The notes beneath the pieces are model-generated. The model did no database searches. It saw nothing but the letters and a program-made list of their open reading frames with translations, and was not told the origin of the DNA. Below, in pieces: positions 1 to 64,000 of a stretch of 64,000 nucleotides of DNA (position 1 is the stretch's first letter; every line of letters begins with the position of its first letter). This DNA is from Chlorokybus atmophyticus (Eukaryota > Plantae > Mesostigma and Chlorokybus algae). The translations under genes and the position numbers were made by a program. The stretch is from assembly GCA_009103225.1 (NCBI GenBank), contig RHPI01001116.1, positions 379,380-443,379 on the forward strand, written 5' to 3'.

Positions 1-1616
1 TGAGTCAAGAACTTCATGACTCTCAATGACAGATTGACAAGTGCACAACACCTTCGAAGATGGCCAACATGCATCTCCTTTGCAATGTTTGGAGAGGAGA
101 AGTCCACCAAACAGCGAGAATAGTTGATCTTTGGCGCCCATGCCTGAACACCTTGCCGGACCATCTGCATGACATATTCTGCTACCCACTGCTTCGACAC
201 AGTGACATTGATGAAGCCCGCGCCTGCACACATTGTGTTTCCCTTATGTAACTTACAACGCATTGTGTTTGCATTTGTTGTGCGCCAAGGGTTGCAAGCT
301 ATGCCTGCAACTGCTGCGGGCTCCGTGATCAGTGCATGATGCTAGTCGGTCACAACCATCTGTGCAAGTCAGTGTAACACGTTGGGCACGAACACTGTAC
401 CTGCAATGGAGGTCTTTTCAATCATCTTAGACTCCGGAAGCGCATCAAGAATCGCCTTAGCAACTACCTGCAACAGAGCGAACCAGATTAAAATGCGGTG
501 CACACCCACACACGCACACAGGCGTGCACACGCATGCACACGCAAGCGCGCATTGCACACACACAAACACGCATTGCAGCTTTTTATCTGTGTGTCATTG
601 TGATTATAACAAATAACAACAGATAGTACGTGTACCTGAGGGTTCTTATACTCTCCAGGGCGTTCCTTCTTCAGGCGCCCAAATAGACCCATTGCGTTGT
701 TGCATTGGTAGTCTCCATAAGTGGTGTTCTGGCACACAGCGACTGAAGGCTCCACGTCCATATCCGGAAACGCCTTCTTCAAGGCCTTCACAATGCAGGA
801 CACATTGTCAGCGGGTGGTACGCCATTCATGCTATACGCGCCATGAGTGACTTGCACACATTGCATGTGTGCTAGTCAAGCTTGCAAGGGACAGCCACTG
901 CTCACACTCTGTGCGAGTCAGTTGTATCGCAATGAATGCGACACAACCAACTAGCACACGAAGTGTGAGCAGTTGAGCAATGCTGACCTTTGTCAGTTCA
1001 CCCAACTGCACAAGCACCTGACACAACATAATTGACGACTGAATTGCTTGCTGACTCTCAATCAGTCATGCAACCAGCAAACAACGCACTCAGCATCAAC
1101 GAGTGCAGGCATTGTGAAAGTCCAACACTGCAATAGTTACAACTGTGTGCGTGAAACCCAAGCAGGCAGCTGCTGCCGCACAATCGCTGCATTGGGAGCT
1201 TTGTGGTAACTTGTTGGTCAATGCGAACACCAACCCTACTACATCTATTGAGCTGCAATCCTGCACACCTCTGCGAATAGAGCCTCCATACTGTCCGACA
1301 CGGCCGAACTGGCTGGGAACGTCTGAGCTGCGGCGGGCTGAGGCGGTGGGCTGGTTACAGCTGCAGCAGCGGCGGAAGCTCGGACGGCGAAGCTTGGGCG
1401 ACACAGACGAGTAGAACAAGCAGGCGCAGAACTACAAAGAGGAGGAGGAGGAGTCCAAGAAGGGCGGCCTGTGAGATGGGAGGAGAAACGGCGGCGGGCT
1501 TGCAGCACTGCCTTGCCAGCTGCTGAGCTGCGCCGGGAGAACTGCGACGTTGACGCTCCCACCAGTGACGTGGTCGTCAGTGCTATGCTAACGTGGCGCA
1601 CCTGCAACAATGCCAT
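1..1616 (-). CDS. ArgRS: Arginyl-tRNA synthetase, 5' part; gene continues beyond the left edge
   Basis: Exons 1616-1269, 785-636, 467-401 and 223-52 join in frame at GT-AG sites. They give MEALFAE|ALKKAFPD...YGDYQCNNAMGLF...|VVAKAILDALP...IAG|AGFINV...VDFSSPNIAKEMHVGHLRS, which contains the class I HIGH-type motif. A Ser/Ala/Arg-rich transit-like leader precedes Met at 1289. Confidence 0.95.
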
Positions 1617-2430
1617 CCACCCTAGCTCGCCATGCACACCGCCAACGTCGCCGCCGGCGCCCAGACCGCCGCCGCGGCAGGTTGGCTGCTGAGGGCAGTG
1701 ATATCCGCGTTATGCATTGCATAGCTATGCTGCAGGAGGCAACACCTATCATGTTCTTTCATGCATCAACAATGTTGATTCAACATGCGGTGCAATTGCA
1801 ATCTGTGCATGTCCGCACCACCTTTCAATTGGAGCACAAGTTGATTGTCCACGTTTACTTGTTGGTCACACAATCAGAGAGCATTGTATGGTAGTGGTAC
1901 TCAGTTGTGCTTTGATGCATTCAAATGTACGCAATGGCAAGTAATGCGCGTGTGCAATGGTTGTATATTTACACTATATAATGTATAACATAACACACAA
2001 GAGTTGCAGTAAAGCAAGCTCCAAGAGTGGTTAAAATGCATATGCAACCATAGCAATAAGATAGCAACTATTAAACAACAAGCAAGCGCATGGAGTGGGC
2101 GCCAAGACAGAGTTCAATGCTAGGACTGCAACTTGAAACCTAGCGATCATTAAGCATCAACAGGCCCAACACACAGTGTGCGCAAGTGCAAGGGCATGGA
2201 GATAACAAGCGTAGGAACCACATGCAAAGCGCATGAGGAGACATATCATATGTTATGGATGGGCGTTGATCACACAAGAACACATGTTGCAACGAGGGTG
2301 ATACATATGATACTCCTTCAGTTATTTTGATTTGCGGCTTTAAGTAATGCATTTAGTATTTGCTTGTATACATAGGGCCATCTACAGAAGTTTGCTCTAC
2401 GCATTCTTCTAAGCGTATGGGAATATGGGG

Positions 2431-2849
2431 NNNNNNNNNNNNNNNNNNNNNNNNNNNNNNNNNNNNNNNNNNNNNNNNNNNNNNNNNNNNNNNNNNNNNN
2501 NNNNNNNNNNNNNNNNNNNNNNNNNNNNNNNNNNNNNNNNNNNNNNNNNNNNNNNNNNNNNNNNNNNNNNNNNNNNNNNNNNNNNNNNNNNNNNNNNNNN
2601 NNNNNNNNNNNNNNNNNNNNNNNNNNNNNNNNNNNNNNNNNNNNNNNNNNNNNNNNNNNNNNNNNNNNNNNNNNNNNNNNNNNNNNNNNNNNNNNNNNNN
2701 NNNNNNNNNNNNNNNNNNNNNNNNNNNNNNNNNNNNNNNNNNNNNNNNNNNNNNNNNNNNNNNNNNNNNNNNNNNNNNNNNNNNNNNNNNNNNNNNNNNN
2801 NNNNNNNNNNNNNNNNNNNNNNNGGGGGGGGGGGGGGGGGGGGGGGGGC
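2431..2849. other. Assembly gap followed by a poly-G run
   Basis: N-run 2431-2823 abutting about 26 G. Confidence 0.99.
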
Positions 2850-3726
2850 ATGCGCCTTCTCATGCTGTAAACCTATGCATGTGCAGATGAAAGAATGGTA
2901 AGGTTCAGCTGATGGTGATGCTTGTGGCACTAAGCATGCACTGTACACAATATTCTCTTCATACTTAGCCACATTGATTGCCTCTCGCATCTTTTGTACA
3001 AACTTGATTGGTTAAATGCATACCGTGCTGCAAGAGTTCGTATCTGACTCTGGCGTGCTTACCACTTCAAAGCGCAACTCCATGGCCGAAGAGTGGCATA
3101 GTTGATTGCATGTCAACTGTACAAGTGAATGGCTGAAGTTAATGAGCTACATATCATTGTTGCAGCGTTAATGTCGAATACCGAAGCATAACCACCTACC
3201 GATGCGCAACTAGCTAGGACCAAAAGTTGTGCAAGCCTTGCACAAAATTGCACAAGCAACCACATAATCAGCACTATCGCAATCAAAAGTTGAGCACGAC
3301 ACCCGTTAATGAACGAAATCAAATTAGAACTGACGTGTGCACAAATGGCACAAGGCAACCTGCCTAGGAGACAGCTACACACACTACATACCAGTATCTG
3401 ACAACTGCGCCAGCTGCGCGAGCAACGTGCTATTGCACAGCGAGGATGTATATACGGGTCTTGATGAAAGTGGAATAAAGGAAACGGTCAACTGGACTCT
3501 GTATAAGTACTACGCGTCTACATGCGGAGCTTCCACTCAGGAAGAGCCACTGCATCCTTTGAGGACGCAGCCACTTCAGTGTCATCATCAACGGTGCGGC
3601 GGAGCTCAAAGCCAGCATCTGTCTTGTACACAGAGCCCCTGCACACAGTGCCGGTCATGTAACTGCTGAGGAGACATGACCATGCCAGGGCCAACAGTTT
3701 GGCTGGCGCTGAGTTGATGTTCACAC

Positions 3727-5213
3727 TCACTTGTTCATCTGGCGGAACAGGCTAGCCACGCCATTCTGTGCAGCAGCTGCAAGCTTCTGAACGTTGTCAA
3801 CAACACCGTTCTTGCCATAGAAGGGGACCATAACGTGTACGTCATCCAAGCTCTGAACCTCTGCATGACAAACCAGCCCAGTCCGCATGTAAGTGCCTGC
3901 ACTCACAGCATGGCAGGCTTTTGATGCTCTGTCGCACGTACCATACACACTGGGGTTGGTAGTCAGCACGCCGCGACCGTTGACTCCGGTAAACTTGGTC
4001 AGGGCGTTGCCATCGCGGTCGTGTGCAACACGGACAGTTTCACCTGCAATGAAGGAGCGGCACGAGAATGTTAGCACCTCACCAGGCCTGGGAGCAAGAT
4101 GCATGCAGACACACTGCTCACCAAGAATGCCGCGAGCAGAGTCCGAAAGCCTGCGCAATGGGACAGCGTACTGTGAGACCAACGAACAAGAATGCCTACG
4201 GCCAACGGACAGCTTGCTGCCAGGTTGGTGTCAACTGAAAGAGGCACACAACACAGCCTGCCGTACCAGATTTTCTCCGCCTCCAGGGTTAGATGACCGT
4301 CGTGTAGCGCAACTTCCAGCGTCATGAGGTCGTACTTGATCTTGATCTCATCCTGTAGACGCAATGTTCCGCTAAGGACTGGCCAGATTGTGCGCCAACA
4401 GCATGTACACAGACTTGCTGAGCACGGAAACGCACCCTCTCCAACTTCAGCTCAAAATCTTTGGCAAAACGCAAGCGGTAGGTAGAGCCAGTCAGCTCCA
4501 TAGGCTCCCCATTGACAAAGAAAACACCTTCGCCAAGTGCCTTGTCTTCGCTGTTGGGAGCGTTGACTGTGAAGGTGGGTCCGTCCTGCCCACACAGAGA
4601 GTACCCAACTTGTCAGTAAACTGAAGGAAGACGAAGTTTGCACGCAATGGACTTAATGGGCACAAGCATGCAAACAGCGTGGCAAGCGAAGCTTACTGGC
4701 AGCAGCTTGACGGCAAGGGCGGTGACCATGAAGGTCGCCGGAGCCGACTCAGAGGCAGACTCAGCATGGTAAATGCGTGCATTTACAAGGAGGCGGTTGG
4801 CGTCGTAGATGAGGTTGTAGAACTTGGCCTGTCCAGTGGCAGCTTCACCACGGAAGTTGAACCTAAAAGACAAGAAGAGACTGTCAGTAGGCGGTGACCA
4901 ACAGCTGCTTGCCTTCATGCATGAGTATTGCATGCTTGGGCAACCTGGTCCAGGCATTGCTGAAGAGGCCAGCTGCTTTGCACTGACTGAACAGCGCTCA
5001 TGCTCAGCTACAAACGGCCATACAGCTAACAGCTCGCACGCTTCCGGCCAGGACACACAAAGCGCACACAGCAACTTACTCTTGGCCTTGGAAGCCGGTG
5101 AAGCTGGGCTGGACGACAATGTCACCAGCGACGCTTCCGAGGTTGAAGGCGGCAGCCTGGCTTGTGACAGCGCCAAGCGCCAGCACGGCCAGCAGCAGGA
5201 AGACACGCGCCAT
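3727..5213 (-). CDS. Secreted protein with a VWD/root-cap-like beta domain (6 exons)
   Basis: Signal peptide MARVFLLLAVLALGAVTSQAAA, then QPSFTGFQGQE|FNFRGE...KFYNLIYDANRLLVNARI. This resembles the DPHF-GFDG-FDFxG-xYNL pattern of VWD/root-cap proteins. GT-AG exons stay in frame to ...SLFRQMNK* (TGA 3727). Confidence 0.7.
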
Positions 5214-6979
5214 GGCGAGCGAGCAAGTTGCAACTAAGCAAGCAGCAAGGAAGCTACTTAACAAGCTGGCTGCTTGTTGAGCTGCTCACTGGGCACACCA
5301 CCGCCACTGCCGCCCCTAAGCACACAGAGCAGCCGTGCATGTAGCACTGGCTAAGCCCTTCAACTCAGAGCTCAGTTTCTTGCATTGAACTTCTTGTGCA
5401 TTCAGTCTCGGAAAGTTTTAAGCTTTCCAACTCAGCAGTTCTGGGCTTTCGACAATCGACCAACACGACGCCCCGGAGAATGCCAACATTTATTCAAGGT
5501 TTCGCGGCCGAGTGCTGACTGCAGTGCATAAAACCACAGAACATTATTCTCGCGGCTGCACGCGTGCGCTCCGTTCGCGGTTCAGGTTGACGGAGTTATG
5601 CCCTCAGCTGGCCATAAATAACTGCGAAAGCCAAGCGGGCTTGTGTGCGACGGGGGTCACGTGCCGGGAATCCCCGTTAGAGCTGACCGTGGATGGCCGT
5701 ACCAGTACAGCACGGACAGATACAGAAGCCGAAGAGGACTGGGACTTTTTGTGAGTCAGCTTCAGGGCGTGTGACATACACTCATGATGGATGAACCATT
5801 CTGGGAGCCCCACATCATGTGACGTGCGTACCAACCTCATGGTTATGCAGACTGCTTCAGACGCACACACGCGAAACTCCACACAAGTGAGCTATCACTT
5901 CCGACACCATCACTGATATCATCAAGTTTGTGCAATTAATTTGTATAGTATATGCTATTGGATTAACTACATTCATACTACCTTTGAACTTCAATTGAAG
6001 ACATCAATTGTATGATCGCTACCGGCTTATCTCATTGAAGGCTTCTGCCAACTCAAATGCTTATCATTAAAGCTTTCCTTGCATACTACATGCATATAAG
6101 ATGTCCCAATGTTGAAATTGCAATGATGCAAAGTTACTGTAAAAACAATAATGCAGGTATTCTGCAGCCATGCAATATGAAGGCAAATGTGCAATGTATT
6201 GTCTTTTTTATTGTGTTTGTAAAGTCTAAATGATGATTACCATGATTTTGTGCGAGATTGCGGCATGATTTGGATGTTGCCACTATAAATGTGTAGTAAA
6301 TATTTTGCCTCATGCATATGCTGAATGCAAGGAGTGTCATTGATAAGTATGCACATGGCGGCATTACCACCCATATATACAACACAGTATGCTACAGAGT
6401 CCACCACCAAAGTTATACTACGTACGGTGCGTGAGGCTTCATGTTAGTCAACCGGGTTGGCGTGAAAACCACACCGCGCATATATTGCATACCCATTGAC
6501 GCTTTACCCCGTACGAGTTGCTTACATCAGTCACAAACTGGCTTGACTACATAGCATGCAATCGTAATACGTGCCCACGCTGGCCTTCATCAATAGCCCA
6601 AATGCCAATCACAATTGTGATTACCTTGAACCCATTGCATAACAAGACCAGCAAGCAAAAACAGCATGTCACTTCCGGAACACATGACCTGATCCTAACG
6701 GTAGGCACGTGTTGGGGACGCACCACATCACCATCATGATTCAACTTGTGCGTCCAACCTGCTATCACAGCTGTGGTTATAACGCCACGCACGTGGCACT
6801 GCCTGCACTGCAAGCTTACACAAACATCACTGACAGAAGTGTGACACACTCCATATCCACAGAGCAAACAAGGTGAAGCTTTGTGCCTGGCACAGGCCCT
6901 TCTGTGTGCTGATGGGTATTAAAGGTGCAGCAAATCTGTCTGACGGGTCAACATGCCACATGCGCGGCTTTCAGTGCAT

Positions 6980-9412
6980 TCAATAGTCATTGTCGTCAAC
7001 AACCTGCGCTTTGGCCATTTTGGTGGGCCAGTACGACAGCAAGAAGCCGCGCAGCTTCAGCCAGGAGCCAAACAGCTGGATCATTATCCACAAAAAGGCG
7101 TTGTGAAAAGAGTTCATCCACCCGTCCGTGTACGCCATCTTCTCTATCAGGTCTGCGCCATAGCGCCGCATCCACTCCTCGCAGTTCATCACCTGCGGGT
7201 TCAGCTGCTTCGTGGCTTTCGGGTCTCGCACATGCCCGGGACAACCCTTGTGGTACCTGCAGGGACATGGAACCCAACACGCTCAGGACTACTGTACTAC
7301 TCATGCAACAGCAGAATATATCAAGTGTGGACTTATGGACGCGCACACAGACACACGTACTTCTAGGCACGCGCAGGCATGGACGTTTGTGTGCGCGCAC
7401 ACACACACCGAATCCACACCACATGACTCTTACCAGTGATACATCTCAACAATCTTCTCTGCTCCGGGTATTGGCAGTCTAGCAAAGAACTCCAGGGAGA
7501 GCTGTTCATACTTTGCCTTCTTGCCCGTCACCTTTGAGAACGTCTCTACATACTGCTGCGGGGAGATGATGTCGCCGGCAGCTCGCAGCTCCTGCCCGCT
7601 CAGAAACTTGTCGGGGTTGTTGAGGATGAATGCCGCCATAGTGCCAATGTCTCTGCCCATGGGAGAAACATCAGTTGAATAGAGCATACATGTTAGCTCT
7701 GACATTACCAGTTCTAGCGATGTTGCACGTAATGCAGGTCGGGGTTATGCTGGTTGCACACATGCAAGCATACTCGAACAATGCTTGCAAGATAAGTCAT
7801 TGTTCAAACCATATCCCCNNNNNNNNNNNNNNNNNNNNNNNNNNNNNNNNNNNNNNNNNNNNNNNNNNNNNNNNNNNNNNNNNNNNNNNNNNNNNNNNNN
7901 NNNNNNNNNNNNNNNNNNNNNNNNNNNNNNNNNNNNNNNNNNNNNNNNNNNNNNNNNNNCCCCCCCCCCCCCCCCCCCCACACACACACCATTCAAGCCA
8001 TAACCCTTCCCCCCATCACCACCATGACCCTTTGCATGAGGTTGCACACCCTGTTGAGGTGTGTGTCACCTTGAAGACATGAAAGGGATGGGCACATCTT
8101 TCAGCAGCGGAATAGAGAACCGGTACTCCGTCCGCTCCTTGTTAACCAGCACACGCTTTGTTCCTCTTTTGGTCGCCACATTCTCATAGAAGAAAGAGGA
8201 GTGCAAGTACACAATCCACGGGAATGGCATAGTCTTCAACATGTCTGCCAGGAGACAAACAAATTACTACGCAATCATTGCACGCAAACGAGTGAAACAA
8301 ACGCACTTAAGTGCTTGTGTTTTTGTTGCATTAAGACCTGCCACATGCCTTCAATGTCTGCTTTGTTGTCCATTGATGGCACATTGATGCGCTCGCCACC
8401 ACTGAAAACCACCCGTTGAACTTTAGCCCGCAGTGCGCACTCGGCAAGCACCTTGCCTTGCTGAAACTGTTGGGACAAAGACATAAGTCAAACAGGAGGT
8501 AGCAGGCACTCAAGCAACACACCTAGACTGCGCAGACTGTTGGGATTGTACGTTAATGCACTGCATGCATGCTTGTTTGAAGTATTGACTGAAGTGTTGC
8601 TAAACAAGGCGTCTGCATATGTGCGCAACTAAGCGCATGCGTGCGCAACTGAGCGCTTGCATGCGCTTGGCTGTATGTGCGTGCATACTCGTGCATGGGC
8701 ATGCTTGTGGGCTTGTTCACAACAGCAGCCAAGTCAAGACTCATTGTCTGACCTCTGTCCCATCGTGATCCGAGAAGGTGATGGCGAACAGCGAATGCAC
8801 GCCCTCCATGGCCTTCATCACCGGGACCGGGTCAAGCAGATTGGCTTCATACACCTTCATGAATCCATCAGCAGTGTAGGTGTACAGTTTGAAACCCATA
8901 TGCAAATGGACTCTCATCACAACACATTACATCGCACTCTGCTGTGTACCAACCTACCACGGCAGCAAGCAGCAGTTGCATGCCTTGCCTCCATCCACCA
9001 ATTGCGCAGCAAACCACATGTGTGCATGCAAGCTTGGCAAGATACACGCATGCAGAGCCAAAGTACGCAAGCTGCTGACAGGCATGTCTGCTTTAAGCTG
9101 AGAGTGTGTCAGTGAATGGACTGACTGACTACTAAGTCCTGTCAGAAATCTCAGATATCAACAGTCCAACTGCTAGCAATGCCAGCATGCAAACACATAT
9201 ATAGCAAAGAGTTTTTGTACACACACCTCAACGCCCTTGGCCTTAAGGTCGGCGGCGGCGCGGCTGTTGGCATTGCGTGTAAGCGTGCGCACGGCCCACT
9301 TGCGCTGCCCGGCCTCGGTCCTGCTCTGCAACAGCTGCTCGATGCAAGAGGAGCCCTGCAGCCCTGTCCCGCCGCACACTAGAGCCACCGGCGGCGACAA
9401 CGACGACGACAT
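6980..9412 (-). CDS. NmrA-like NAD(P)-binding Rossmann protein (6 exons)
   Basis: VALVCGGTGLQG nucleotide-binding motif, VRTLTRN, FFYEN and RDIGTMAAFIL. Exons are phase-compatible, and intron 3 requires a GC donor at 8348. Confidence 0.9.
7819..7979. other. Assembly gap with flanking poly-C inside an NmrA intron
   Basis: N-run 7819-7960 followed by a C-run. Confidence 0.99.
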
Positions 9413-10028
9413 GCTGGATGGGGTTTCTGTCTTTCTAGGAAGCTGTTTCTTGCTTTCAGCTTGGAGGCTAACAACAATGTCAGCACCAGTGACGACAATG
9501 CCAACAACAACAACAACAACACTAAAGCTCTAGGAGCTGATCTGCAGGTCCAAGCTTCTCTCTCTGACAGCCTTTCTTGCTTGCTTGCCCAAGCACATAG
9601 TGCACCAAGAAAAATGAGCACGCAGCTGGAGGAACTGTCAATGCAGTGAGTGCAAAGTGCAGCAGACGCAAGAACTGACAGGTGTCGTCACACAGTGTGG
9701 TCGCCAGCAACAACTCCTAGGCAATGATGGTAAACAAATGCATTGACTGCTGCATGCGAGGTGAGAAGTTCAGTTGGTGCCCTTGATATGCGCATACCTT
9801 TGGGGACAGTTGCACTAGACATCATGACATTGCCAACCCACACGAAGAACTGGACTCGAGAAGTCTAAGGTGCCAACTTCGGGTTATGACTTGTAGCTTA
9901 TGACTCATAATCTATGACACAACGAGGGCCTCGTTTCACGTAGTACGGTGTACTCCGCCTTGAACTGGTCGGCTCAACGCAATATCCAAGCCTGGCTGCA
10001 TGCAGCTGTCCGGCCATTGTCGTCCACC

Positions 10029-12076
10029 ATGGTCGCCGCTGCCACGGCGGCGGCGGCGGCGGCGGTGCCACGCTGTGCGGCGGCGTCTCTGCAGCCGTCT
10101 CGTCCTTTACGTGCTGCTGGACGCAGCTTGCAGCAGCGCCAGACGGGGCTGCCCTCGCCGCTGCTGCTGCTGCCGGCATGGCCCCGCCGGCGTCGCCTCA
10201 GCAGCAGCAGCACCAGCAGGGCGCCAGGACATGCTGCTAGGGCTCAGCAGCTCTCAGCCCCCTCAACAGCTGCGGCCGGTAAGCAAGACTGAGCGAAGCC
10301 GTTTTAGGCACTTAAACGAAATGTACATGGTGCGAGTACCAATTGGTAACAACACCTCATATACTTAAAAGTACAAATGAAGAAAAACAAACCATAATGC
10401 CCGTTACATTGAAGCACCGTGTCTCTTTTACTTGAAGTGTCTGGCATGGGTTAAGCATGAAGCGTGTTTGTTTGCATGCGTCAGCACCGAATGTAGGTTT
10501 TGTTGCTGTGCGCTCTGATTTTCGCATATCACAACACCACATTCCGAAAGTAGTACTGTTTGAATCCAATTACACAACTCAACCTTTCACAAATCTCAGC
10601 TGCATCAACCAGGACAATTTTTGTGTGCATGCATGCTCACACTGTTCAAGAAGCATCGCATGCTGGCCGAGCTCATGATGTTGCGCTCCATTTATGACAT
10701 GCATTGCGTGTGCATCTGTCCTATGACTGCCTGTTGACATTCTGTTTGTATTGTACACAGTTGTTGAGTTCCTTGGTGCGCCTACATGGTTGTCAGCAGC
10801 CACCGTCACAGCTCTGGTCTTCACAGTCGGTAAATTGAAATAGCTGCTGTTTGCGCACACAAACCTGCATTCATTAGAGTTACTGTTACGGCAGCATTCA
10901 ATGTTTCATCAACAAGTAGTTCATAGAGTCTTGTTTTACCTTTGTTAATCTGCAGGCTCGCCGCTTCTCCTGCGGTACTTGACACCAAACGGTTACGCTA
11001 ATGCGTTCTTCCTGGGCCTCATCGTGTGGCGAGCCTTCGGTGGGACGGGCTTCGCCATACTGTGCATATATTTTCTTGTGGTGAGCCATTGTTGACATGA
11101 AAAGGCAGGCTGAAAACCTGCTCCTATGCACCTATCACTAAAGCGCCTGTCACGATTGGTTGCAACAATAAGGTTACTGCAAAGCTACTGATGACAGGGT
11201 TCGAGAGTGACCAAGCTGAAGATGGAGCAGAAGGAGCGTGAAGGGATAGCTGAGAAGCAGTCTGGCAGACGCTCGGCGGGGGGAGTGTGGGGCTCGGGTG
11301 CCGCGGGCGCTTTCTGTGGACTGTGCAGCGTCTTGGGGGTGAGATGAAGAGTGGCGCATGGCTTGCATGTACATGTGAACACATGGCAGTAACACAGTTC
11401 ATACACAGGTTGGAGGTGCGGCAGTGTCGGGCCTGTGGAGTTTGGGGTTTCTTGCGAGCATCTGCACGAAACTTTCCGACACTGTGTCAAGTGAAGTTGG
11501 CAAAGCCTATGGTCAGACCACGTGAGTGCACTATGCCTGGTAAAACGAAAATGGAACCAATGCATTGCACAGATTCTCAATGCGCGTGCTTCTTGTGCAC
11601 AGCTACTTGGTCACCACACTCGCGAAGGTTCCGCGCGGCACAGAAGGCGCTGTTAGTGTGGAGGGCACTGCTGCGGGAGCATTCGCATCTGCCATGCTCG
11701 CGGTCATCGGCCAGTACTACGGCTTGGTAAGTAGTGGTTGCACGTTGTGTCTGGCGCTGAGAGGTTATAAGTACCATGACATAAACAGGTTGATGGCACG
11801 GGAGTGGCACTTTGCATTACTGCTGCGTTTGTGGCGAACTACCTTGAAAGTTTGATAGGCGCCACATTGCAAGAGAAGCCCGGCTGGGAATGGGTGAGTG
11901 CATGATTACAGAGTGGGTTGCTGATTTGTTTTCTCAAAACCGCCTGTTAACCTCAGCAGTACGACCTGTTTTCTGCATCTGTGCAGCTGACCAATGACCT
12001 GGTGAACATCCTCAACATCAGCATTGGTGCGACCGTTGCGATTGCGTCCAAGGCGCTGCTGCTGCCAGCGGCGTAA
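10029..12076 (+). CDS. VTE6: Plastid phytyl-phosphate kinase VTE6-like / DUF92 membrane protein (7 exons)
   Basis: Transit-like N-terminus, then FFLGLIVWRAFG, TKLKMEQKEREGIAEKQSGRR, ASICTKLSDTVSSEVGKAYGQTT|YLVTTLAKVPRGTEGAVSVEGT, ANYLESLIGATLQ and LTNDLVNILNISIG. These match plant VTE6 motifs as I recall them. Confidence 0.9.
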
Positions 12077-13516
12077 CTGCACAGTTGTGCATCGAAGGCA
12101 CAATCGTGGGTAAGTTAACCTTCTTGCAATATTCGGTATAGCTGGACTTACAGCGCTTACTGTTTCTGTGCACAGGAAACAACCCAGTAGTGTGGCTCAA
12201 TGGAAAGCCTCAATGTGTCTACACCTCGCCCAGTGGTCAAAGCGTTGCTGTGATTGGCACTTGAAAACTTGTGCGGCACATGTCACCAATTTTGAACATG
12301 TAACTGAAGTAATGTTGTAGTAGCAATTTGTAACTTGTACAGAAATGTACAACAATATAATTAGCTTTCTGCATTGTCTGCGCCTGTACAACACTGCATT
12401 CGTGCATTGTTCTGCGGGAGCATTGTCTGCGCCTGTACAACATTGTGGTTCAAATGTTGGTCCGGCATGTGGCATGCCCACACAGCACAGTGGTTCGTCT
12501 TGCCAACTGCCTTGTGTGCGGCTGTTGTCATGCTTATGCTACTTTCGCAATGTTTACCGTACGATGTGCATGCAACATGACGAGCACCTCCATGCAAAGC
12601 ATTGAAGCCTATCAGCAGCAGCACCAGCGCATTGCAATGCACACTCCACAATAATGCACAGAATGCACAGAAGCTACCTTCCTCAACCTAACTTGAACCA
12701 TCAAAAACTCAAGCGCAGCCAAGTCCTCTGACTACCACCATGTGTCAGGGAGCAAGTCTCCATTCATAGCTTGAAGGGCATCATCTGCATGAGCATAGAG
12801 GCGCAGCATGCAGGGTAGTAGCCGCTGCAAAGGCGAACCACTTGAAGGTCGCTGTGCTAGTCGTGGAATACAAGTGCTAGAAGCAGCAGCAGCAGCAGCA
12901 GCAACAAGACGTCCCCAAGCTGCTTGACGGCAAACATCAGCAGCGGCGGACATTTCCTGGCCAGCAATGGCGCCAAGGTAAATGATACACTATTCGACGC
13001 GTTGATGTTGTTTGGAATACAGGCCCTGCCGTGTCCATAGCCATGCACACAGCGCCAGTAGTACTACCACTTGTCTGCGCAGCACACGTCACAGCATCAC
13101 AAGCATGCAAAATAAGTGCACAAAAGAGAGTGGCCGGAGACCGGCATAGTAATGCTCATGGAAACAGATGCCCACCACTTAAACATACCTGTATGCATGG
13201 TGGTTTCCAACGGCCATACTTCAACCCAATTCATGTGTCAGCCTGCTGAGCAGCACTCCGGCCACATGTTAACCAAACATGTCTGCAGCAGATACTGAAA
13301 CAGTGGCTTGCTGTGCATAGCCGGCACAGACTATATGGTTGAAGTTAAACTAAAGTTTAACTTCAACCATATAAGAACTGGAACTATCTATGCCTAGAAA
13401 GACTTGTGCCCAAGTCAGTATACACATAGTCAATGCAATAATCTGTCCGTAGGTATAAACATATGTACATATTGAGTATGGTACAGCATGCATGTTGACT
13501 TTGCTCTCAGCGCAGG

Positions 13517-15120
13517 TCAGTCACTGAATCTGGTTCGACACGGCTGCTGTGGGTTGGTGGCAGTGAAGAAGTCAAATAGCCTCTCCGAGAGCTTGTTGCC
13601 CAAACTCCTCTCAGTGGCCATGTCGGGGCGAGCGCCCTGGCCTTCGGGGCTGATCTTAATTAGACCGGCCACAAGGCGCTGCCGCTCCGTCTCCTGTTCC
13701 ACACTACATGGTTGAGAGGCCACACGACGTACACGTAGCCACACCACAAACAGCATATGCGCACCGGAACACGCATGTTGTTGAACGCGTCAATGAGTAA
13801 GCTCAAACTCGGATACGTGCGTGCGATTGCCTCAGCAGCAATTGGAGACACCCCGGGGAAGGCGTTCAGCGCCTTCATCCTGCAAGACCAGTATGGGTCA
13901 CCGTCAAGGCGTGTGCACACGCGCATGCACATGCACAGTCAAGTGTTCAGGCAGCATGGCAAGCGCGCAGGCAATAGCACACACACTATCTGCAACAACC
14001 AACGGCTGCTCACCAGTTGGTGGCTTGTCTGGGCAGATCCTCAGCTGTGTTGACCTTCCCAGTCTTGCCAAATATGCCCAGTCGCGTAGTGGGTGTCCTA
14101 ATCACATCATCATTGTCATCTTATAACCAACTTCACAAGCCAACACACAAGTTTAACAACAGTTCACCTGTAGGGGGCGTTGGCAATGAGTTTGGTCATC
14201 TGCGTGACAAAGTCCTGCACGTCCTGCTTGGTGTCGTAGATGCGATGGCGCACGTGGTGCCGTGCGACGGCTAGAGCGAGCAGGTCCGACTCAGCGTCGT
14301 GCAGCGTGTAAACGCGCTGCTGCTGCTGGCCGCCTCCACCGCTTTGCACTTGCTTCCACGCCTGCCGCCGCCTGTATTTCAAACACATATCTGGTACACT
14401 AAACAAGTCATGCGCGATACATCGTTGTCAGTGGTTGGTATGGTACCCTTGTTTGAGAAAGGTAGCCAGGCCGTATATCACATAATTCAGCGTGTAGCCG
14501 GGCAAAGTTCGAACCGCCTGTTCCACGTGCCGCCGTAGGCCACCTGCAGATTAGGAACACCATGACCATTGGCAGCGCATACACAGCTCAACCACACGGG
14601 ATGTGAGCGCTCACAGCATGCACATGGGATGAGCAAGCAGCATGCACACATGCGAGCGCACATAATTCAGGACTCGTTTGAAAGGTTGGGAAGTGAGTTG
14701 AAAGGGATGGCAGCTTACCTTCAGACTCAACGATGGACATGTACTCGGGGCCATTAAGAACAATCGCAACATATGAAACGTTTTCCTGTAAACAAAGCTC
14801 CACCATCAACAATGCTGCGGACAACATCAGCACAAGAGCATCACTGTGAACCAACATAGCCCCGTACCTGTACCCAAACGCCCTGACCGCTCGTGCTGCA
14901 CCCGGCTTGACTCTGGCTCTGGCTCTGACTTTGACTCGGCTCAGTTTGACCATCCGAGTAAAGCTTGCGCATCCGCTGCCACCGCACCGTTCCACGGATC
15001 GGATGGTCGCAGACACTGCACTCCACACCGTCCATACCACTGATGGCCCCACGAACATCAACTGGAACCCATCACCATCATCATCACCATCATCATCATC
15101 ACCATCACCATCACCATCGC

Positions 15121-15156
<36 letters not shown>

Positions 15157-17212
15157 TATCATTATAACACGGACAACGTGTTGTGCTAGATCAAGCCTTC
15201 TGTACCTCCGCAGCTGTCTTGGTCTTCATAGAACTTCCTCTCCAGCACGACTCGAGTGTCCTCCAGAGCCCGCTTTCCAGTCTCGTGCTGCCTTTCTCTG
15301 ATGGCCACTGCGCGCGCCTCTTGCCTCTCTTGCTGCTCCTTCTGATGAGCACAGAAGTAACTCAGCCAGCTGGCATTACATCAAGGTTGTGTATGGGTAG
15401 TGCGGGTATCTAAACTCACCACTCTGGTGGCTGCCTTAGCCTCTCTATCCCGCAACTTGTCCTCAGCTTTCTGCCTCTTAGCCTCGGCTGCCGCCTGCTG
15501 CTTGGCCTCCTTGTCTGCCTCCCTTTTGCGCGCACGCTCTTCCTGCATCGCATTACAAGTTCAATCACCGCACCTTGTCAGATGAAGGTCCTCCTATTGC
15601 AGAAAGTGTATCACACCTTTTCTCGCTCTCGCTGTTCTTTCTTCAGCTGCCTCTGCTGTTCGAGCTCCTCCCGTCTGCGCTTTCGGGCTTGATCGCTGCT
15701 TTCGCTGCTGTCTCTTCTTCGATGTGATGTGCCCGCTTCTGAGTCGAGCGAAGCTCTGCGGCTGTTGAGAAAATTATCCGTGCGAATGGAAGGCCCCAAG
15801 TCTGACAAAGAGACTGCAAAGAGAATGTAGGTTACACTGACAACAGGTGTTGGGTAGTCGTTCTCAAGGTTGCTCAGCTGCCATCAAAAAGGCCAGTTAC
15901 AGACCCTCCCGAAATAGAGCATGCGAAGCAACATCACACAGTGTATGATAACAGCTTCCCAGTCAAGGTTAGAACCTGAGGGTACAGTTTGTGCCCCAAA
16001 CAAGAGTTCGTCACCAGACGACTCACTGCGTTTGTAGCAGGACTTCCCTTTTGACGTTCCTGCCCTGTCGGCATTCCTCAAGAATTCATAGTCTGGACAC
16101 TTCTCCGAGGAGGCTTCTGAGTCAGAGGAACTCAACAAGTCCTGAATTGGACCCGCTCCAGTGCTACCAACTTGGTGATGCTCTTTTGTCCTATTCTCGC
16201 AACTGATAGCTATGTTAATATTGGCACGATGCGTTGCATTTGCATCCGCTCTCGATTGCGATTGCCCGGGCTCTGCAACGGGTGGGTTTGAGGGTGCAGC
16301 TGGCGCTGCAAAAGCGTGTGTTAGAAGCATATTCTGTCAAATTACGTGCATGCTTATGCATTGGCACAAGTTTATACGATTTGCCATAGCTGCGTGGGAT
16401 GTGTCGCTAGTATGCAAGCGCGCTTGTGGTGTACAAGCTGTTTTCTCTACCTGTTCGCTCGTACAACGCTGCCATACTAACCTGCTGCTTGTTTGGGTTG
16501 ATTGTCATTGATGAGGTCAATCACGCCTTCCTCCTCATCATCACTGCCAAGCAGCGAAATCACCTCAGCGGCAGGGGTGGGCGTCTTGGGCACTTGTTTG
16601 GGTGCTGGTTGCGCTCGGGGAGGAGGGAGCTGCTGCACACAACACGATGACACTGCATGCGGTTATAAGTGGAATGCTGAACAAGGAGCCAAACAGGTCA
16701 ATGGCTAGCTGATGCTTGTTGGTAAACGCATGCAGTCACTGTTTCTGTCTAAGTGTGCCACAATTGTGTAAATATTGGCTTGCACATGCATTCAGCTGGT
16801 ACAGTGTAGGCACTCATGTGTGCATGCTGGCGCTGCTTGAAGCAGAGGGAAGCTTGTCACAGGGCGTCGCACTGGTGCATGCGGCTTCAGTGCTCAATTG
16901 CAACATAGTTTGTGCGCAATTTTTATGCCGGTAAGCGATGCTTAACTCTGTAGAGCACGCGGCAAGCGTGTGGGCCTTTGTGCATGGCCCCAGCGTGCAA
17001 AGCACATCAAGCAGAGCTACCACGCTGCTGGGCAAGCGACTGACGCAAGCAAAGCACGTTGCAATCAACTTCAACAACAGATTACGTCAATGCACCAGCA
17101 TGCTAGTGACAGTCATTGTCATTCATGTCACTGTCACCCCAGCCTTTCTCACCTCATCTTCGTCCAGCAAGTCCGTCAGATCCACCACAGCGCTTTCTTG
17201 AGCGGCGGCCAT
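13517..17212 (-). CDS. EME1: Crossover junction endonuclease subunit EME1/Mms4-like
   Basis: Acidic disordered N-terminus and a charged coiled coil. An ERCC4-like region follows (YTLNYVIYGL; DLLALAVARHHVRHRIYDTKQDVQDFVTQMTKLIANAPYR). The C-terminus has an HhH pair (WMKALNAFPGVSPIAAEAIARTYPSLSLLIDAF...LGNKLSERLFDFFTATNP). Confidence 0.85.
15068..15165. repeat. (CAT/CAC)n trinucleotide microsatellite in an EME1 intron
   Basis: Direct reading of the sequence. Confidence 0.95.
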
Positions 17213-17533
17213 TAAGCCCAAAGCAATGCCTCCATGTGTAACGCAGCTCCAACAGCCACACCGAACGCCAACCCCGTCCCCAACCCCCACCGCCGCCACC
17301 GCCACCGCCCGCAAGATGGCGGGAAAGTGTGCAATATGTTAGTTATCGACAATATGGCGGATAACGGTAGTCTTGCAGTTGATACCAGTAGGACGCAGAT
17401 ATCGGCAGTTTTAGGGTTCTTCACTGTGAGTCTGTCGCTCGCCGCAGCGATGGCGGCGGCGGCGGCGGTGCGTTAGCTGTCGTTGTGCGCCTTGTCGTTG
17501 GGGTGTTTACATTGCATTGCAGAGTAGGGCGTC
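17213..17533. promoter_or_regulatory. Short bidirectional promoter region between EME1 and SerRS
   Basis: Divergent start codons lie 321 bp apart. A telomere/telo-box-like TTTTAGGGTT is at 17409-17418. Confidence 0.55.
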
Positions 17534-20244
17534 ATGTTGGATATCAACTTGTTCAGGGAGGAGAAGGGCGGCAACCCTGATCTGGTCAGGGAGTCGCAGC
17601 GCAGGAGGTTCGCTCCTGTTGAGTGGGTTGATCAGGTCGTTGAGCACGACAAGAAGTGGCGAGAATGTGAGTGTGTGTCTCTCTCGCATGCTTGTATGTC
17701 TTATGGTCCTTGAGTGTGCTGGTCAGCGTGTTGCATTGAAGTAAGAGTGACATCCACTGTGCGTCCAGTTAAGCTTCAGCTGTTCAACCCGAAGTAAGCT
17801 GCCAGCATAGTGTGTACGAATGCCGTCGCTGACGACAACGCTCATTTGTTGTGTCTGAGGTCGTGCAGCTGGCTGATTAAGCACGCACAGGTTACATTGC
17901 ATGTCTAATGCATCCACTTTGTGTGACCACGGTTTTATAGGAACCGTGGTCACACAAAGTGACCATGCAAGCACAGTGTGCCATGGCAGCATAATGCGGC
18001 TTGCAAAACTTGTGTCATCAATGGATCGCATCACTAATGACCATTGTCATACCAGGACATGTAGGGTGCACATGTAAGGTTAAAAACGTTGGCTGTCGGG
18101 AAGCATGCATGTAAGAGCCGAACCTTCAAGTAGTTGCGGTGTAAGTACGTGGCACCAGCGCATGTTCAATGTGCTTGCGCAGAAAGCACAATGGGTTGAC
18201 TACGAGTCATAGTCACTTAGTGTGCGACATTTAACAAACCCCATGCACGGATCAGTTCAGTGTTCCAGTGTCTTGCAGACTGCATTGGCATCAAGATGTC
18301 CACATATGCGTGTCCACTCATTGCACCTGGTACCAGGTCGCTTCCAGCTGGACAACTTGAACAAGGAGTTCAACAAGATCAACAAGCAGATTGCCCAGAA
18401 GAAGATTGTAAGCACAGGTTGCTCCTGCTCTCAATGACGATGTCGCTGTTTGATGTAACTCATGGCTTGCTGGTAGGCAAAAGCAGATGCCTCCGAGCTG
18501 ATCGCACAATCCAAAGAGGTGGACAAGCAGATTGCGTTGGCCAAGGAGCAGGAGAACGAGATTAGGGAAGCTGTGGACAAGGCGGTCATCCCCATTGGCA
18601 ACCTTGTGCACGACTCTGTTCCCATTAGCCAGAACGAGGTTCGGAATGAACTGCTCATCAAACCGAATGCGACACTGCGTGGTGTTACTGTGTACATTGG
18701 TGCATAGATTCCAAAACATGCTTGTGATGTGGCGCAGGATGACAACAAGATTGAGCGCACTTGGGGAGAGCCTAGGCAAGACGCCAAGTACAATCACGTT
18801 GACTTGGTGACGCTACTCAATTTTGCCAACCTTGACAAAGGTGCTGGCCTGGTGTTGTACACAGTGTGCGCGGTCCTCCTTGATTCTATGAATGATTACA
18901 GGTCGTGTGCACTGATATGCACTCAATGATATTGTTATGCAGGTACTGAGGTTGCCGGCAACCGAGGATACTACCTGACAGGCAATGGCGTTCTGCTGAA
19001 TCAAGCGTTGATCCAGTACGCCATGGGCTTCATGGTGAAGAAGGGGTATCAACCTGTCCAGACACCCTTCTTCATGAAACAAGACGTGATGGCGGAGTGC
19101 GCGCAGCTGTCGCAGTTTGATGATGAACTCTACAAGGTGAGCAGCAAAAGTAGTACAGGTGCCAAATCGCCACGTGCAATTTGTAAAGTAGTTGTACATT
19201 TCTGGTATACGTTCATCTTGTGCTTGATGGTGGATACCTTCGGCTAGGTGACAGGTGAAAGCGATGATAAGTACTTGATCGCAACATCTGAACAAACGCT
19301 TTGCGCGCTGCACCGCAAGGACTGGATTGATCCCAAAAACTTGCCCATACGGTACGAAGAGTTCAGTTGTGTCATCCAGCCAAGTTCACTCGTCACACCA
19401 TTGCAAGGAACTCAGGTCAGGTACTGCGCAGGTATGTGGGCTTCTCCACCTGCTTTCGCAAGGAGGTGGGTTCCCATGGAAGGGACACGCTCGGCATCTT
19501 CCGAGTCCACCAGTTCGAGAAGATTGAACAGTTCTGCATGACATCACCTGCGGGTAATGCGTCGTGGGAGATGCATGATGAGATGATCAAGAATTCAGAA
19601 GAATTCTACCAGAGCGTAAGGAGTATTGCTTTCTCGTTGACATTTAAGTTGTATGCAGTATATCTAGTTCACTAAACATAAAGTGCCCTTTCTGGCACCT
19701 GTGTGTTCTGTTGAATGCAATCCAAGTTTTGGGCAGACACTGACCTGCGTGTCTGCTGTGCAGCTTAACCTTCCTTACAGGGTAGTCAACATTGTTTCCG
19801 GCGAGTTGAACAACGCTGCGGCGAAGAAGTTCGACCTGGAGGCTTGGTTTCCGGCCTCCAAAACATACAGAGAACTGGTCTCCACATCCAACTGCACCGA
19901 TTATCAGTCCCGACGGCTCGAGATTAGGCACGGCGTTAAGAAGGTATGTGTTTGCAGTTCATTGTGATGTTGCATGTGTAGTTTTAGCTAGCTGCATCAT
20001 GTGTATGCATGTATTGGACTCGTTGCTGATCCCCGTGCATCCACTTCAGATGAACGAGCCGCAGAAGCAGTACGCGCATCTGTTGAACGGCACGTTGACG
20101 GCGACAGAGCGCACGATGTGCTGCATACTGGAGAACTGGCAGACCGACACAGGCGTAAAGGTCCCCGACGTGCTGGTGCCCTACATGCATGGCATCGACT
20201 TCATGCCGTTTGTCAACGAGCTCAAGCAGACGAAAAAGAAGTGA
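17534..20244 (+). CDS. SerRS: Cytosolic seryl-tRNA synthetase
   Basis: [75 protein letters not shown] (motif 2), [16 protein letters not shown] and [20 protein letters not shown] (motif 3). Confidence 0.97.
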
Positions 20245-23200
20245 AGTGACTCTCTTGGATTGCGTCTCTTGGGGCAAGCAAGAGGGTGATGGCAGCTTGA
20301 CAGCCGATGAGACTGGAAATATACATGTCCACTCAGTGCTTGGTTGAACCTGCATGCTGCATGGCACTGGCCCTTGAGGTCTGTTCACTTGTCTTGGTAA
20401 CCTTTGGCCAAGGGCTGGCTAACTTGTGGCAGTATGGTCAGCACGCAGGTTGCCGTGTTGTAGCAACTTCAGGCTGTTGTTGAACAATTGCTCCAACCAG
20501 TGAGGCTGTGCTCGCTACAATTTTGGGAATCCGAATTCTGCCGGGGCCATAGTTTTGTTCAGCATGCTTGTTGGGTCCTGGTGCTTACATGGTGGAATAC
20601 ATAGCACGACAGAATGCTGTGGTGGTGGTGGGATCTAATGACGTGCTGAGAGCTGCAAATCATGGTGTTGTTGCCTTCACAGCACACTAGCTCAGCGTGC
20701 TGTGAAGGCACGACAGTTGAAGCAGTATGACAGAATGCTGCGTCTGCGCGGTTACCACTAAATTCATGCAACACAACTACCCATCTGAGCACACCTCGCA
20801 TTCAGTGCGTGACTGACTGTTGCATCGCGCATGCTAGTCACCAGTTGTTAGTGTTTGGCCCAATAGACTTTAGGTTCCAAACCCTACAATGCGTCACTGT
20901 ATTAGGCCCAGCATAAGCATGTGGGCCAATCAAGTAATAAGGAGGCAGCTTGCAAGAAAATGCGATGGTGAACTCGCCCGCTTGTTGGAGCCAACCGACC
21001 AGCAGCTACTGTATGGTGCCAAATGGCATGCAATGTGCACCCATGTGCATGTACGGTATGCCAAGTAAAGTCATGATTGCTGTTGTCTTGCTTCACATGG
21101 CCCCTTCTGTGAGTTTGCTATACAACAACTCTTATGTTGGTTGATTATGAGACATGATGCAACCTATCATCAACTCAACTAAGTTGAGTACTCAACCAAT
21201 GTGCAAGCATACAAGATAGCTAACATGGATAACGCCTTCACGAATCTGACCGGGAGGTATAGCTCCACACCTTACAACTCAGTTATAACCCACTAGCCTA
21301 TGTGCATGATGTACGTGCAGTAGTGGACAGTGATATGGTAGGATAGCGATGGCAGACGGACAACCTGCAGCAGGAGGGGCGGGTTAGTCCAGCGCTTGGC
21401 ATGCGTCGTGGCAGTGCTGTGCTGTACACAAAATGCGATGTGGGGTGTGTAATACAGTATGCAAGGATTGTGGCATGCATGAGAATGTGCGATGGTGTGC
21501 TGAAACCCGCGTTACATATGTATGTATGTACGTAAAGATTAGAGATGCGAGCAAATGTGCATGCGCAGCGCCGGCTTTTGTGATGCGTCGCAATCCGGTT
21601 GCGATGGCCGGTGCATGCTGGCAGGCTCTAGAATCTGGAATGATGTTGCTACACGGCAGCAACTTGCTACAGTGTAAACACCATGTTGTGCCATGGTGGC
21701 ACACAGTGATTACACCTCAACTACACACGTGTGCATGCGCTCAGCTTTGTGTATTTGACATATACAACATTGCACACGTGTTGATGCGCATTTGCAACCG
21801 AGGATGCAAGGGCGACCCCGACCTGCATGCTCATGCATCAAGCTTGCAGCGCCGCCCTGCTCGCACCTGACACACCGCATGAACTCGGCCTCCAGCAAAT
21901 CGAACAAGAAGAGGGCGTCAAACAGAGGCTGCCCCTCTCCTCAGCCGCTGAGGAGAAGGGCAGCCTCTGCGTGAGGCGTGCAGTAATACTACACGCGTCA
22001 CGCAAACCACGCAGGAAGAAAGAGACCTGGTACAATGAGCCTTACACCAGAGGCTGCCCGGCAGGGCCCTCTGCTCATCAGCACTGCAGTGCCGGGATTG
22101 ACACCAAGCCCGGGTACGTCCTCAGCAGTAGGTTATGCGCAATAAGACACTCAACAACAACGAATTCAAACAACCACGTTCAACGTGGTTCTTTGGTGCA
22201 GCAAACAAGTTGTTTGCTAATGAACGCTGCCTGCGTTGCATGTTGTGCTCCTTGCCTACCTGACGCTGTGCGTGCTGCATGCACATGGCCTGAACACCAA
22301 GTCGGGTTCCGAGCAAACAGGCCGCCAGCATCTCATAAAAGTTGGACTCTGTGACACCACAGATTACCGTCAACACTTTGTGATGACAGCTGACAACCTT
22401 GCACAAGGCAATGGACTTGGCACACATGTTTCAGGAGTTTTTATCACCTGACATGCTTTTGCGGTAGCTGCGTGTGTGGGTGGCTGCTGCTCATAAGTGC
22501 AAACAATTTGCAACAGTGCAGCCGCTCAACTGCAATGCGTCCCGGGTGCGATGTGTTGACAGCCGCCTGCTGCGCATTGCAGCTTACTTCAACCGAGACA
22601 GTTGTACTGCCACTGGCATGCGCATGTACATGCTGCCATTGCATATTGCTTGTGTGGCTTACCTAAGTCCACATGTTGCCGTCTCAGCCAAACAACATCC
22701 ATGATTGAGCCATCCAGCAGCTAGCCCTGTTGTTGCATTGCCGATAATAGCTTTGTGTAATAGTAATACAGAAAGATAGAGGCGGAAGGCTGAGGCAAAG
22801 CATGCGACATGCAATGACTGTCGGCTTGAAGCTGGCACCAACAAATCGTGCTTTGCAATTGAGAAAGGCGAGAGCCAGCCGCAATGCCACACAACAACAG
22901 CAACGCATAAGTGCTAATGTGGCAATCGAGTTACTTCCAAGCACCTTAATGCCATTTTTTGGCAACAGTGTGTTTATGAGCCAAGAGACCCGGTCTCCTT
23001 GGCAAACAACTCAGGAGTCGCCTGGGACAGCAACAGATGCAGCCGCTATATAGACATGCTTGCTTAAACACTAAGTAGGCAGTGGCTACACACATTGCGC
23101 CTGTTGCTTTGCAAGCTCACAACCTGCAATGCGCTGTGCCGGTAGCCACGCCGACAGCGGGTGCCAAGCCGCAGCTAATGGTTGAACAAGCGCTTGCGCC

Positions 23201-23489
23201 GCACCTTTGGAAAACTTCACAAGGCAAGGAGCACTGACGCGCCCCCTTCGTCCTAACCCAGCTGCCCACCGACGCCGCCAGCAACGAGCGCAGAGACAAG
23301 CGCAGCAACAAAGCAGCAGCGCCTATTTTCCGGATAGGCACAAAGTCATTTTCTTCACCGCGGATATCAACTTAAACTATCAGCGTAAATTAAGAGATAT
23401 CGATGACGGTGCTCATGTCCCCCGCGATATTGACAGGACCTGCGCTTCTTCTGTCAGACAGTGCAGGGCTCTTGGCTTTGCATGCAGCT

Positions 23490-26400
23490 GCCGTGAGGGC
23501 GATGGCGGCGGCGGCGGCGGCGGAAGAGGAGGACGACGACGACAAGAAGTGCATTGAAGCTTGAGATCTAAACACCTGCTCAAGATTGTACACCTGCTTG
23601 GTCTGCCGGTCCGTTGTACACCAGCAGCAGACCAAGCAGGTGTACAAAGGGCGAATTGCGGAGCCAACTGCCTGCTTGACAGGTGAGCTTACTCAAGCTG
23701 GATTTGTTGACTGTCGCGATTGGCTGGCCTGTCCTCGCAGCCAACATTACCAATATAGGAGCGTTGTTGAAAATGCCAGCTGGCGAAACGCCGCAAATTG
23801 AATGCATGGTCCGAGTGCCGCAGCTGGGTCACGTCAATGCAAGCTGCCAGCTTGACCCTGCTGTCAGTGACGGCAGGGTTAAGCTGCTTGTGTGCGCGCA
23901 CGAGTGTATGTGCGTGGGTGAAGCGCAAGCGTGCAAGCATCTGTGTGGGTGCGGACTCGACGCACATACATGTGTTGAGAGCGCTTCTACAATTTGGCGT
24001 TATTTCAAATGCAGTGCTTGTTATCCGCAGTCATGCCAGCCTGGGTCAAACCCGCATACGACAAGCTCAACCAATGAACTGTCGACATCGGGTCCAGCAA
24101 GCCCAATACCAGATGCATCGCCTCAAGGATGTCAGGTCCATCGCATGTGTGCACATGTTCAAGCATGCTTGCCTGCGTGCATGCGTGGGTGCACTTACAA
24201 ACTTTTTGCTGATTATAGGCGATGACTCAAGTGACAGCAATGCGGACAGCACAGAAAGACATGCGCTTTTTCAAGACGACGGCAATCAAGAGCAAAACTC
24301 CAGTCAAGATCAGGCAGAATTGGCCATGCAATCGGTGCAACTGGCTTGAAGTAGCAGTACCTTCTGCTAGCTTGCTTAATGGCAACTTCGCTATGGCTCA
24401 ACCCACTCGTCCTCTCGAATGCGAACGGGGTGGTCAGGTGACTTGCTTGCTACCATGCCAAGCATGCAGAGGTTGCATGAGTTCAATGCACTTTCTGCAT
24501 GCTTTCCGTTGCGCCCAATATGTTGAGCCAGCTGCGAACGTGCTGTGCCGAAACGTGGCACAGCTTAGCAACTTGCTAACACGATTCAGCTGTGGCACGA
24601 CTTCTATTCACCTTGCATATTTATCAAGAGTAGTACTCATGACTTGCAGTCGTTTGTTTGTCTGGAGCTTTGGTGGAGGTGGCGCCCGCTTGGTGTCGCT
24701 AGCAAGCTGCTGGTGCATGCTAATGCAGGGGGCGTCTAGGCTGTGAAGGCTAGGGCAAGCGACAACTTGCAAGCAACTGCGCTTGGATTCTCTGGAGGAA
24801 ACAGCACGCAGAGATTCAATGGCTGTTCCGCGCATGGCTCAGGTTTGGTTGTCACAGGTGCGCATGGGCTTGTGTTTGTTCTGTCGAGCGTGTGCACGAA
24901 CGAGTGCGTGTATTTATGAGCCAAGCATACTAGCGCACATGCATGCATGCGCATGTGGACACATGCATGTGGGCAAGCGAGCATGCGTGGGCACATTGTG
25001 CCCATGCATGTGGCACGTGCATGCATGACATAGCCAGCCACCTGACCTCGTTAGAATACAAAGCCAACCAAATGCTCGTCGCCCAGGATTAGTCATTGCC
25101 AATAGTTGCTATGCCGCATGTTTCATCTTGCTGTGCAAAGGCACGCTCGTGCAGGCGTGCCTCACCTCATTGCTTAGTGCGCGTATCCACGCGGTGCAGA
25201 AGGAATCCATTGCTGTGGCCAGCACTGCCACAATGCAGGTGAGCTTCTTCACGCTTGCCATCATGCAGATACAACATCACATCAAGTGAGTAACCATCGT
25301 AGCACAATGCATGGCATGCATTGCAATGTGCCACATTGCAGTGTGTGGCAGGCTACAGGAGGCGGATGATATAGATTTGGTGAGACGCGTGCGTGGGTGC
25401 GTGGGCGCGCGCGCGTGATTACGTGATTATGTGCGTGTGGTGAAAAAGTAACTTTTTGACTGCCAGTGGTTGCTGCTTGCGATTTTCGACAACTTCAAGA
25501 CAACTTGTTGGTGTCTCGCCTTGTGTTGTGTGTCACAAGTTGTGTCCTTATCATGCAGGCGATGAAGATGAGGCCTTCCAGTTCAGCAACGATGAGAAAG
25601 AGGTTTTGATGTTGATTGAAAGTTGTCATGATGACGGCAACACTTGCGCCATCAACCAACGATTGTGCATGTCCATCCAGTTCGTTTGGCTGCACGGACA
25701 ACTGTTCCCTTACTTGCTGGTGAACATTGGCTTGAGCGTGAGCGTGGTCAAGGCACGTGTTCTCTTTACCTGTACACATGCTGCACTTCAAGCAACTTGC
25801 GCACACGCACACGCACACGCACACGCTTACTCTCATCCCCTCACTCGCATCACGCTTACTCCGGCACACAATCATATCATCCCACTGGCAACATGTGAGC
25901 GAGTCCAACTCGCGGGCCGCCTGTATGCATGCAGGTTCAGAGTCTTCTGCTTAGGCAACTTTAATGAGATGCTGGAGCCACAGGCAACAACGGCACGGTT
26001 ACCTACACGTATACGGTATTCTTTGTACGCCGTGTTGTTGCTTATGGGTTACTTACTTTGTTGGTGTTATCATGATGAACTACAGGAAGAACTTCTTGCA
26101 ATGCGCTGTCTCAGGCTGCAGTATCAGGACATGCTTGTGGGAGACATCTACGGTGGTGTGGACTACGCCAAAGTGGGCTTGTCCGTCTCCAGCTTCGGCG
26201 AGGCGCATGTCAAGTCGCCCGAGCGTGCCTGACATCCATGCTACGCACACACACTTTGTGCATGCAAGTCTCAACACACACTCATATGCGCGCGCTTATG
26301 CGTGTTTGTGCACACATGTCTGTTTGCCTGTGCATGCATCCGCGCGTGTTGAAACGCATCTACGCGCGTGAGCTTATGTGTCCAGGCGTAGACATGTTGC

Positions 26401-28960
26401 ATGCGTGCGCGCATAAGCGGTTGCACGCACAGGCAACTAACATCGTTATTCCCTCATCCATTTGCAGGTGGCAACTGAAGGCAAGAAACTGCCGGACTGT
26501 AAGCTCGCAGACATGGCGCATGTTACAACATCGCCCACGTATGTGATCAACCGTTGATCACGTGACGAAGCATTGCGGTGACAGACGACCCCCCCCCCCC
26601 CCTACTTAGAGCGCGCGCATGTTGTCCTGTCCCGCCTTGGCGTAATTGGAGGCAAAACGTTTCAAAACGCATCTTTGATGGTTTATTCATGTGCGGCCAC
26701 TCACACGATGTACACGATGCAGAAGACGAAATTTAGAGTGATCAGCACGGCAAGCAACCTCAAGAAAGCAGGTATGGTACTTGCGTGCGCGCGTGCTTAG
26801 ATTCCCTCTTTATGTGTGCGCAAAGCGTTTAAGGCTGTGTTTCAAGCATATTAATGCTACAACCAAGGCCTCATTTACGTCCTCACGCGTGCGGTCTCCC
26901 AAAGGTGATCACTGTCGCTAGCATCAACAATAACCCCGATGTGCCCGGCATAAATGGGTTCGGTATGAGTGTCAACTTGAACGTACTTCACCTCGCGCCA
27001 AGTTTCGGGCCAATCCCGCTCCTCACCGAGCCTCAGGCACGCATGCATGTTGGCGTTGTGTGACGATGTGTCACTATCATCTGTGGCTATGCGCGTGCAC
27101 TGCTTGTGTGTGCTTGTGCATGTGAGAGCGCGCACATGTGTGTGATGAAATGTGTGCGTGAGAAAGGCTTACGAGGCAAACATGATGGACTGAGGATACT
27201 GTCCTTGGCAAGGACGAGCGTGAGTACTAGATCAGCGTGCTTCTGGAGCACATGCCAAACCTGATTGAAGAGGAGAACACTCCGAACGAAGCCTTCAAAC
27301 AACAGGTTGGGTTTGTTGTGTCAGCGCACAGTTCTGAAGTCTAGGTCTGAAGGTGGTTCTGCGCACGCATGCAAGTGTATGCATGTGTCGCACCCACTCG
27401 TGTGCACCCACGGACATGCCCACCAGCATGCATGCACACGCATGTATGCACACGGTCGCATGGTTTTCTTATGTATGCGCTTGCTTGGCGATTGATGTGA
27501 CTGACGCAGTCATGGCTTTTGGGTTATTGATGGTGGACACATGCGTTTTCTCCCCGTGCTATCATGTACTTGACAGACCCTTTACCTGCGGTTGGTCCTG
27601 AGTCCTAATTGTGCATGTGCACATGTGTGCGTGGGTGTGTGCATACATGTGTCTGTGCGCACACGCGCGTTCACACTCGTGTGCGAAGTGCGAATTTGCA
27701 TGCACATGAGCACGCTCACTCTCTGTGACTTTGCATGGTGCACTCGGTAAGGTGCAGTCACAGTAGTATTCACAGCACAGCAAGGCAGTGACATTTGCAT
27801 CACCTTTGCTTGCAGGCGAACGATAGCCGCCCTTGCCTCTTCTCGCGCATCACTTCTGCGGCGCTCAACTACTTACTCCATCAGATGGTCAGCCAATCTG
27901 GTCGGCTGGGGATGAGAGGGATCAAAGGTAAGGTTTGAGATGGTGGATGCTGCAGCCAACAGCAGGCACCTTTCAAACCATCTTCATCTTTATGTGCTTC
28001 CAACACACGTATGCATGACCTCGGGCTTCTGAAGGAGCTTGGGTTGGAGTATGCTATGCGCGATCTGCCTCCCGTAGACTGCTATAAGAAGCGATTGATA
28101 TGAGGTGCCATAGTTGTCTGAGCCTCAACACCACTTCCAGCGCATCCCTAGAAGATTACCGCCAGGTAAGTGCATGCACTGCCTTTCACTTCTTACCCCT
28201 GACCACTTGTGCTGAAGCGTGGCAGCATAATGCCAGGTGACGTAGAGAAGGTGGGTGAGCCAAACTACAACACCACCCTTTACGACTACTTGCCTTTGCC
28301 CTTGAGAGATGAAAGGATCACGAGCTTTGCATGTGAGTGGGTGCATGTTGCTGAAGGCATCATGCATTACATGGAGGCATGGTGTCTTCATGTAATCTAG
28401 CACCTGTTGTTTGTGTCCGCAGTTGATTCCGCACCAGAAAGGTCCAATCTGGACTGAACCTCAGGCGGTACTAAGAGGAAGACGGCAGGTCAGTCACAGC
28501 TACCATGCGTGTTGTGTCAATAAAGGTCCACGTGCAACATGGTTCTACCATCTACATGCCACCGTGGCAATCGGGTTGCAAATGGTTTGCGCAAGCATTC
28601 ACCACTGCTTCTATCACAATGCCTGCATTGATGAATGCGGTCCTAGTAACGTTTGGTCCAGAAAGCCCCTCATTCTCAGCTATGCGACCACTTCTGCAAA
28701 CGGAAGGTCCAAAAAGCCTTTTGCACGCTTGTGGTGGACGACATTGCCATCTACGGTGACTCGGGACGAGCCACACAACCACGTAGCGCAACTCAGTGCA
28801 TGTACATATGCGTATGGATCGACACGCAGTCTCAATCTACTCAGGAGGCTCCCCACTATTGTATTGTGCGGCACCCTGCATCCCGAGCAGACTGCTTGCT
28901 GACTGTCCAGGAGAAGGCCAGGATTCAGGGCTTCCCATACTACTGTTGGCTGTCACATAC
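23490..28960 (+). pseudogene. Decayed chromomethylase (CMT-type C5 DNA methyltransferase); 5' boundary approximate
   Basis: Collinear remnants: BAH-like EIQWLFRAW (~24810), chromo-like LVGDIYGG (~26135), motif IV relic ILSL...CFWSTCQ* with frameshifted ENTPNEAFKQQVGF (~27195-27320), AALNYLLHQM..GRLGM (~27860), YAMRDLPPVD (~28055), LYDYLPLPL (~28280), LIPHQKG, KPLILSYA..GRSKKPFARLWW..TVTRDEPHN (~28660-28780) and HPEQ..LLTVQEKARIQGFP (~28880-28940). Stops and frameshifts are present. Confidence 0.8.
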
Positions 28961-29089
28961 AGTATGGCAGGGGGTGAGACATGTATGTACACCGAATTGC
29001 AATGTGGTGCTTGTGAAAAGCTTGACAAGCATGACACACTGTGTCATGCATGGCATGACTCGCCATCACATAACACACAATATATGACC

Positions 29090-32000
29090 GCCTGCAGGCA
29101 TTCATCTTCAACAGCATCAATGACCAACTTGAACCAGCACCGTGTATAAAGCTTCTCATTATGCTTCTCTACAATGACAGCCTGTCATTACTGAGTATAG
29201 CCTCACAGCATGAACAATGCATCTACATGTGCCTCAACCTGCGTGGAATGCATCAATGTACAAACAATGCGAAACGGCAATGTATGCATCACAATCACAG
29301 CGACTGCCTGGTTAGTGACACTGCATGTATGCATGCTTGCATGGCTAACGGGGTGTTAGCAGTAGTAGGTAGATTAGGTAGAGTAGCCCCCGTGGTGAAC
29401 TACGTGGTAGTGTGAAACGTGAGTGGCATGATTGTGAGATGGTGATGGTCGCTGTGCATAAGCATATGCCACGCGCATTGTATGTACAATGCATCCGTTT
29501 TAGCAATAGACATGCCTACCCTTCTACCGGGCATACCGGGGCGCGCGATGTGTCTTCGCAGGATAAACCGCCGACGGCGTGTTACACCGCGCCACTGCAA
29601 CTAGCTGCATGATGCTATGCAACGACCTGCACCGCACATACCGTACATGCATTTATACAGTGACATCCTTTACTGTATGCACATGCATGCCGGCATTGTA
29701 GCACACCCCTTTTGTACAACTGTACCTGGGTACATGCCATGGCATACAGTAGCATACGGTAGTGGTTCAACCACTGGTTTGCCGCAGGACAATGTCTTAG
29801 CCTTGAAATTCTGGGTGTGCCAGGCAGCCTGGCCACTGGCACAATAGAACCCCTTTTATGTTGAGTCAACATACATGGGTAGTCTGTCTGCTGCTGCTCA
29901 TGCTGCTGGCTGCCGCAAAGACGCTCAAGACTGACTGTGTGCACACACGACGCAGTCGCGTTGAGCAGGGACGACGCTGTCGTGGGTGGCGGCGGTGATG
30001 TGGGCGGAGGAGGGGGAGTCCGTTGAGTCAGCTGACGCTGCTGCTGCTGCCTGCTGGATGATGGAGCCGCTAACCAACGGCCGTGGTGCAGGTGATGCGC
30101 GTGCATGCATGCTTGTCTAACGGGGTTTGGGCTAGTAGTGAAGTTAAGTAGGTAGCAAGTAGGAAGAGCACCCGGTGGTGAATGTAAGTGTCGTGTGCTG
30201 TTGTGTGTGGTGTGCAATGCATGCCTCACATTGTGATACATGCCACAATCTCTGCATCCTATATATTGTACACGTGCAGTGATAACTCCAACTGATGCAT
30301 CCTTGCATGACTAACGGGGTGTTGATTAGAGGGTCGGTAGCGGTGGTAGTGTCGTAGCTAGGCAGCCCGATGGTGAATATGTTGTGATGATAGTGATTTG
30401 GTGAGTAGCGTGCTTGCCATATTGGTTGCATGTATCACACCATGGTACGCATGGACACTTGCATGCGCGGTCACACGTCACCTTTACTGTATACACGTGG
30501 CCATGGCAGCGACAGACGTACTTGAATGTTGCACACCACCGCAGCTTCAAGCCTTGAGTCAAGGCTTGAAGCCCTTGACCGCGGCGGTCGAAGGTCGACA
30601 ACTCAACAGAATAGTAATAGTAATTGAATTACACAAACTAACAACCCCCAAACCTGGGGCAGGTAAATATAATCATCTACAGCCACACATACAGTTTTGC
30701 CAAACTGAAACAAAAATGCTACTGCACAGCTGACTACAGTTGCAACCTTGTCAGGCGGCAGTGCAGAAGTTGGAAGGGGGAAGCTTACACTGCAGCCCGC
30801 AACTTGGCCAGGGGGGGAAGTCTGGAAAAGAGCCATTGCTAACTGCAAACTCGCTTGTACAAGCTTGCTTGTACGAGCTCCGCTGCAACCTGAGGTCTCG
30901 TGGTCATAAAACACAAATTTCTGTGGACGCCTTTGGGTCAGGCGACAGAGTTGTTGCCAACCACGCTATACAGCGACTGCAAATGTTGATGATGGCAAGA
31001 GTGTGTGAGGGGAACCTATGTACGACGCCTAGAACGGGGAGGTTCAACGTCTCTGGGGCTTCTGTGCAGATGTACACCGATGTAGCTTGTCTCCCACTGC
31101 GGTGGGTTTGCCGACTTCTGCTGCTCCTGCAAGCACAGAGAGTAACGCCAAGAAATACTCAAGGAGCCATGCAGACTTGACGGCTTCTATTCGCAATGTA
31201 CTACATAGCAATGGTGTGTTTCAACGAACCTGCTTCTTGGCTTTGCACCCAATGGCGGTGCACTTGAAGTACTTTTTAGGATACACCGGCTCGTCTCCAA
31301 GGCAGTTCCTGTTTGAGGTCTGCTTCTTGCCGTACGTTTTCCATAAGTAACAGTCCACCAGCTGTGGCACCAGAATCGACAGGTTGGACTTTTGCTGCTT
31401 GACAATGTGTGCAGCATAACATTGATAACGTCATCCAGCAACTAGCACAAGCATACAAGTGCAGTCACTGCAAGTTCCAAAGCTGCCTACCGGTTGATCG
31501 CTTATGAAGACCTGTCGCTGAAGGTTGTGGTCGATGGTTGCGGCACGGTGCATGTTGCGGATGCCGAGATGAAGGCAGTCGGACATGGAGGTTGGAGACG
31601 AGGAGACGACCTGGAAGCTTCTGGCCGGGCCGGTTGAGCCAGAGTTTGCACAGCTCATTCCGAGCCGAGGAGAAGACCTGCTGGTGGGGCCCAGCTCAAG
31701 GCGGACAAGCTCCTCGTGCTCCTTGGGGCATGGCGGCAAGGAGGCGAAGCAGTTCATCGTCATAGACAGCGAGAGCCCGGCTGCTCAGCGAGCCTCAAGT
31801 TCACTGCCACCAACAGCAGCACAGCACACAGAGGGCTGCCTCACGCCCTGCTTCAACCTCCGTGAGCGACGCCAACGACGACGATGACGACGGCGACGAC
31901 GCCGCCGCCAAGCACAAGAAGAAAAGCTTAGCTTTGAAAGCTTGTTGAGAGGTTCCACTGACTATGCCAAAGTGGAAGAAGCAAGTTGCTATATGCACCC

Positions 32001-32160
32001 AGAGACAAAGCCCTCCGGTGCCGTTCCTGCGCTTTCCGCAGTGCGCAGCTCCAGCCTAAACCGCGGTTCATATTGTTGGTTAAGAACAAGGCGAAGTTTC
32101 TAGTTTAGGACGTCAACATCGTACCATGACGATGTTAGGCTGCAGCGAGAGATTGACGCC
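29090..32160 (-). repeat. Left arm of a long, diverged inverted duplication (partner ~35990-37890)
   Basis: Reverse-complement homology is readable from the promoter side (32100 ctagtttaggacgtcaac vs 36050 gttgacgtcttaaaactag) out to 29165-29250 vs 37720-37795. The left arm carries extra insertions. Confidence 0.9.
31016..31763 (-). CDS. Non-canonical WRKY-domain protein, copy A (171 aa; exons 31763-31491, 31361-31230, 31126-31016)
   Basis: Spliced ORF ...RQVFISDQP|LVDCYLWKTYGKKQTSNRNCLGDEPVYPKKYFKCTAIGCKAKKQ|EQQKSANPPQWETSYIGVHLH. It has a WRKYGQK-like heptad and a C-x4-C-x23-H-x-H zinc finger. Confidence 0.85.
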
Positions 32161-33375
32161 ATTGTGGTACCGTTTACCTGACGGTATGACTGACTACGAT
32201 GCCTCTCTGTAACGTGTTGTATAGCGAAGTGATGGCCAGCTTTGCGCTCGACGCCATCATGACGCCGTTGACGCCTTCACGGGGAAGGCTTCATCTGTGT
32301 CCCCGCCTGCGTGTCGAATCGACACTGTCGATGCCGCACTGCGTAGCAGCTTTCATGTCGGTACAAACGGTTACGGTTTAGATTGTTTCGTTTGCTACCA
32401 ATGACGAGTGAGTAGTGGTCGAAACATGTAGACAGTACCAGTGGGGTAGTGAGTACCTAGTGGTCAACAGTGGTAGCATACCGCTGCTGGCTGTCTCCGC
32501 AACGACCTGCATAATGGTGGGGACGGGAGTAATAAGTTCAGTTCCCCATGATTGCGGTGCGACCTTGGCATGGTATAAGAGCCTCCGGGGGTTGCAACTG
32601 GCGATTGATGGCGAAACCATGGCAATAGTTTATCTAAGTAAATCTAATTTAATTGTTGAAGGCTACCACTTGGAGAGCTCATATATACATCAAGAGTGTT
32701 TGCTTGAATAAAATGATGCAATAGGATATAAATGCATAATGTTTATCACATATATAGTACTATTTTTACTGCATGATAAGCAACGAAGCATCAAAAACAC
32801 TTGTCACCTTTATCTCGTTATTTTCTTTCAATTACCTGCAGCAACACAGTTGTATCAAAAACCTGATACATCATATTGTATTATATGACTTAGTAATCGT
32901 GTGTCAATGTTAATAGCGTGGTTGGCTCATAGATACGTCTAGGCTTGAACATGGTTACGAGCAAATCCGAATAAATACTGAACATCGCGATAAGCCATAA
33001 TGCTTTTAGTATATTATATTATAAATATTATTATAAATCTATTCTAATAACAAAGGTATGTTCATATCACATTTCGTTTTTGGATGATTATATGACTTAA
33101 GTAATCTTGCAAATACTACTTACATGTGTACATGATCATTCAATCAAATCCATGATAATATCAAAAACAATAATAAATAACATATTCATAGAAACGCTTG
33201 CAAAAGTGCAAAAGAGCATGCCATGTATAATATTTATCAGGCGTTTAAACACATACATGCGCGTACATAAACGTACGCAATGTGGTTACGTAATGGTCGT
33301 TAATGTTTTGTACTGCACAAGCTGTACATTATTATCAATACAAATTTATACAGCTTATAATAGTTAATATCTATG

Positions 33376-34272
33376 TGTAATAATACCCCTACTTACTTGC
33401 TGGTCGGGCTTGGTAAACCTATGCACAAGCACCAAGGACTTACAATGGCAGTCCCACAAGCACCACGATACACGGGATATTGCAGAAGCGCACCCAAGGA
33501 GGAGAAGATAACCACCAACTTCTCATGCAGCTCTAGCCCCAGGCACACCCACGCCCAACACACCCACATGCACACACAACACCACACCCCACAAGGGCTG
33601 AGGGGGAGAGCCCCTTAAACAGCTACAACTAGGCACCCCACACACGAGTGGCCCTCAAGTGGTGAACACACTCTTATCCCTACTTAAGGTTGCTACTAAG
33701 CATGTATACAACTTGCTGCTCTCCCGATCTGGCACACAGGATTTCCAAGGCTCAAGGCCTTGTCACTGTGTGCTGACCTATCAGCACAAGCTGACGGTGT
33801 CCAACATTAGACCCAACAAACTCCATATCGGGAGTATCAAACTCCCTTGGTTTTTCATAGGCGGAAGAATCTTGCCTCGGAACTTCAAACATAGGCTCTT
33901 CTGATACAATTGTACTTGCGGATTGCGCACATGCATCACTTAGCCTTGCAACTATCACCACAGTGGCAAATCGCACTACCACAGTATGATGATGTGGTTT
34001 GCCAACTTGGCTTTCTTTCTGAGAGCTGTCACATCCTATGGCAACTCCTCGATTTGGGCTAAAGTCCTCAGGCATTGACCAACTCCGTGCCAGCCCTCAG
34101 CAATGCCTTGTGTAGTTCATCACACTCATGGCCATATAGGTTCAAGAGTAGACCTACATGAGAGCGCACCCTACAAGCACTACACATGCGTACGGAATGG
34201 AAAACCCACTTAGTCTATTACTACATAAGTAAAGGACAGAGAATGACTTTTGCCAGCCTTATAGGCGTGACA
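33376..34272. mobile_element. Solo LTR (897 bp), probably Ty3/gypsy
   Basis: Termini TGTAATAATACCC...ATAGGCGTGACA (TG...CA). An identical 5-bp target-site duplication CTATG lies at 33371-33375 and 34273-34277. No internal coding region. Confidence 0.8.
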
Positions 34273-35989
34273 CTATGACACATGTGTGCGTTTCGTTGTG
34301 GATTGCGTAGCGCGCAAACAATGGTTGTCCTTCCAAGGCAGGTTGTTTAAGATTAACCTTTCAGCATATTACGACAAAAAAATCGTCCATTTATGTTTAA
34401 GAGTAATGTTGGGAATCAGCCCGCAAGTGTGTGTGTTTTTTCTTTGTCGTGTCTATACTGAGCTGTCATGTCTATTAAATGCTCATGAGTATTGCTTTTA
34501 CCTTTGTTGACCTCTATACATAATCATACAATTTTCAAGAATTAATTGGTTTTGCCAAGTATCATGACATCGTAGTGCAAACGAACGGAATTGATGGCGC
34601 AACATGGCAAGGCCGCGAGATCACCGCCATTCCGGGATTTAGATTTCAGCGAGGTGCGCAACAATTCTTATATGATTAGCGCAATCCTCATAATGTCTAC
34701 CTATTTATAACGTTGCCGCAGCTTGTTGCGCGTCACAATTATATATATGTCACACACACATATATAAATATATATATATGTATATTTATATATTATAACT
34801 ATATATATGCCCGCTCCAACAGGCGTTCGTGCTTATTTGCAAGCGGGGGTAAACACTAAAGCAGCAGCAGTGGAGTCGTCTTAAAATCCAGTTTTTTGAT
34901 CCGATAGGCTTTGTCCCTCTCGGACGCAGGCAGTCGAGAAGAAGTTTTTCAATATCATAAGAACAAACTTAAATCAGGGCAACGAGCACATATCTCCGCA
35001 GAAACGTGCCGCTGCCAACTTTGCCTAAGCTTGCACTGGTTGAATAACTCCTTTAACACTCGGCATGCTGTAAACAATTGTATAGTAAATATTGCTTTGG
35101 GGCGTCAAGGTTGATTTGTACTGGCATTGTAGCCCAAGTTATGAAAGCTTTATGCATGACAATTGCAAAGCTTTAGATTGTTAGGGTAAAAGCGTTGGGA
35201 GGGCTTCAAGTAGGGTTTATATGCAATGACTGATCTAACAAGCTGGCACCACCGCCTGCCGCTTGCCTTCCTAAAGTTTCGTTTGTTAAGGGGCTTATGA
35301 GTCACTTACGTCCTGACGGCACGAACAATGAAGCATGCTCCATGGGATGGCTGCCGCTGCTGAGCCTATCGGGAGGTGCTGCTCTGTGCTAATCAACTCG
35401 GGCTAAGATGTTGTTGCTATCAGCTGCCCTTGAAGTGACAAATCGAAATTTCATCTAGTTGATGTTAGCTCGAGTCATATACCAAATGAGGACGATTTCA
35501 TAATCATCTTGTATGTAAAGACTCAAATCCAGCTTGCACATGCACTACCCAAGGTAGTTATACAATATTATACGAGGAGGAATATAGTATAACCAATTAA
35601 ATTAATATTATTATTGAAGATATATTATGATATATCATTACATTAACACGCAAGTAACTTTGATATTGTTAGCCTTTGATGCTCGTCATATCCATGTGTT
35701 ACCCATCGTCTTCCATCCATGCCAACATCATAATGTGGTGAAATACACTTGATGCAATGGTGTGATTTTTGCCAATGATTGAAGTTTTGGCGGGAACTGG
35801 CTGGTTTCCCCATCACCAGAAGGGGACTCCTGGTGCAAATTGGCGAAACCCTTGGCGAAATCATCAGTGGCGAGACCCGCGAGTTTCACCGCACTCGGGA
35901 ATCTCTCACAGCGTCCCCGCCTGTCCCCGGGGCCGCAGCCTGTCACGCGTCACAGTACCGCAGCAGGCAGGGCGTTCGTGCTTATCCGG

Positions 35990-37890
35990 CAGCAATCGAT
36001 CTTCGCGACTGCAATCATCTGACAAACTAGCATGGCACAGTACCACGTTGACGTCTTAAAACTAGGGAAAATCTCTTCTTAACTCCTTATTTTTAACTAC
36101 AACAGCAACGAACCGCGGTTAAGCGGGGGAGCACACAGGCGCGGAAACGGAGGGCGCCCAGAGACACAGCTTTGTCTCTGGGTATAGCTTTGCTTCGTCC
36201 ACTTTCTTCTTGTCTGCTTGGGGCGGCGGCGGCGGCGTCGACGGCGCTGTCGTCGCTCGCGGCTGTCTAAGCAGGCTGGCGTGAGGTAGCCTGCGCCCGC
36301 TTTGTGTGCTGCTTCTGCGGCTTGTTGCTGTGAGTTGGTTCGCTGGGCAGCCTGACTCTCGCTGTTCTTAAGCTTGACTATACACTGCTTCGCCTCCTTG
36401 CCGCCATGCCCCAGGGAGCACGAGGACCTTGTCCGCCTCTAACTGGGCCCCATCAGGAGGTCTCCTCCTCGCCTCCGAATGAGCGCTGTGAACCCTGACT
36501 CAACCAGCCCGGCCAGAAGCTTCCAGGTCGACTCCTCGTCTCCGACCTACATGTCCGACTGCCTTCATCTCAGCATCCGCAACATGCACCGTGCCGCAAC
36601 CATCGACCACAACCTTCTGCGGCAAGTCTTTATCAGCGATCGACCGGTAAGCTGCCCTGAAACTTACAGTAACTGCAGTTGTTTGCTTGTGCTAGTTGCT
36701 GGATGATGTTGTTGATGCAACTCACCCTGTTGATTCTGGTGCCACAGCTGGTGGACTGTTATTCATGGAAAACGTACGGCAAGAAGCAGACTTCAAACAA
36801 AGACTGCGTTGGAGATGAGCCGGTGTATCCTAAAAAATACTTCAAGTGCACCGCCATTGGGTGCAAAGCCAAGAAGCAGGTCCGTTGAAACACCCGTTCG
36901 CACATGTTGCTATGTGTAATGCGCATAAAATCCGTCAAGTCCGCAAGGCAACCACCTCAAGTACATCTTGGCGTTACTCTGTGCTTGCAGGAGCAGCAGA
37001 AGTCGGCGAATCCGCCGCAATGGGAGACAAGCTACATTGGTGTACATTTACATAAAAGTCCCAGAGACATAGAACCTCCCCGTTCCCGTCGCCATACATA
37101 GGTAAACACTCTGTAAGACTCTGTAAGAGTGAATGAGCTCTTTCTTTACAGAGACAAGAACTGCCGCAGTGGCTCTGCCGCCTCACAAGGTTGTAGTTGT
37201 AGACAGCTGTACAGTAGCTTTGTATTCAAGGTGGACAGGACTGCATGTGTCTATCTGTTGATAGGTTTACCTACGCAGCTGAAGGTTGCTAATTGTGAGA
37301 TCCACATTACTATTCTGTTGAGTCTGCTTCTGACTGTCATGGTCACCGGATGCAAGCCTTGAAGCTGCGGTACTGTGCAAGTGCGTCTGTCCCTGCGATA
37401 GCCACGTGCTGACATGCGCTGGTGAACTGTGCCAGTGACCAGGCACACCAAGAATTTCAGAGCTAAGACGCTCTCTTGCTGCAAACCACTACCATATGCC
37501 ATGTACCCCGGTACACTTGTGCATGCAGTAGGGGATGTCACTGTATGTACACTTGTACGATATGTGTGGTGCAGGTTGCTGCACAGCATCAGCTAGATGC
37601 AGTTGCGGTACAATACGGTTATTTCTGCGGAAAAAAGTCGTGCGCCCCGTGACCCCCGTCAAAAGTGTAGGTATGTGTACTGTCAACACGGATGCATCGT
37701 GCGATTGCGATGTGTGCATAGATGCATTCCACGCAGGTCAAGGCACATGTAGATGCATTGCTCATGATGTGAGCTATACTGTCATTGTGGAGAACTCCTC
37801 CTCATGAGGCTCCTCATGAGGCTCAAGACAGGAAGCTCTATACACGTGTTGGTGAGCTATGCATGCAGTTGACTGAAGTTCATTGCCTGC
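35990..37890 (+). repeat. Right arm of the inverted duplication
   Basis: Reverse-complement homology to 29090-32160; see the left arm. Confidence 0.9.
36479..37101 (+). CDS. Non-canonical WRKY-domain protein, copy B (136 aa; exons 36479-36646, 36748-36879, 36991-37101)
   Basis: Same exon structure as copy A, giving ...LVDCYSWKTYGKK...CTAIGC...HLH. An upstream TAA and loss of the copy-A start shorten the N-terminus. Confidence 0.8.
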
Positions 37891-38199
37891 AGGTGGACAT
37901 GGACGAAGGTGAAGTTGAATCTGTTTAGAACAGCTTTGAACGCCCCGCCCTTCAACAATTCCCTCAGCAACGACCGCACCTTGCATGCATGATACATGCG
38001 CATTCGCTCACAAACATGCACGCACGCGCACGCAAGACCCACAGGCACCTTCCATGCATGAGACACGCACATCCATTCGCACACACGTGCTCGCGCACAC
38101 ACGTATTGCGCACGAGCCTTGTGCGCAATGCTAGGATCGCGCTCATACACACAGATTTAATTACTACTCAGGCCAACCTGGAGCCACAAGTTAGCTTGT

Positions 38200-39350
38200 G
38201 ATTGCTGCATGTTCAACATCACGATGCTACAAGGCTTGTTGCTGCCGATGGCGTTCAAATGAATCTGCAACGACCCGGTGTACATGCAACAAGGCAGCAG
38301 TGTTTGCAAGACCTGCGCTATCGCATAACAATGGCAAAGCCAACGGTCCGTAACACCAGGCCTTTATGAAACTGCAGTCAATGCGCTGAGGTTGACGCTG
38401 CTGAACTCTAAGCTGACAATTCTCCATCTGTGTTGCAGTCCATAAAGCAGCCTGCCTGCTACAGACAATTACCAACGGACAATCATTGCATGATGCCATG
38501 TTAGCATTTGGCAACTACAGATGCACTTGTCATCTTGAAAAGCCTCGTATGGTGCCAAATGACCGGGTCATTTGGCACCAACCATCTGCTGCCTGAGCGC
38601 AGACTGCTTATCAGGTACACTTGCACCATCATGACTGCAAACAGTGACACACCGTAACACAATGGCTATCAATAAGCACCCCACGGTCGTGAGGCATTGC
38701 ATGTGACTACGAGTCCAAACAACCTAGGTGGCTTGCCTGACCATGCAGACAAATGCGCTGTGGCACCGGAGGACTGGACGCCAGCATAATGTCTGCACTG
38801 CTCTATGGCACAGGCAGCCTGCTGGAGCCTCCTCCTGCTTGAACCGGCTCCAGCCGGAGCAGAGACGCCCTTGGACCACTGGTGCTGCACAAAGGCTCAC
38901 CACCGCTTGCAATTTCAGTGAGTAGTACTTCTGCTGACATTCACAAGCTCAACACTGCAGAGTCTCAGACGACAGGTTGTCTGACCACTGCCTCAAGTCT
39001 GCCTTGTGTATGGCATAGTGCGAGTTGCTTGCCACGAACGCTGCCCATGCTAGCTGCCTTTGCTTGCTTTCTCCGCAGGGCGTGTAGACAGTCACAACTT
39101 GCATAGAGTCTGCCGCAGTGGAGGCAGATTCCAGCTGGCAGGTAGCACTTACGCCAGCTGGCAGCCGAGGACCCAAACAATAACCGGAGTCTCAGGTCTT
39201 CGCTGCCCTCACCTCGGTGGCTGGCATGGTGAACTTCTTGTGTCTATGGCAGACGTCCACCTAGAGTGTCTCCCCCACAAAGCAGCCTCAAACACAGGCG
39301 CGACCGTAAGTGGTTCAGCGCATCAATGTCAACTCGTCAGGATCCTTCCA
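38200..39350 (-). mobile_element. Degenerate non-LTR retrotransposon AP-endonuclease relic
   Basis: VVTVYTPCGESKQRQLAWAAFV...AIHKADL resembles the APE NVYAP...FW...GDFN block. QRIDCSFI further downstream resembles RIDY. Many stops. Confidence 0.35.
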
Positions 39351-42300
39351 GCTGCTGTTACACGTGCAGCTTCCTAACTTGGGGAGTCTGAGACGGTGGC
39401 GCATCCATGCGCATCGGTCAGTGCAACTTACGCTTCAACATTGCTTCAACTTGACAACTCGGTGGCTTCTGCGACAGACGCGACCCCATGTGTCAATACC
39501 CACACTGCTGCCGATGGCATCGTATCGAATGGACACACGAGTCTGTGCTTGCCATTGCATACGGCAAACAGCAAATGTGACTGCGTTACACAACGACTGC
39601 TAAGGGAGTGCGCCATGCATGCTGCGCGCCAATGCGCCTCTCTGCCGGCAGCGTAGTGAATGGCAGCACAAGCGGCGGCGAGGGTGTGGGCAAGGGAGAT
39701 GGCGGAGGAAGGGGGAGTCCACGTCTGCATGTTGCTGTGGTCGATGTGGATGCAGCAAGGCCGCTGACTAAGACACATGCGCAGGTGACTGCAATTGCCA
39801 TGCAAGCATGCATGTCTATAAGGGGGGCAGTAGTGGTGGACTCAAGAGGTAGTTAGCAGGTAGCATGTAGGCGCCTTGCCCCGGTGGTCGATGTGGTAAG
39901 TGTTGATGGTGTTGGTTGAATTGCATATGCACGTAGGTTTGCATGTTATGCATTCCCTCTTGCATTTTGTGTACATACACAGCTGCAAGTATGCAATCTT
40001 TAATATCTTATGCAACCCAACGTGCATACGCCCTCTCACTGATCACATGCCCGCTTGCGAATTGCTGCCTTGAACATATGCATACGCTCTTATTCCAGCA
40101 CTTACATGCCTTACATTAGTCACCACTGGCATTGTGCTGAAACACCGTGCGTGACTCACACACACGGATGTGCGCATGGTTGCATGTCAACACTCTCGCC
40201 ATGCGTAAGTCAAGCTGCGTGCGAAGCTGTCATTTCATTGCTCACCTGGCAATATGTACTACATATTGCAGTAATAGTACTACTGCACCTTTTTGCGTGC
40301 ACTGTAGCAACTGTTTAGAATGCAGGTGTGACTGATTGATAGAACTCAAGACCCCATGCGGATATGTCATGCACGTGCGCACATGCATAACCATCCGCAT
40401 TGCATGTGCTCTGGCTTGATGGTGACGAACACAACCACCAGCACACAACTTCTATTGCACAACACCATCTCTCACACTCTCTTCCTGGTGCTGCCATTGC
40501 TTAAGCAGATCAATAACAACAACAGCAAACTGGTCTGGTAGGTTCATCAGGACAAGCAGCAACCAACAGGCTGTTCTGTCCATATGCAACGTCGGTTAGC
40601 AGTCTATCGGGGTGCAAAGGCATGAACATCAGCAATAATCAACAAGCACTCAAGTATAGCTGCGAGTGTATGTTCGTCAACAACTAGGCCTACAGACCAG
40701 TTCCTAGCCTGCACAGTTGTTTACTTGCGAGTTGTAGCACATTGACGTGCTTCAATGGTCTGTCAATCTCAGCACTAAGCCACATGCAACTGACACAAAC
40801 GCGCTTGTTGCTCCAATATACATGTACAGCTTGGTACAGTGCCATGCGCAACAACTTCATGTATTGCAGAGTTCACTCATGAGGGTGCAGGCTGCTGTTG
40901 CTTGTGGCTATTGATGCAAGCTGTGCGCGTGTCTGCCAGTGATTGGCATGCGTATGTGTGTGACAAATGCACTCACACGGCCACGGCAACGCTCGTGCCG
41001 GGGTCATCAAGCGAAGTGTTCTTCCTGCGTTGCACTTACACGCTGTACGTGGTGTCCAAAGCAATGTTGTGCCTGACAAACCGCCCGCTGTGCGTGCAAG
41101 CGCGTGCGACACGTTGGCTGGCGGTGGTTGCGGGTGTCTGCGCTATCCTCCAGCCTGTAACAACAGTGAACAAAGCCATGACCCAGAGTTAAGCACGCAT
41201 CAAATGCATAAGCTAAGTCTTTCATCTGCTGTTGTTGGAAAGGGGACAATCACGTAGCCACATTCCACTGGCAGGCTAGACTGCTGGGGACTCACCTTGA
41301 GGGTTATGACGTCACTGTCGTGTGCGCAGCGCAGCATGTGACCAGATCAAGACCAACATAGGTTCATGCCCAGCAACATCACGCGGTTACACCAAATGAC
41401 CAAAACCTCCGTCTGCTTTTAGCAACACCAAAGCGACATGGCTTGCGTCCATTGCCTGCATGCAATGCAATGCAAGCGTAGCAAGTGGGCCACCTGGCAA
41501 GCTTTCAACCAAGCGGGTCCACAGCATGAAGGATAAAGCAGACTGACCTAAATGACGCAACAAGGCCACCACCACAACAATACACGTGCTGCACAAGCTT
41601 GGGGTGCAACCTAACGCTTTGGCAGATATGAACACGGTATTGCGCTTGCGCACGCATGTCACACCATGCAAACACGCCATGCAACAAACAACTAGCAAGC
41701 AGAACAACAAGCCCTGCCCTTACCAACGGACAGGAGCAGTCCATGTTGCCCTGCGTCACGAGTCACCAGCAGCGAAGAAGGAGAACTCCAACTGGGTCTA
41801 GCAGGTCAGTTGGTGTCTACTGCTTCAACCAAAACCCGATCCTCCTAAACAGCCGCGGCGGCTTCTATACACCATACAAAGGACAAAGTGAAACAACTTT
41901 TTGTGGCCTCGCCACCTGCTCCTGCTCCTCCTCCTCCTGCGCCGCCGCCGCCGCCGCGTCCTCCGCTCTGTGCGAAGCCGTAGCTGTGTTAGGAAGTCTG
42001 CTACACAATATGCTTGTAGCCCGTTGCGAGGGAGAGAGAGCTTCGCTGCAGGCTGCAGCAAAGGTGCAGAGCTATACTGGCACAGCATTGCGGCAGTAGG
42101 ATGGCGGCGAGGGGGAGGAGGAGGGGGAGGAGGGAGACCGGCGTGGAGTGGAGGATAGACTTGTTGGTCAAGGGCAGGGGGAGAAGGGAGGACAACCAGG
42201 AGGAGGGGAGGAACCACTGGAACCATTGGAAGCATACACAAGCGCAGTTGTGAAGTGCTGCTGGCGTTGGGTGTGCGGGAGATTGGGGAAGGTGAGCGGC

Positions 42301-42462
42301 GGGGAGCATCTGACCCCAGTGCAAGTTCTGTGTGCGTGACTTAGCGTGAGGGTTTGTACCCAGAAAGCGTAGCGCACTGTGCGTGCGAGACCCTGCTTGC
42401 CTCCCAATGAAACAGTGCAACCGTGACGAGTTCCGCTCTGCAATGGCGCAGGCAGGGGCACG

Positions 42463-42471
42463 TTAGGGTTT
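42463..42471 (-). promoter_or_regulatory. Telo-box AAACCCTAA
   Basis: Exact reverse complement TTAGGGTTT, upstream of the (CT)n tract and the ET-like relic. Confidence 0.4.
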
Positions 42472-42932
42472 GACCATCTGCACGACTTGATTGCCGCGTA
42501 ATGCTTTCACTCATACCTATGCGATTGCGGGAGCTCGTATCTAGTCGAAGTGCGAATGCTTGCAGCCGCGATGCACTGCACATGCTCTAGCATCGCACGT
42601 GCTCTAGCATCGCATCTGCAAGCACTCATGTGCATTCCCAATGGGCATGTGTGTCAACAACAGAAACGCTTTAAGCAAGCGCAAGAGTCACACTTGACCG
42701 GCTTGCCATTGTTACTGACATTGCAGTCCGCGTGTCACATGCAAGTGCACCTGTTTGACACCAAAGCCATCATAGTAATCAACCACCTGTTTGCCACGTT
42801 TTGTTGTTTCAATACGTGCATTGGTCCACTCTGTTTGCAATCACAGGGTCTGTCTACGCCTTTGTTGATACTTCTCATGTCACTGCTCTTGTCCGCACTT
42901 GCTACACATAAGGCTTACAGCATCGCGCAGCA

Positions 42933-42933
<1 letters not shown>

Positions 42934-42988
<55 letters not shown>

Positions 42989-43030
42989 TCTCTCTCGCTC
43001 TCGCTCTCCCTCGCTCTCTCTCTCTCTCTC
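42934..43030. repeat. (CT)n microsatellite
   Basis: Direct reading of the sequence. Confidence 0.95.
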
Positions 43031-43104
43031 AGCTTTGCCCGTCCTTCCTCCCCTCTCTGCCTCAGATCGCGCAGGCGGATCAATCAAGGGTTTGAGGGGC
43101 AGGG

Positions 43105-44453
43105 GTGGTTGCGGACACGCTCTCCCGTCGCGAGAAGGAAAAAGAGCTGGCATGCTGCAGAACGGGAGTGCGCTGCCAGCCTCGCCGGGGTCCGGAAGGA
43201 CTTCAACCACGCCTCCTGCTGCAAGGAGCCCCACAGTCGACACAGCCGGGTGCTCTCCACCCCAAAAACCACACTCTTCAAGCACCAGCAGTGCCGCTGC
43301 TGCCTGGACCTTGTGAGGACGGCGTGCATGGAAGTGCCCAAAGAAGTAGTGGTTGCGTCTGCAGCACAGCAATCACCACAGAACAGAACTCCAAGAGCAG
43401 CAGCAGAGCAGATTTGCCCATCGCTGACTGTTTCAACAAGCTTGTACACCAAACTGAGTTTGTTGCTTTCGCAGTTGTCTTCGACGTCTACTACAGGTTG
43501 TACTCCAGCACCGACCAGGAGCCGCTGATGTCGGTACGGTGCGTAACAGAGAGGCTTTGGAACTGACTCGCATGCTTGCAGACAAAATGGATGGCGGCTT
43601 TTGCAATATTGGAACAAGCCTCTCAGCAGTTGACGAGTAAGTTGGCTCTTGCAGGTGCCATTTCGTCGCACACTGGTAGATTGACTTGTGGCAACCTGCA
43701 CCGCGAATGCACGCATACAAGCAGACTGCTGAAGGTTCAGTCATGCGTCCATGCATGCAACATGTTTATACCTACCTGTCTACAGCGTCTCACATCTCGA
43801 CGCGCCCACAAACCTACACGAGAAGGTGCGCACTGACATGCACACGCTTGAACGCGTTCGTTGTCATGCTGGGCGGTTTGTTACTCAATAGCCAACAGCA
43901 GCTGTTCTTACTGTTCAGAATATATGGATCATTTGAAAGGTGGGCGAAAGTCTCCAACTTGGAAAGATGGATACCCTGATCTGACCATGTGAGTATGGTT
44001 AATGTTCATGTGCACATTGTTGCCATTAGCATTATTTGTTTTATTCTTGTCCTTCTTCAATGCTGGTTACGCTGTTCAAAAGGTTTGCACCAGGGTTTTC
44101 ACTCGGCGTCATGAGTATCTCTGGAACCCGGCCAGCGGTTTGCCATTCCCTGCCAGTCACTGGAGCAATCCGCTGGAAGCAAAAGTGCGTCCCCAACAAG
44201 GTGCGTGTGTCTCAGTTCATAGCCTCACACTATTACATATTCACTGCTAGCATTTCCAATCAAAGGGTACGTGCCAAAGAAGCCCTGGCCTCGAGTGCAT
44301 CATTTAGCCAACTGGTTGTGGGATTGGCTTGGCCATCATGACACGTATGAAGTGAGAGTGGTTTGGTGCAACAATGATGCGCTGGGGCACAACCCGACAC
44401 GACAAGAGCTGGAGGAGAATTACTGGGACATTCTGGGTATTGATCCCCCGTAA
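43105..44453 (+). pseudogene. Degenerate GIY-YIG protein resembling plant EFFECTOR OF TRANSCRIPTION (ET/HRT) factors
   Basis: Exon-like pieces in order: LVHQTEF..YRLY; YLSTASHISTRPQTY (43773-43817, compare YLGQAxxVRxRLQxY); DHL; FFNAGYAVQ; RHEYLWN (44107-44127, compare FDYAWN). Frameshifts are needed to join them. Confidence 0.4.
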
Positions 44454-47400
44454 GCAGCTTAGAGTATTACATGTTGTAAAATGTGGTGGGCCAGACTGGC
44501 CGAAGAAACGTGTGCCCCCAGTGGCGCAGGGGCTTATCTCCAGGTACAACTGTTTCTGCTTGCAAGCTTTATGGGACACACCGGCCGTTGTGGCCTGGCA
44601 CGACCGTTACGGCTTAAGCGACGACAGTCACGGTAGTATTGGGCACCAATCGAAGCTCTGTTGCTCGTGGGTTCCCTTCAAGAAATGTCGTGCCTTGGCA
44701 TGCTGCGGTTTGTGCAGTGCCGCAACGCACCAAAACCAGTAGCGTTTTAGAAAACCAAGAAGTAAACTCTGTGATATCGTAGCATCAACAGTCAATGCCG
44801 ACACATTGAATGTGTATGTACAATGCGGTGGAACTGATGCACGCTGGTACTCACGCAGGCTGCTTCAATGTTAACACACCCCTAAGCCGGGCCACAGTCA
44901 GTAGCTGCCAGCATTGCCGGGTTGAGCCAATATACTACCTACACTACGGTGTGGGTCACCTACACCAGAGACGATCTGCTTAAAACTACAGGCATGAGCG
45001 CATCATGTCGTACTTGCGCTGACATGAGGGGATAGCGCAATGAAGGCAACTTGCTCGCAAGACTGAAATTCAGTAAGGTTGTGGCAAGCTGCGCGAGTCA
45101 ACGAGGCTTCCTAGCCAGTATGCCGACATGCGACTCCCAACATTGCAGGTACTAACCCACTAGCAACTGCCTGTCTTGACGTCACTGTTTGCAGAGCAAC
45201 AGCAATGGATACAATGCGTTGCTTTCCGCAGATTCTTTGTTACGGCCTAGTACTGACTGTCAGTGAGGCGAGCACCGGAGCAATGACGCGTGGCGAGCTG
45301 TGTCATGCGATGCTGTGTCCGTCTGTGCCGCACAGTGGCAAGGTGCCGCGGTACACTGCTTCTGGCATTGCGTGGTGCCAGCAGGTACCAGCAGTGTATG
45401 TGGTTGCAGCAGCACAATGACGCACACACCAGCAGCGACCCGCGTGCACTGAACTAGTAGTAGTCTTGAAGAGCACTGACCGACAGGGTTAGTACCGGGT
45501 ACTCACCCTATTGTTATGTTAGCCCTGTTGCATTGGCAGGCGCTTTAGATGTTAACACGTCAAAGCGCTTGTACGAAGCGACTTGCAAGTAGGAAGTAGG
45601 CTAGGGGGGTCAACTCAGTACCACCGTTCCACCACGGCTACTTGGCACGGGATGTCACACCGCATGCTATGCGGGTTGGTCTTGTTCATTGCATTGATGT
45701 GTCGCCGTCTACCGTCTGTTCACTCAAGCTGCACAACACGGTGTGATGCATGCACGAGCTGTTGTTGCATGCACTCAACAGCAATGGCAACATTCAGTGA
45801 TATGCCCGTCAGAGTGCACAGCCGCTATAGATACATTCTATGTAGGTTGCATGCAACTCACAAAGTGACACAATGTGATTGTTTTTTAATGCTGACATTG
45901 ATATGCCATGTCAACGCGTTGAATACATCAGTGGTATGCTCAGCGCATTGCCGTGCCCTATGGTAAGTTGAGGAGTGCTGCTATGATGCCATTATACCAG
46001 TGGCGACTACAACGGCAACATCTGCGATGGCCCTGATAGGCTCTCCCCCCAGGCACGCGCGTGTCGCCACAGCACTGGTCCTGCTAGGTCACCTGGTGGT
46101 GTGTTGTGTTGTATTGTGGACGGGTGATCGAGCGATGGTGTCATGCTGTGGTGTTGGATATGAGATAGGCAGCGTGCAGCACTGTGCTACGACCCTTGTA
46201 CATGTGTTTCTAAGCGAAGTGTCATTGTGTGCGTGGGTGCACGGTACACGATGCATAGTTGTGATGTCGCACAGTGTTTCATGCAAGTCAGAAAGCGGGT
46301 CGACGGTGCTCATGACCGTCTTAAGTCAACAACGACCAACCCATCACTGTGGCACGGCTTACTTGAAGTAGTTGCACTGGCCTATGCATATACTCTGCCA
46401 CTTGCCACGCAGTGCGGCACGTGGTTACGGCAGCTATAGCAACATGCGCACGCATCAACACGTGCAATGCGTGACGCAAGAGTCTCTCGCAAATGAGGAG
46501 CGTACAGCTAATCCCTGACCCGCGCCCACCCCTCATTGCCAAGCAACGTCCAGCAATCAGTCCTCAGCACATTCAACAAGTTGTAACGCAAGGCAATCAA
46601 CTCAGTCAAAGAGCAGTAATTTCTGTATTACAGCGCTGGTCGCAGCGCTGCAGCCAATAGATGACTGTTGCAGCACCATGGGGTGGGACTCAGCAGCAGC
46701 AGCAACAGGAGTCCAAAGGGCTTCATCGCTCCAAGTGTGCAGGCATGCGTGCCACTCCAGGTGGACAGCCTGAAGCACCAACATATAGGGCATGCGAGAA
46801 CGTCGGCGCATGCAGGCACAGTGCAGGTTTTGTCACCAGCAGCGCTCAGTTGCGGTTATCGCAATGCGGGTTATTCAATGCTGTGTTGGAGTGAGTCCAG
46901 CACGGCATGGCATAGTGGATAGTTGTATCGCATAAAGGGTGGAGGTGTCTCTCGGTTGGAGTTTTCCAGTTTTTCTGTTGTCTCTACTAGCTTCTAACTT
47001 GGATTTGTCTGCGTTATGCATGTGCTGTGGGTAACTGGTGCAGGTACTTCCCGCGTAGTAGGCATGGACACGCAGACTGTGTTTACGTCACAGACACGGC
47101 TCATGGATATGTCATCTGTGTCCTTTTTGTAATTCCATACCGGGTGGAGCTACCGCAGCGGTGTAGCGCTGCAGCTTCAAGTCCAGAAAGATGGATGCAC
47201 TCGCGTCACACCAAGGTGGTACAGGACCTTGCATTGACAACATGTTGCGTACCAGGTGTATCGTTGCTGTTGGAACCGACCAGGGAGTTTAGTCAATTTC
47301 GTTTAGTTGTCAAAAGAGATGCACAATGTACTACCTACGTAGGTAGGCATGTCAGCCAGCAGACGCTTGATCAATCAGTGAGGGAAGCTTTCCCCTTTCC

Positions 47401-48180
47401 GTTGAACAAACAGAGGTTACCGACTGGCTGCTGCTCTATGCCCAAGCTGCAGCGGCCGCAGACCCAACCTTTCAATGTCAGATCAGCCTTGCCAAGCAGG
47501 GCCTGCCCTAACCTCGGTTCTCGGTTTAGGTATACATACGTTGTGAAGTTTTGGTGTACTTCTACGTGCATCTCGCACGCACACGCTTAGAGCGCGAGTC
47601 TCAGTTGGATGAGGACAACGATGCTAGAGACACGGCCGAACACACATACACACGACCTGCACCTGCCAGGGGGTTCTCGGTTGGGACCTGACGCTTCTTC
47701 CCCCGTGCATCAGCTCGCCATACCATAAGGATGTGCGGCTGTGCGCGGAGTGGGGAGAAGACAACCCCCCCCACCAACTAACTTATACGGGGCTTGCTCT
47801 TGCCATGCCACGCCTGTCCAGACATATGTCATGCTAACCGTCCACGAGGGCTCATTCCCCGCGCAACCCGACACGTACCACCAGACATTTCACGCTGCAC
47901 TGAACACATTTGCAACGCACATGTGTATGCAAACCGTACATGCCTTGTTTTAACAAGTGTGCTGCGGTGTGGTTGCATATGAGCTTGGATTTGAGTATCA
48001 CACTGTGACACTCAAATCCAATGCGCATGCGGTCGTGTGTGCTGTGACTTTGTGCCTATGCACACACATACACGCGCAGTTGCGCACTAGCGTGTGTGCA
48101 GACATGATGCAACGCTGCACACTCGCACATTTCTCTAGCATACGCACGTACGCAAGCACGCACGCACCCACGCACGCATG

Positions 48181-48933
48181 NNNNNNNNNNNNNNNNNNNN
48201 NNNNNNNNNNNNNNNNNNNNNNNNNNNNNNNNNNNNNNNNNNNNNNNNNNNNNNNNNNNNNNNNNNNNNNNNNNNNNNNNNNNNNNNNNNNNNNNNNNNN
48301 NNNNNNNNNNNNNNNNNNNNNNNNNNNNNNNNNNNNNNNNNNNNNNNNNNNNNNNNNNNNNNNNNNNNNNNNNNNNNNNNNNNNNNNNNNNNNNNNNNNN
48401 NNNNNNNNNNNNNNNNNNNNNNNNNNNNNNNNNNNNNNNNNNNNNNNNNNNNNNNNNNNNNNNNNNNNNNNNNNNNNNNNNNNNNNNNNNNNNNNNNNNN
48501 NNNNNNNNNNNNNNNNNNNNNNNNNNNNNNNNNNNNNNNNNNNNNNNNNNNNNNNNNNNNNNNNNNNNNNNNNNNNNNNNNNNNNNNNNNNNNNNNNNNN
48601 NNNNNNNNNNNNNNNNNNNNNNNNNNNNNNNNNNNNNNNNNNNNNNNNNNNNNNNNNNNNNNNNNNNNNNNNNNNNNNNNNNNNNNNNNNNNNNNNNNNN
48701 NNNNNNNNNNNNNNNNNNNNNNNNNNNNNNNNNNNNNNNNNNNNNNNNNNNNNNNNNNNNNNNNNNNNNNNNNNNNNNNNNNNNNNNNNNNNNNNNNNNN
48801 NNNNNNNNNNNNNNNNNNNNNNNNNNNNNNNNNNNNNNNNNNNNNNNNNNNNNNNNNNNNNNNNNNNNNNNNNNNNNNNNNNNNNNNNNNNNNNNNNNNN
48901 NNNNNNNNNNNNNNNNNNNNNNNNNNNNNNNNN
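48181..48933. other. Assembly gap within an alternating purine-pyrimidine tract
   Basis: N-run flanked by (GC/AC/GT)-type repeats. Confidence 0.99.
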
Positions 48934-49827
48934 GGCCGTGTGTCCGTGTTTGTGTGCACGCGCGCTTGTATATGCGTGCACTGCACGCATATTGCATATG
49001 GCGGGTGCCTGTGTGTTAAAGCATGCTTTGTGCAGATGTACAATAGCTCTTTATCATGGTATGGGCTTGTGCGTGCATATGTGCGTGTGTATGCCATGCA
49101 CACGTGTGCAGTGCATGTGTATGTGGTCAATGCATGCACATGCAGCACAGTCCAAGTTGGAGAGTGCTGAATGTGGACCTGGCTTTTGAACCGCCATGCA
49201 GAAGAGTTATACAACACCAGCTCCAGAACTTTACCAAGCGGTTTATGACACGGGCAACCTTGCAGCTACCCCAGTATTGCCATGCATATATCATCCAGCT
49301 AATGATTACATGTTGGAAGCATGCACATCCAAGCACTCCATCAACTGCAGCAAAGGGCACGGGCACAAGCTCTCTGTGGCCGCTTGGCGCAAAGATCTGC
49401 TGCTCAACAATGATCATAAGATCAGCGACTCGCGTGCCAGTATGAACAGCACATTGCACGGGATCAGAAGGTGCTGGGTAAAGTCTTAGTGAATACACAA
49501 CCAGCTCAGTGTTTGACCAGTTTTGGTTGTCAGCACAGCATGCAGCGTGTACTTCAAACTGGTCTCTGCTAGCTCGATTTGGTGGTAGACTGTGGGATGT
49601 GACTCACTACAAAGACGTCGTCACATGATCAAAGTTGGAATTTCGTGGCATCAACACTGCTGCCTAATGGACTCAGGCACCTCTGAAGCCAGGCGCCTAA
49701 AGTTACCGACTTCAGTGAGTTAGTCAGAGTGGCAAACGCTCATATGCCTGCTTCATCGCATGTGCAAGCAGCACGCAGACACAGCAATTCAATTGTGGAA
49801 AGAAATAGCCCTTAGACACAGCAAGAA

Positions 49828-52743
49828 TTAGCCCTTAGCAAAGTTCAGTACGCACAACTTGGAGCCGTTGACTGCCAGGACCACCCTGGCCTCATCTGAC
49901 GCAATGCAATGAACGGTTGCAGCATGCATCTGCACGATCGTAGCCGCCTCGCGCATGTGCTCGGTCGGTATCACCTCGTTCAAACACGTGGTGCTGTCAT
50001 CCAGGTTCAGCACCTGGATGCCAGCATTGTACGCGCCGAAAGTCTCGTGGCCCTGAGGCAACAACATCACACGTGAGGATGTGTCACAGTTGACATCACC
50101 AACTCCTGATGCTTTGTGTAGGTGTGTCGACAATACCTACCTTTAATGAGGGAGCTGTGACGATGGCGTAGTTGTTGTGCATGTGGATGCGGATCCACTG
50201 ACACGCTGCGGGGTCTGACCCGTGCAGACGCGCAAAGGGTTTCAGGTTAAACACATTCATTGGCGCGCAGGTCAATTTGTTGTACACGTGCAGCCTCTGA
50301 TCTGTTGTGCGCACGACCAAGTACTTGCTGTTCAGGGCAACCTGCGTGTGTGTATAAGTTGTCTCCCATTCACTCTGACATGATTTTGTAAGTACGTGCG
50401 CATCCAGGTATAACCAACTTCACTCGCCTGCAACACGCGCTCTTGCTCGTAGGGTGCCCCCGGTTTGGGATCTGGAGGCGCCAACTCAAGGATCCTATGC
50501 ATGCCGAGCAAGTCCCACACATGCATTGAGTTGTCCTGCCATACATATCCACAACCTTATTGAAAAACCCTAAACATGTCGTATGAATTCGCCAGGAGAT
50601 GCATTGCAGAACTGCTTACAACTAAGCACACAACATAGGAGCAAACAAGACAACAGTACACGCAACAAGTGGATAGTAGTACAACAACAACAACAACAAC
50701 TCATACCCCGCGGATGCACGCACACTCCACGGTGTCATCTCCGGCTCGCAGGTATGGCACTCGGCGGCTTTGACCTGAGTCGTGAGCAGTAATTTGGTTG
50801 GCAAGGGGTTCCAGCCTGACCACAACCCTATCATCCACTTGCTCGTTGACGAGCCGCCACACCGCCATACGGCAACCGCGATCCGGGGCAGAATGCGCGG
50901 TGGCTACGTAATTCTTTGACATCGCCATGACCTGTAGGAACAGCCCAAGAGTGAGGCAAATGTGTTTGTGCTGGTACTGCTGTGATGTACACAGAAGTGA
51001 CGTGACGTTGCGCAAACAACGAAACTGAAAAAGAGGCTGACACAACTACACGCACATGCATGCAAAGAGCACACACACGGATACGCAAACGAGCACATGT
51101 GCGCTTATCCACCGGCACACGCATGCAAGTAGACACGCAGACCCGCGACACATTGAGAAAAATTATAAATACGCACGAACGTACGCACGCGTGTGCGCCA
51201 ACCCGCACACACGCAGAGACCAGCACTTGCTTGGTATCAGACACATGCAACAACCGCCACCATCCCTACCAGAGTCCGCCCCCAATGTGGCCGTATAGCA
51301 GTCTCGCAGACCTTCTCAGCAGTGTCTATGTTCCAGACAGTCAGCGCGCCTTCACTGTCGGCAACAGCCACCAGTTCCCCACAACCGTCCATGGCGTCCA
51401 CCAGCTTGCCTTCAAACTAAAACACAGTGACACTTACGCCACATGCACGCCACACAGGTGATGTGCATGCTTTTGCGTGGGTGCCGTGCTTACATGCATG
51501 AGTTGGTGCAGACTGGACCCCGTGTTCACGTCTGTGACGTGCACGTGACCCATCGTTGGTGTGACGCTCCACTGGCTGTGAGCAGTCACCAGCTGCGGAA
51601 GCAATAAATTGTGTACTTGGTGTTCCACACACTTGTGCAGTATATAATGCAGTAAACAGGTTACATAACATGCATGTAGAGAAGGGCCAGACGCGTGCTG
51701 ATTGGTATGCTTACCTTATCTTCGTTGATGTGTATGCCACACACAGAGTTGCCACTGGCGCCAACAAACTCAACAGAGTGAAACTGCATAAGACCTGTCA
51801 TCAGCATGCGTGCGTGCGTACACGCATTGTCAACTTGCACATGATGCTTGGCAATAAAAAGTTGAACGCTTGCCAGCAAGCACCACAGCTACGCTCTGTA
51901 GAGCTAGTGACAGAGTAAGTGAATGGTGAATGCAATAGTACCTCTGTGCCATAACGTCCCGTGGCCCAATTCAGCTGAATGCGCCGCCTTCGAGTGTACG
52001 CTGCACGCCAATTGCCGGCATAGCCTTTGGGCAGACTGTGCAAGCCCAGCTCTTTGACACTGAGCGCGTGCCAAAGGCCATCGCTGTCACTCGCTTCCTT
52101 CCAATTCCTGTTGGGTAGTCCAGGTTTGAAGGCACAACACGCACGCCCATGCACAGGGGCGCAAAGTCATGCGTGCTCAATGGCAGGTAACGGAACAGCA
52201 GTTGAACATGCAAGCAGTTACACTAATGCAACGAGCACCAACAACAGTTGATAGCAGTCTTGTACTTTTGTTGTCGCTGCACAGACTGCAACCACACGTT
52301 GAAACAATCCATGGGGATGGGTCGTGCAAACAACCTCCAGTAATGGCTAAGAGCACACTAAAAAGTAGGACAGCTTGTTCAGCGCAATCCAGCACTGCAA
52401 GAAACTTAGACCAGAAGCTGTTGAGTTACAGCAGTTTGGTGGAATTTGGCCGACTGTCACACAGTGTCTAGCATGCCCGGTGTCAAGCTGTGTAAAGAGA
52501 GTATGCTGAACAGCTGTTGTATGCTGCTCTGTGTGGTCTGTTGGGTTTGATCAGGTCTGATCAAACCCAACGCTCCATCACTCAGTGTCGGGACAATCAA
52601 CACATACATACATAATCCCTCAACCTGCAAATTATTGAGCAAATGGCTGCGACGCGTCCGCCAGCCAGCTCAAACACCACCCTGAGACAGTCTCGGTCCA
52701 GCAGCGACCAGTCCGGCTGCAACCAACCCGCCTCCTCCTCCAT
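49828..52743 (-). CDS. F-box protein with a C-terminal WD40-like beta-propeller
   Basis: WSLLDRDCLRVVFELAG...IICR|NWKEASDSDGLW (F-box), then WRAAYTRRRRIQLNWATG and WD-like repeats (VADSEGALTVWNIDTAEKV; MHVWDL). Ends ...LCVLNFAKG*. GT-AG exons are in phase. Confidence 0.85.
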
Positions 52744-53208
52744 GATGTATGCCTGTGCTCCACTGCTGAAACACACACGAGATAATCCGTGTGGCCACAG
52801 CCCTTGCCACCGTCTGCCACCGCCGCCCTGGTGTGGAAGAACAGCAGGGAGGAGCGGCAGATTCTCAAGCAGGACACGCCTTAGATCTGTGTGATCTCTG
52901 CGGGCACTGCGTGTGCTGCATGTTCATCAGACCAATGTGCTGTGCATACTGCGCCGCTGCATCCTTCTCCAACGCTCAGCTAGCGCCTCGACCACACGGG
53001 CGTCGTCCTGAACCGGCGGGCCTTGCCCTCGCTGCCGCCCACGCCGCCGCCGCCGCCAAAGAGGAGCAGAAGCCTGTGGCTGCTGCTGTGCTCAATGACC
53101 ACTTTACAGCCTGTAAAGCTGCCACTGTGCCTTCAGTGTGATTCATGACAGGCGAAACCGTCATCCGGATTCTCAATCCCTACAACCTGCAACCTGATCA
53201 CGGGTGTT

Positions 53209-53759
53209 AAACATCGCATGTCGTGCAACTTGTGAAGTTGCCCCACAACTTGTGTCGCAAGTTGTGGGACCCACATTTCACGGCAACCTCGCATGCGATG
53301 TTGTAACTAAAGTCGACAGTCACAAGTTGTGACCCAAAAATTACAATAACATACACGTCTTTGTAATTGGAGGTAGTATAACATGTAACGACACATGCAA
53401 CACTGTATGATTTGTGAATATTGACAAGGGTCATCATCGCGATCATAATTGATCTTAACATATTTATGTCTGCAACATTGCAAACGCGATAGAACATTTG
53501 CGGTATTTGCTGACAAAAAGTCATAAAGATAGCATTTCCATTTGTGAGTGCAGCTGTCGTCACTTTTATACATGCCTGTCAAGTTGCCGTTAAAGGACAT
53601 ATTGTATGCACAGTGTTGCGCAAATTGCAATCGCAATTGTCATATGAGCGCCAATGACTCACGTTGTAATCGTGACTCACAATTTACACCCAATGCTCAA
53701 TTGTTTGTCGGACATGCAATTGAGCGTTAGGTATGAGCAACGAGTCGTTGCTCATACCT
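53209..53759. repeat. Cluster of nested hairpins, possibly a MITE or transposon end
   Basis: aacatcgcatg...catgcgatgtt encloses cccacaacttg-5nt-caagttgtggg. Also gtcacaa-g-ttgtgac (53319-53333) and aggtatgagcaacga-g-tcgttgctcatacct (53729-53759). Confidence 0.7.
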
Positions 53760-53999
53760 TCAACTTTGTATAACCTCTCCTCCTCCCCTTTGCTCCCCCT
53801 CCCCAGCACAGACACCTCTCGCACCCCAATTCGTTTGCTCTTATCAAGTTTATATTGTAATAAAGCACCAGAGGCTGTATGCCACTTCTCGTGCATGAGG
53901 TGCTGGCCACATGTTATTACCCATAACGGTCACCAGTTGCAGGGCCGGCCAGTTGCAACCTCGACAATTGCAATGCGTACGACGAAGTTTATGCCGCAA

Positions 54000-55600
54000 A
54001 GACACACTGTTTTTTTTTTACAACTAGCTATAGTACGGTGCAGTGTCAAGTGCCTTTTTAACATATGGTGCACGTTCAGGTTGACTGATGTGTCTTGCAA
54101 AGCTTAGTAAAGATAACAGTAACGTGGCGGCTGAAGCAAGCACTCGAGCCGCTAAAGTAACAACGGTAGGTATGATGCATGCTTGTGGTTTTGTCTCATA
54201 TTTTCTAGTGCTCTTTTTTAGCGTAGGTACTGACGAGTTCAACAATTTGTCAACAAAGGCAATCGCATGGTTATTAACATGGGCAAATCTTTTATAGTTA
54301 ATGGAGACCACAACGGCTTGCGAAATATCGACGCTTTATTTAGCAGACACAGAAGGTTGATTGACAACATTTTACGAATCAGATGATCATGAAAAACCAA
54401 CGCGCACAAACGCAGAATTTTGCAACTCGTTCAGACGAGCACTTGCTGCCCCTTGTCCATGAAAAAAATCCGAAAGTAGTGCACGACAATGTTGTCGCCC
54501 TCTTGCAGAAGTTTTTCCAGCGGACATGCTTGCTGTTAACCCATTCACTAAGCAACTGGACGCCGTGCACTTAGTATGGCATTGTCTTGGATGGATGGCT
54601 TCGAGCTCCGCGAAGAGTTTATAAACTTCTTGAACTCTAGACACTCAAACTGAATCAGGGACTGAGATACTACCGTACCGTGCTATAGTATGCAGCATGC
54701 TATGTGCATGCGTGTGCGCATCACACGCTGTGCGTATGTGTGATGCGGTTGTCAACTTGCAAAATCTCACAGAGGCTGCTGAAATTGCAAGACAGATTTA
54801 TGCACGCTAGTGCGCCGACACACATGCTCATGCCTGCACAAATGCACACAAGCTATGCTGTCATTGGTATGAACAATAATTGACATATGCATGTGGATGT
54901 ATTCCCGTCAGCATGCAAAGAGCGGAGACACCCATTGGGCACAAAAGAATCACGTGATAATAAGAGTTAAAACCATTATATGAGTCTTTTGCGCGCATAT
55001 AATGTTGTTGTAAATTCAATCAACTTGATGAAACTCATGTTTTGATGGTCTTCATATTTAAGGATTATAGTGAACAATGCAACAATTGTACCATGAGTTC
55101 TTTGCGTTGACATTATTATGACAACTGTTGCAGAGTTGGCCAACTTATGTTTCCCTGGTCATCAGCTGCAACACGAGGGACAACCTCAAGCTACTGTTGC
55201 CATGTTTGTCTCTCAATGCTTGATGATGACTACTTAGTAATTGGTATAATGACGTACCCCATGTTACAGGACTTGTTGTTCTACACATTCTGTATGTAGT
55301 GCATGAACAATTGCATGTGAGTGCAGCTGTTAAGAATCCTGTGCTCATTAAATCGCCATTAAAAAGTTCAATAACAATTGATGCCGGTTTAGCCAACTCA
55401 TTGTTGACCAAGCAGAAGCTACCAAAGCGAGGGCACTTTTTACCAAGATTTGTCACGTGCTATGCTCAACACAAGTTATGTGTAACAAATGTGATGATAA
55501 AAGGGGAGCACTGCAGCGAATTGCCTTGTACTCGCACGTTTAAAGCTGACCAAGCCAGCAACTACCCTTTTTATGTTGTTTTGTCTTTACACAGCATAGT
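54000..55600 (-). mobile_element. Degenerate hAT (DUF659-type) transposase relic
   Basis: Collinear remnants: DSYNG..VILLCPMG (compare DGW..NFLVxCPxG), ILQVDN (VVTDNA), ELEAIHPRQCHTKCTASSCLVN (LxxxYP..CAAHCLxL) and DFFHG...RLNELQ. Many stops, AT-rich flanks. Confidence 0.5.
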
Positions 55601-56349
55601 ACATCAAATATGCAAGTCCAAAGTTCACACCTTGAATGGAGAGGCATTTATGTGTGTGTGTTGTGAAGTGTAGATGTATAGAGATGTATAAAAGATAATT
55701 ATTAAAACATTTACGACATTCATTGGCCACATTATGAATAATCGTTGGTAACATTATGTCACATGCATATACGGTATATGCATTCCGATTTAACATTGTG
55801 TGCTTCGCGCAACTCTTATGTCTGTCGCTCTTTGAATCAACAGCGTACATTGTGTGCTATGTATAACGTTATACAGACACATATATGCCGTACAATTCAT
55901 GGAATGTTATACTGTTTTCTTACCATTTATATAATTACAACTTATGTGTAGTGATGTGACATGTGACACGATGTCATTTGCAAGGGATTTCAATGATTGA
56001 TTATAGACACGGGTGCAATGTGTATCCACATAATCCTTGTTCAATGGTATTAATGATAATGTATACCAACCTAGAGACGAGTATATATATTGGATTATAC
56101 TTGCTACGTATATATATATTTGCGTCAAGTGATAAAAGGTCAAATCGCTGAATGTCAAAACCATGGTCTAATTTGTAGAGCATATTGTATTCTATAGATT
56201 TATGCCTTGTTTGATAATAGTTATTTTAGATTTATATTGAGTGCCCAGCTCTGCACCTTCAATATACGACGGAGCCTTTGAGGGGGCTTAACAGGTTCTT
56301 TACGAAGTGACCTTTTAGCAGGTAGAAGGTGCATTATTGACTTGCTTGC

Positions 56350-56603
56350 TAGCTAGCTTGGCGGGAAGGGGCACCTAAAAGTGAACTCTGCTTTGTATGC
56401 CACGACGGTCGCGAGTCGAGGAGGTTGAACCCACGACCTCCCGTAGCTAGCTTGCGGCGGGAAGGGTCACCTAAAAGTGAACTCTGCTTTGTATGCCACG
56501 ACGGTCGCGAGTCGAGGAGGTTGAACCCACGACCTCCCGTTTACTGTGACAAAGCGGTCAACCTCTCGTGGTCGAAGCATCTTACCGAATCGGCTACCCG
56601 TCC
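56350..56603 (-). mobile_element. tRNA-derived SINE-like element with a tandemly duplicated ~95-bp B-box/tail unit
   Basis: The minus strand has an A-box-like TAGCCGATTCGG and a B-box-like GGTTCAACCTCC. AGTAAACGGGAGGTC resembles the 3' half of tRNA-Thr(AGT). The acceptor stem does not pair. Near-identical repeat units lie at 56350-56443 and 56444-56539. Confidence 0.55.
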
Positions 56604-56877
56604 ATGGGTCCATAGTTTACTTGATAGCATAGTCCATCACGTCACACCACATTGTTAGCGCACGCATTCCTCGAACAAATGAATAACATGAAGTGTTATC
56701 AATCTTGCCAATGTTAACGTTGCAAAGGTTCACTCATCGGTCAATGGGCCTGCTCATGCACCAATTGCCAATGGTGTAACACAGTGTCGCATCAACTCAC
56801 ATTGCGCATGACGTATCTACATGTAGTGCTATTGCAACCTATACTCGATAAGTGTTACCAATACATTATATGTGCAA

Positions 56878-58800
56878 CTATCCTCGTCTCCTCGTCACAT
56901 GGTCGTATATCACCACTTGAATGTACTCACTAGTCGCCATCTGCCTCATTCAACAACAAGGTAAGCGGCCTGTCATGCAAGCTCAAGTCGAATGACAACT
57001 TGCAGCTCTTGCATATGCGACATTTATCAGCATAAACCCACCTCTATGCGAGTTGAGTTGTCGCCAGGTCTTGCTCGCGGATCAACCTGGTGGGGGGAGA
57101 CAAACACACGTGAGAACACTTCACCTCATCATGCATTGCAAAAGATCATCACTTGACAATGCTTGTGTCTAGCAATGCGGAGGTGTTGTGAAACTGACAT
57201 TGATAATCTTCCTGTCGCGCTTGTTCTTGAAGAGCAGCCCAGCCTCATTGTCGGCAATGACCTGTTGGTATGTTACGAGCCCTTCAGCCCCATATGAAAA
57301 GCACACTTCAAAGGCGTATGTTGCAATGGTTACCTGAAAGTTTTGGGTGGGGACAGATGTAGATGTCTGCGTGTCCCTGCGTAACAACAATACTTTTCGT
57401 CAAAAGCTGCTTGTACAATAACAGTATGAAGTGCACACACACACACACACACACGCGCGCGCACGCGCGCGCGCATGCACGCACGCGCGCGCGCATGCAC
57501 GCACGCACACACACACATGTGCGCACATACGTGCATGCACGCACGCACGTGTGCTCACATGCGCATGCATGCATGCATGCATGCACGCGCACGCAATAAA
57601 GTTACCAGTTGTAGAAGCTCAGGTCTGTGGCTTTGGGCAGCAGCCGTTTCTTGCGCTCAAACACGGGCTCCAGGTTCTCCGTCTTCAGGCGATGACCGTA
57701 GTCGATGTAACCAGACACCTGCACTCACAACACGTGTCCACATGAGTCTTTCCTCGCTGATACTGCTGTAGCTTCTTAGGCATACACACATGCCAGCAGC
57801 GTGTACACGCACCTCTTGCCCGCGGCTGTTGCGGTCTCTTATGAAGATGATAGTCTGGTTAAGGCGATGCACACATGTGTGAGAGTATGTTGGTGGAGTC
57901 ACTACGCCAGCGTTGATCCCAACCCAAGCACACGAAGTCTTTGCGACACACATACACACACTCTCGCATGCCCCCNNNNNNNNNNNNNNNNNNNNNNCCA
58001 GCCCCCACACCCACACGCACGCACGCAGGCAGGTTGCATCCCTCTCAACATACGCGCACCGAGAGTTTGCCAGACCTCACGCTCTCTTCTCTCTGCTGAA
58101 GTGCCTGCCAGGGGCACACACACGTGCATAAAGGTTGCTGATTAGGCACCATGTGTTGGGATTGGGGTGGTTGTACATAGGCGCCATAGGTTGTACGCAT
58201 ACCAACCTGCAGTAGCGGGAAACCCTCGCAGTGCTTGCCCGCGCTGGCGAGCTGCTTGGGCTTGTTCTTCAGCTTCTGCTCGCATTTTCAATACGTAGCA
58301 TGGCTTCAGTGTCGGCAGCTCTGTGCTTGCGCTCGTGCGTGCGTGCGTGGGTATGTGCATGTGGGTGGGTGGGTGGGTACGGGTGTGTGAATGTTTGTAT
58401 ACCTGCAGTCTGGCCTGCTCGGCTGCCTCCTTGCGTGCTTCAAACTCCTCGCGTTTCATTATCTCACCGTTGCCTCTGTACCTGCACAGCGTTGGCAAAG
58501 CCAAATGGTCACACCAATATGTACACTTACGTAAAGTTCTGTCAAGTCTTGCTGGCAAACTGTCTGAGTGCCAAGTTGATCCTACTTTAGCATCTGTGTG
58601 CGTATGTTTTGTATAAAACAGTTGACTGTGCTTGCCCAAGTTCGACCAGCTGTCGAGCGAGTTCGATGTCCTCAAGATAAAACATGTCCACCGGGGTGAT
58701 CTGCCTGTCCAGGTAGTCCTCATATCTGCAGCGAAAAGCAGCTTGATTAAAGAGAATTGTAACTCTAGTACCCAGTCACACAAATCTCTGCACTCGAACA

Positions 58801-58884
<84 letters not shown>

Positions 58885-59293
58885 NNNNNNNNNNNNNNNN
58901 NNNNNNNNNNNNNNNNNNNNNNNNNNNNNNNNNNNNNNNNNNNNNNNNNNNNNNNNNNNNNNNNNNNNNNNNNNNNNNNNNNNNNNNNNNNNNNNNNNNN
59001 NNNNNNNNNNNNNNNNNNNNNNNNNNNNNNNNNNNNNNNNNNNNNNNNNNNNNNNNNNNNNNNNNNNNNNNNNNNNNNNNNNNNNNNNNNNNNNNNNNNN
59101 NNNNNNNNNNNNNNNNNNNNNNNNNNNNNNNNNNNNNNNNNNNNNNNNNNNNNNNNNNNNNNNNNNNNNNNNNNNNNNNNNNNGAGAGAGAGAGAGAGAG
59201 GGGGGCACCCAGCCCCCAAAACAGCACTCACGTGGTAAACTGTATGATGAAGCTATCGATGCCGTGCTCGCCATTGCTCTCCCCGTCATCCAT
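56878..59293 (-). CDS. CFAP299: Cilia- and flagella-associated protein 299 (10 exons)
   Basis: FTT|[30 protein letters not shown]|[17 protein letters not shown]...[14 protein letters not shown]|[12 protein letters not shown]...DLSFYNW...[14 protein letters not shown]|[13 protein letters not shown]...[13 protein letters not shown]. Intron 2 has a GC donor at 58635. Confidence 0.93.
58803..59200. repeat. (GA)n microsatellite interrupted by an assembly gap, in CFAP299 intron 1
   Basis: Direct reading; N-run 58885-59183. Confidence 0.95.
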
Positions 59294-59943
59294 TTCCAAC
59301 AGTGTGCCTCAACCAACCTCAACCACAAACAACTCAATCAACAACACAAGAATAGAACACTTCCAACGCCCTCACCCGCACAGCACCCTGACGGCTGCTA
59401 CTCAGCACTCAAGCCTGCTTCTCAGCAGCAGCAAGCGCCAACATCAATCCACACACCAGCTGTCACCTAGCGTGTAGTTTCTGCTCCAACCTTTTAGGGT
59501 TGCTTTAGGTTAGGATGTCACGTGACGACAGAAGCTTCTGGTAAGGCGCTGCTTGTCGACGCGACGACAATCGTCCGTCGACGTCATCCGGCGCCGTGTA
59601 CTGTACATCTCAGGATGAAACCCTAAGCAAGTGCGCGTCGCTGGTGGCGGCGGCGGCGGACGACGAGGCGGCGGACAAGGAGGCAGTAGCAGAGGAGGGG
59701 AAGAAGAGGCTTTTGGAGTGGCGTAGCGTGCTTGAGCGTCTGTGTGCAGGGGTTGAAGTCGAGGTGTACTGGAGCTTGGCTGCTGGTGAACGAGCAGGAG
59801 TTTGGTCAAGGGAGCAGGAGGCGTAGGCCGAGCAGGACGAGCAGGGGAGGGAGGAGGAGTGGTTGGTGAAGAAAGGGTAGGCGTAAATAAGGAGCAGGGT
59901 CTGCGCAGGGCTTGGCGCTCGCTCCTGTGGTGAGCGGCAAGCC
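59294..59943. promoter_or_regulatory. Bidirectional promoter between CFAP299 and HP30, with telo-box
   Basis: Divergent genes; AAACCCTAA at 59618-59626 and TTTTAGGGTT near 59493. Confidence 0.55.
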
Positions 59944-62182
59944 ATGGCGAAGTGGGTGCAGAACCAGCAGAAACAAGTCTCGGACAGGGTCCAGACCTGG
60001 CTTTCCAAACAGCCGCCTGCTATAGAGGCATGTTTGCATGTCGTTTTCTTGTAGGTTTTCCGTACTTGCATAATGCAGGCATTGCATACAAACACACAGT
60101 TTCACTCGCTACAACTTGGTCGGCTTACCAAGAGGCATTGCTACTGCATGCAAGAGCTGATTAGAGAGTCGTGTCTGGCACATTGTGAATATCAACCAGT
60201 TTATGTCCTTGTATCTACCACTGTTTCACTATGCAGCGTGCATTCATGAAGAAGCAAGGTTCCTTTCTTCTTGCTTTGCAAAGCGGACAGTGTGCGCCTG
60301 CTTGGTTCGCGATTTGCATGCACAACGTCGTCATGCACTGCGTCATGGCCCATGCAACCATCACAAAAGCACGAAAGCTGGAACCAATTGCTACTTGCAA
60401 CCAGTCATAGGCGCCAAGCGGCATTCTTTATTAGCTGCTTGGCAAAAGGCTGCATCCCTGCAAATGCGATTGAGCTTGACTGGTGAAGAGCGCAACCTTT
60501 GGTTGCAATCTACAACTGGCAACGCAGCGTGGTTCTACGTGCATGCAGTTGTGCAGTTGTGCTCGTGTGAAGACACTTGCATGGTGTTCTTTACACACCT
60601 GCGTGTGTCATACAGGTGGCGGTGCTGACTGGAGCAGCGGCGCTTCAGGGTGGTGTGATGGGGGGTTTCATGGGCAGCGTCTACTCAGACATGGCTCCCA
60701 AGCCAGGCGCTCCCGGCGCCACCACGGCTACCGCTACAGCTGCCGGCATGCCAGGCATGCCGGGCAGCACAAATCCCTTTGGCAGCCTAACAGCTCCTGA
60801 GGTACACATGATTATTAATCATGCGCGTATCGGTTTTAGCAACCACTTCTTGTCCGCATGCCTTGTATGCAGCACTGTGTTTGCCTGACCTGCACTGCAA
60901 TCCCCCTCTCTTATCTGAAGGTATTCAATCTTGCATGCAACGTTGCATTACAAGAGTAGTGTTGCACATGTGGCTGGTACTGTTGCATCCATTAGTGTCA
61001 GGAGAAAGGCAAGTGCCACAATAGAGGATGGGTGTTTCTATCGTATTAACGTTTTCGAAACAGGTCTTCATAGTGTAGCATGTTGAGTGTTATTGCATTT
61101 GCAACAGGCGAGATTGCATGCAGTGCTCATTGTAATCTTTTTGTGGGCAGGGGGGTCAATCAGCAATGTTTACTGGTGGGCCGTTTGTGCAAGCGCGTAA
61201 TTTTGCAGTCATGGCGGCCTCGAATGCACTCATCTCCAACGTATTGAAAAAGAAAGGGGTCAAAGAAGAGCACACACAGTAAGTGACATTTGCCCCATGT
61301 GCCGGTAGTAGTGCGTGCGTGCACGCCACAGACACCCGTTTAATCTTTGGTATTTGAGGTGTTGCGCAGTACGCCAATGTTGTAAACACATTGACAGCGT
61401 CATCAAACATGTCCAGCAGCGCGTGTGTTGAGTGGGCTAGTTAGCCTAGTATTCACTTGCACTGTTGAGATGACGTTGTCTGTGTCTTTAGTCTTAACTT
61501 GCACTGATCCTGCCTTAGGATGGCTGCATCGTTTGGCTCTGGTGCCGCCTTTGCCCTCCTGTCGCCCATGCCCGGCACCAATCGCTTTGTTGGCGCCATC
61601 TCCACGGGCCTTTCATTTGCGTTGCTGCAAGCTGCTTTCACAAAGGTGGCTACTTCAGCAGCGAGTCTGGGACGGTATGGTGTGAAAAGGACAGCATTGT
61701 GCTGACTGTAGATGGCTTGCAGGTGATGACTGCGTGGGGTCCCAAGAAGCCACAGCCAGAAACTAACTACCTCAAAACAAAGGGCATGCTGCAGGTAGGT
61801 TGCTCAGCATAGCGTTTGGAATTTGATTGAACATCTTTCCGCACAGCATCTACCTTAATGCCTGCTTTTCGCCTCATTGTTGCAGTTGTGCTGACATGCA
61901 CATGTGTCTCGCGCAGAATCTGGGCTTGGAAAGGTACGAAAAGAATTTCAAGAAAGGGGAGCTGAATGACTCAGTGCTACCACTGCTTACAGACAGGTAC
62001 GCACTGTCGTTTAATTGTGTGCAGAGCCAAGTTGGCGGTGGGTCACCGTATCAACACTTACTGGATGCTTGTCATGGAGTAGTGCATTGAAAGACGCTCA
62101 AATACCTCCGGGTCCGAGGTTGCTGATTTTGAGTCACATAAACCAGAAGCCAGGTTCAAGCACAGCTGCTGCTGCATCTTAG
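59944..62182 (+). CDS. HP30: Tim17/22/23-family protein with a C-terminal SAM domain (HP30/TRIC-like, 6 exons)
   Basis: WLSKQPPAIE|VAVLTGAAALQGGVMG, GGPFVQARNFAVM, AASFGSGAAFAL and LGLERYEKNFKKGELNDSVLPLLTDSALKDAQIPPGPRLLIL. Intron 1 has a GC donor at 60028. Confidence 0.92.
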
Positions 62183-63045
62183 CCACAGCAGTACAGTTTT
62201 GGTTGGTAGCATTGCGGCGATAAGGTAGAGACTACTACCTCGTTGATTGCTAGTAATTGTGCACTTGGCAGAGCGCCAAACAGGCAACAATGCACATGCA
62301 CGCAGAGAACTGCTGCAAATGTATGTACCGTGTATTACCCCTTCCCCTCACCTTTCTGTGCCGTGTTAGAACACATGTGCTTTGCGTCAGCCCATGGCGC
62401 CTGGGGTTACGCCACCTCAGGGTGCCTGGTGTTCAAAAGATTTTATGCCTCATATATGAACTCTAGTCATAGAATGCCCGCCGTGGGGTGGTCAGTTCGG
62501 TGCTTCACTGGGATAGCCCGGGTACATAACTCCCCCAGGCAGTTTCACTTCTGCACTGCCGTTTTGCAGGCTGTGCTCAGTTAAGTCGTATGAGTTCATG
62601 GGTAAGCGTATACTCCAGAAAGTGTTTGCAGTTCTGTGGCGCAAACAATGTGCTCACCCAGCTTATCTGTGGGTGCAGATTAGCTTCCATAAACACTGCC
62701 TGCCTCACTTACGCTACATCAGTACATGTTCTAGTCACCAGTAATGGGCACAGCAGCAACATTTATCAACGTCTTCTGCACAATACCGATTGCAACTTCT
62801 GACAGCCTGGTAAATGAACCGCCCGACATGTGGCTCAACAACAGGAGGCCAGTCCGTCCCGCTGTGGTCATGGGAGCATACTGAAGGTGATGATCAGAAA
62901 CAATCGCCATACCAATGCTGATAGAACTCGGCCGCAACACAGCTAAAACAACGGACCAGATGCTGCACTGGCAAAATCAAAAGACTGCGAATTGCCACCA
63001 AAATTGCTGTCACAATCCAATAGCATCTGGTTTCACACCATACCT

Positions 63046-64000
63046 TTATTGCAACGAGTTGACAAAAAGAACTACAACGACCGTAACGCCAATAATCACA
63101 GGAATGGCGCTGACGATGTACAAAAATCCGTAACCCTGCAATGGACAGCATTCAGGCAATGATAAACACTCAAACAGCATATAACAGTGCAAGAGCAGAA
63201 AAGTCTAGGTTGATAGCACATTTAGGTTCAAAACCAATCAACCAAAATATGTTAGTTGGGGTGAAGCTCAGCACACTCACCAGCCAAGGTGGCAGCTTTG
63301 CCTCCAGCCCAGGCTCTTTCTCCTCTTCGTCATTGTCAACGTCCAGATCGGGATCGTAGTTGGCATCACCTGCGCGTTCCCGATCTCGCTTGCGCTGTTG
63401 CATCTCCTTTGCTTCGTTTGCTCGCCTTGATCGCTCCGCCACTGTCAACAATGAATGTACTTGAGCAAACGCACTCATCCATTCTTCCATAACATAACCA
63501 TAAAACAGACATGCGGAGTTCATGCAGAGGCAGAATCACACAGTACTAACTATAGCAACGGATGAAGCACAACATGACATGAGGCTTTTGATTGCTGCTG
63601 GTGCTGGGTAAGCAATTGTGCGCATGGTTGCTTAATGTGACTGTCATATTGAAGAACATAGACTCAACCTCTTGACCTGATGTGGTGAACAGGCAGTTCG
63701 CAACAAAGCAATGCTTACAACCGGTATGCTGCAAGCCAGGGACACCACATCGTTGTGCAAACAGCCACTGTTGTCAAGTGAGCACCCCGATGCTTTACCT
63801 GAAAGCCCTGTGCTGGTGACCTCCGCATATGGCGATTGAACCTCCTCATCCGCTGGAGCCTCTTGCTGCGTAACACACCAAGCAAGTCAGCGGCTGATGC
63901 ACAAGCGTGTAGCTCCCGTATTGCAACACGATGCTCACAGCGTACGTCAAGCCCGGGCCAATTGAGCAACTCATCCGCAAGCAAGCGAAGCGCCGCTCTG
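63046..64000 (-). CDS. Uncharacterised protein with a C-terminal transmembrane helix; 5' end beyond the window
   Basis: Phase-compatible exons QEAPADEEVQSPYAEVTSTGLS|VAERSRRANE...KLPPWL|GYGFLYIVSAIPVIIGVTVVVVLFVNSLQ* (TAA 63046-63048). Confidence 0.75.

What the first reader, a model, noticed from the sequence alone, without database searches (positions are those of the whole stretch)
21173..53759. Large excess of perfect short palindromes with a one-nucleotide loop
Seen in sequence (start, arm length in bp), all with a 1-nt centre: 21173 (8), 21923 (23, one mismatch), 22172 (9), 22200 (9), 26543 (9), 29029 (10), 29173 (8), 29761 (7), 29857 (8), 30544 (14), 32311 (7), 38550 (15), 45485 (12, one mismatch), 53319 (7), 53729 (15). 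A random 64-kb sequence should give about one 8-bp case and essentially none at 14 bp or longer. Some are nested A-A'-A arrays (21173-21196, 32311-32331). Almost all fall in the decaying or TE-rich parts. Inference: a recurrent mutational process that seals or snaps back DNA ends. Candidates are hairpin-type excision footprints of hAT-like transposases or polymerase-theta templated insertion. It may be a lineage-wide repair signature.
Basis: partly seen in the sequence, partly recalled or inferred. Interest (0 to 1): 0.75.

Follow-up and report, generated by a model that had tools for sequence, protein, structure and literature searches.

The report
Odd palindromes: likely transposon excision scars
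This algal DNA holds about ten times more short perfect palindromes with a one-base centre than chance allows; the clearest ones have the structure left when a hAT-type jumping gene cuts itself out, so they look like scars of past transposon visits.

Summary
All 15 listed palindromes exist. Window-wide there are 35 perfect inverted repeats with a 1-nt centre and arms of 7 or more. Dinucleotide shuffles give 6. For arms of 8 or more the counts are 21 against 2, and for 10 or more, 9 against 0.1. Spacers 3-8 are at expectation, so the peak at spacer 1 is real, about 27-32 events or one per 2.3 kb.

An inverted gene duplication in the window shows that four palindromes are insertions of an inverted copy of adjacent sequence.

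About five events fit it in detail:
- Each is built from an 8-mer, matching an 8-bp target duplication.
- The centre is the complement of the outermost duplicated base.
- The 8-mers resemble known Hermes targets.
- The arms carry a purine-T-nnnn-A signal (8 of 35, about 1 expected).

The A-A'-A events have a switch order never seen in human template-switch mutations.

For the other roughly 25 palindromes the assignment is by extension. Some junctions break the complement rule, and replication template switching is not excluded. The scan saw the same excess in another window (s1-177217), whose follow-up favoured template switching.

The parts
1765..1786 (.). Full 22-nt footprint t1..t7 + revcomp(t1..t8) + t2..t8, built from the 8-mer ATCAACAT; two overlapping 7-nt-arm palindromes with 1-nt centres
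   Evidence: exact match to the k=8 pattern; both centres are complements of the outer bases; the 8-mer fits [G/A]TnnnnA[C/T]
32311..32332 (.). Full 22-nt footprint from the 8-mer GTGTCGAT
   Evidence: exact k=8 pattern; both centres are complements; lies about 550 nt upstream of the arm-L gene's first exon
30544..30579 (.). 14-nt-arm palindrome (30544-30572, centre g at 30558) followed at once by CCTTGAC, which is t2..t8 of the 8-mer GCCTTGAC
   Evidence: the 6-nt repeat plus the complement of the centre sits at offset 0; the palindrome is absent from paralogous arm R
29818..29833 (.). 8-nt insertion (29819-26) that is the reverse complement of the 8-mer TGCCTGGC, placed between t1 and t2; forms a 7-nt-arm palindrome with centre A, the complement of t1
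   Evidence: arm R has GGTGT directly followed by GCCTGGT, without the insertion
29762..29781 (.). A-c-A'-c-A array (TGGTT C AACCA C TGGTT) where arm R has a single TGGTT; inferred 8-mer GTGGTTTG
   Evidence: 12-nt insertion relative to arm R; the second centre is the complement of the ancestral G; the first centre fits only if one T:A pair was lost
29173..29189 (.). 8-nt-arm palindrome, part of a 15-nt insertion relative to arm R
   Evidence: the inverted copy follows CAATGACAG; the centre C is not the complement of the base in arm R (T)
21173..21196 (.). A-a-A'-A array (8-nt arms with a 1-nt centre, then a spacer-0 turn)
   Evidence: does not fit the simple 8-mer rule
21923..22004 (.). Two adjacent long imperfect palindromes with 1-nt centres (23-nt arms with 1 mismatch; 18-nt arms with 2 mismatches)
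22167..22218 (.). Two palindromes 4-9 nt apart (22172 and 22200, 9-nt arms, centres c and g)
23840..23886 (.). Nested pair: a 7-nt-arm palindrome whose right arm starts a 19-nt-arm (2 mismatches) palindrome
24565..24579 (.). 7-nt-arm palindrome, centre c; arm carries TnnnnA
24982..25010 (.). 8-nt perfect (14 nt with 1 mismatch) palindrome, centre t; in GCATG-rich low-complexity DNA
25305..25340 (.). Chain of two abutting 9-nt-arm palindromes (centres g and c)
25443..25457 (.). 7-nt-arm palindrome, centre a
26543..26561 (.). 9-nt-arm palindrome, centre c
27201..27215 (.). 7-nt-arm palindrome, centre g
29029..29049 (.). 10-nt-arm palindrome, centre c
29857..29873 (.). 8-nt-arm palindrome, centre g; arm carries A-TnnnnA
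38550..38580 (.). 15-nt-arm palindrome, centre g
   Evidence: followed by a 3-nt repeat ACC, but the next base breaks the complement rule
40249..40269 (.). 10-nt-arm palindrome, centre c; arm carries A-TnnnnA
45485..45509 (.). 12-nt-arm palindrome with one mismatch, centre g
47985..48021 (.). 18-nt-arm palindrome with one mismatch, centre c
48970..48992 (.). 11-nt-arm palindrome, centre c; 37 nt from the edge of the assembly gap and in low-complexity DNA, so the least reliable case
53102..53118 (.). 8-nt-arm palindrome, centre c
53319..53333 (.). 7-nt-arm palindrome, centre g; arm carries G-TnnnnA
53695..53759 (.). Two adjacent palindromes (15-nt arms with 2 mismatches; 15-nt perfect arms), both with centre g
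3227..3245 (.). 9-nt-arm palindrome, centre c, followed by a direct copy of the right arm
55763..55783 (.). 10-nt-arm palindrome, centre g
60743..60823 (.). Two palindromes 64 nt apart (10-nt arms, centre a; 8-nt arms, centre t, with A-TnnnnA)
13332..13373 (.). 20-nt-arm palindrome with a 2-nt centre (aa)
   Evidence: outside the 1-nt class, origin open
52540..52571 (.). 15-nt-arm palindrome with a 2-nt centre (gt)
29194..31924 (+). Arm L of an inverted duplication (WRKY-type gene and its flank); used to polarise events
36203..37780 (-). Arm R of the inverted duplication; lacks the arm-L palindromes

Best explanation
Most of these odd palindromes are scars left when a cut-and-paste transposon of the hAT type (8-bp target duplication) excised.

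Known chemistry (from the literature): the transposase nicks the DNA and joins the two strands of each flank into a hairpin. Footprints are therefore palindromic P-nucleotide tracts centred on one base, the complement of the base that bordered the element.

Inferred for this genome:
- The hairpins are opened 7 to 20 or more nt from the tip, which gives long palindrome arms.
- When both flanks are opened beyond the 8-bp duplication, their overhangs are complementary and anneal. This gives the 22-nt product t1..t7 + revcomp(t1..t8) + t2..t8.
- When the partner flank is trimmed, a single palindrome remains.
- Repeated local hopping would explain the clustering.
- Footprints can greatly outnumber resident copies, because an element stays at a site for a short time while a scar persists.

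Shown here: the excess, the peak at 1 nt, the insertion polarity, the 8-mer logic, and the complement rule in about five events. Inferred: that the other roughly 25 palindromes arose in the same way, and that a hAT family was the agent.
For: 1. The peak is at exactly a 1-nt centre. [quoted passage not shown]

2. Exact footprints of length 3k-2 occur only at k = 8 (1765 and 32311) and at no other k from 6 to 15. At 30544 the 6-nt repeat plus the complement of the centre follows at offset 0. In that test all 5 hits fall in the complement class and none in the other base classes.

3. Zig-zags with two 1-nt centres share 6 nt (three cases) or 5 nt (one case), never 7 or more, although single arms of 8-15 nt are common. 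This is the ceiling that an 8-bp duplication sets.

4. Paralog arm R shows that 29819 is an 8-nt insertion equal to the reverse complement of the local 8-mer, with the centre being the complement of t1. It also shows that 29761, 29173 and 30544 are insertions.

5. The inferred 8-mers ATCAACAT and GTGTCGAT look like listed Hermes targets such as ATTCACAT and GTGTCAAC (PMC2803484). The hAT consensus nTnnnnAn with an 8-bp duplication is stated (PMC10368747). The arms carry TnnnnA in 9 of 35 (2.2 expected), against 1 for the mirror motif. With a purine at position -7 the count is 8 of 35 (about 1 expected). Position -7 is a purine in 25 of 35. The centre is G/C in 26 of 35, compatible with about 65% G/C at t1 and t8 of Hermes targets.

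6. All the A-A'-A events have switch point 4 before point 1, a class never observed among human template-switch mutations (PMC5453318).

7. 17 of 31 loci lie in one 12-kb stretch (p = 0.0002).

8. Unchecked scan notes report hAT transposases, including one complete element, in this genome.
Against: - No element with terminal inverted repeats and an 8-bp duplication is resident in the window. No transposase domain was found in the 20 ORFs tested.
- Only about 5 of roughly 35 palindromes show duplication remnants.
- Six palindromes are followed by a 3-4-nt repeat whose next base is neither the centre nor its complement. Two polarised junctions, 29173 and the first centre of 29761, also break the complement rule.
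- Abutting palindrome pairs do not share an 8-mer, so each pair needs two events.
- The classical footprint without P-nucleotides is not enriched: 4 against 3.3 expected, in a low-power test.
- The target motif is present in only about a quarter of the arms.
- The density, about one per 2.3 kb, is very high.
- I did not verify hAT presence in the genome or the identity of the organism myself.
Confidence: 0.55

Rival explanations
1. Short-range template switching during replication or repair synthesis. The polymerase briefly copies the complementary strand and returns, which inserts an inverted copy next to its source. This is the reading given by the follow-up on another window of this genome.
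For: The inserted tracts are reverse complements of adjacent sequence, as the four-point model requires. Single palindromes without duplication remnants fit the observed type 3-1-2-4. Chains and abutting pairs (25305-25340, 23840-23886) resemble multiple switches. Junctions that break the complement rule are easier to accept if one untemplated or misincorporated base sits at the turn. Note s1-177217.
Against: The model places no constraint on switch points, so it predicts neither a sharp peak at one nucleotide nor the 8-mer regularity. All the A-A'-A events need point 4 before point 1, which is never seen in human data. It does not predict a purine-T-nnnn-A signal in the arms. The density is far above that reported for humans, where thousands of events are spread over a 3-Gb genome.
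Confidence: 0.25
2. Polymerase-theta or synthesis-dependent end joining at ordinary double-strand breaks. A resected 3' end receives one untemplated base, snaps back, copies itself, and is then joined.
For: This would allow a centre base unrelated to the template, with a G/C bias, and short junctional repeats of 3-4 nt. Short direct repeats are in broad excess.
Against: A 1-nt loop is sterically unlikely for snap-back on one strand (inference). No peak at 3-5 nt is seen. It does not explain the 8-mer logic, the complement rule or the target motif. I retrieved no literature support for a 1-nt preference.
Confidence: 0.1
3. Artefact of library preparation, assembly or gap closing.
For: The window is a scaffold with five N gaps. 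One case, 48970, sits 37 nt from a gap edge.
Against: There is no enrichment near gap edges. The sequences are all different. The structured 8-mer logic and target motif are not expected from an artefact. The published assembly of this alga is short-read at about 775x coverage, so a 15-47-nt feature lies inside single reads. Whether this window comes from that assembly was not verified.
Confidence: 0.04
4. Functional elements: protein-binding palindromes or RNA hairpins kept by selection.
For: Several lie near genes, for example upstream of the arm-L gene.
Against: The sequences are unrelated to each other. They are absent from the paralogous copy. A 1-nt loop cannot form in RNA. There are no Rfam matches.
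Confidence: 0.02

Closest known systems
Ac/Ds, Tam3 and Hermes (hAT superfamily) excision footprints with P-nucleotides
   Same: Palindromic tracts centred on one base that is the complement of the base next to the element. Remnants of an 8-bp target duplication. Targets of the nTnnnnAn type. Arms up to 20 nt are reported for Ds in yeast.
   Different: Here the footprints are found as a standing genomic population, about one per 2.3 kb, with no resident element nearby. The arms are mostly 7-15 nt, whereas plants and Candida mostly give 1-3 nt. Many junctions lack duplication remnants, and some break the complement rule.
Short template-switch mutations (four-point model of Loytynoja and Goldman; quasipalindrome correction of Ripley)
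   Same: One-step creation of perfect inverted repeats from adjacent sequence, appearing as clustered changes or insertions against a relative.
   Different: Those events show no fixed spacer and never have point 4 before point 1. Here there is a sharp 1-nt peak and re-copied 6-nt segments.
Long P-nucleotide coding joints in V(D)J recombination when hairpin opening is defective
   Same: Hairpin-sealed ends opened far from the tip give long palindromic additions. The hAT link to V(D)J is stated; the scid or Artemis-deficient phenotype is from my own knowledge.
   Different: RAG hairpins have no offset, so their palindromes have no central base. There is no target duplication.

Membership tests
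hAT-type excision footprint | Palindromic tract centred on a single base that is the complement of the base that bordered the element | tested here: inconclusive
   Met at 7 junctions: 1765 (two), 32311 (two), 30544, 29819 and the second centre of 29761. Not met at 29173, at the first centre of 29761, or at 5 other junctions inferred from 3-4-nt repeats. The ancestral base is never retained at the centre (0 of 14).
hAT-type excision footprint | Remnants of an 8-bp target-site duplication on both sides of the scar | tested here: met
   Exact 3k-2 footprints occur only at k = 8. The 6+1-nt repeat sits at offset 0 in three independent events. The shared segment never exceeds 6 nt. This is met for about 5 events and absent from the rest.
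hAT-type excision footprint | Target preference nTnnnnAn (Ac/hobo/Hermes family) | tested here: met
   TnnnnA in 9 of 35 arms against 2.2 expected, with the mirror motif in 1. With a purine at -7 the count is 8 against about 1. Excluding the two exact footprints it is 4 of 31 against 0.9 (consensus). The signal is weaker than for Hermes.
hAT-type excision footprint | An active or recently active hAT element in the same genome | not tested
   Only unchecked scan notes. None is resident in the window.
hAT-type excision footprint | An occupied allele at the same site in a relative | not testable with these tools
The collections on hand hold no other Chlorokybus genome.
Template-switch mutation (four-point model) | The inserted fragment is the reverse complement of nearby sequence and arises in one step | tested here: met
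   Arm L against arm R alignment.
Template-switch mutation (four-point model) | The return point 4 does not precede the departure point 1 (empirical rule in human data) | tested here: not met
   1765, 32311, 30544 and 29761 all re-copy 5-6 nt, which is order 3-4-1-2. Single palindromes do comply.
Pol-theta templated insertion (snap-back) | Microhomology at the priming and joining points, and a loop large enough for fold-back | tested here: not met
   The spacer peak is at 1 nt, with no excess at 3-8 nt. No microhomology was seen at the return points I examined by eye (output).

The most novel reading that the evidence does not exclude
The bulk of the palindromes are not transposon scars. They are the signature of a lineage-specific fold-back process at broken or stalled DNA ends that places one untemplated, usually G/C, base at the turn. 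It would operate at about one event per 2 kb of neutral DNA and create new hairpins continually. The few 8-mer footprints would then be a separate minority.
Probability: 0.2. Interest if true: 0.75.

Novelty: new member of a known kind. Interest (0 to 1): 0.5.

Why it matters
If these are excision scars, this alga carries a readable record of where cut-and-paste transposons have been. Scars outnumber resident copies many-fold, which would let transposition rates, target choice and local hopping be measured from a single genome.

The long arms would also mean that hairpin-sealed ends are opened far from the tip in this lineage. That can be tested by looking at its Artemis/Pso2 and Mre11 genes.

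Such scars would be a sizeable share of all insertions in non-coding DNA and a steady source of new hairpin-forming sequence near genes.

If the rival is right instead, the alga has an unusually high rate of a copying error that is rare in humans.

Tried and rejected
1. Search for resident elements with a perfect 10-nt terminal inverted repeat and a 2-10-bp duplication, then with a perfect 8-bp duplication and an imperfect repeat. The only hits came from the 31-36 kb inverted duplication.
2. Test for classical footprints without P-nucleotides (a 6-mer repeated at period 8, with both middle bases complementary to the outer bases). Result 4 against about 3.3 expected, so no power.
3. Test whether the base just outside an arm is the complement of the centre. 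By my own tally from the listing, 10 of 20 against 42% by chance, so uninformative.
4. Duplication-length spectrum allowing mismatches. It is confounded because single palindromes satisfy two-thirds of the pattern.
5. Abutting palindrome pairs read as the two hairpins of one excision. Rejected, because their inner 6-mers differ (sequences).
6. A centre derived from the element's own end base. Rejected, because the target signal does not shift by one position.
7. The ~140-nt units in arm L as a mobile element. They are local only.
8. Protein search with the 110-aa first exon of the arm-L gene: no hit.
10. Rfam and tRNA scans: nothing.
11. The supplement of the genome paper holds no transposon table. 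Yu et al. 2004 is not held.
12. Short direct repeats are in broad excess at all spacers and have no peak, so they do not account for the inverted peak.
Full report
OBSERVATION. 13 have the stated perfect arms.

A scan of the whole window for maximal perfect inverted repeats gave 35 cases with a 1-nt centre and arms of 7 or more. 21 of them have arms of 8 or more, and 9 have arms of 10 or more. Forty dinucleotide-preserving shuffles, done in 2-kb blocks to keep local composition, gave means of 6.0, 1.95 and 0.1, with maxima of 12, 7 and 1. Spacers 3-6 are at expectation.

I also used the real sequence at spacers 3-8 as an internal control and removed low-complexity arms. The excess at spacer 1 is then about 27 events for arms of 7 or more, or about 32 for arms of 6 or more. 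That is about one event per 2.3 kb. Spacer 0 has only a small excess. Spacer 2 has none apart from two long cases at 13332 and 52540. Five more long palindromes with a 1-nt centre and one or two mismatches are present.

Short direct repeats are in broad five- to ten-fold excess at every spacer, with no peak. The sharp peak is therefore specific to inverted repeats.

ASSEMBLY GAPS. The window has five N runs. No palindrome spans one. Only 48970 lies within 100 nt of a gap edge, 37 nt after the gap at 48181-48933, where 0.6 would be expected by chance. The gap flanks are homopolymer or low-complexity DNA. Each feature is at most 47 nt long, so continuity across the gap has no bearing on the finding.

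ORGANISM. Earlier notes of this scan call the genome Chlorokybus, a streptophyte alga. I did not verify this. The published assembly of that alga is short-read only at about 775x coverage (PMC7027972), which fits a scaffold with N gaps.

POLARITY. The window holds an inverted duplication. Arm L is 29194-31924 and arm R is 37780-36203. They are about 80% identical and carry a WRKY-type exon. I aligned the two arms.
- 29173, 29761, 29819 and 30544 are present in L only, inside otherwise alignable flanks.
- At 29819, arm R reads GGTGT followed directly by GCCTGGT. Arm L has 8 extra bases between them, and these are exactly the reverse complement of the local 8-mer TGCCTGGC.
- At 29761, arm R has a single TGGTT where arm L has TGGTT-C-AACCA-C-TGGTT.

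So the palindromes arose by insertion of an inverted copy of adjacent sequence. This agrees with note s1-181075, which I tested here.

THE 8-MER LOGIC. The A-A'-A arrays at 1765 and 32311 both read t1..t7, then the reverse complement of t1..t8, then t2..t8. Each is 22 nt built from one 8-mer, ATCAACAT and GTGTCGAT respectively.
- A scan for this pattern at every k from 4 to 15 found exact cases only at k = 8 among k of 6 or more.
- I then asked, for every palindrome, whether the inner six bases of one arm plus the complement of the centre recur just beyond the other arm. Three independent events do so at offset exactly 0: 1765, 30544 and 32311. All five hits fall in the complement class and none in the three wrong-base classes.
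- An enumeration of all zig-zags that presupposed no length or spacer found 16, against 0.9 in shuffles. Those with two 1-nt centres share 6 nt in three cases and 5 nt in one. They never share 7 or more, although single arms of 8-15 nt are common.

An 8-bp target duplication whose outermost base on each side is replaced by its complement predicts exactly this ceiling.

LITERATURE ON THE CHEMISTRY.
- hAT, Transib, MULE and RAG enzymes form hairpins on the flanking DNA (PMC5499845).
[quoted passage not shown] Arms reach 20 nt in yeast, and 47% of footprints there have arms of 3 nt or more (PMC5873905).
- Hermes makes 8-bp duplications at nTnnnnAn targets (PMC10368747).
- A table of real Hermes targets (PMC2803484) reads mostly [G/A]TnnnnA[C/T], for example ATTCACAT, ATCCGTAT, GTGTCAAC and GTGACTAT. 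My two exact 8-mers are of the same form.

That the first nick lies one nucleotide into the flank is from my own knowledge of the Hermes work. I could not retrieve that paper. The "centred on the complement" statement covers the same point.

TARGET SIGNAL IN THE ARMS. If the arms are flank sequence, they should carry t2 = T six bases from the centre and t7 = A next to it, on both hairpin types.
- TnnnnA is present in 9 of 35 arms (2.2 expected), against 1 for the mirror motif.
- With a purine at position -7 the count is 8 (about 1 expected). Leaving out the two exact footprints, it is 4 of 31 against 0.9.
- Position -7 is a purine in 25 of 35.
- The centre is G/C in 26 of 35. This is compatible with about 65% G/C at the outer positions of Hermes targets.

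The signal is real but weaker than for Hermes. Either the family here is less selective, or only part of the palindromes come from it.

AGAINST THE MAIN RIVAL. The four-point template-switch model sets no constraint on switch points. It therefore predicts neither a peak at one nucleotide nor an 8-mer regularity. The authors also report that event types with point 4 before point 1 are never observed, because the return would have to re-open the new duplex (PMC5453318). Every A-A'-A event here (1765, 32311, 30544, 29761) is of that type. A target duplication produces it without difficulty.

WHAT DOES NOT FIT.
- No element with terminal inverted repeats and an 8-bp duplication is resident in the window. 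20 long ORFs gave no transposase domain. This is weak evidence. For a mobile cut-and-paste element, time spent at one site is short compared with the life of a scar, so scars can greatly outnumber copies (inference).
- More serious, six palindromes are followed at offset 0 by a 3-4-nt repeat of the opposite arm's inner end, where about 1.4 would be expected. In all six the next base is neither the centre nor its complement.
- Two polarised junctions, 29173 and the first centre of 29761, also break the rule.
- Abutting pairs such as 22172/22200, 25305/25322 and 53695/53729 do not share an inner 6-mer. They cannot be the two hairpins of one excision.
- The classical footprint without P-nucleotides is not enriched, although that test has little power.

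I therefore regard the transposon reading as firm for about five events. For the rest it is the best available account of the 1-nt peak, not a demonstration.

DISTRIBUTION. 17 of 31 independent loci lie in one 12-kb stretch at about 21-32 kb (permutation p = 0.0002). An 11-kb stretch has none (p = 0.08). A crude ORF-length proxy shows no difference between these parts. Local hopping of a hAT element would give such a trail. Selection or chromatin could do so as well.

OTHER EXPLANATIONS. There are no Rfam or tRNA matches. The palindromes have unrelated sequences and are absent from the paralog, so a conserved function is unlikely. An artefact is unlikely given the structured 8-mer logic and the lack of enrichment at gap edges.

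RELATION TO EARLIER SCAN WORK. The same excess was noted in another window of this genome (s1-177217), so the process is probably genome-wide. Its follow-up favoured template switching. My evidence points instead to excision scars for the best-resolved events. The scan's notes also report hAT transposases in this genome, which I did not check.

VERDICT. The mechanism is known, so this is a new member of a known kind. What is unusual is the length of the palindromic tracts and their density in a natural genome.

Noticed in passing
window 29330-29480, 30100-30250, 30300-30440: Three copies of a ~140-nt unit sharing a CTAACGGGGT core lie in arm L, inside insertions that arm R lacks. No clear copies occur elsewhere in the window, so this is a local repeat and not a dispersed element.
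   Followed up: partly
window 56360-56444 and 56456-56540: An 85-nt unit is repeated at 99% identity, 96 nt apart. ARAGORN finds no tRNA there.
   Followed up: partly
window 21645-21672: A 28-nt A-A'-A-like structure fits a 10-mer (GTTGCTACAG) with two mismatches. If it is real, it could be a scar of an element with a 9-10-bp duplication, such as a Mutator-like one.
   Followed up: no
window 13332-13373 and 52540-52571: Two long perfect palindromes (arms of 20 and 15 nt) have a 2-nt, non-complementary centre. They lie outside the 1-nt class and have no flanking repeat.
   Followed up: partly
window 21923-22004, 22167-22218, 23840-23886, 25305-25340, 29761-29873, 53695-53759: Palindromes often come in pairs 0-60 nt apart, about 6 pairs where about 2 are expected. 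The pairs share no 8-mer. This suggests either hot spots for re-insertion or multi-step events.
   Followed up: partly
window 2431-2823, 7819-7959, 58885-59183: Assembly gaps sit next to long G, C or GA runs, which are typical short-read assembly breaks.
   Followed up: yes
window 369-866 (-) and 25456-26232 (+): Housekeeping exons: an arginyl-tRNA synthetase N-terminal domain and a short Fumble (pantothenate kinase) match. These were the only Pfam hits among 20 long ORFs.
   Followed up: partly
window 31900-36200: The spacer between the two inverted gene arms is AT-richer (GC 0.44 against 0.52) and has no ORF over 107 aa.
   Followed up: no
window 37790-37830 (arm R): A tandem duplication of a 12-nt unit whose core, CCTCATGAGG, is itself a palindrome. 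It is absent from arm L.
   Followed up: no

Follow-up and report, generated by a model that had tools for sequence, protein, structure and literature searches.

The window analyzed here, a 64,000-nucleotide stretch of the Chlorokybus atmophyticus genome, contains two copies of a small three-exon gene, which lie inverted and head to head and are transcribed divergently. Copy A occupies positions 31658-31016 on the reverse strand and copy B positions 36479-37101 on the forward strand, both pointing outward from an intervening spacer, in the geometry originally predicted. The gene models, read from the sequence, specify 136 codons followed by a TAG in each copy. The first exon of copy A (31491-31658, reverse strand) provides 56 codons without any known domain, starting from an ATG common to both copies, and is directly followed by a GTAGGC donor at 31490. 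An in-frame TAA closes the frame upstream of the first exon of copy B (36479-36646, forward strand), so that the two copies have their start ATG in common. Exon 2 of copy A (31230-31361, reverse strand; 44 codons) encodes a WKTYGKK heptad (31343-31323), a long hairpin and a C-x4-C motif; its counterpart in copy B (36748-36879, forward strand), with the heptad at 36766-36786 and the same C-x4-C, specifies a protein segment 91% identical to that of copy A. The third exon of copy A (31016-31126, reverse strand; 36 codons and the TAG) supplies the second half of a zinc finger with its H-x-H, along with a basic tail, and that of copy B (36991-37101, forward strand) likewise carries the H-x-H and ends in a TAG. 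All four introns are of the GT..AG type and in phase 0, with lengths of 129 and 103 nt in copy A and 101 and 111 nt in copy B. The composition of the window and its exon and intron sizes agree with the values for C. atmophyticus in a published table (51.6% GC, mean exon 172 nt, mean intron 166 nt). The window also contains the housekeeping genes for an arginyl-tRNA synthetase and a pantothenate kinase, and Rfam and tRNA scans of it returned nothing.

The duplicated region extends well past the genes as a set of colinear BLAST blocks. Arm A (29084-31924, reverse strand) includes, besides the gene itself, about 270 nt on the 5' side and a 3' flank enlarged by about 1.1 kb of additional sequence, while arm B spans 36203-37900 on the forward strand. 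Their outer ends, 29084 and 37900, mark the limits of detectable homology and agree with the boundaries first proposed (29090-37890). Roughly 270 nt of ancestral 5' flank travelled with each copy. The arms are 81% identical over the gene and 67-75% identical in the 3' flank, with identity peaking over the exons and reaching its lowest values at the outer ends; the duplication is old. The unduplicated spacer between the two 5' ends (31925-36202) had been described as AT-rich and about 3.9 kb long. Its composition bears this out, at about 44% GC against about 51% on either side, but its length is 4.28 kb. It contains an (AT)25 run at 34760-34808 and no Pfam domain above threshold.

Profile searches point to the WRKY family. 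The exon-2 ORFs of both copies, as expected from the original prediction, match Pfam WRKY (PF03106) above its cut-off of 21 bits, with 30.6 bits for copy A (E 4e-7) and 29.8 bits for copy B (E 7e-7) over profile positions 2-38 of 59, and WRKY is the sole family listed up to an E of 10; exon 3 is too short to be scored by itself. The solved structures recovered from the PDB with phmmer are exclusively WRKY domains, those of WRKY33, WRKY4 and WRKY1. On joining exons 2 and 3, a C-x4-C-x23-H-x-H zinc site forms, with 5 residues of the spacing contributed by exon 2 and 18 by exon 3. Under this splice model both copies thus fall within the family pattern C-x4-5-C-x22-23-H-x-H. Exon 3 further aligns in register and without gaps with the C-terminal half of a plant WRKY domain, with matching 23-residue spacing. 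We infer the WRKY fold of the complete domain, in the family a four- to five-stranded beta-sheet with a bound zinc, from these two halves. The same order of elements is seen in the group I C-terminal domains of plants (AtWRKY33, AtWRKY4 and AtWRKY1; PDB 8k31, 1wj2/2lex and 2ayd), including the Trp-x-x-Tyr-Gly-x-Lys strand, the (Y)P-x-x-Y(Y/F)KC motif, the C-x4-C, the 23-residue spacing to the H-x-H, and a T-x-Y-x-G ahead of the histidines.

The Chlorokybus proteins are set apart from the plant domains by WKTYGKK in place of WRKYGQK, and the alignments with the solved domains place a 7-residue insertion in the hairpin following the heptad, so that 13 residues separate WKTYGKK from the YP. The heptad, this linker and the zinc-ligand spacing had all been noted beforehand and were reproduced in both copies. 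Six-frame translation of the window yields exactly two occurrences of WKTYGKK, one per copy. The canonical heptad is absent in both, with Arg changed to Lys, Lys to Thr and Gln to Lys, whereas the Trp, Tyr, Gly and final Lys are retained. Natural heptad variants occur in the WRKY family, and WKTYGKK is hence no bar to membership. Taken together, these features support the assignment of the predicted domain to the WRKY family as a version that is non-canonical at the DNA-contact heptad.

The position of the second intron offers a further point of comparison. The PR-type phase-2 intron seen in groups I-CTD, IIc, IId, IIe and III is absent from both copies, in which YPKKYFKC runs uninterrupted through exon 2. 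Instead, intron 2 (31127-31229, reverse strand, in copy A; 36880-36990, forward strand, in copy B) lies in phase 0 at a CKAKKQ/EQQ junction in both copies, and so matches in both position and phase the V-type (VQR) intron, which by definition is in phase 0 and immediately precedes residue six counted after the second zinc cysteine (PMC3976811, PMC4350883). The genes share this phase-0 intron after K-Q, and the possession of a single WRKY domain, with the group IIa and IIb genes of land plants and Klebsormidium. The hallmarks of those groups are a C-x5-C, a QVQR in the finger and a DGCx ahead of the signature (PMC4350883); in contrast, the Chlorokybus pair has C-x4-C, QEQQ, and a D-C-Y-x-W (VDCYL/S) rather than D-G-C-x-W ahead of the signature. 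They likewise differ from plant WRKY factors, those of group I in particular, in having a single domain, a length of just 136 residues and no PR-type intron, and the nearest database protein is only about 40-48% identical. The intron match could also be a parallel gain at a CAG|G proto-splice site. Single-domain WRKY genes without land-plant counterparts have been described from chlorophyte prasinophytes (Rinerson et al. 2015, PMC4350883). The pair resembles these, compared by description only, in being single-domain, in coming from a green alga and in belonging to none of the canonical groups.

Purifying selection has acted on both copies since the duplication, a conclusion supported by codon substitutions and indels alike. 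Among the 80 codons of exons 2 and 3, synonymous differences affect 15 and non-synonymous ones 7, exactly as first counted. The Nei-Gojobori dN/dS of the pair is 0.18. A maximum-likelihood codon model likewise gives values far below 1, with an omega of 0.21 for the whole CDS (likelihood-ratio p 5e-6) and 0.11 for the domain in exons 2-3 (p 3e-6), these pairwise figures being averages over both lineages, so that the recent death of one copy could escape the test. For exon 1 omega is 0.39, not significantly below 1. The 411 exonic nucleotides contain no indel, as against 13 events in about 215 intronic nucleotides (6-7 per intron), in keeping with the indel-rich introns reported earlier; the introns remain 88% identical between copies, with the last ~20 bases of each conserved. 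The reading frames, all eight splice sites and the zinc ligands are intact in both genes. The heptad codons are identical in copies A and B, which suggests that WKTYGKK arose before the duplication and has been maintained ever since. We consider it most probable, at roughly 0.72, that a genuine nuclear gene was duplicated here long ago in inverted orientation, and that it encodes a protein of 136 residues with one WRKY domain.

By analogy with other WRKY proteins, the product would be a small zinc-dependent DNA-binding transcription factor, whose WKTYGKK strand would enter the major groove as in other domains of the family. In the C-terminal domain of AtWRKY1, W-box binding is lost in the K314A mutant and lowered in K314R, R313E and Q317K, and the domain tolerates R331K and Y330F (PMC1851648). 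The Thr of WKTYGKK sits at the very Lys whose Ala mutant abolishes binding, while the sites equivalent to R327 and R331 stay basic (as Lys). With this Lys replaced by Thr, the neighboring Arg and Gln by Lys, and the hairpin lengthened by 7 residues, binding to the W-box is probably altered or weaker. The predicted target is thus probably something other than the canonical TTGACY W-box, or the W-box at lower strength; an altered DNA specificity is plausible. W-boxes near the genes and in the spacer occur at the background rate without enrichment, by which autoregulation through them is rejected.

The same substitutions raise the possibility that the fold has been retained and sequence-specific DNA binding lost, with the protein acting through protein contacts, for instance by titrating partners. 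The replacement of the indispensable Lys, the weakening of AtWRKY1 binding by the Gln-to-Lys change, and the shortness of a protein with no other domain would all accord with such a loss. However, the domain itself is under the strongest selection (omega 0.11), and the heptad Trp, Tyr, Gly and last Lys are retained together with the basic residues at the R327 and R331 positions, a pattern expected of a surface that still contacts nucleic acid. A loss of binding of this kind therefore seems quite unlikely.

Searches for relatives returned little, and gave no orthologue by which conservation could be traced beyond the two paralogues. With the 110-residue exon-1 ORF of copy A as query, a word search across 5.8 billion proteins found no match. 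Exon 2 was run with HMMER against 1.84 billion representatives, where a query of 44 residues is blind to relatives below about 55% identity, and gave two matches, neither of them a close relative: one is a junk repeat protein without any Pfam family and the other a canonical protein from a plant, which has four WRKY domains and is 48% identical. A search of JGI metagenome contigs with the exon-2 alignment confirmed none of 600 pattern matches, a literature search found 'WKTYGKK' in no paper, and 'WRKY' does not occur in the searched portions of the Chlorokybus genome paper and its supplements. A transcription-factor census records zero WRKY genes for C. atmophyticus (PMC7455551, Supplementary Table 8), and the pair hence looks unannotated.

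Loss of expression would account for the failure of annotation to capture either copy, and the pair could be a silent relic, functional over most of its history as a duplicate, with one or both copies no longer expressed. In line with this, no annotated protein was found, the census count is zero, Thr stands in for the critical DNA-contact Lys, and a 6.1-kb query of the locus brought up no RNA run. The last result is nearly uninformative, as each CDS accounts for just about 5% of the sampled words and a query of this length probably exceeded what the match threshold of one-twentieth allows. Against decay, the ORFs, the eight splice sites and the zinc ligands persist intact beside indel-filled introns, omega lies far below 1, and a mutational decay bias is absent. 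We therefore give the relic scenario little credence.

The original prediction had also placed the genes in a mobile or silenced island, which the evidence does not support. Pfam scans of the spacer and flanks, with 20 neighboring ORFs, turned up neither a transposase nor any other transposon domain; LTR-like direct repeats are absent, as are terminal repeats apart from the gene duplication itself. An origin from a transposon is rejected on these grounds. Neither copy has a GC-to-AT bias and the CpG ratio is ordinary, on which RIP-like or methylation decay is rejected, and the window includes the housekeeping genes mentioned above. WRKY-GCM1 folds occur in MULE transposases, and the zinc fingers of FAR1, FLYWCH, GCM1 and MULE proteins belong to the same broad fold class. 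The ESM Atlas look-alikes of the domain fall in FLYWCH or FAR1 clusters with scores of 0.76-0.85, below the method's own line of 0.9, and are leads only; unlike those fingers, the pair has no corresponding profile match (up to an E of 10 the exon-2 ORFs matched neither PF03101, PF04500 or PF10551 nor any FAR1, FLYWCH, GCM or MULE family) and no transposase context. That the domain is part of, or was recently captured from, a Mutator-like or FAR1-like element, with the inverted arms as its ends, is thus very improbable despite the shared fold class, the language-model look-alikes and the compatible inverted-repeat geometry, as Pfam gives WRKY alone, transposon domains and direct repeats are absent, there are just two copies within the window, and the arms are most alike over the exons and least alike at their outer ends, the reverse of what terminal inverted repeats would display.

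The old inverted pair of WRKY genes thus remains the favored reading, and it bears on the history of the family. WRKY factors are a signature regulator family of green plants whose group origins are still argued, and Chlorokybus belongs to the earliest-diverging streptophyte clade. Rinerson et al. weighed the 'Group I' against the 'IIa + b separate' hypothesis and noted that more genomes are needed to decide between them (PMC4350883). A more ambitious proposal, which we regard as rather unlikely, is that the pair represents an ancient single-domain streptophyte WRKY lineage, in which the VQR-position intron predates the split of Klebsormidium and land plants, and which reads an element other than the W-box through WKTYGKK and the extended hairpin. 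Were it true, the pair would fit the 'single domain algal ancestor' called for by the 'IIa + b separate' hypothesis, and Chlorokybus would not be WRKY-less; it would possess a divergent WRKY type missed by annotation. With C. atmophyticus as the source, the apparent loss of WRKY genes in this alga is an annotation gap, and the ones it has are single-domain, with the intron position that marks groups IIa and IIb; they alter the very heptad Lys that mutagenesis finds indispensable for W-box binding. Hence, although its value is limited by there being two paralogues only and by a possible parallel gain of the intron, the pair provides a testable case for the origins of the WRKY groups and for the drift of a DNA-reading strand under selection.

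The two mirror-image genes, copy A on the minus strand and copy B on the plus strand, form a real inverted pair; each is a divergent WRKY gene with a single such domain, and the pair is selectively maintained and apparently unannotated. WKTYGKK, which both carry in place of the canonical WRKYGQK heptad, occurs exactly twice in a six-frame translation of the whole window, at 31343-31323 (copy A, minus) and 36766-36786 (copy B, plus). Both occurrences fall within short exon-2 ORFs that match Pfam WRKY (PF03106) at E-values of 4e-7 (copy A, 30.6 bits) and 7e-7 (copy B, 29.8 bits), above the gathering cut-off of 21 bits, and no other Pfam family is recovered with them at E-values up to 10; the original prediction of non-canonical WRKY genes is thereby borne out. 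A common three-exon model was read on both strands, with exons at 31658-31491, 31361-31230 and 31126-31016 (copy A, minus) and at 36479-36646, 36748-36879 and 36991-37101 (copy B, plus). The exons measure 168, 132 and 111 nt in either copy, the introns all start with GT, end with AG and are in phase 0, and the predicted protein has 136 residues in each copy, with a TAG stop. Exon 2 specifies LVDCY(L/S)WKTYGKKQTSN..GDEPVYPKKYFKCTAIGCKAKKQ and is continued in exon 3 by EQQKSANPPQWETSYIGVHLH....; joining the two yields the intact C-x4-C-x23-H-x-H finger previously proposed. A comparison of exon 2 with every PDB chain yielded WRKY domains and nothing else (AtWRKY33, AtWRKY4-C, AtWRKY1-C and others); in these alignments, an insertion of 7 residues follows the heptad and precedes the (Y)P-x-x-Y motif. 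For exon 3, the aligned segment is NPKVLVTTYEGNHNH in a plant WRKY domain, and the second Cys and first His are 23 residues apart in the spliced model and the plant domain alike; therefore, the splice model gives the canonical register with no gap. From these two separate halves, we infer a whole-domain WRKY score and fold.

Copy A possesses an additional in-frame ATG upstream, at 31763, but the matching frame in copy B is shut by a TAA; hence, the ATG common to both copies is the likely start codon. The ~95 nt 5' of it (31659-31763, minus; 36374-36478, plus) are conserved without indels and are probably 5' UTR; in copy A this stretch lengthens the ORF by 35 codons from the 31763 ATG. An RNA-run look-up, in which each gene's coding sequence made up only ~5 % of the sampled words, listed no runs and therefore says little about expression.

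Intron 2 (31127-31229, minus; 36880-36990, plus) lies inside the WRKY domain, at a CKAKKQ / EQQ boundary in both copies: its phase is 0, and the residue that follows it is the sixth past the second zinc Cys. Groups IIa/IIb have a V-type intron defined by these two features (PMC3976811), a hallmark that Rinerson et al. name the VQR/QVQR intron (PMC4350883). The WKTYGKK genes share this position and phase with the land-plant groups IIa/IIb, whereas the other group IIb hallmarks (C-x5-C, DGCx and QVQR) are missing; neither copy has the PR intron. A chance match of one intron to one of ~180 position-and-phase slots is unlikely, an argument tempered by the intron 2 junction being CAG/G, a typical proto-splice site. 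A relationship through the IIa/IIb-type intron may thus be taken as a lead.

Across the 80 codons of exons 2-3 the copies differ synonymously at 15 and non-synonymously at 7, reproducing exactly the count from which purifying selection had been proposed. The Nei-Gojobori dN/dS is 0.18 for all 136 codons and 0.51, 0.17 and 0.05 for exons 1, 2 and 3, while ML omega (F3x4, kappa estimated) is 0.21 over all 136 codons, 0.11 in exons 2-3 and 0.39 in exon 1. Likelihood-ratio tests place omega significantly below 1 for all codons (20.8, p 5e-6) and for exons 2-3 (p 3e-6), which supports the proposed selection, whereas exon 1 does not reach significance. Identity between the introns is 88 % and, as earlier described, they are ridden with indels (6 and 7 events in ~100 nt each), as against none in 411 nt of exon; the final ~20 bases of each intron are nearly the same in both copies. 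The copies disagree at 7 of the 50 four-fold sites, near the intron level, and the exon differences comprise 33 transitions and 10 transversions. Exon 2 with its borders is 93 % identical, exon 3 85 % and the 3' flank 67-75 %. Exon 3 (31016-31126 vs 36991-37101) shows 13 synonymous differences over ~24 Nei-Gojobori synonymous sites (dS ~1), dS in exons 1-2 is 0.18-0.23, and the introns differ by 12 %. This uneven divergence could stem from gene conversion that affected only the 5' part.

Sensitive BLAST recovers colinear inverted blocks (29084-31924 and 37900-36203), ending where the original prediction had set the outer limits, around an unduplicated 4.28-kb spacer (31925-36202, ~44 % GC). 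The 5' ends of the copies face each other 4.8 kb apart, in the head-to-head arrangement first described, and ~270 nt of common 5' flank is retained per copy at 84 % identity. The 3' flank of copy A is ~1.1 kb longer than that of copy B (29262-30472); it contains a Gln/Pro-rich 208-codon ORF (29615-30241, minus) that has no significant match in Pfam, as well as three copies of a 29-nt motif (at 29329, 30101 and 30295). Close to its middle, the spacer has a palindromic (AT)25 run (34740-34808), and a perfect 12-nt tandem, CTCCTCATGAGG, of 2.2 copies sits close to the outer limit of arm B (37798-37824).

The further proposal of a mobile or silenced island is not supported, as nothing pointing to one was found at the pair: transposon domains are absent from 20 ORFs of the spacer and flanks, direct repeats of at least 30 nt from 26-41 kb of the window, strong-to-weak substitutions between the copies are unskewed (49 vs 34, p 0.12), and CpG observed/expected (0.79-0.84) resembles the remainder of the window. 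Moreover, the arms grow less alike with distance outward, whereas terminal inverted repeats would show the reverse pattern. W-boxes occur at the background rate. The same window holds exons of arginyl-tRNA synthetase (372-875, minus; Pfam Arg_tRNA_synt_N, E 1e-9), with a second exon apparently in the same open frame past a short intron, and a short exon of pantothenate kinase (Pfam Fumble, E 7e-8, match ~25690-25755 within 25444-26229, plus). Two GA/CT dinucleotide microsatellites are found in opposite orientation (42935-43030 and 58803-58884), the latter adjoining an assembly gap (58885-59183). This gap is one of five N runs totaling 1608 nt, the others being 2431-2823, 7819-7959, 48181-48933 and 57976-57997; such runs are what makes the bins at 2-4 kb and 48-50 kb look GC-poor.

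The exon-1 ORF had no match in a word search of 5.8 billion proteins. Exon 2 gave two matches at E <1e-3 among 1.84 billion representatives; the first was rejected as a repeat artefact, and the other, 48 % identical, is a plant protein of canonical type containing four WRKY domains. JGI metagenome contigs yielded no confirmed relative, and a text search of ~8.4 million papers and preprints did not return 'WKTYGKK'. Because relatives below ~55 % identity would escape the 44-residue exon-2 query, the pair appears to lack close relatives and annotated copies, which is distinct from having no homologue. The published C. atmophyticus genome (51.6 % GC, exons averaging 172 nt and introns 166 nt) is a scaffolded short-read assembly with gaps; the window, at ~51 % GC and with N runs, fits this description, as does the pair, with exons of 111-168 nt and introns of 101-129 nt. 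The census of Li et al. 2020 (PMC7455551, Supplementary Table 8) counts one WRKY gene in Chara, two in Klebsormidium, none in Chlorokybus atmophyticus and one in Mesostigma. Both genes are apparently missing from the annotation behind it, in agreement with the blank protein searches.

In AtWRKY1-C, the C-terminal domain of AtWRKY1, W-box binding is abolished by K314A (the Lys of WRK) and R327A, weakened by K314R, R313E and Q317K, and tolerant of R331K and Y330F (PMC1851648). At these positions the WKTYGKK genes have Thr (K314), Lys (R313, Q317, R327 and R331) and Phe (Y330); thus, the scaffold and basic surface are retained, whereas the key base-contacting Lys is lost and the hairpin next to it is lengthened. 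Homology predicts that the WKTYGKK strand enters the major groove and that the beta sheet is held together by zinc. The strong constraint on the domain (omega 0.11) argues that its surface is still in use. Its DNA specificity may be altered or relaxed; with Thr at the critical Lys position, the main alternative is that DNA binding has been lost completely. The pair thus carries a new heptad variant within the known WRKY family, together with an intron position of the IIa/IIb type.
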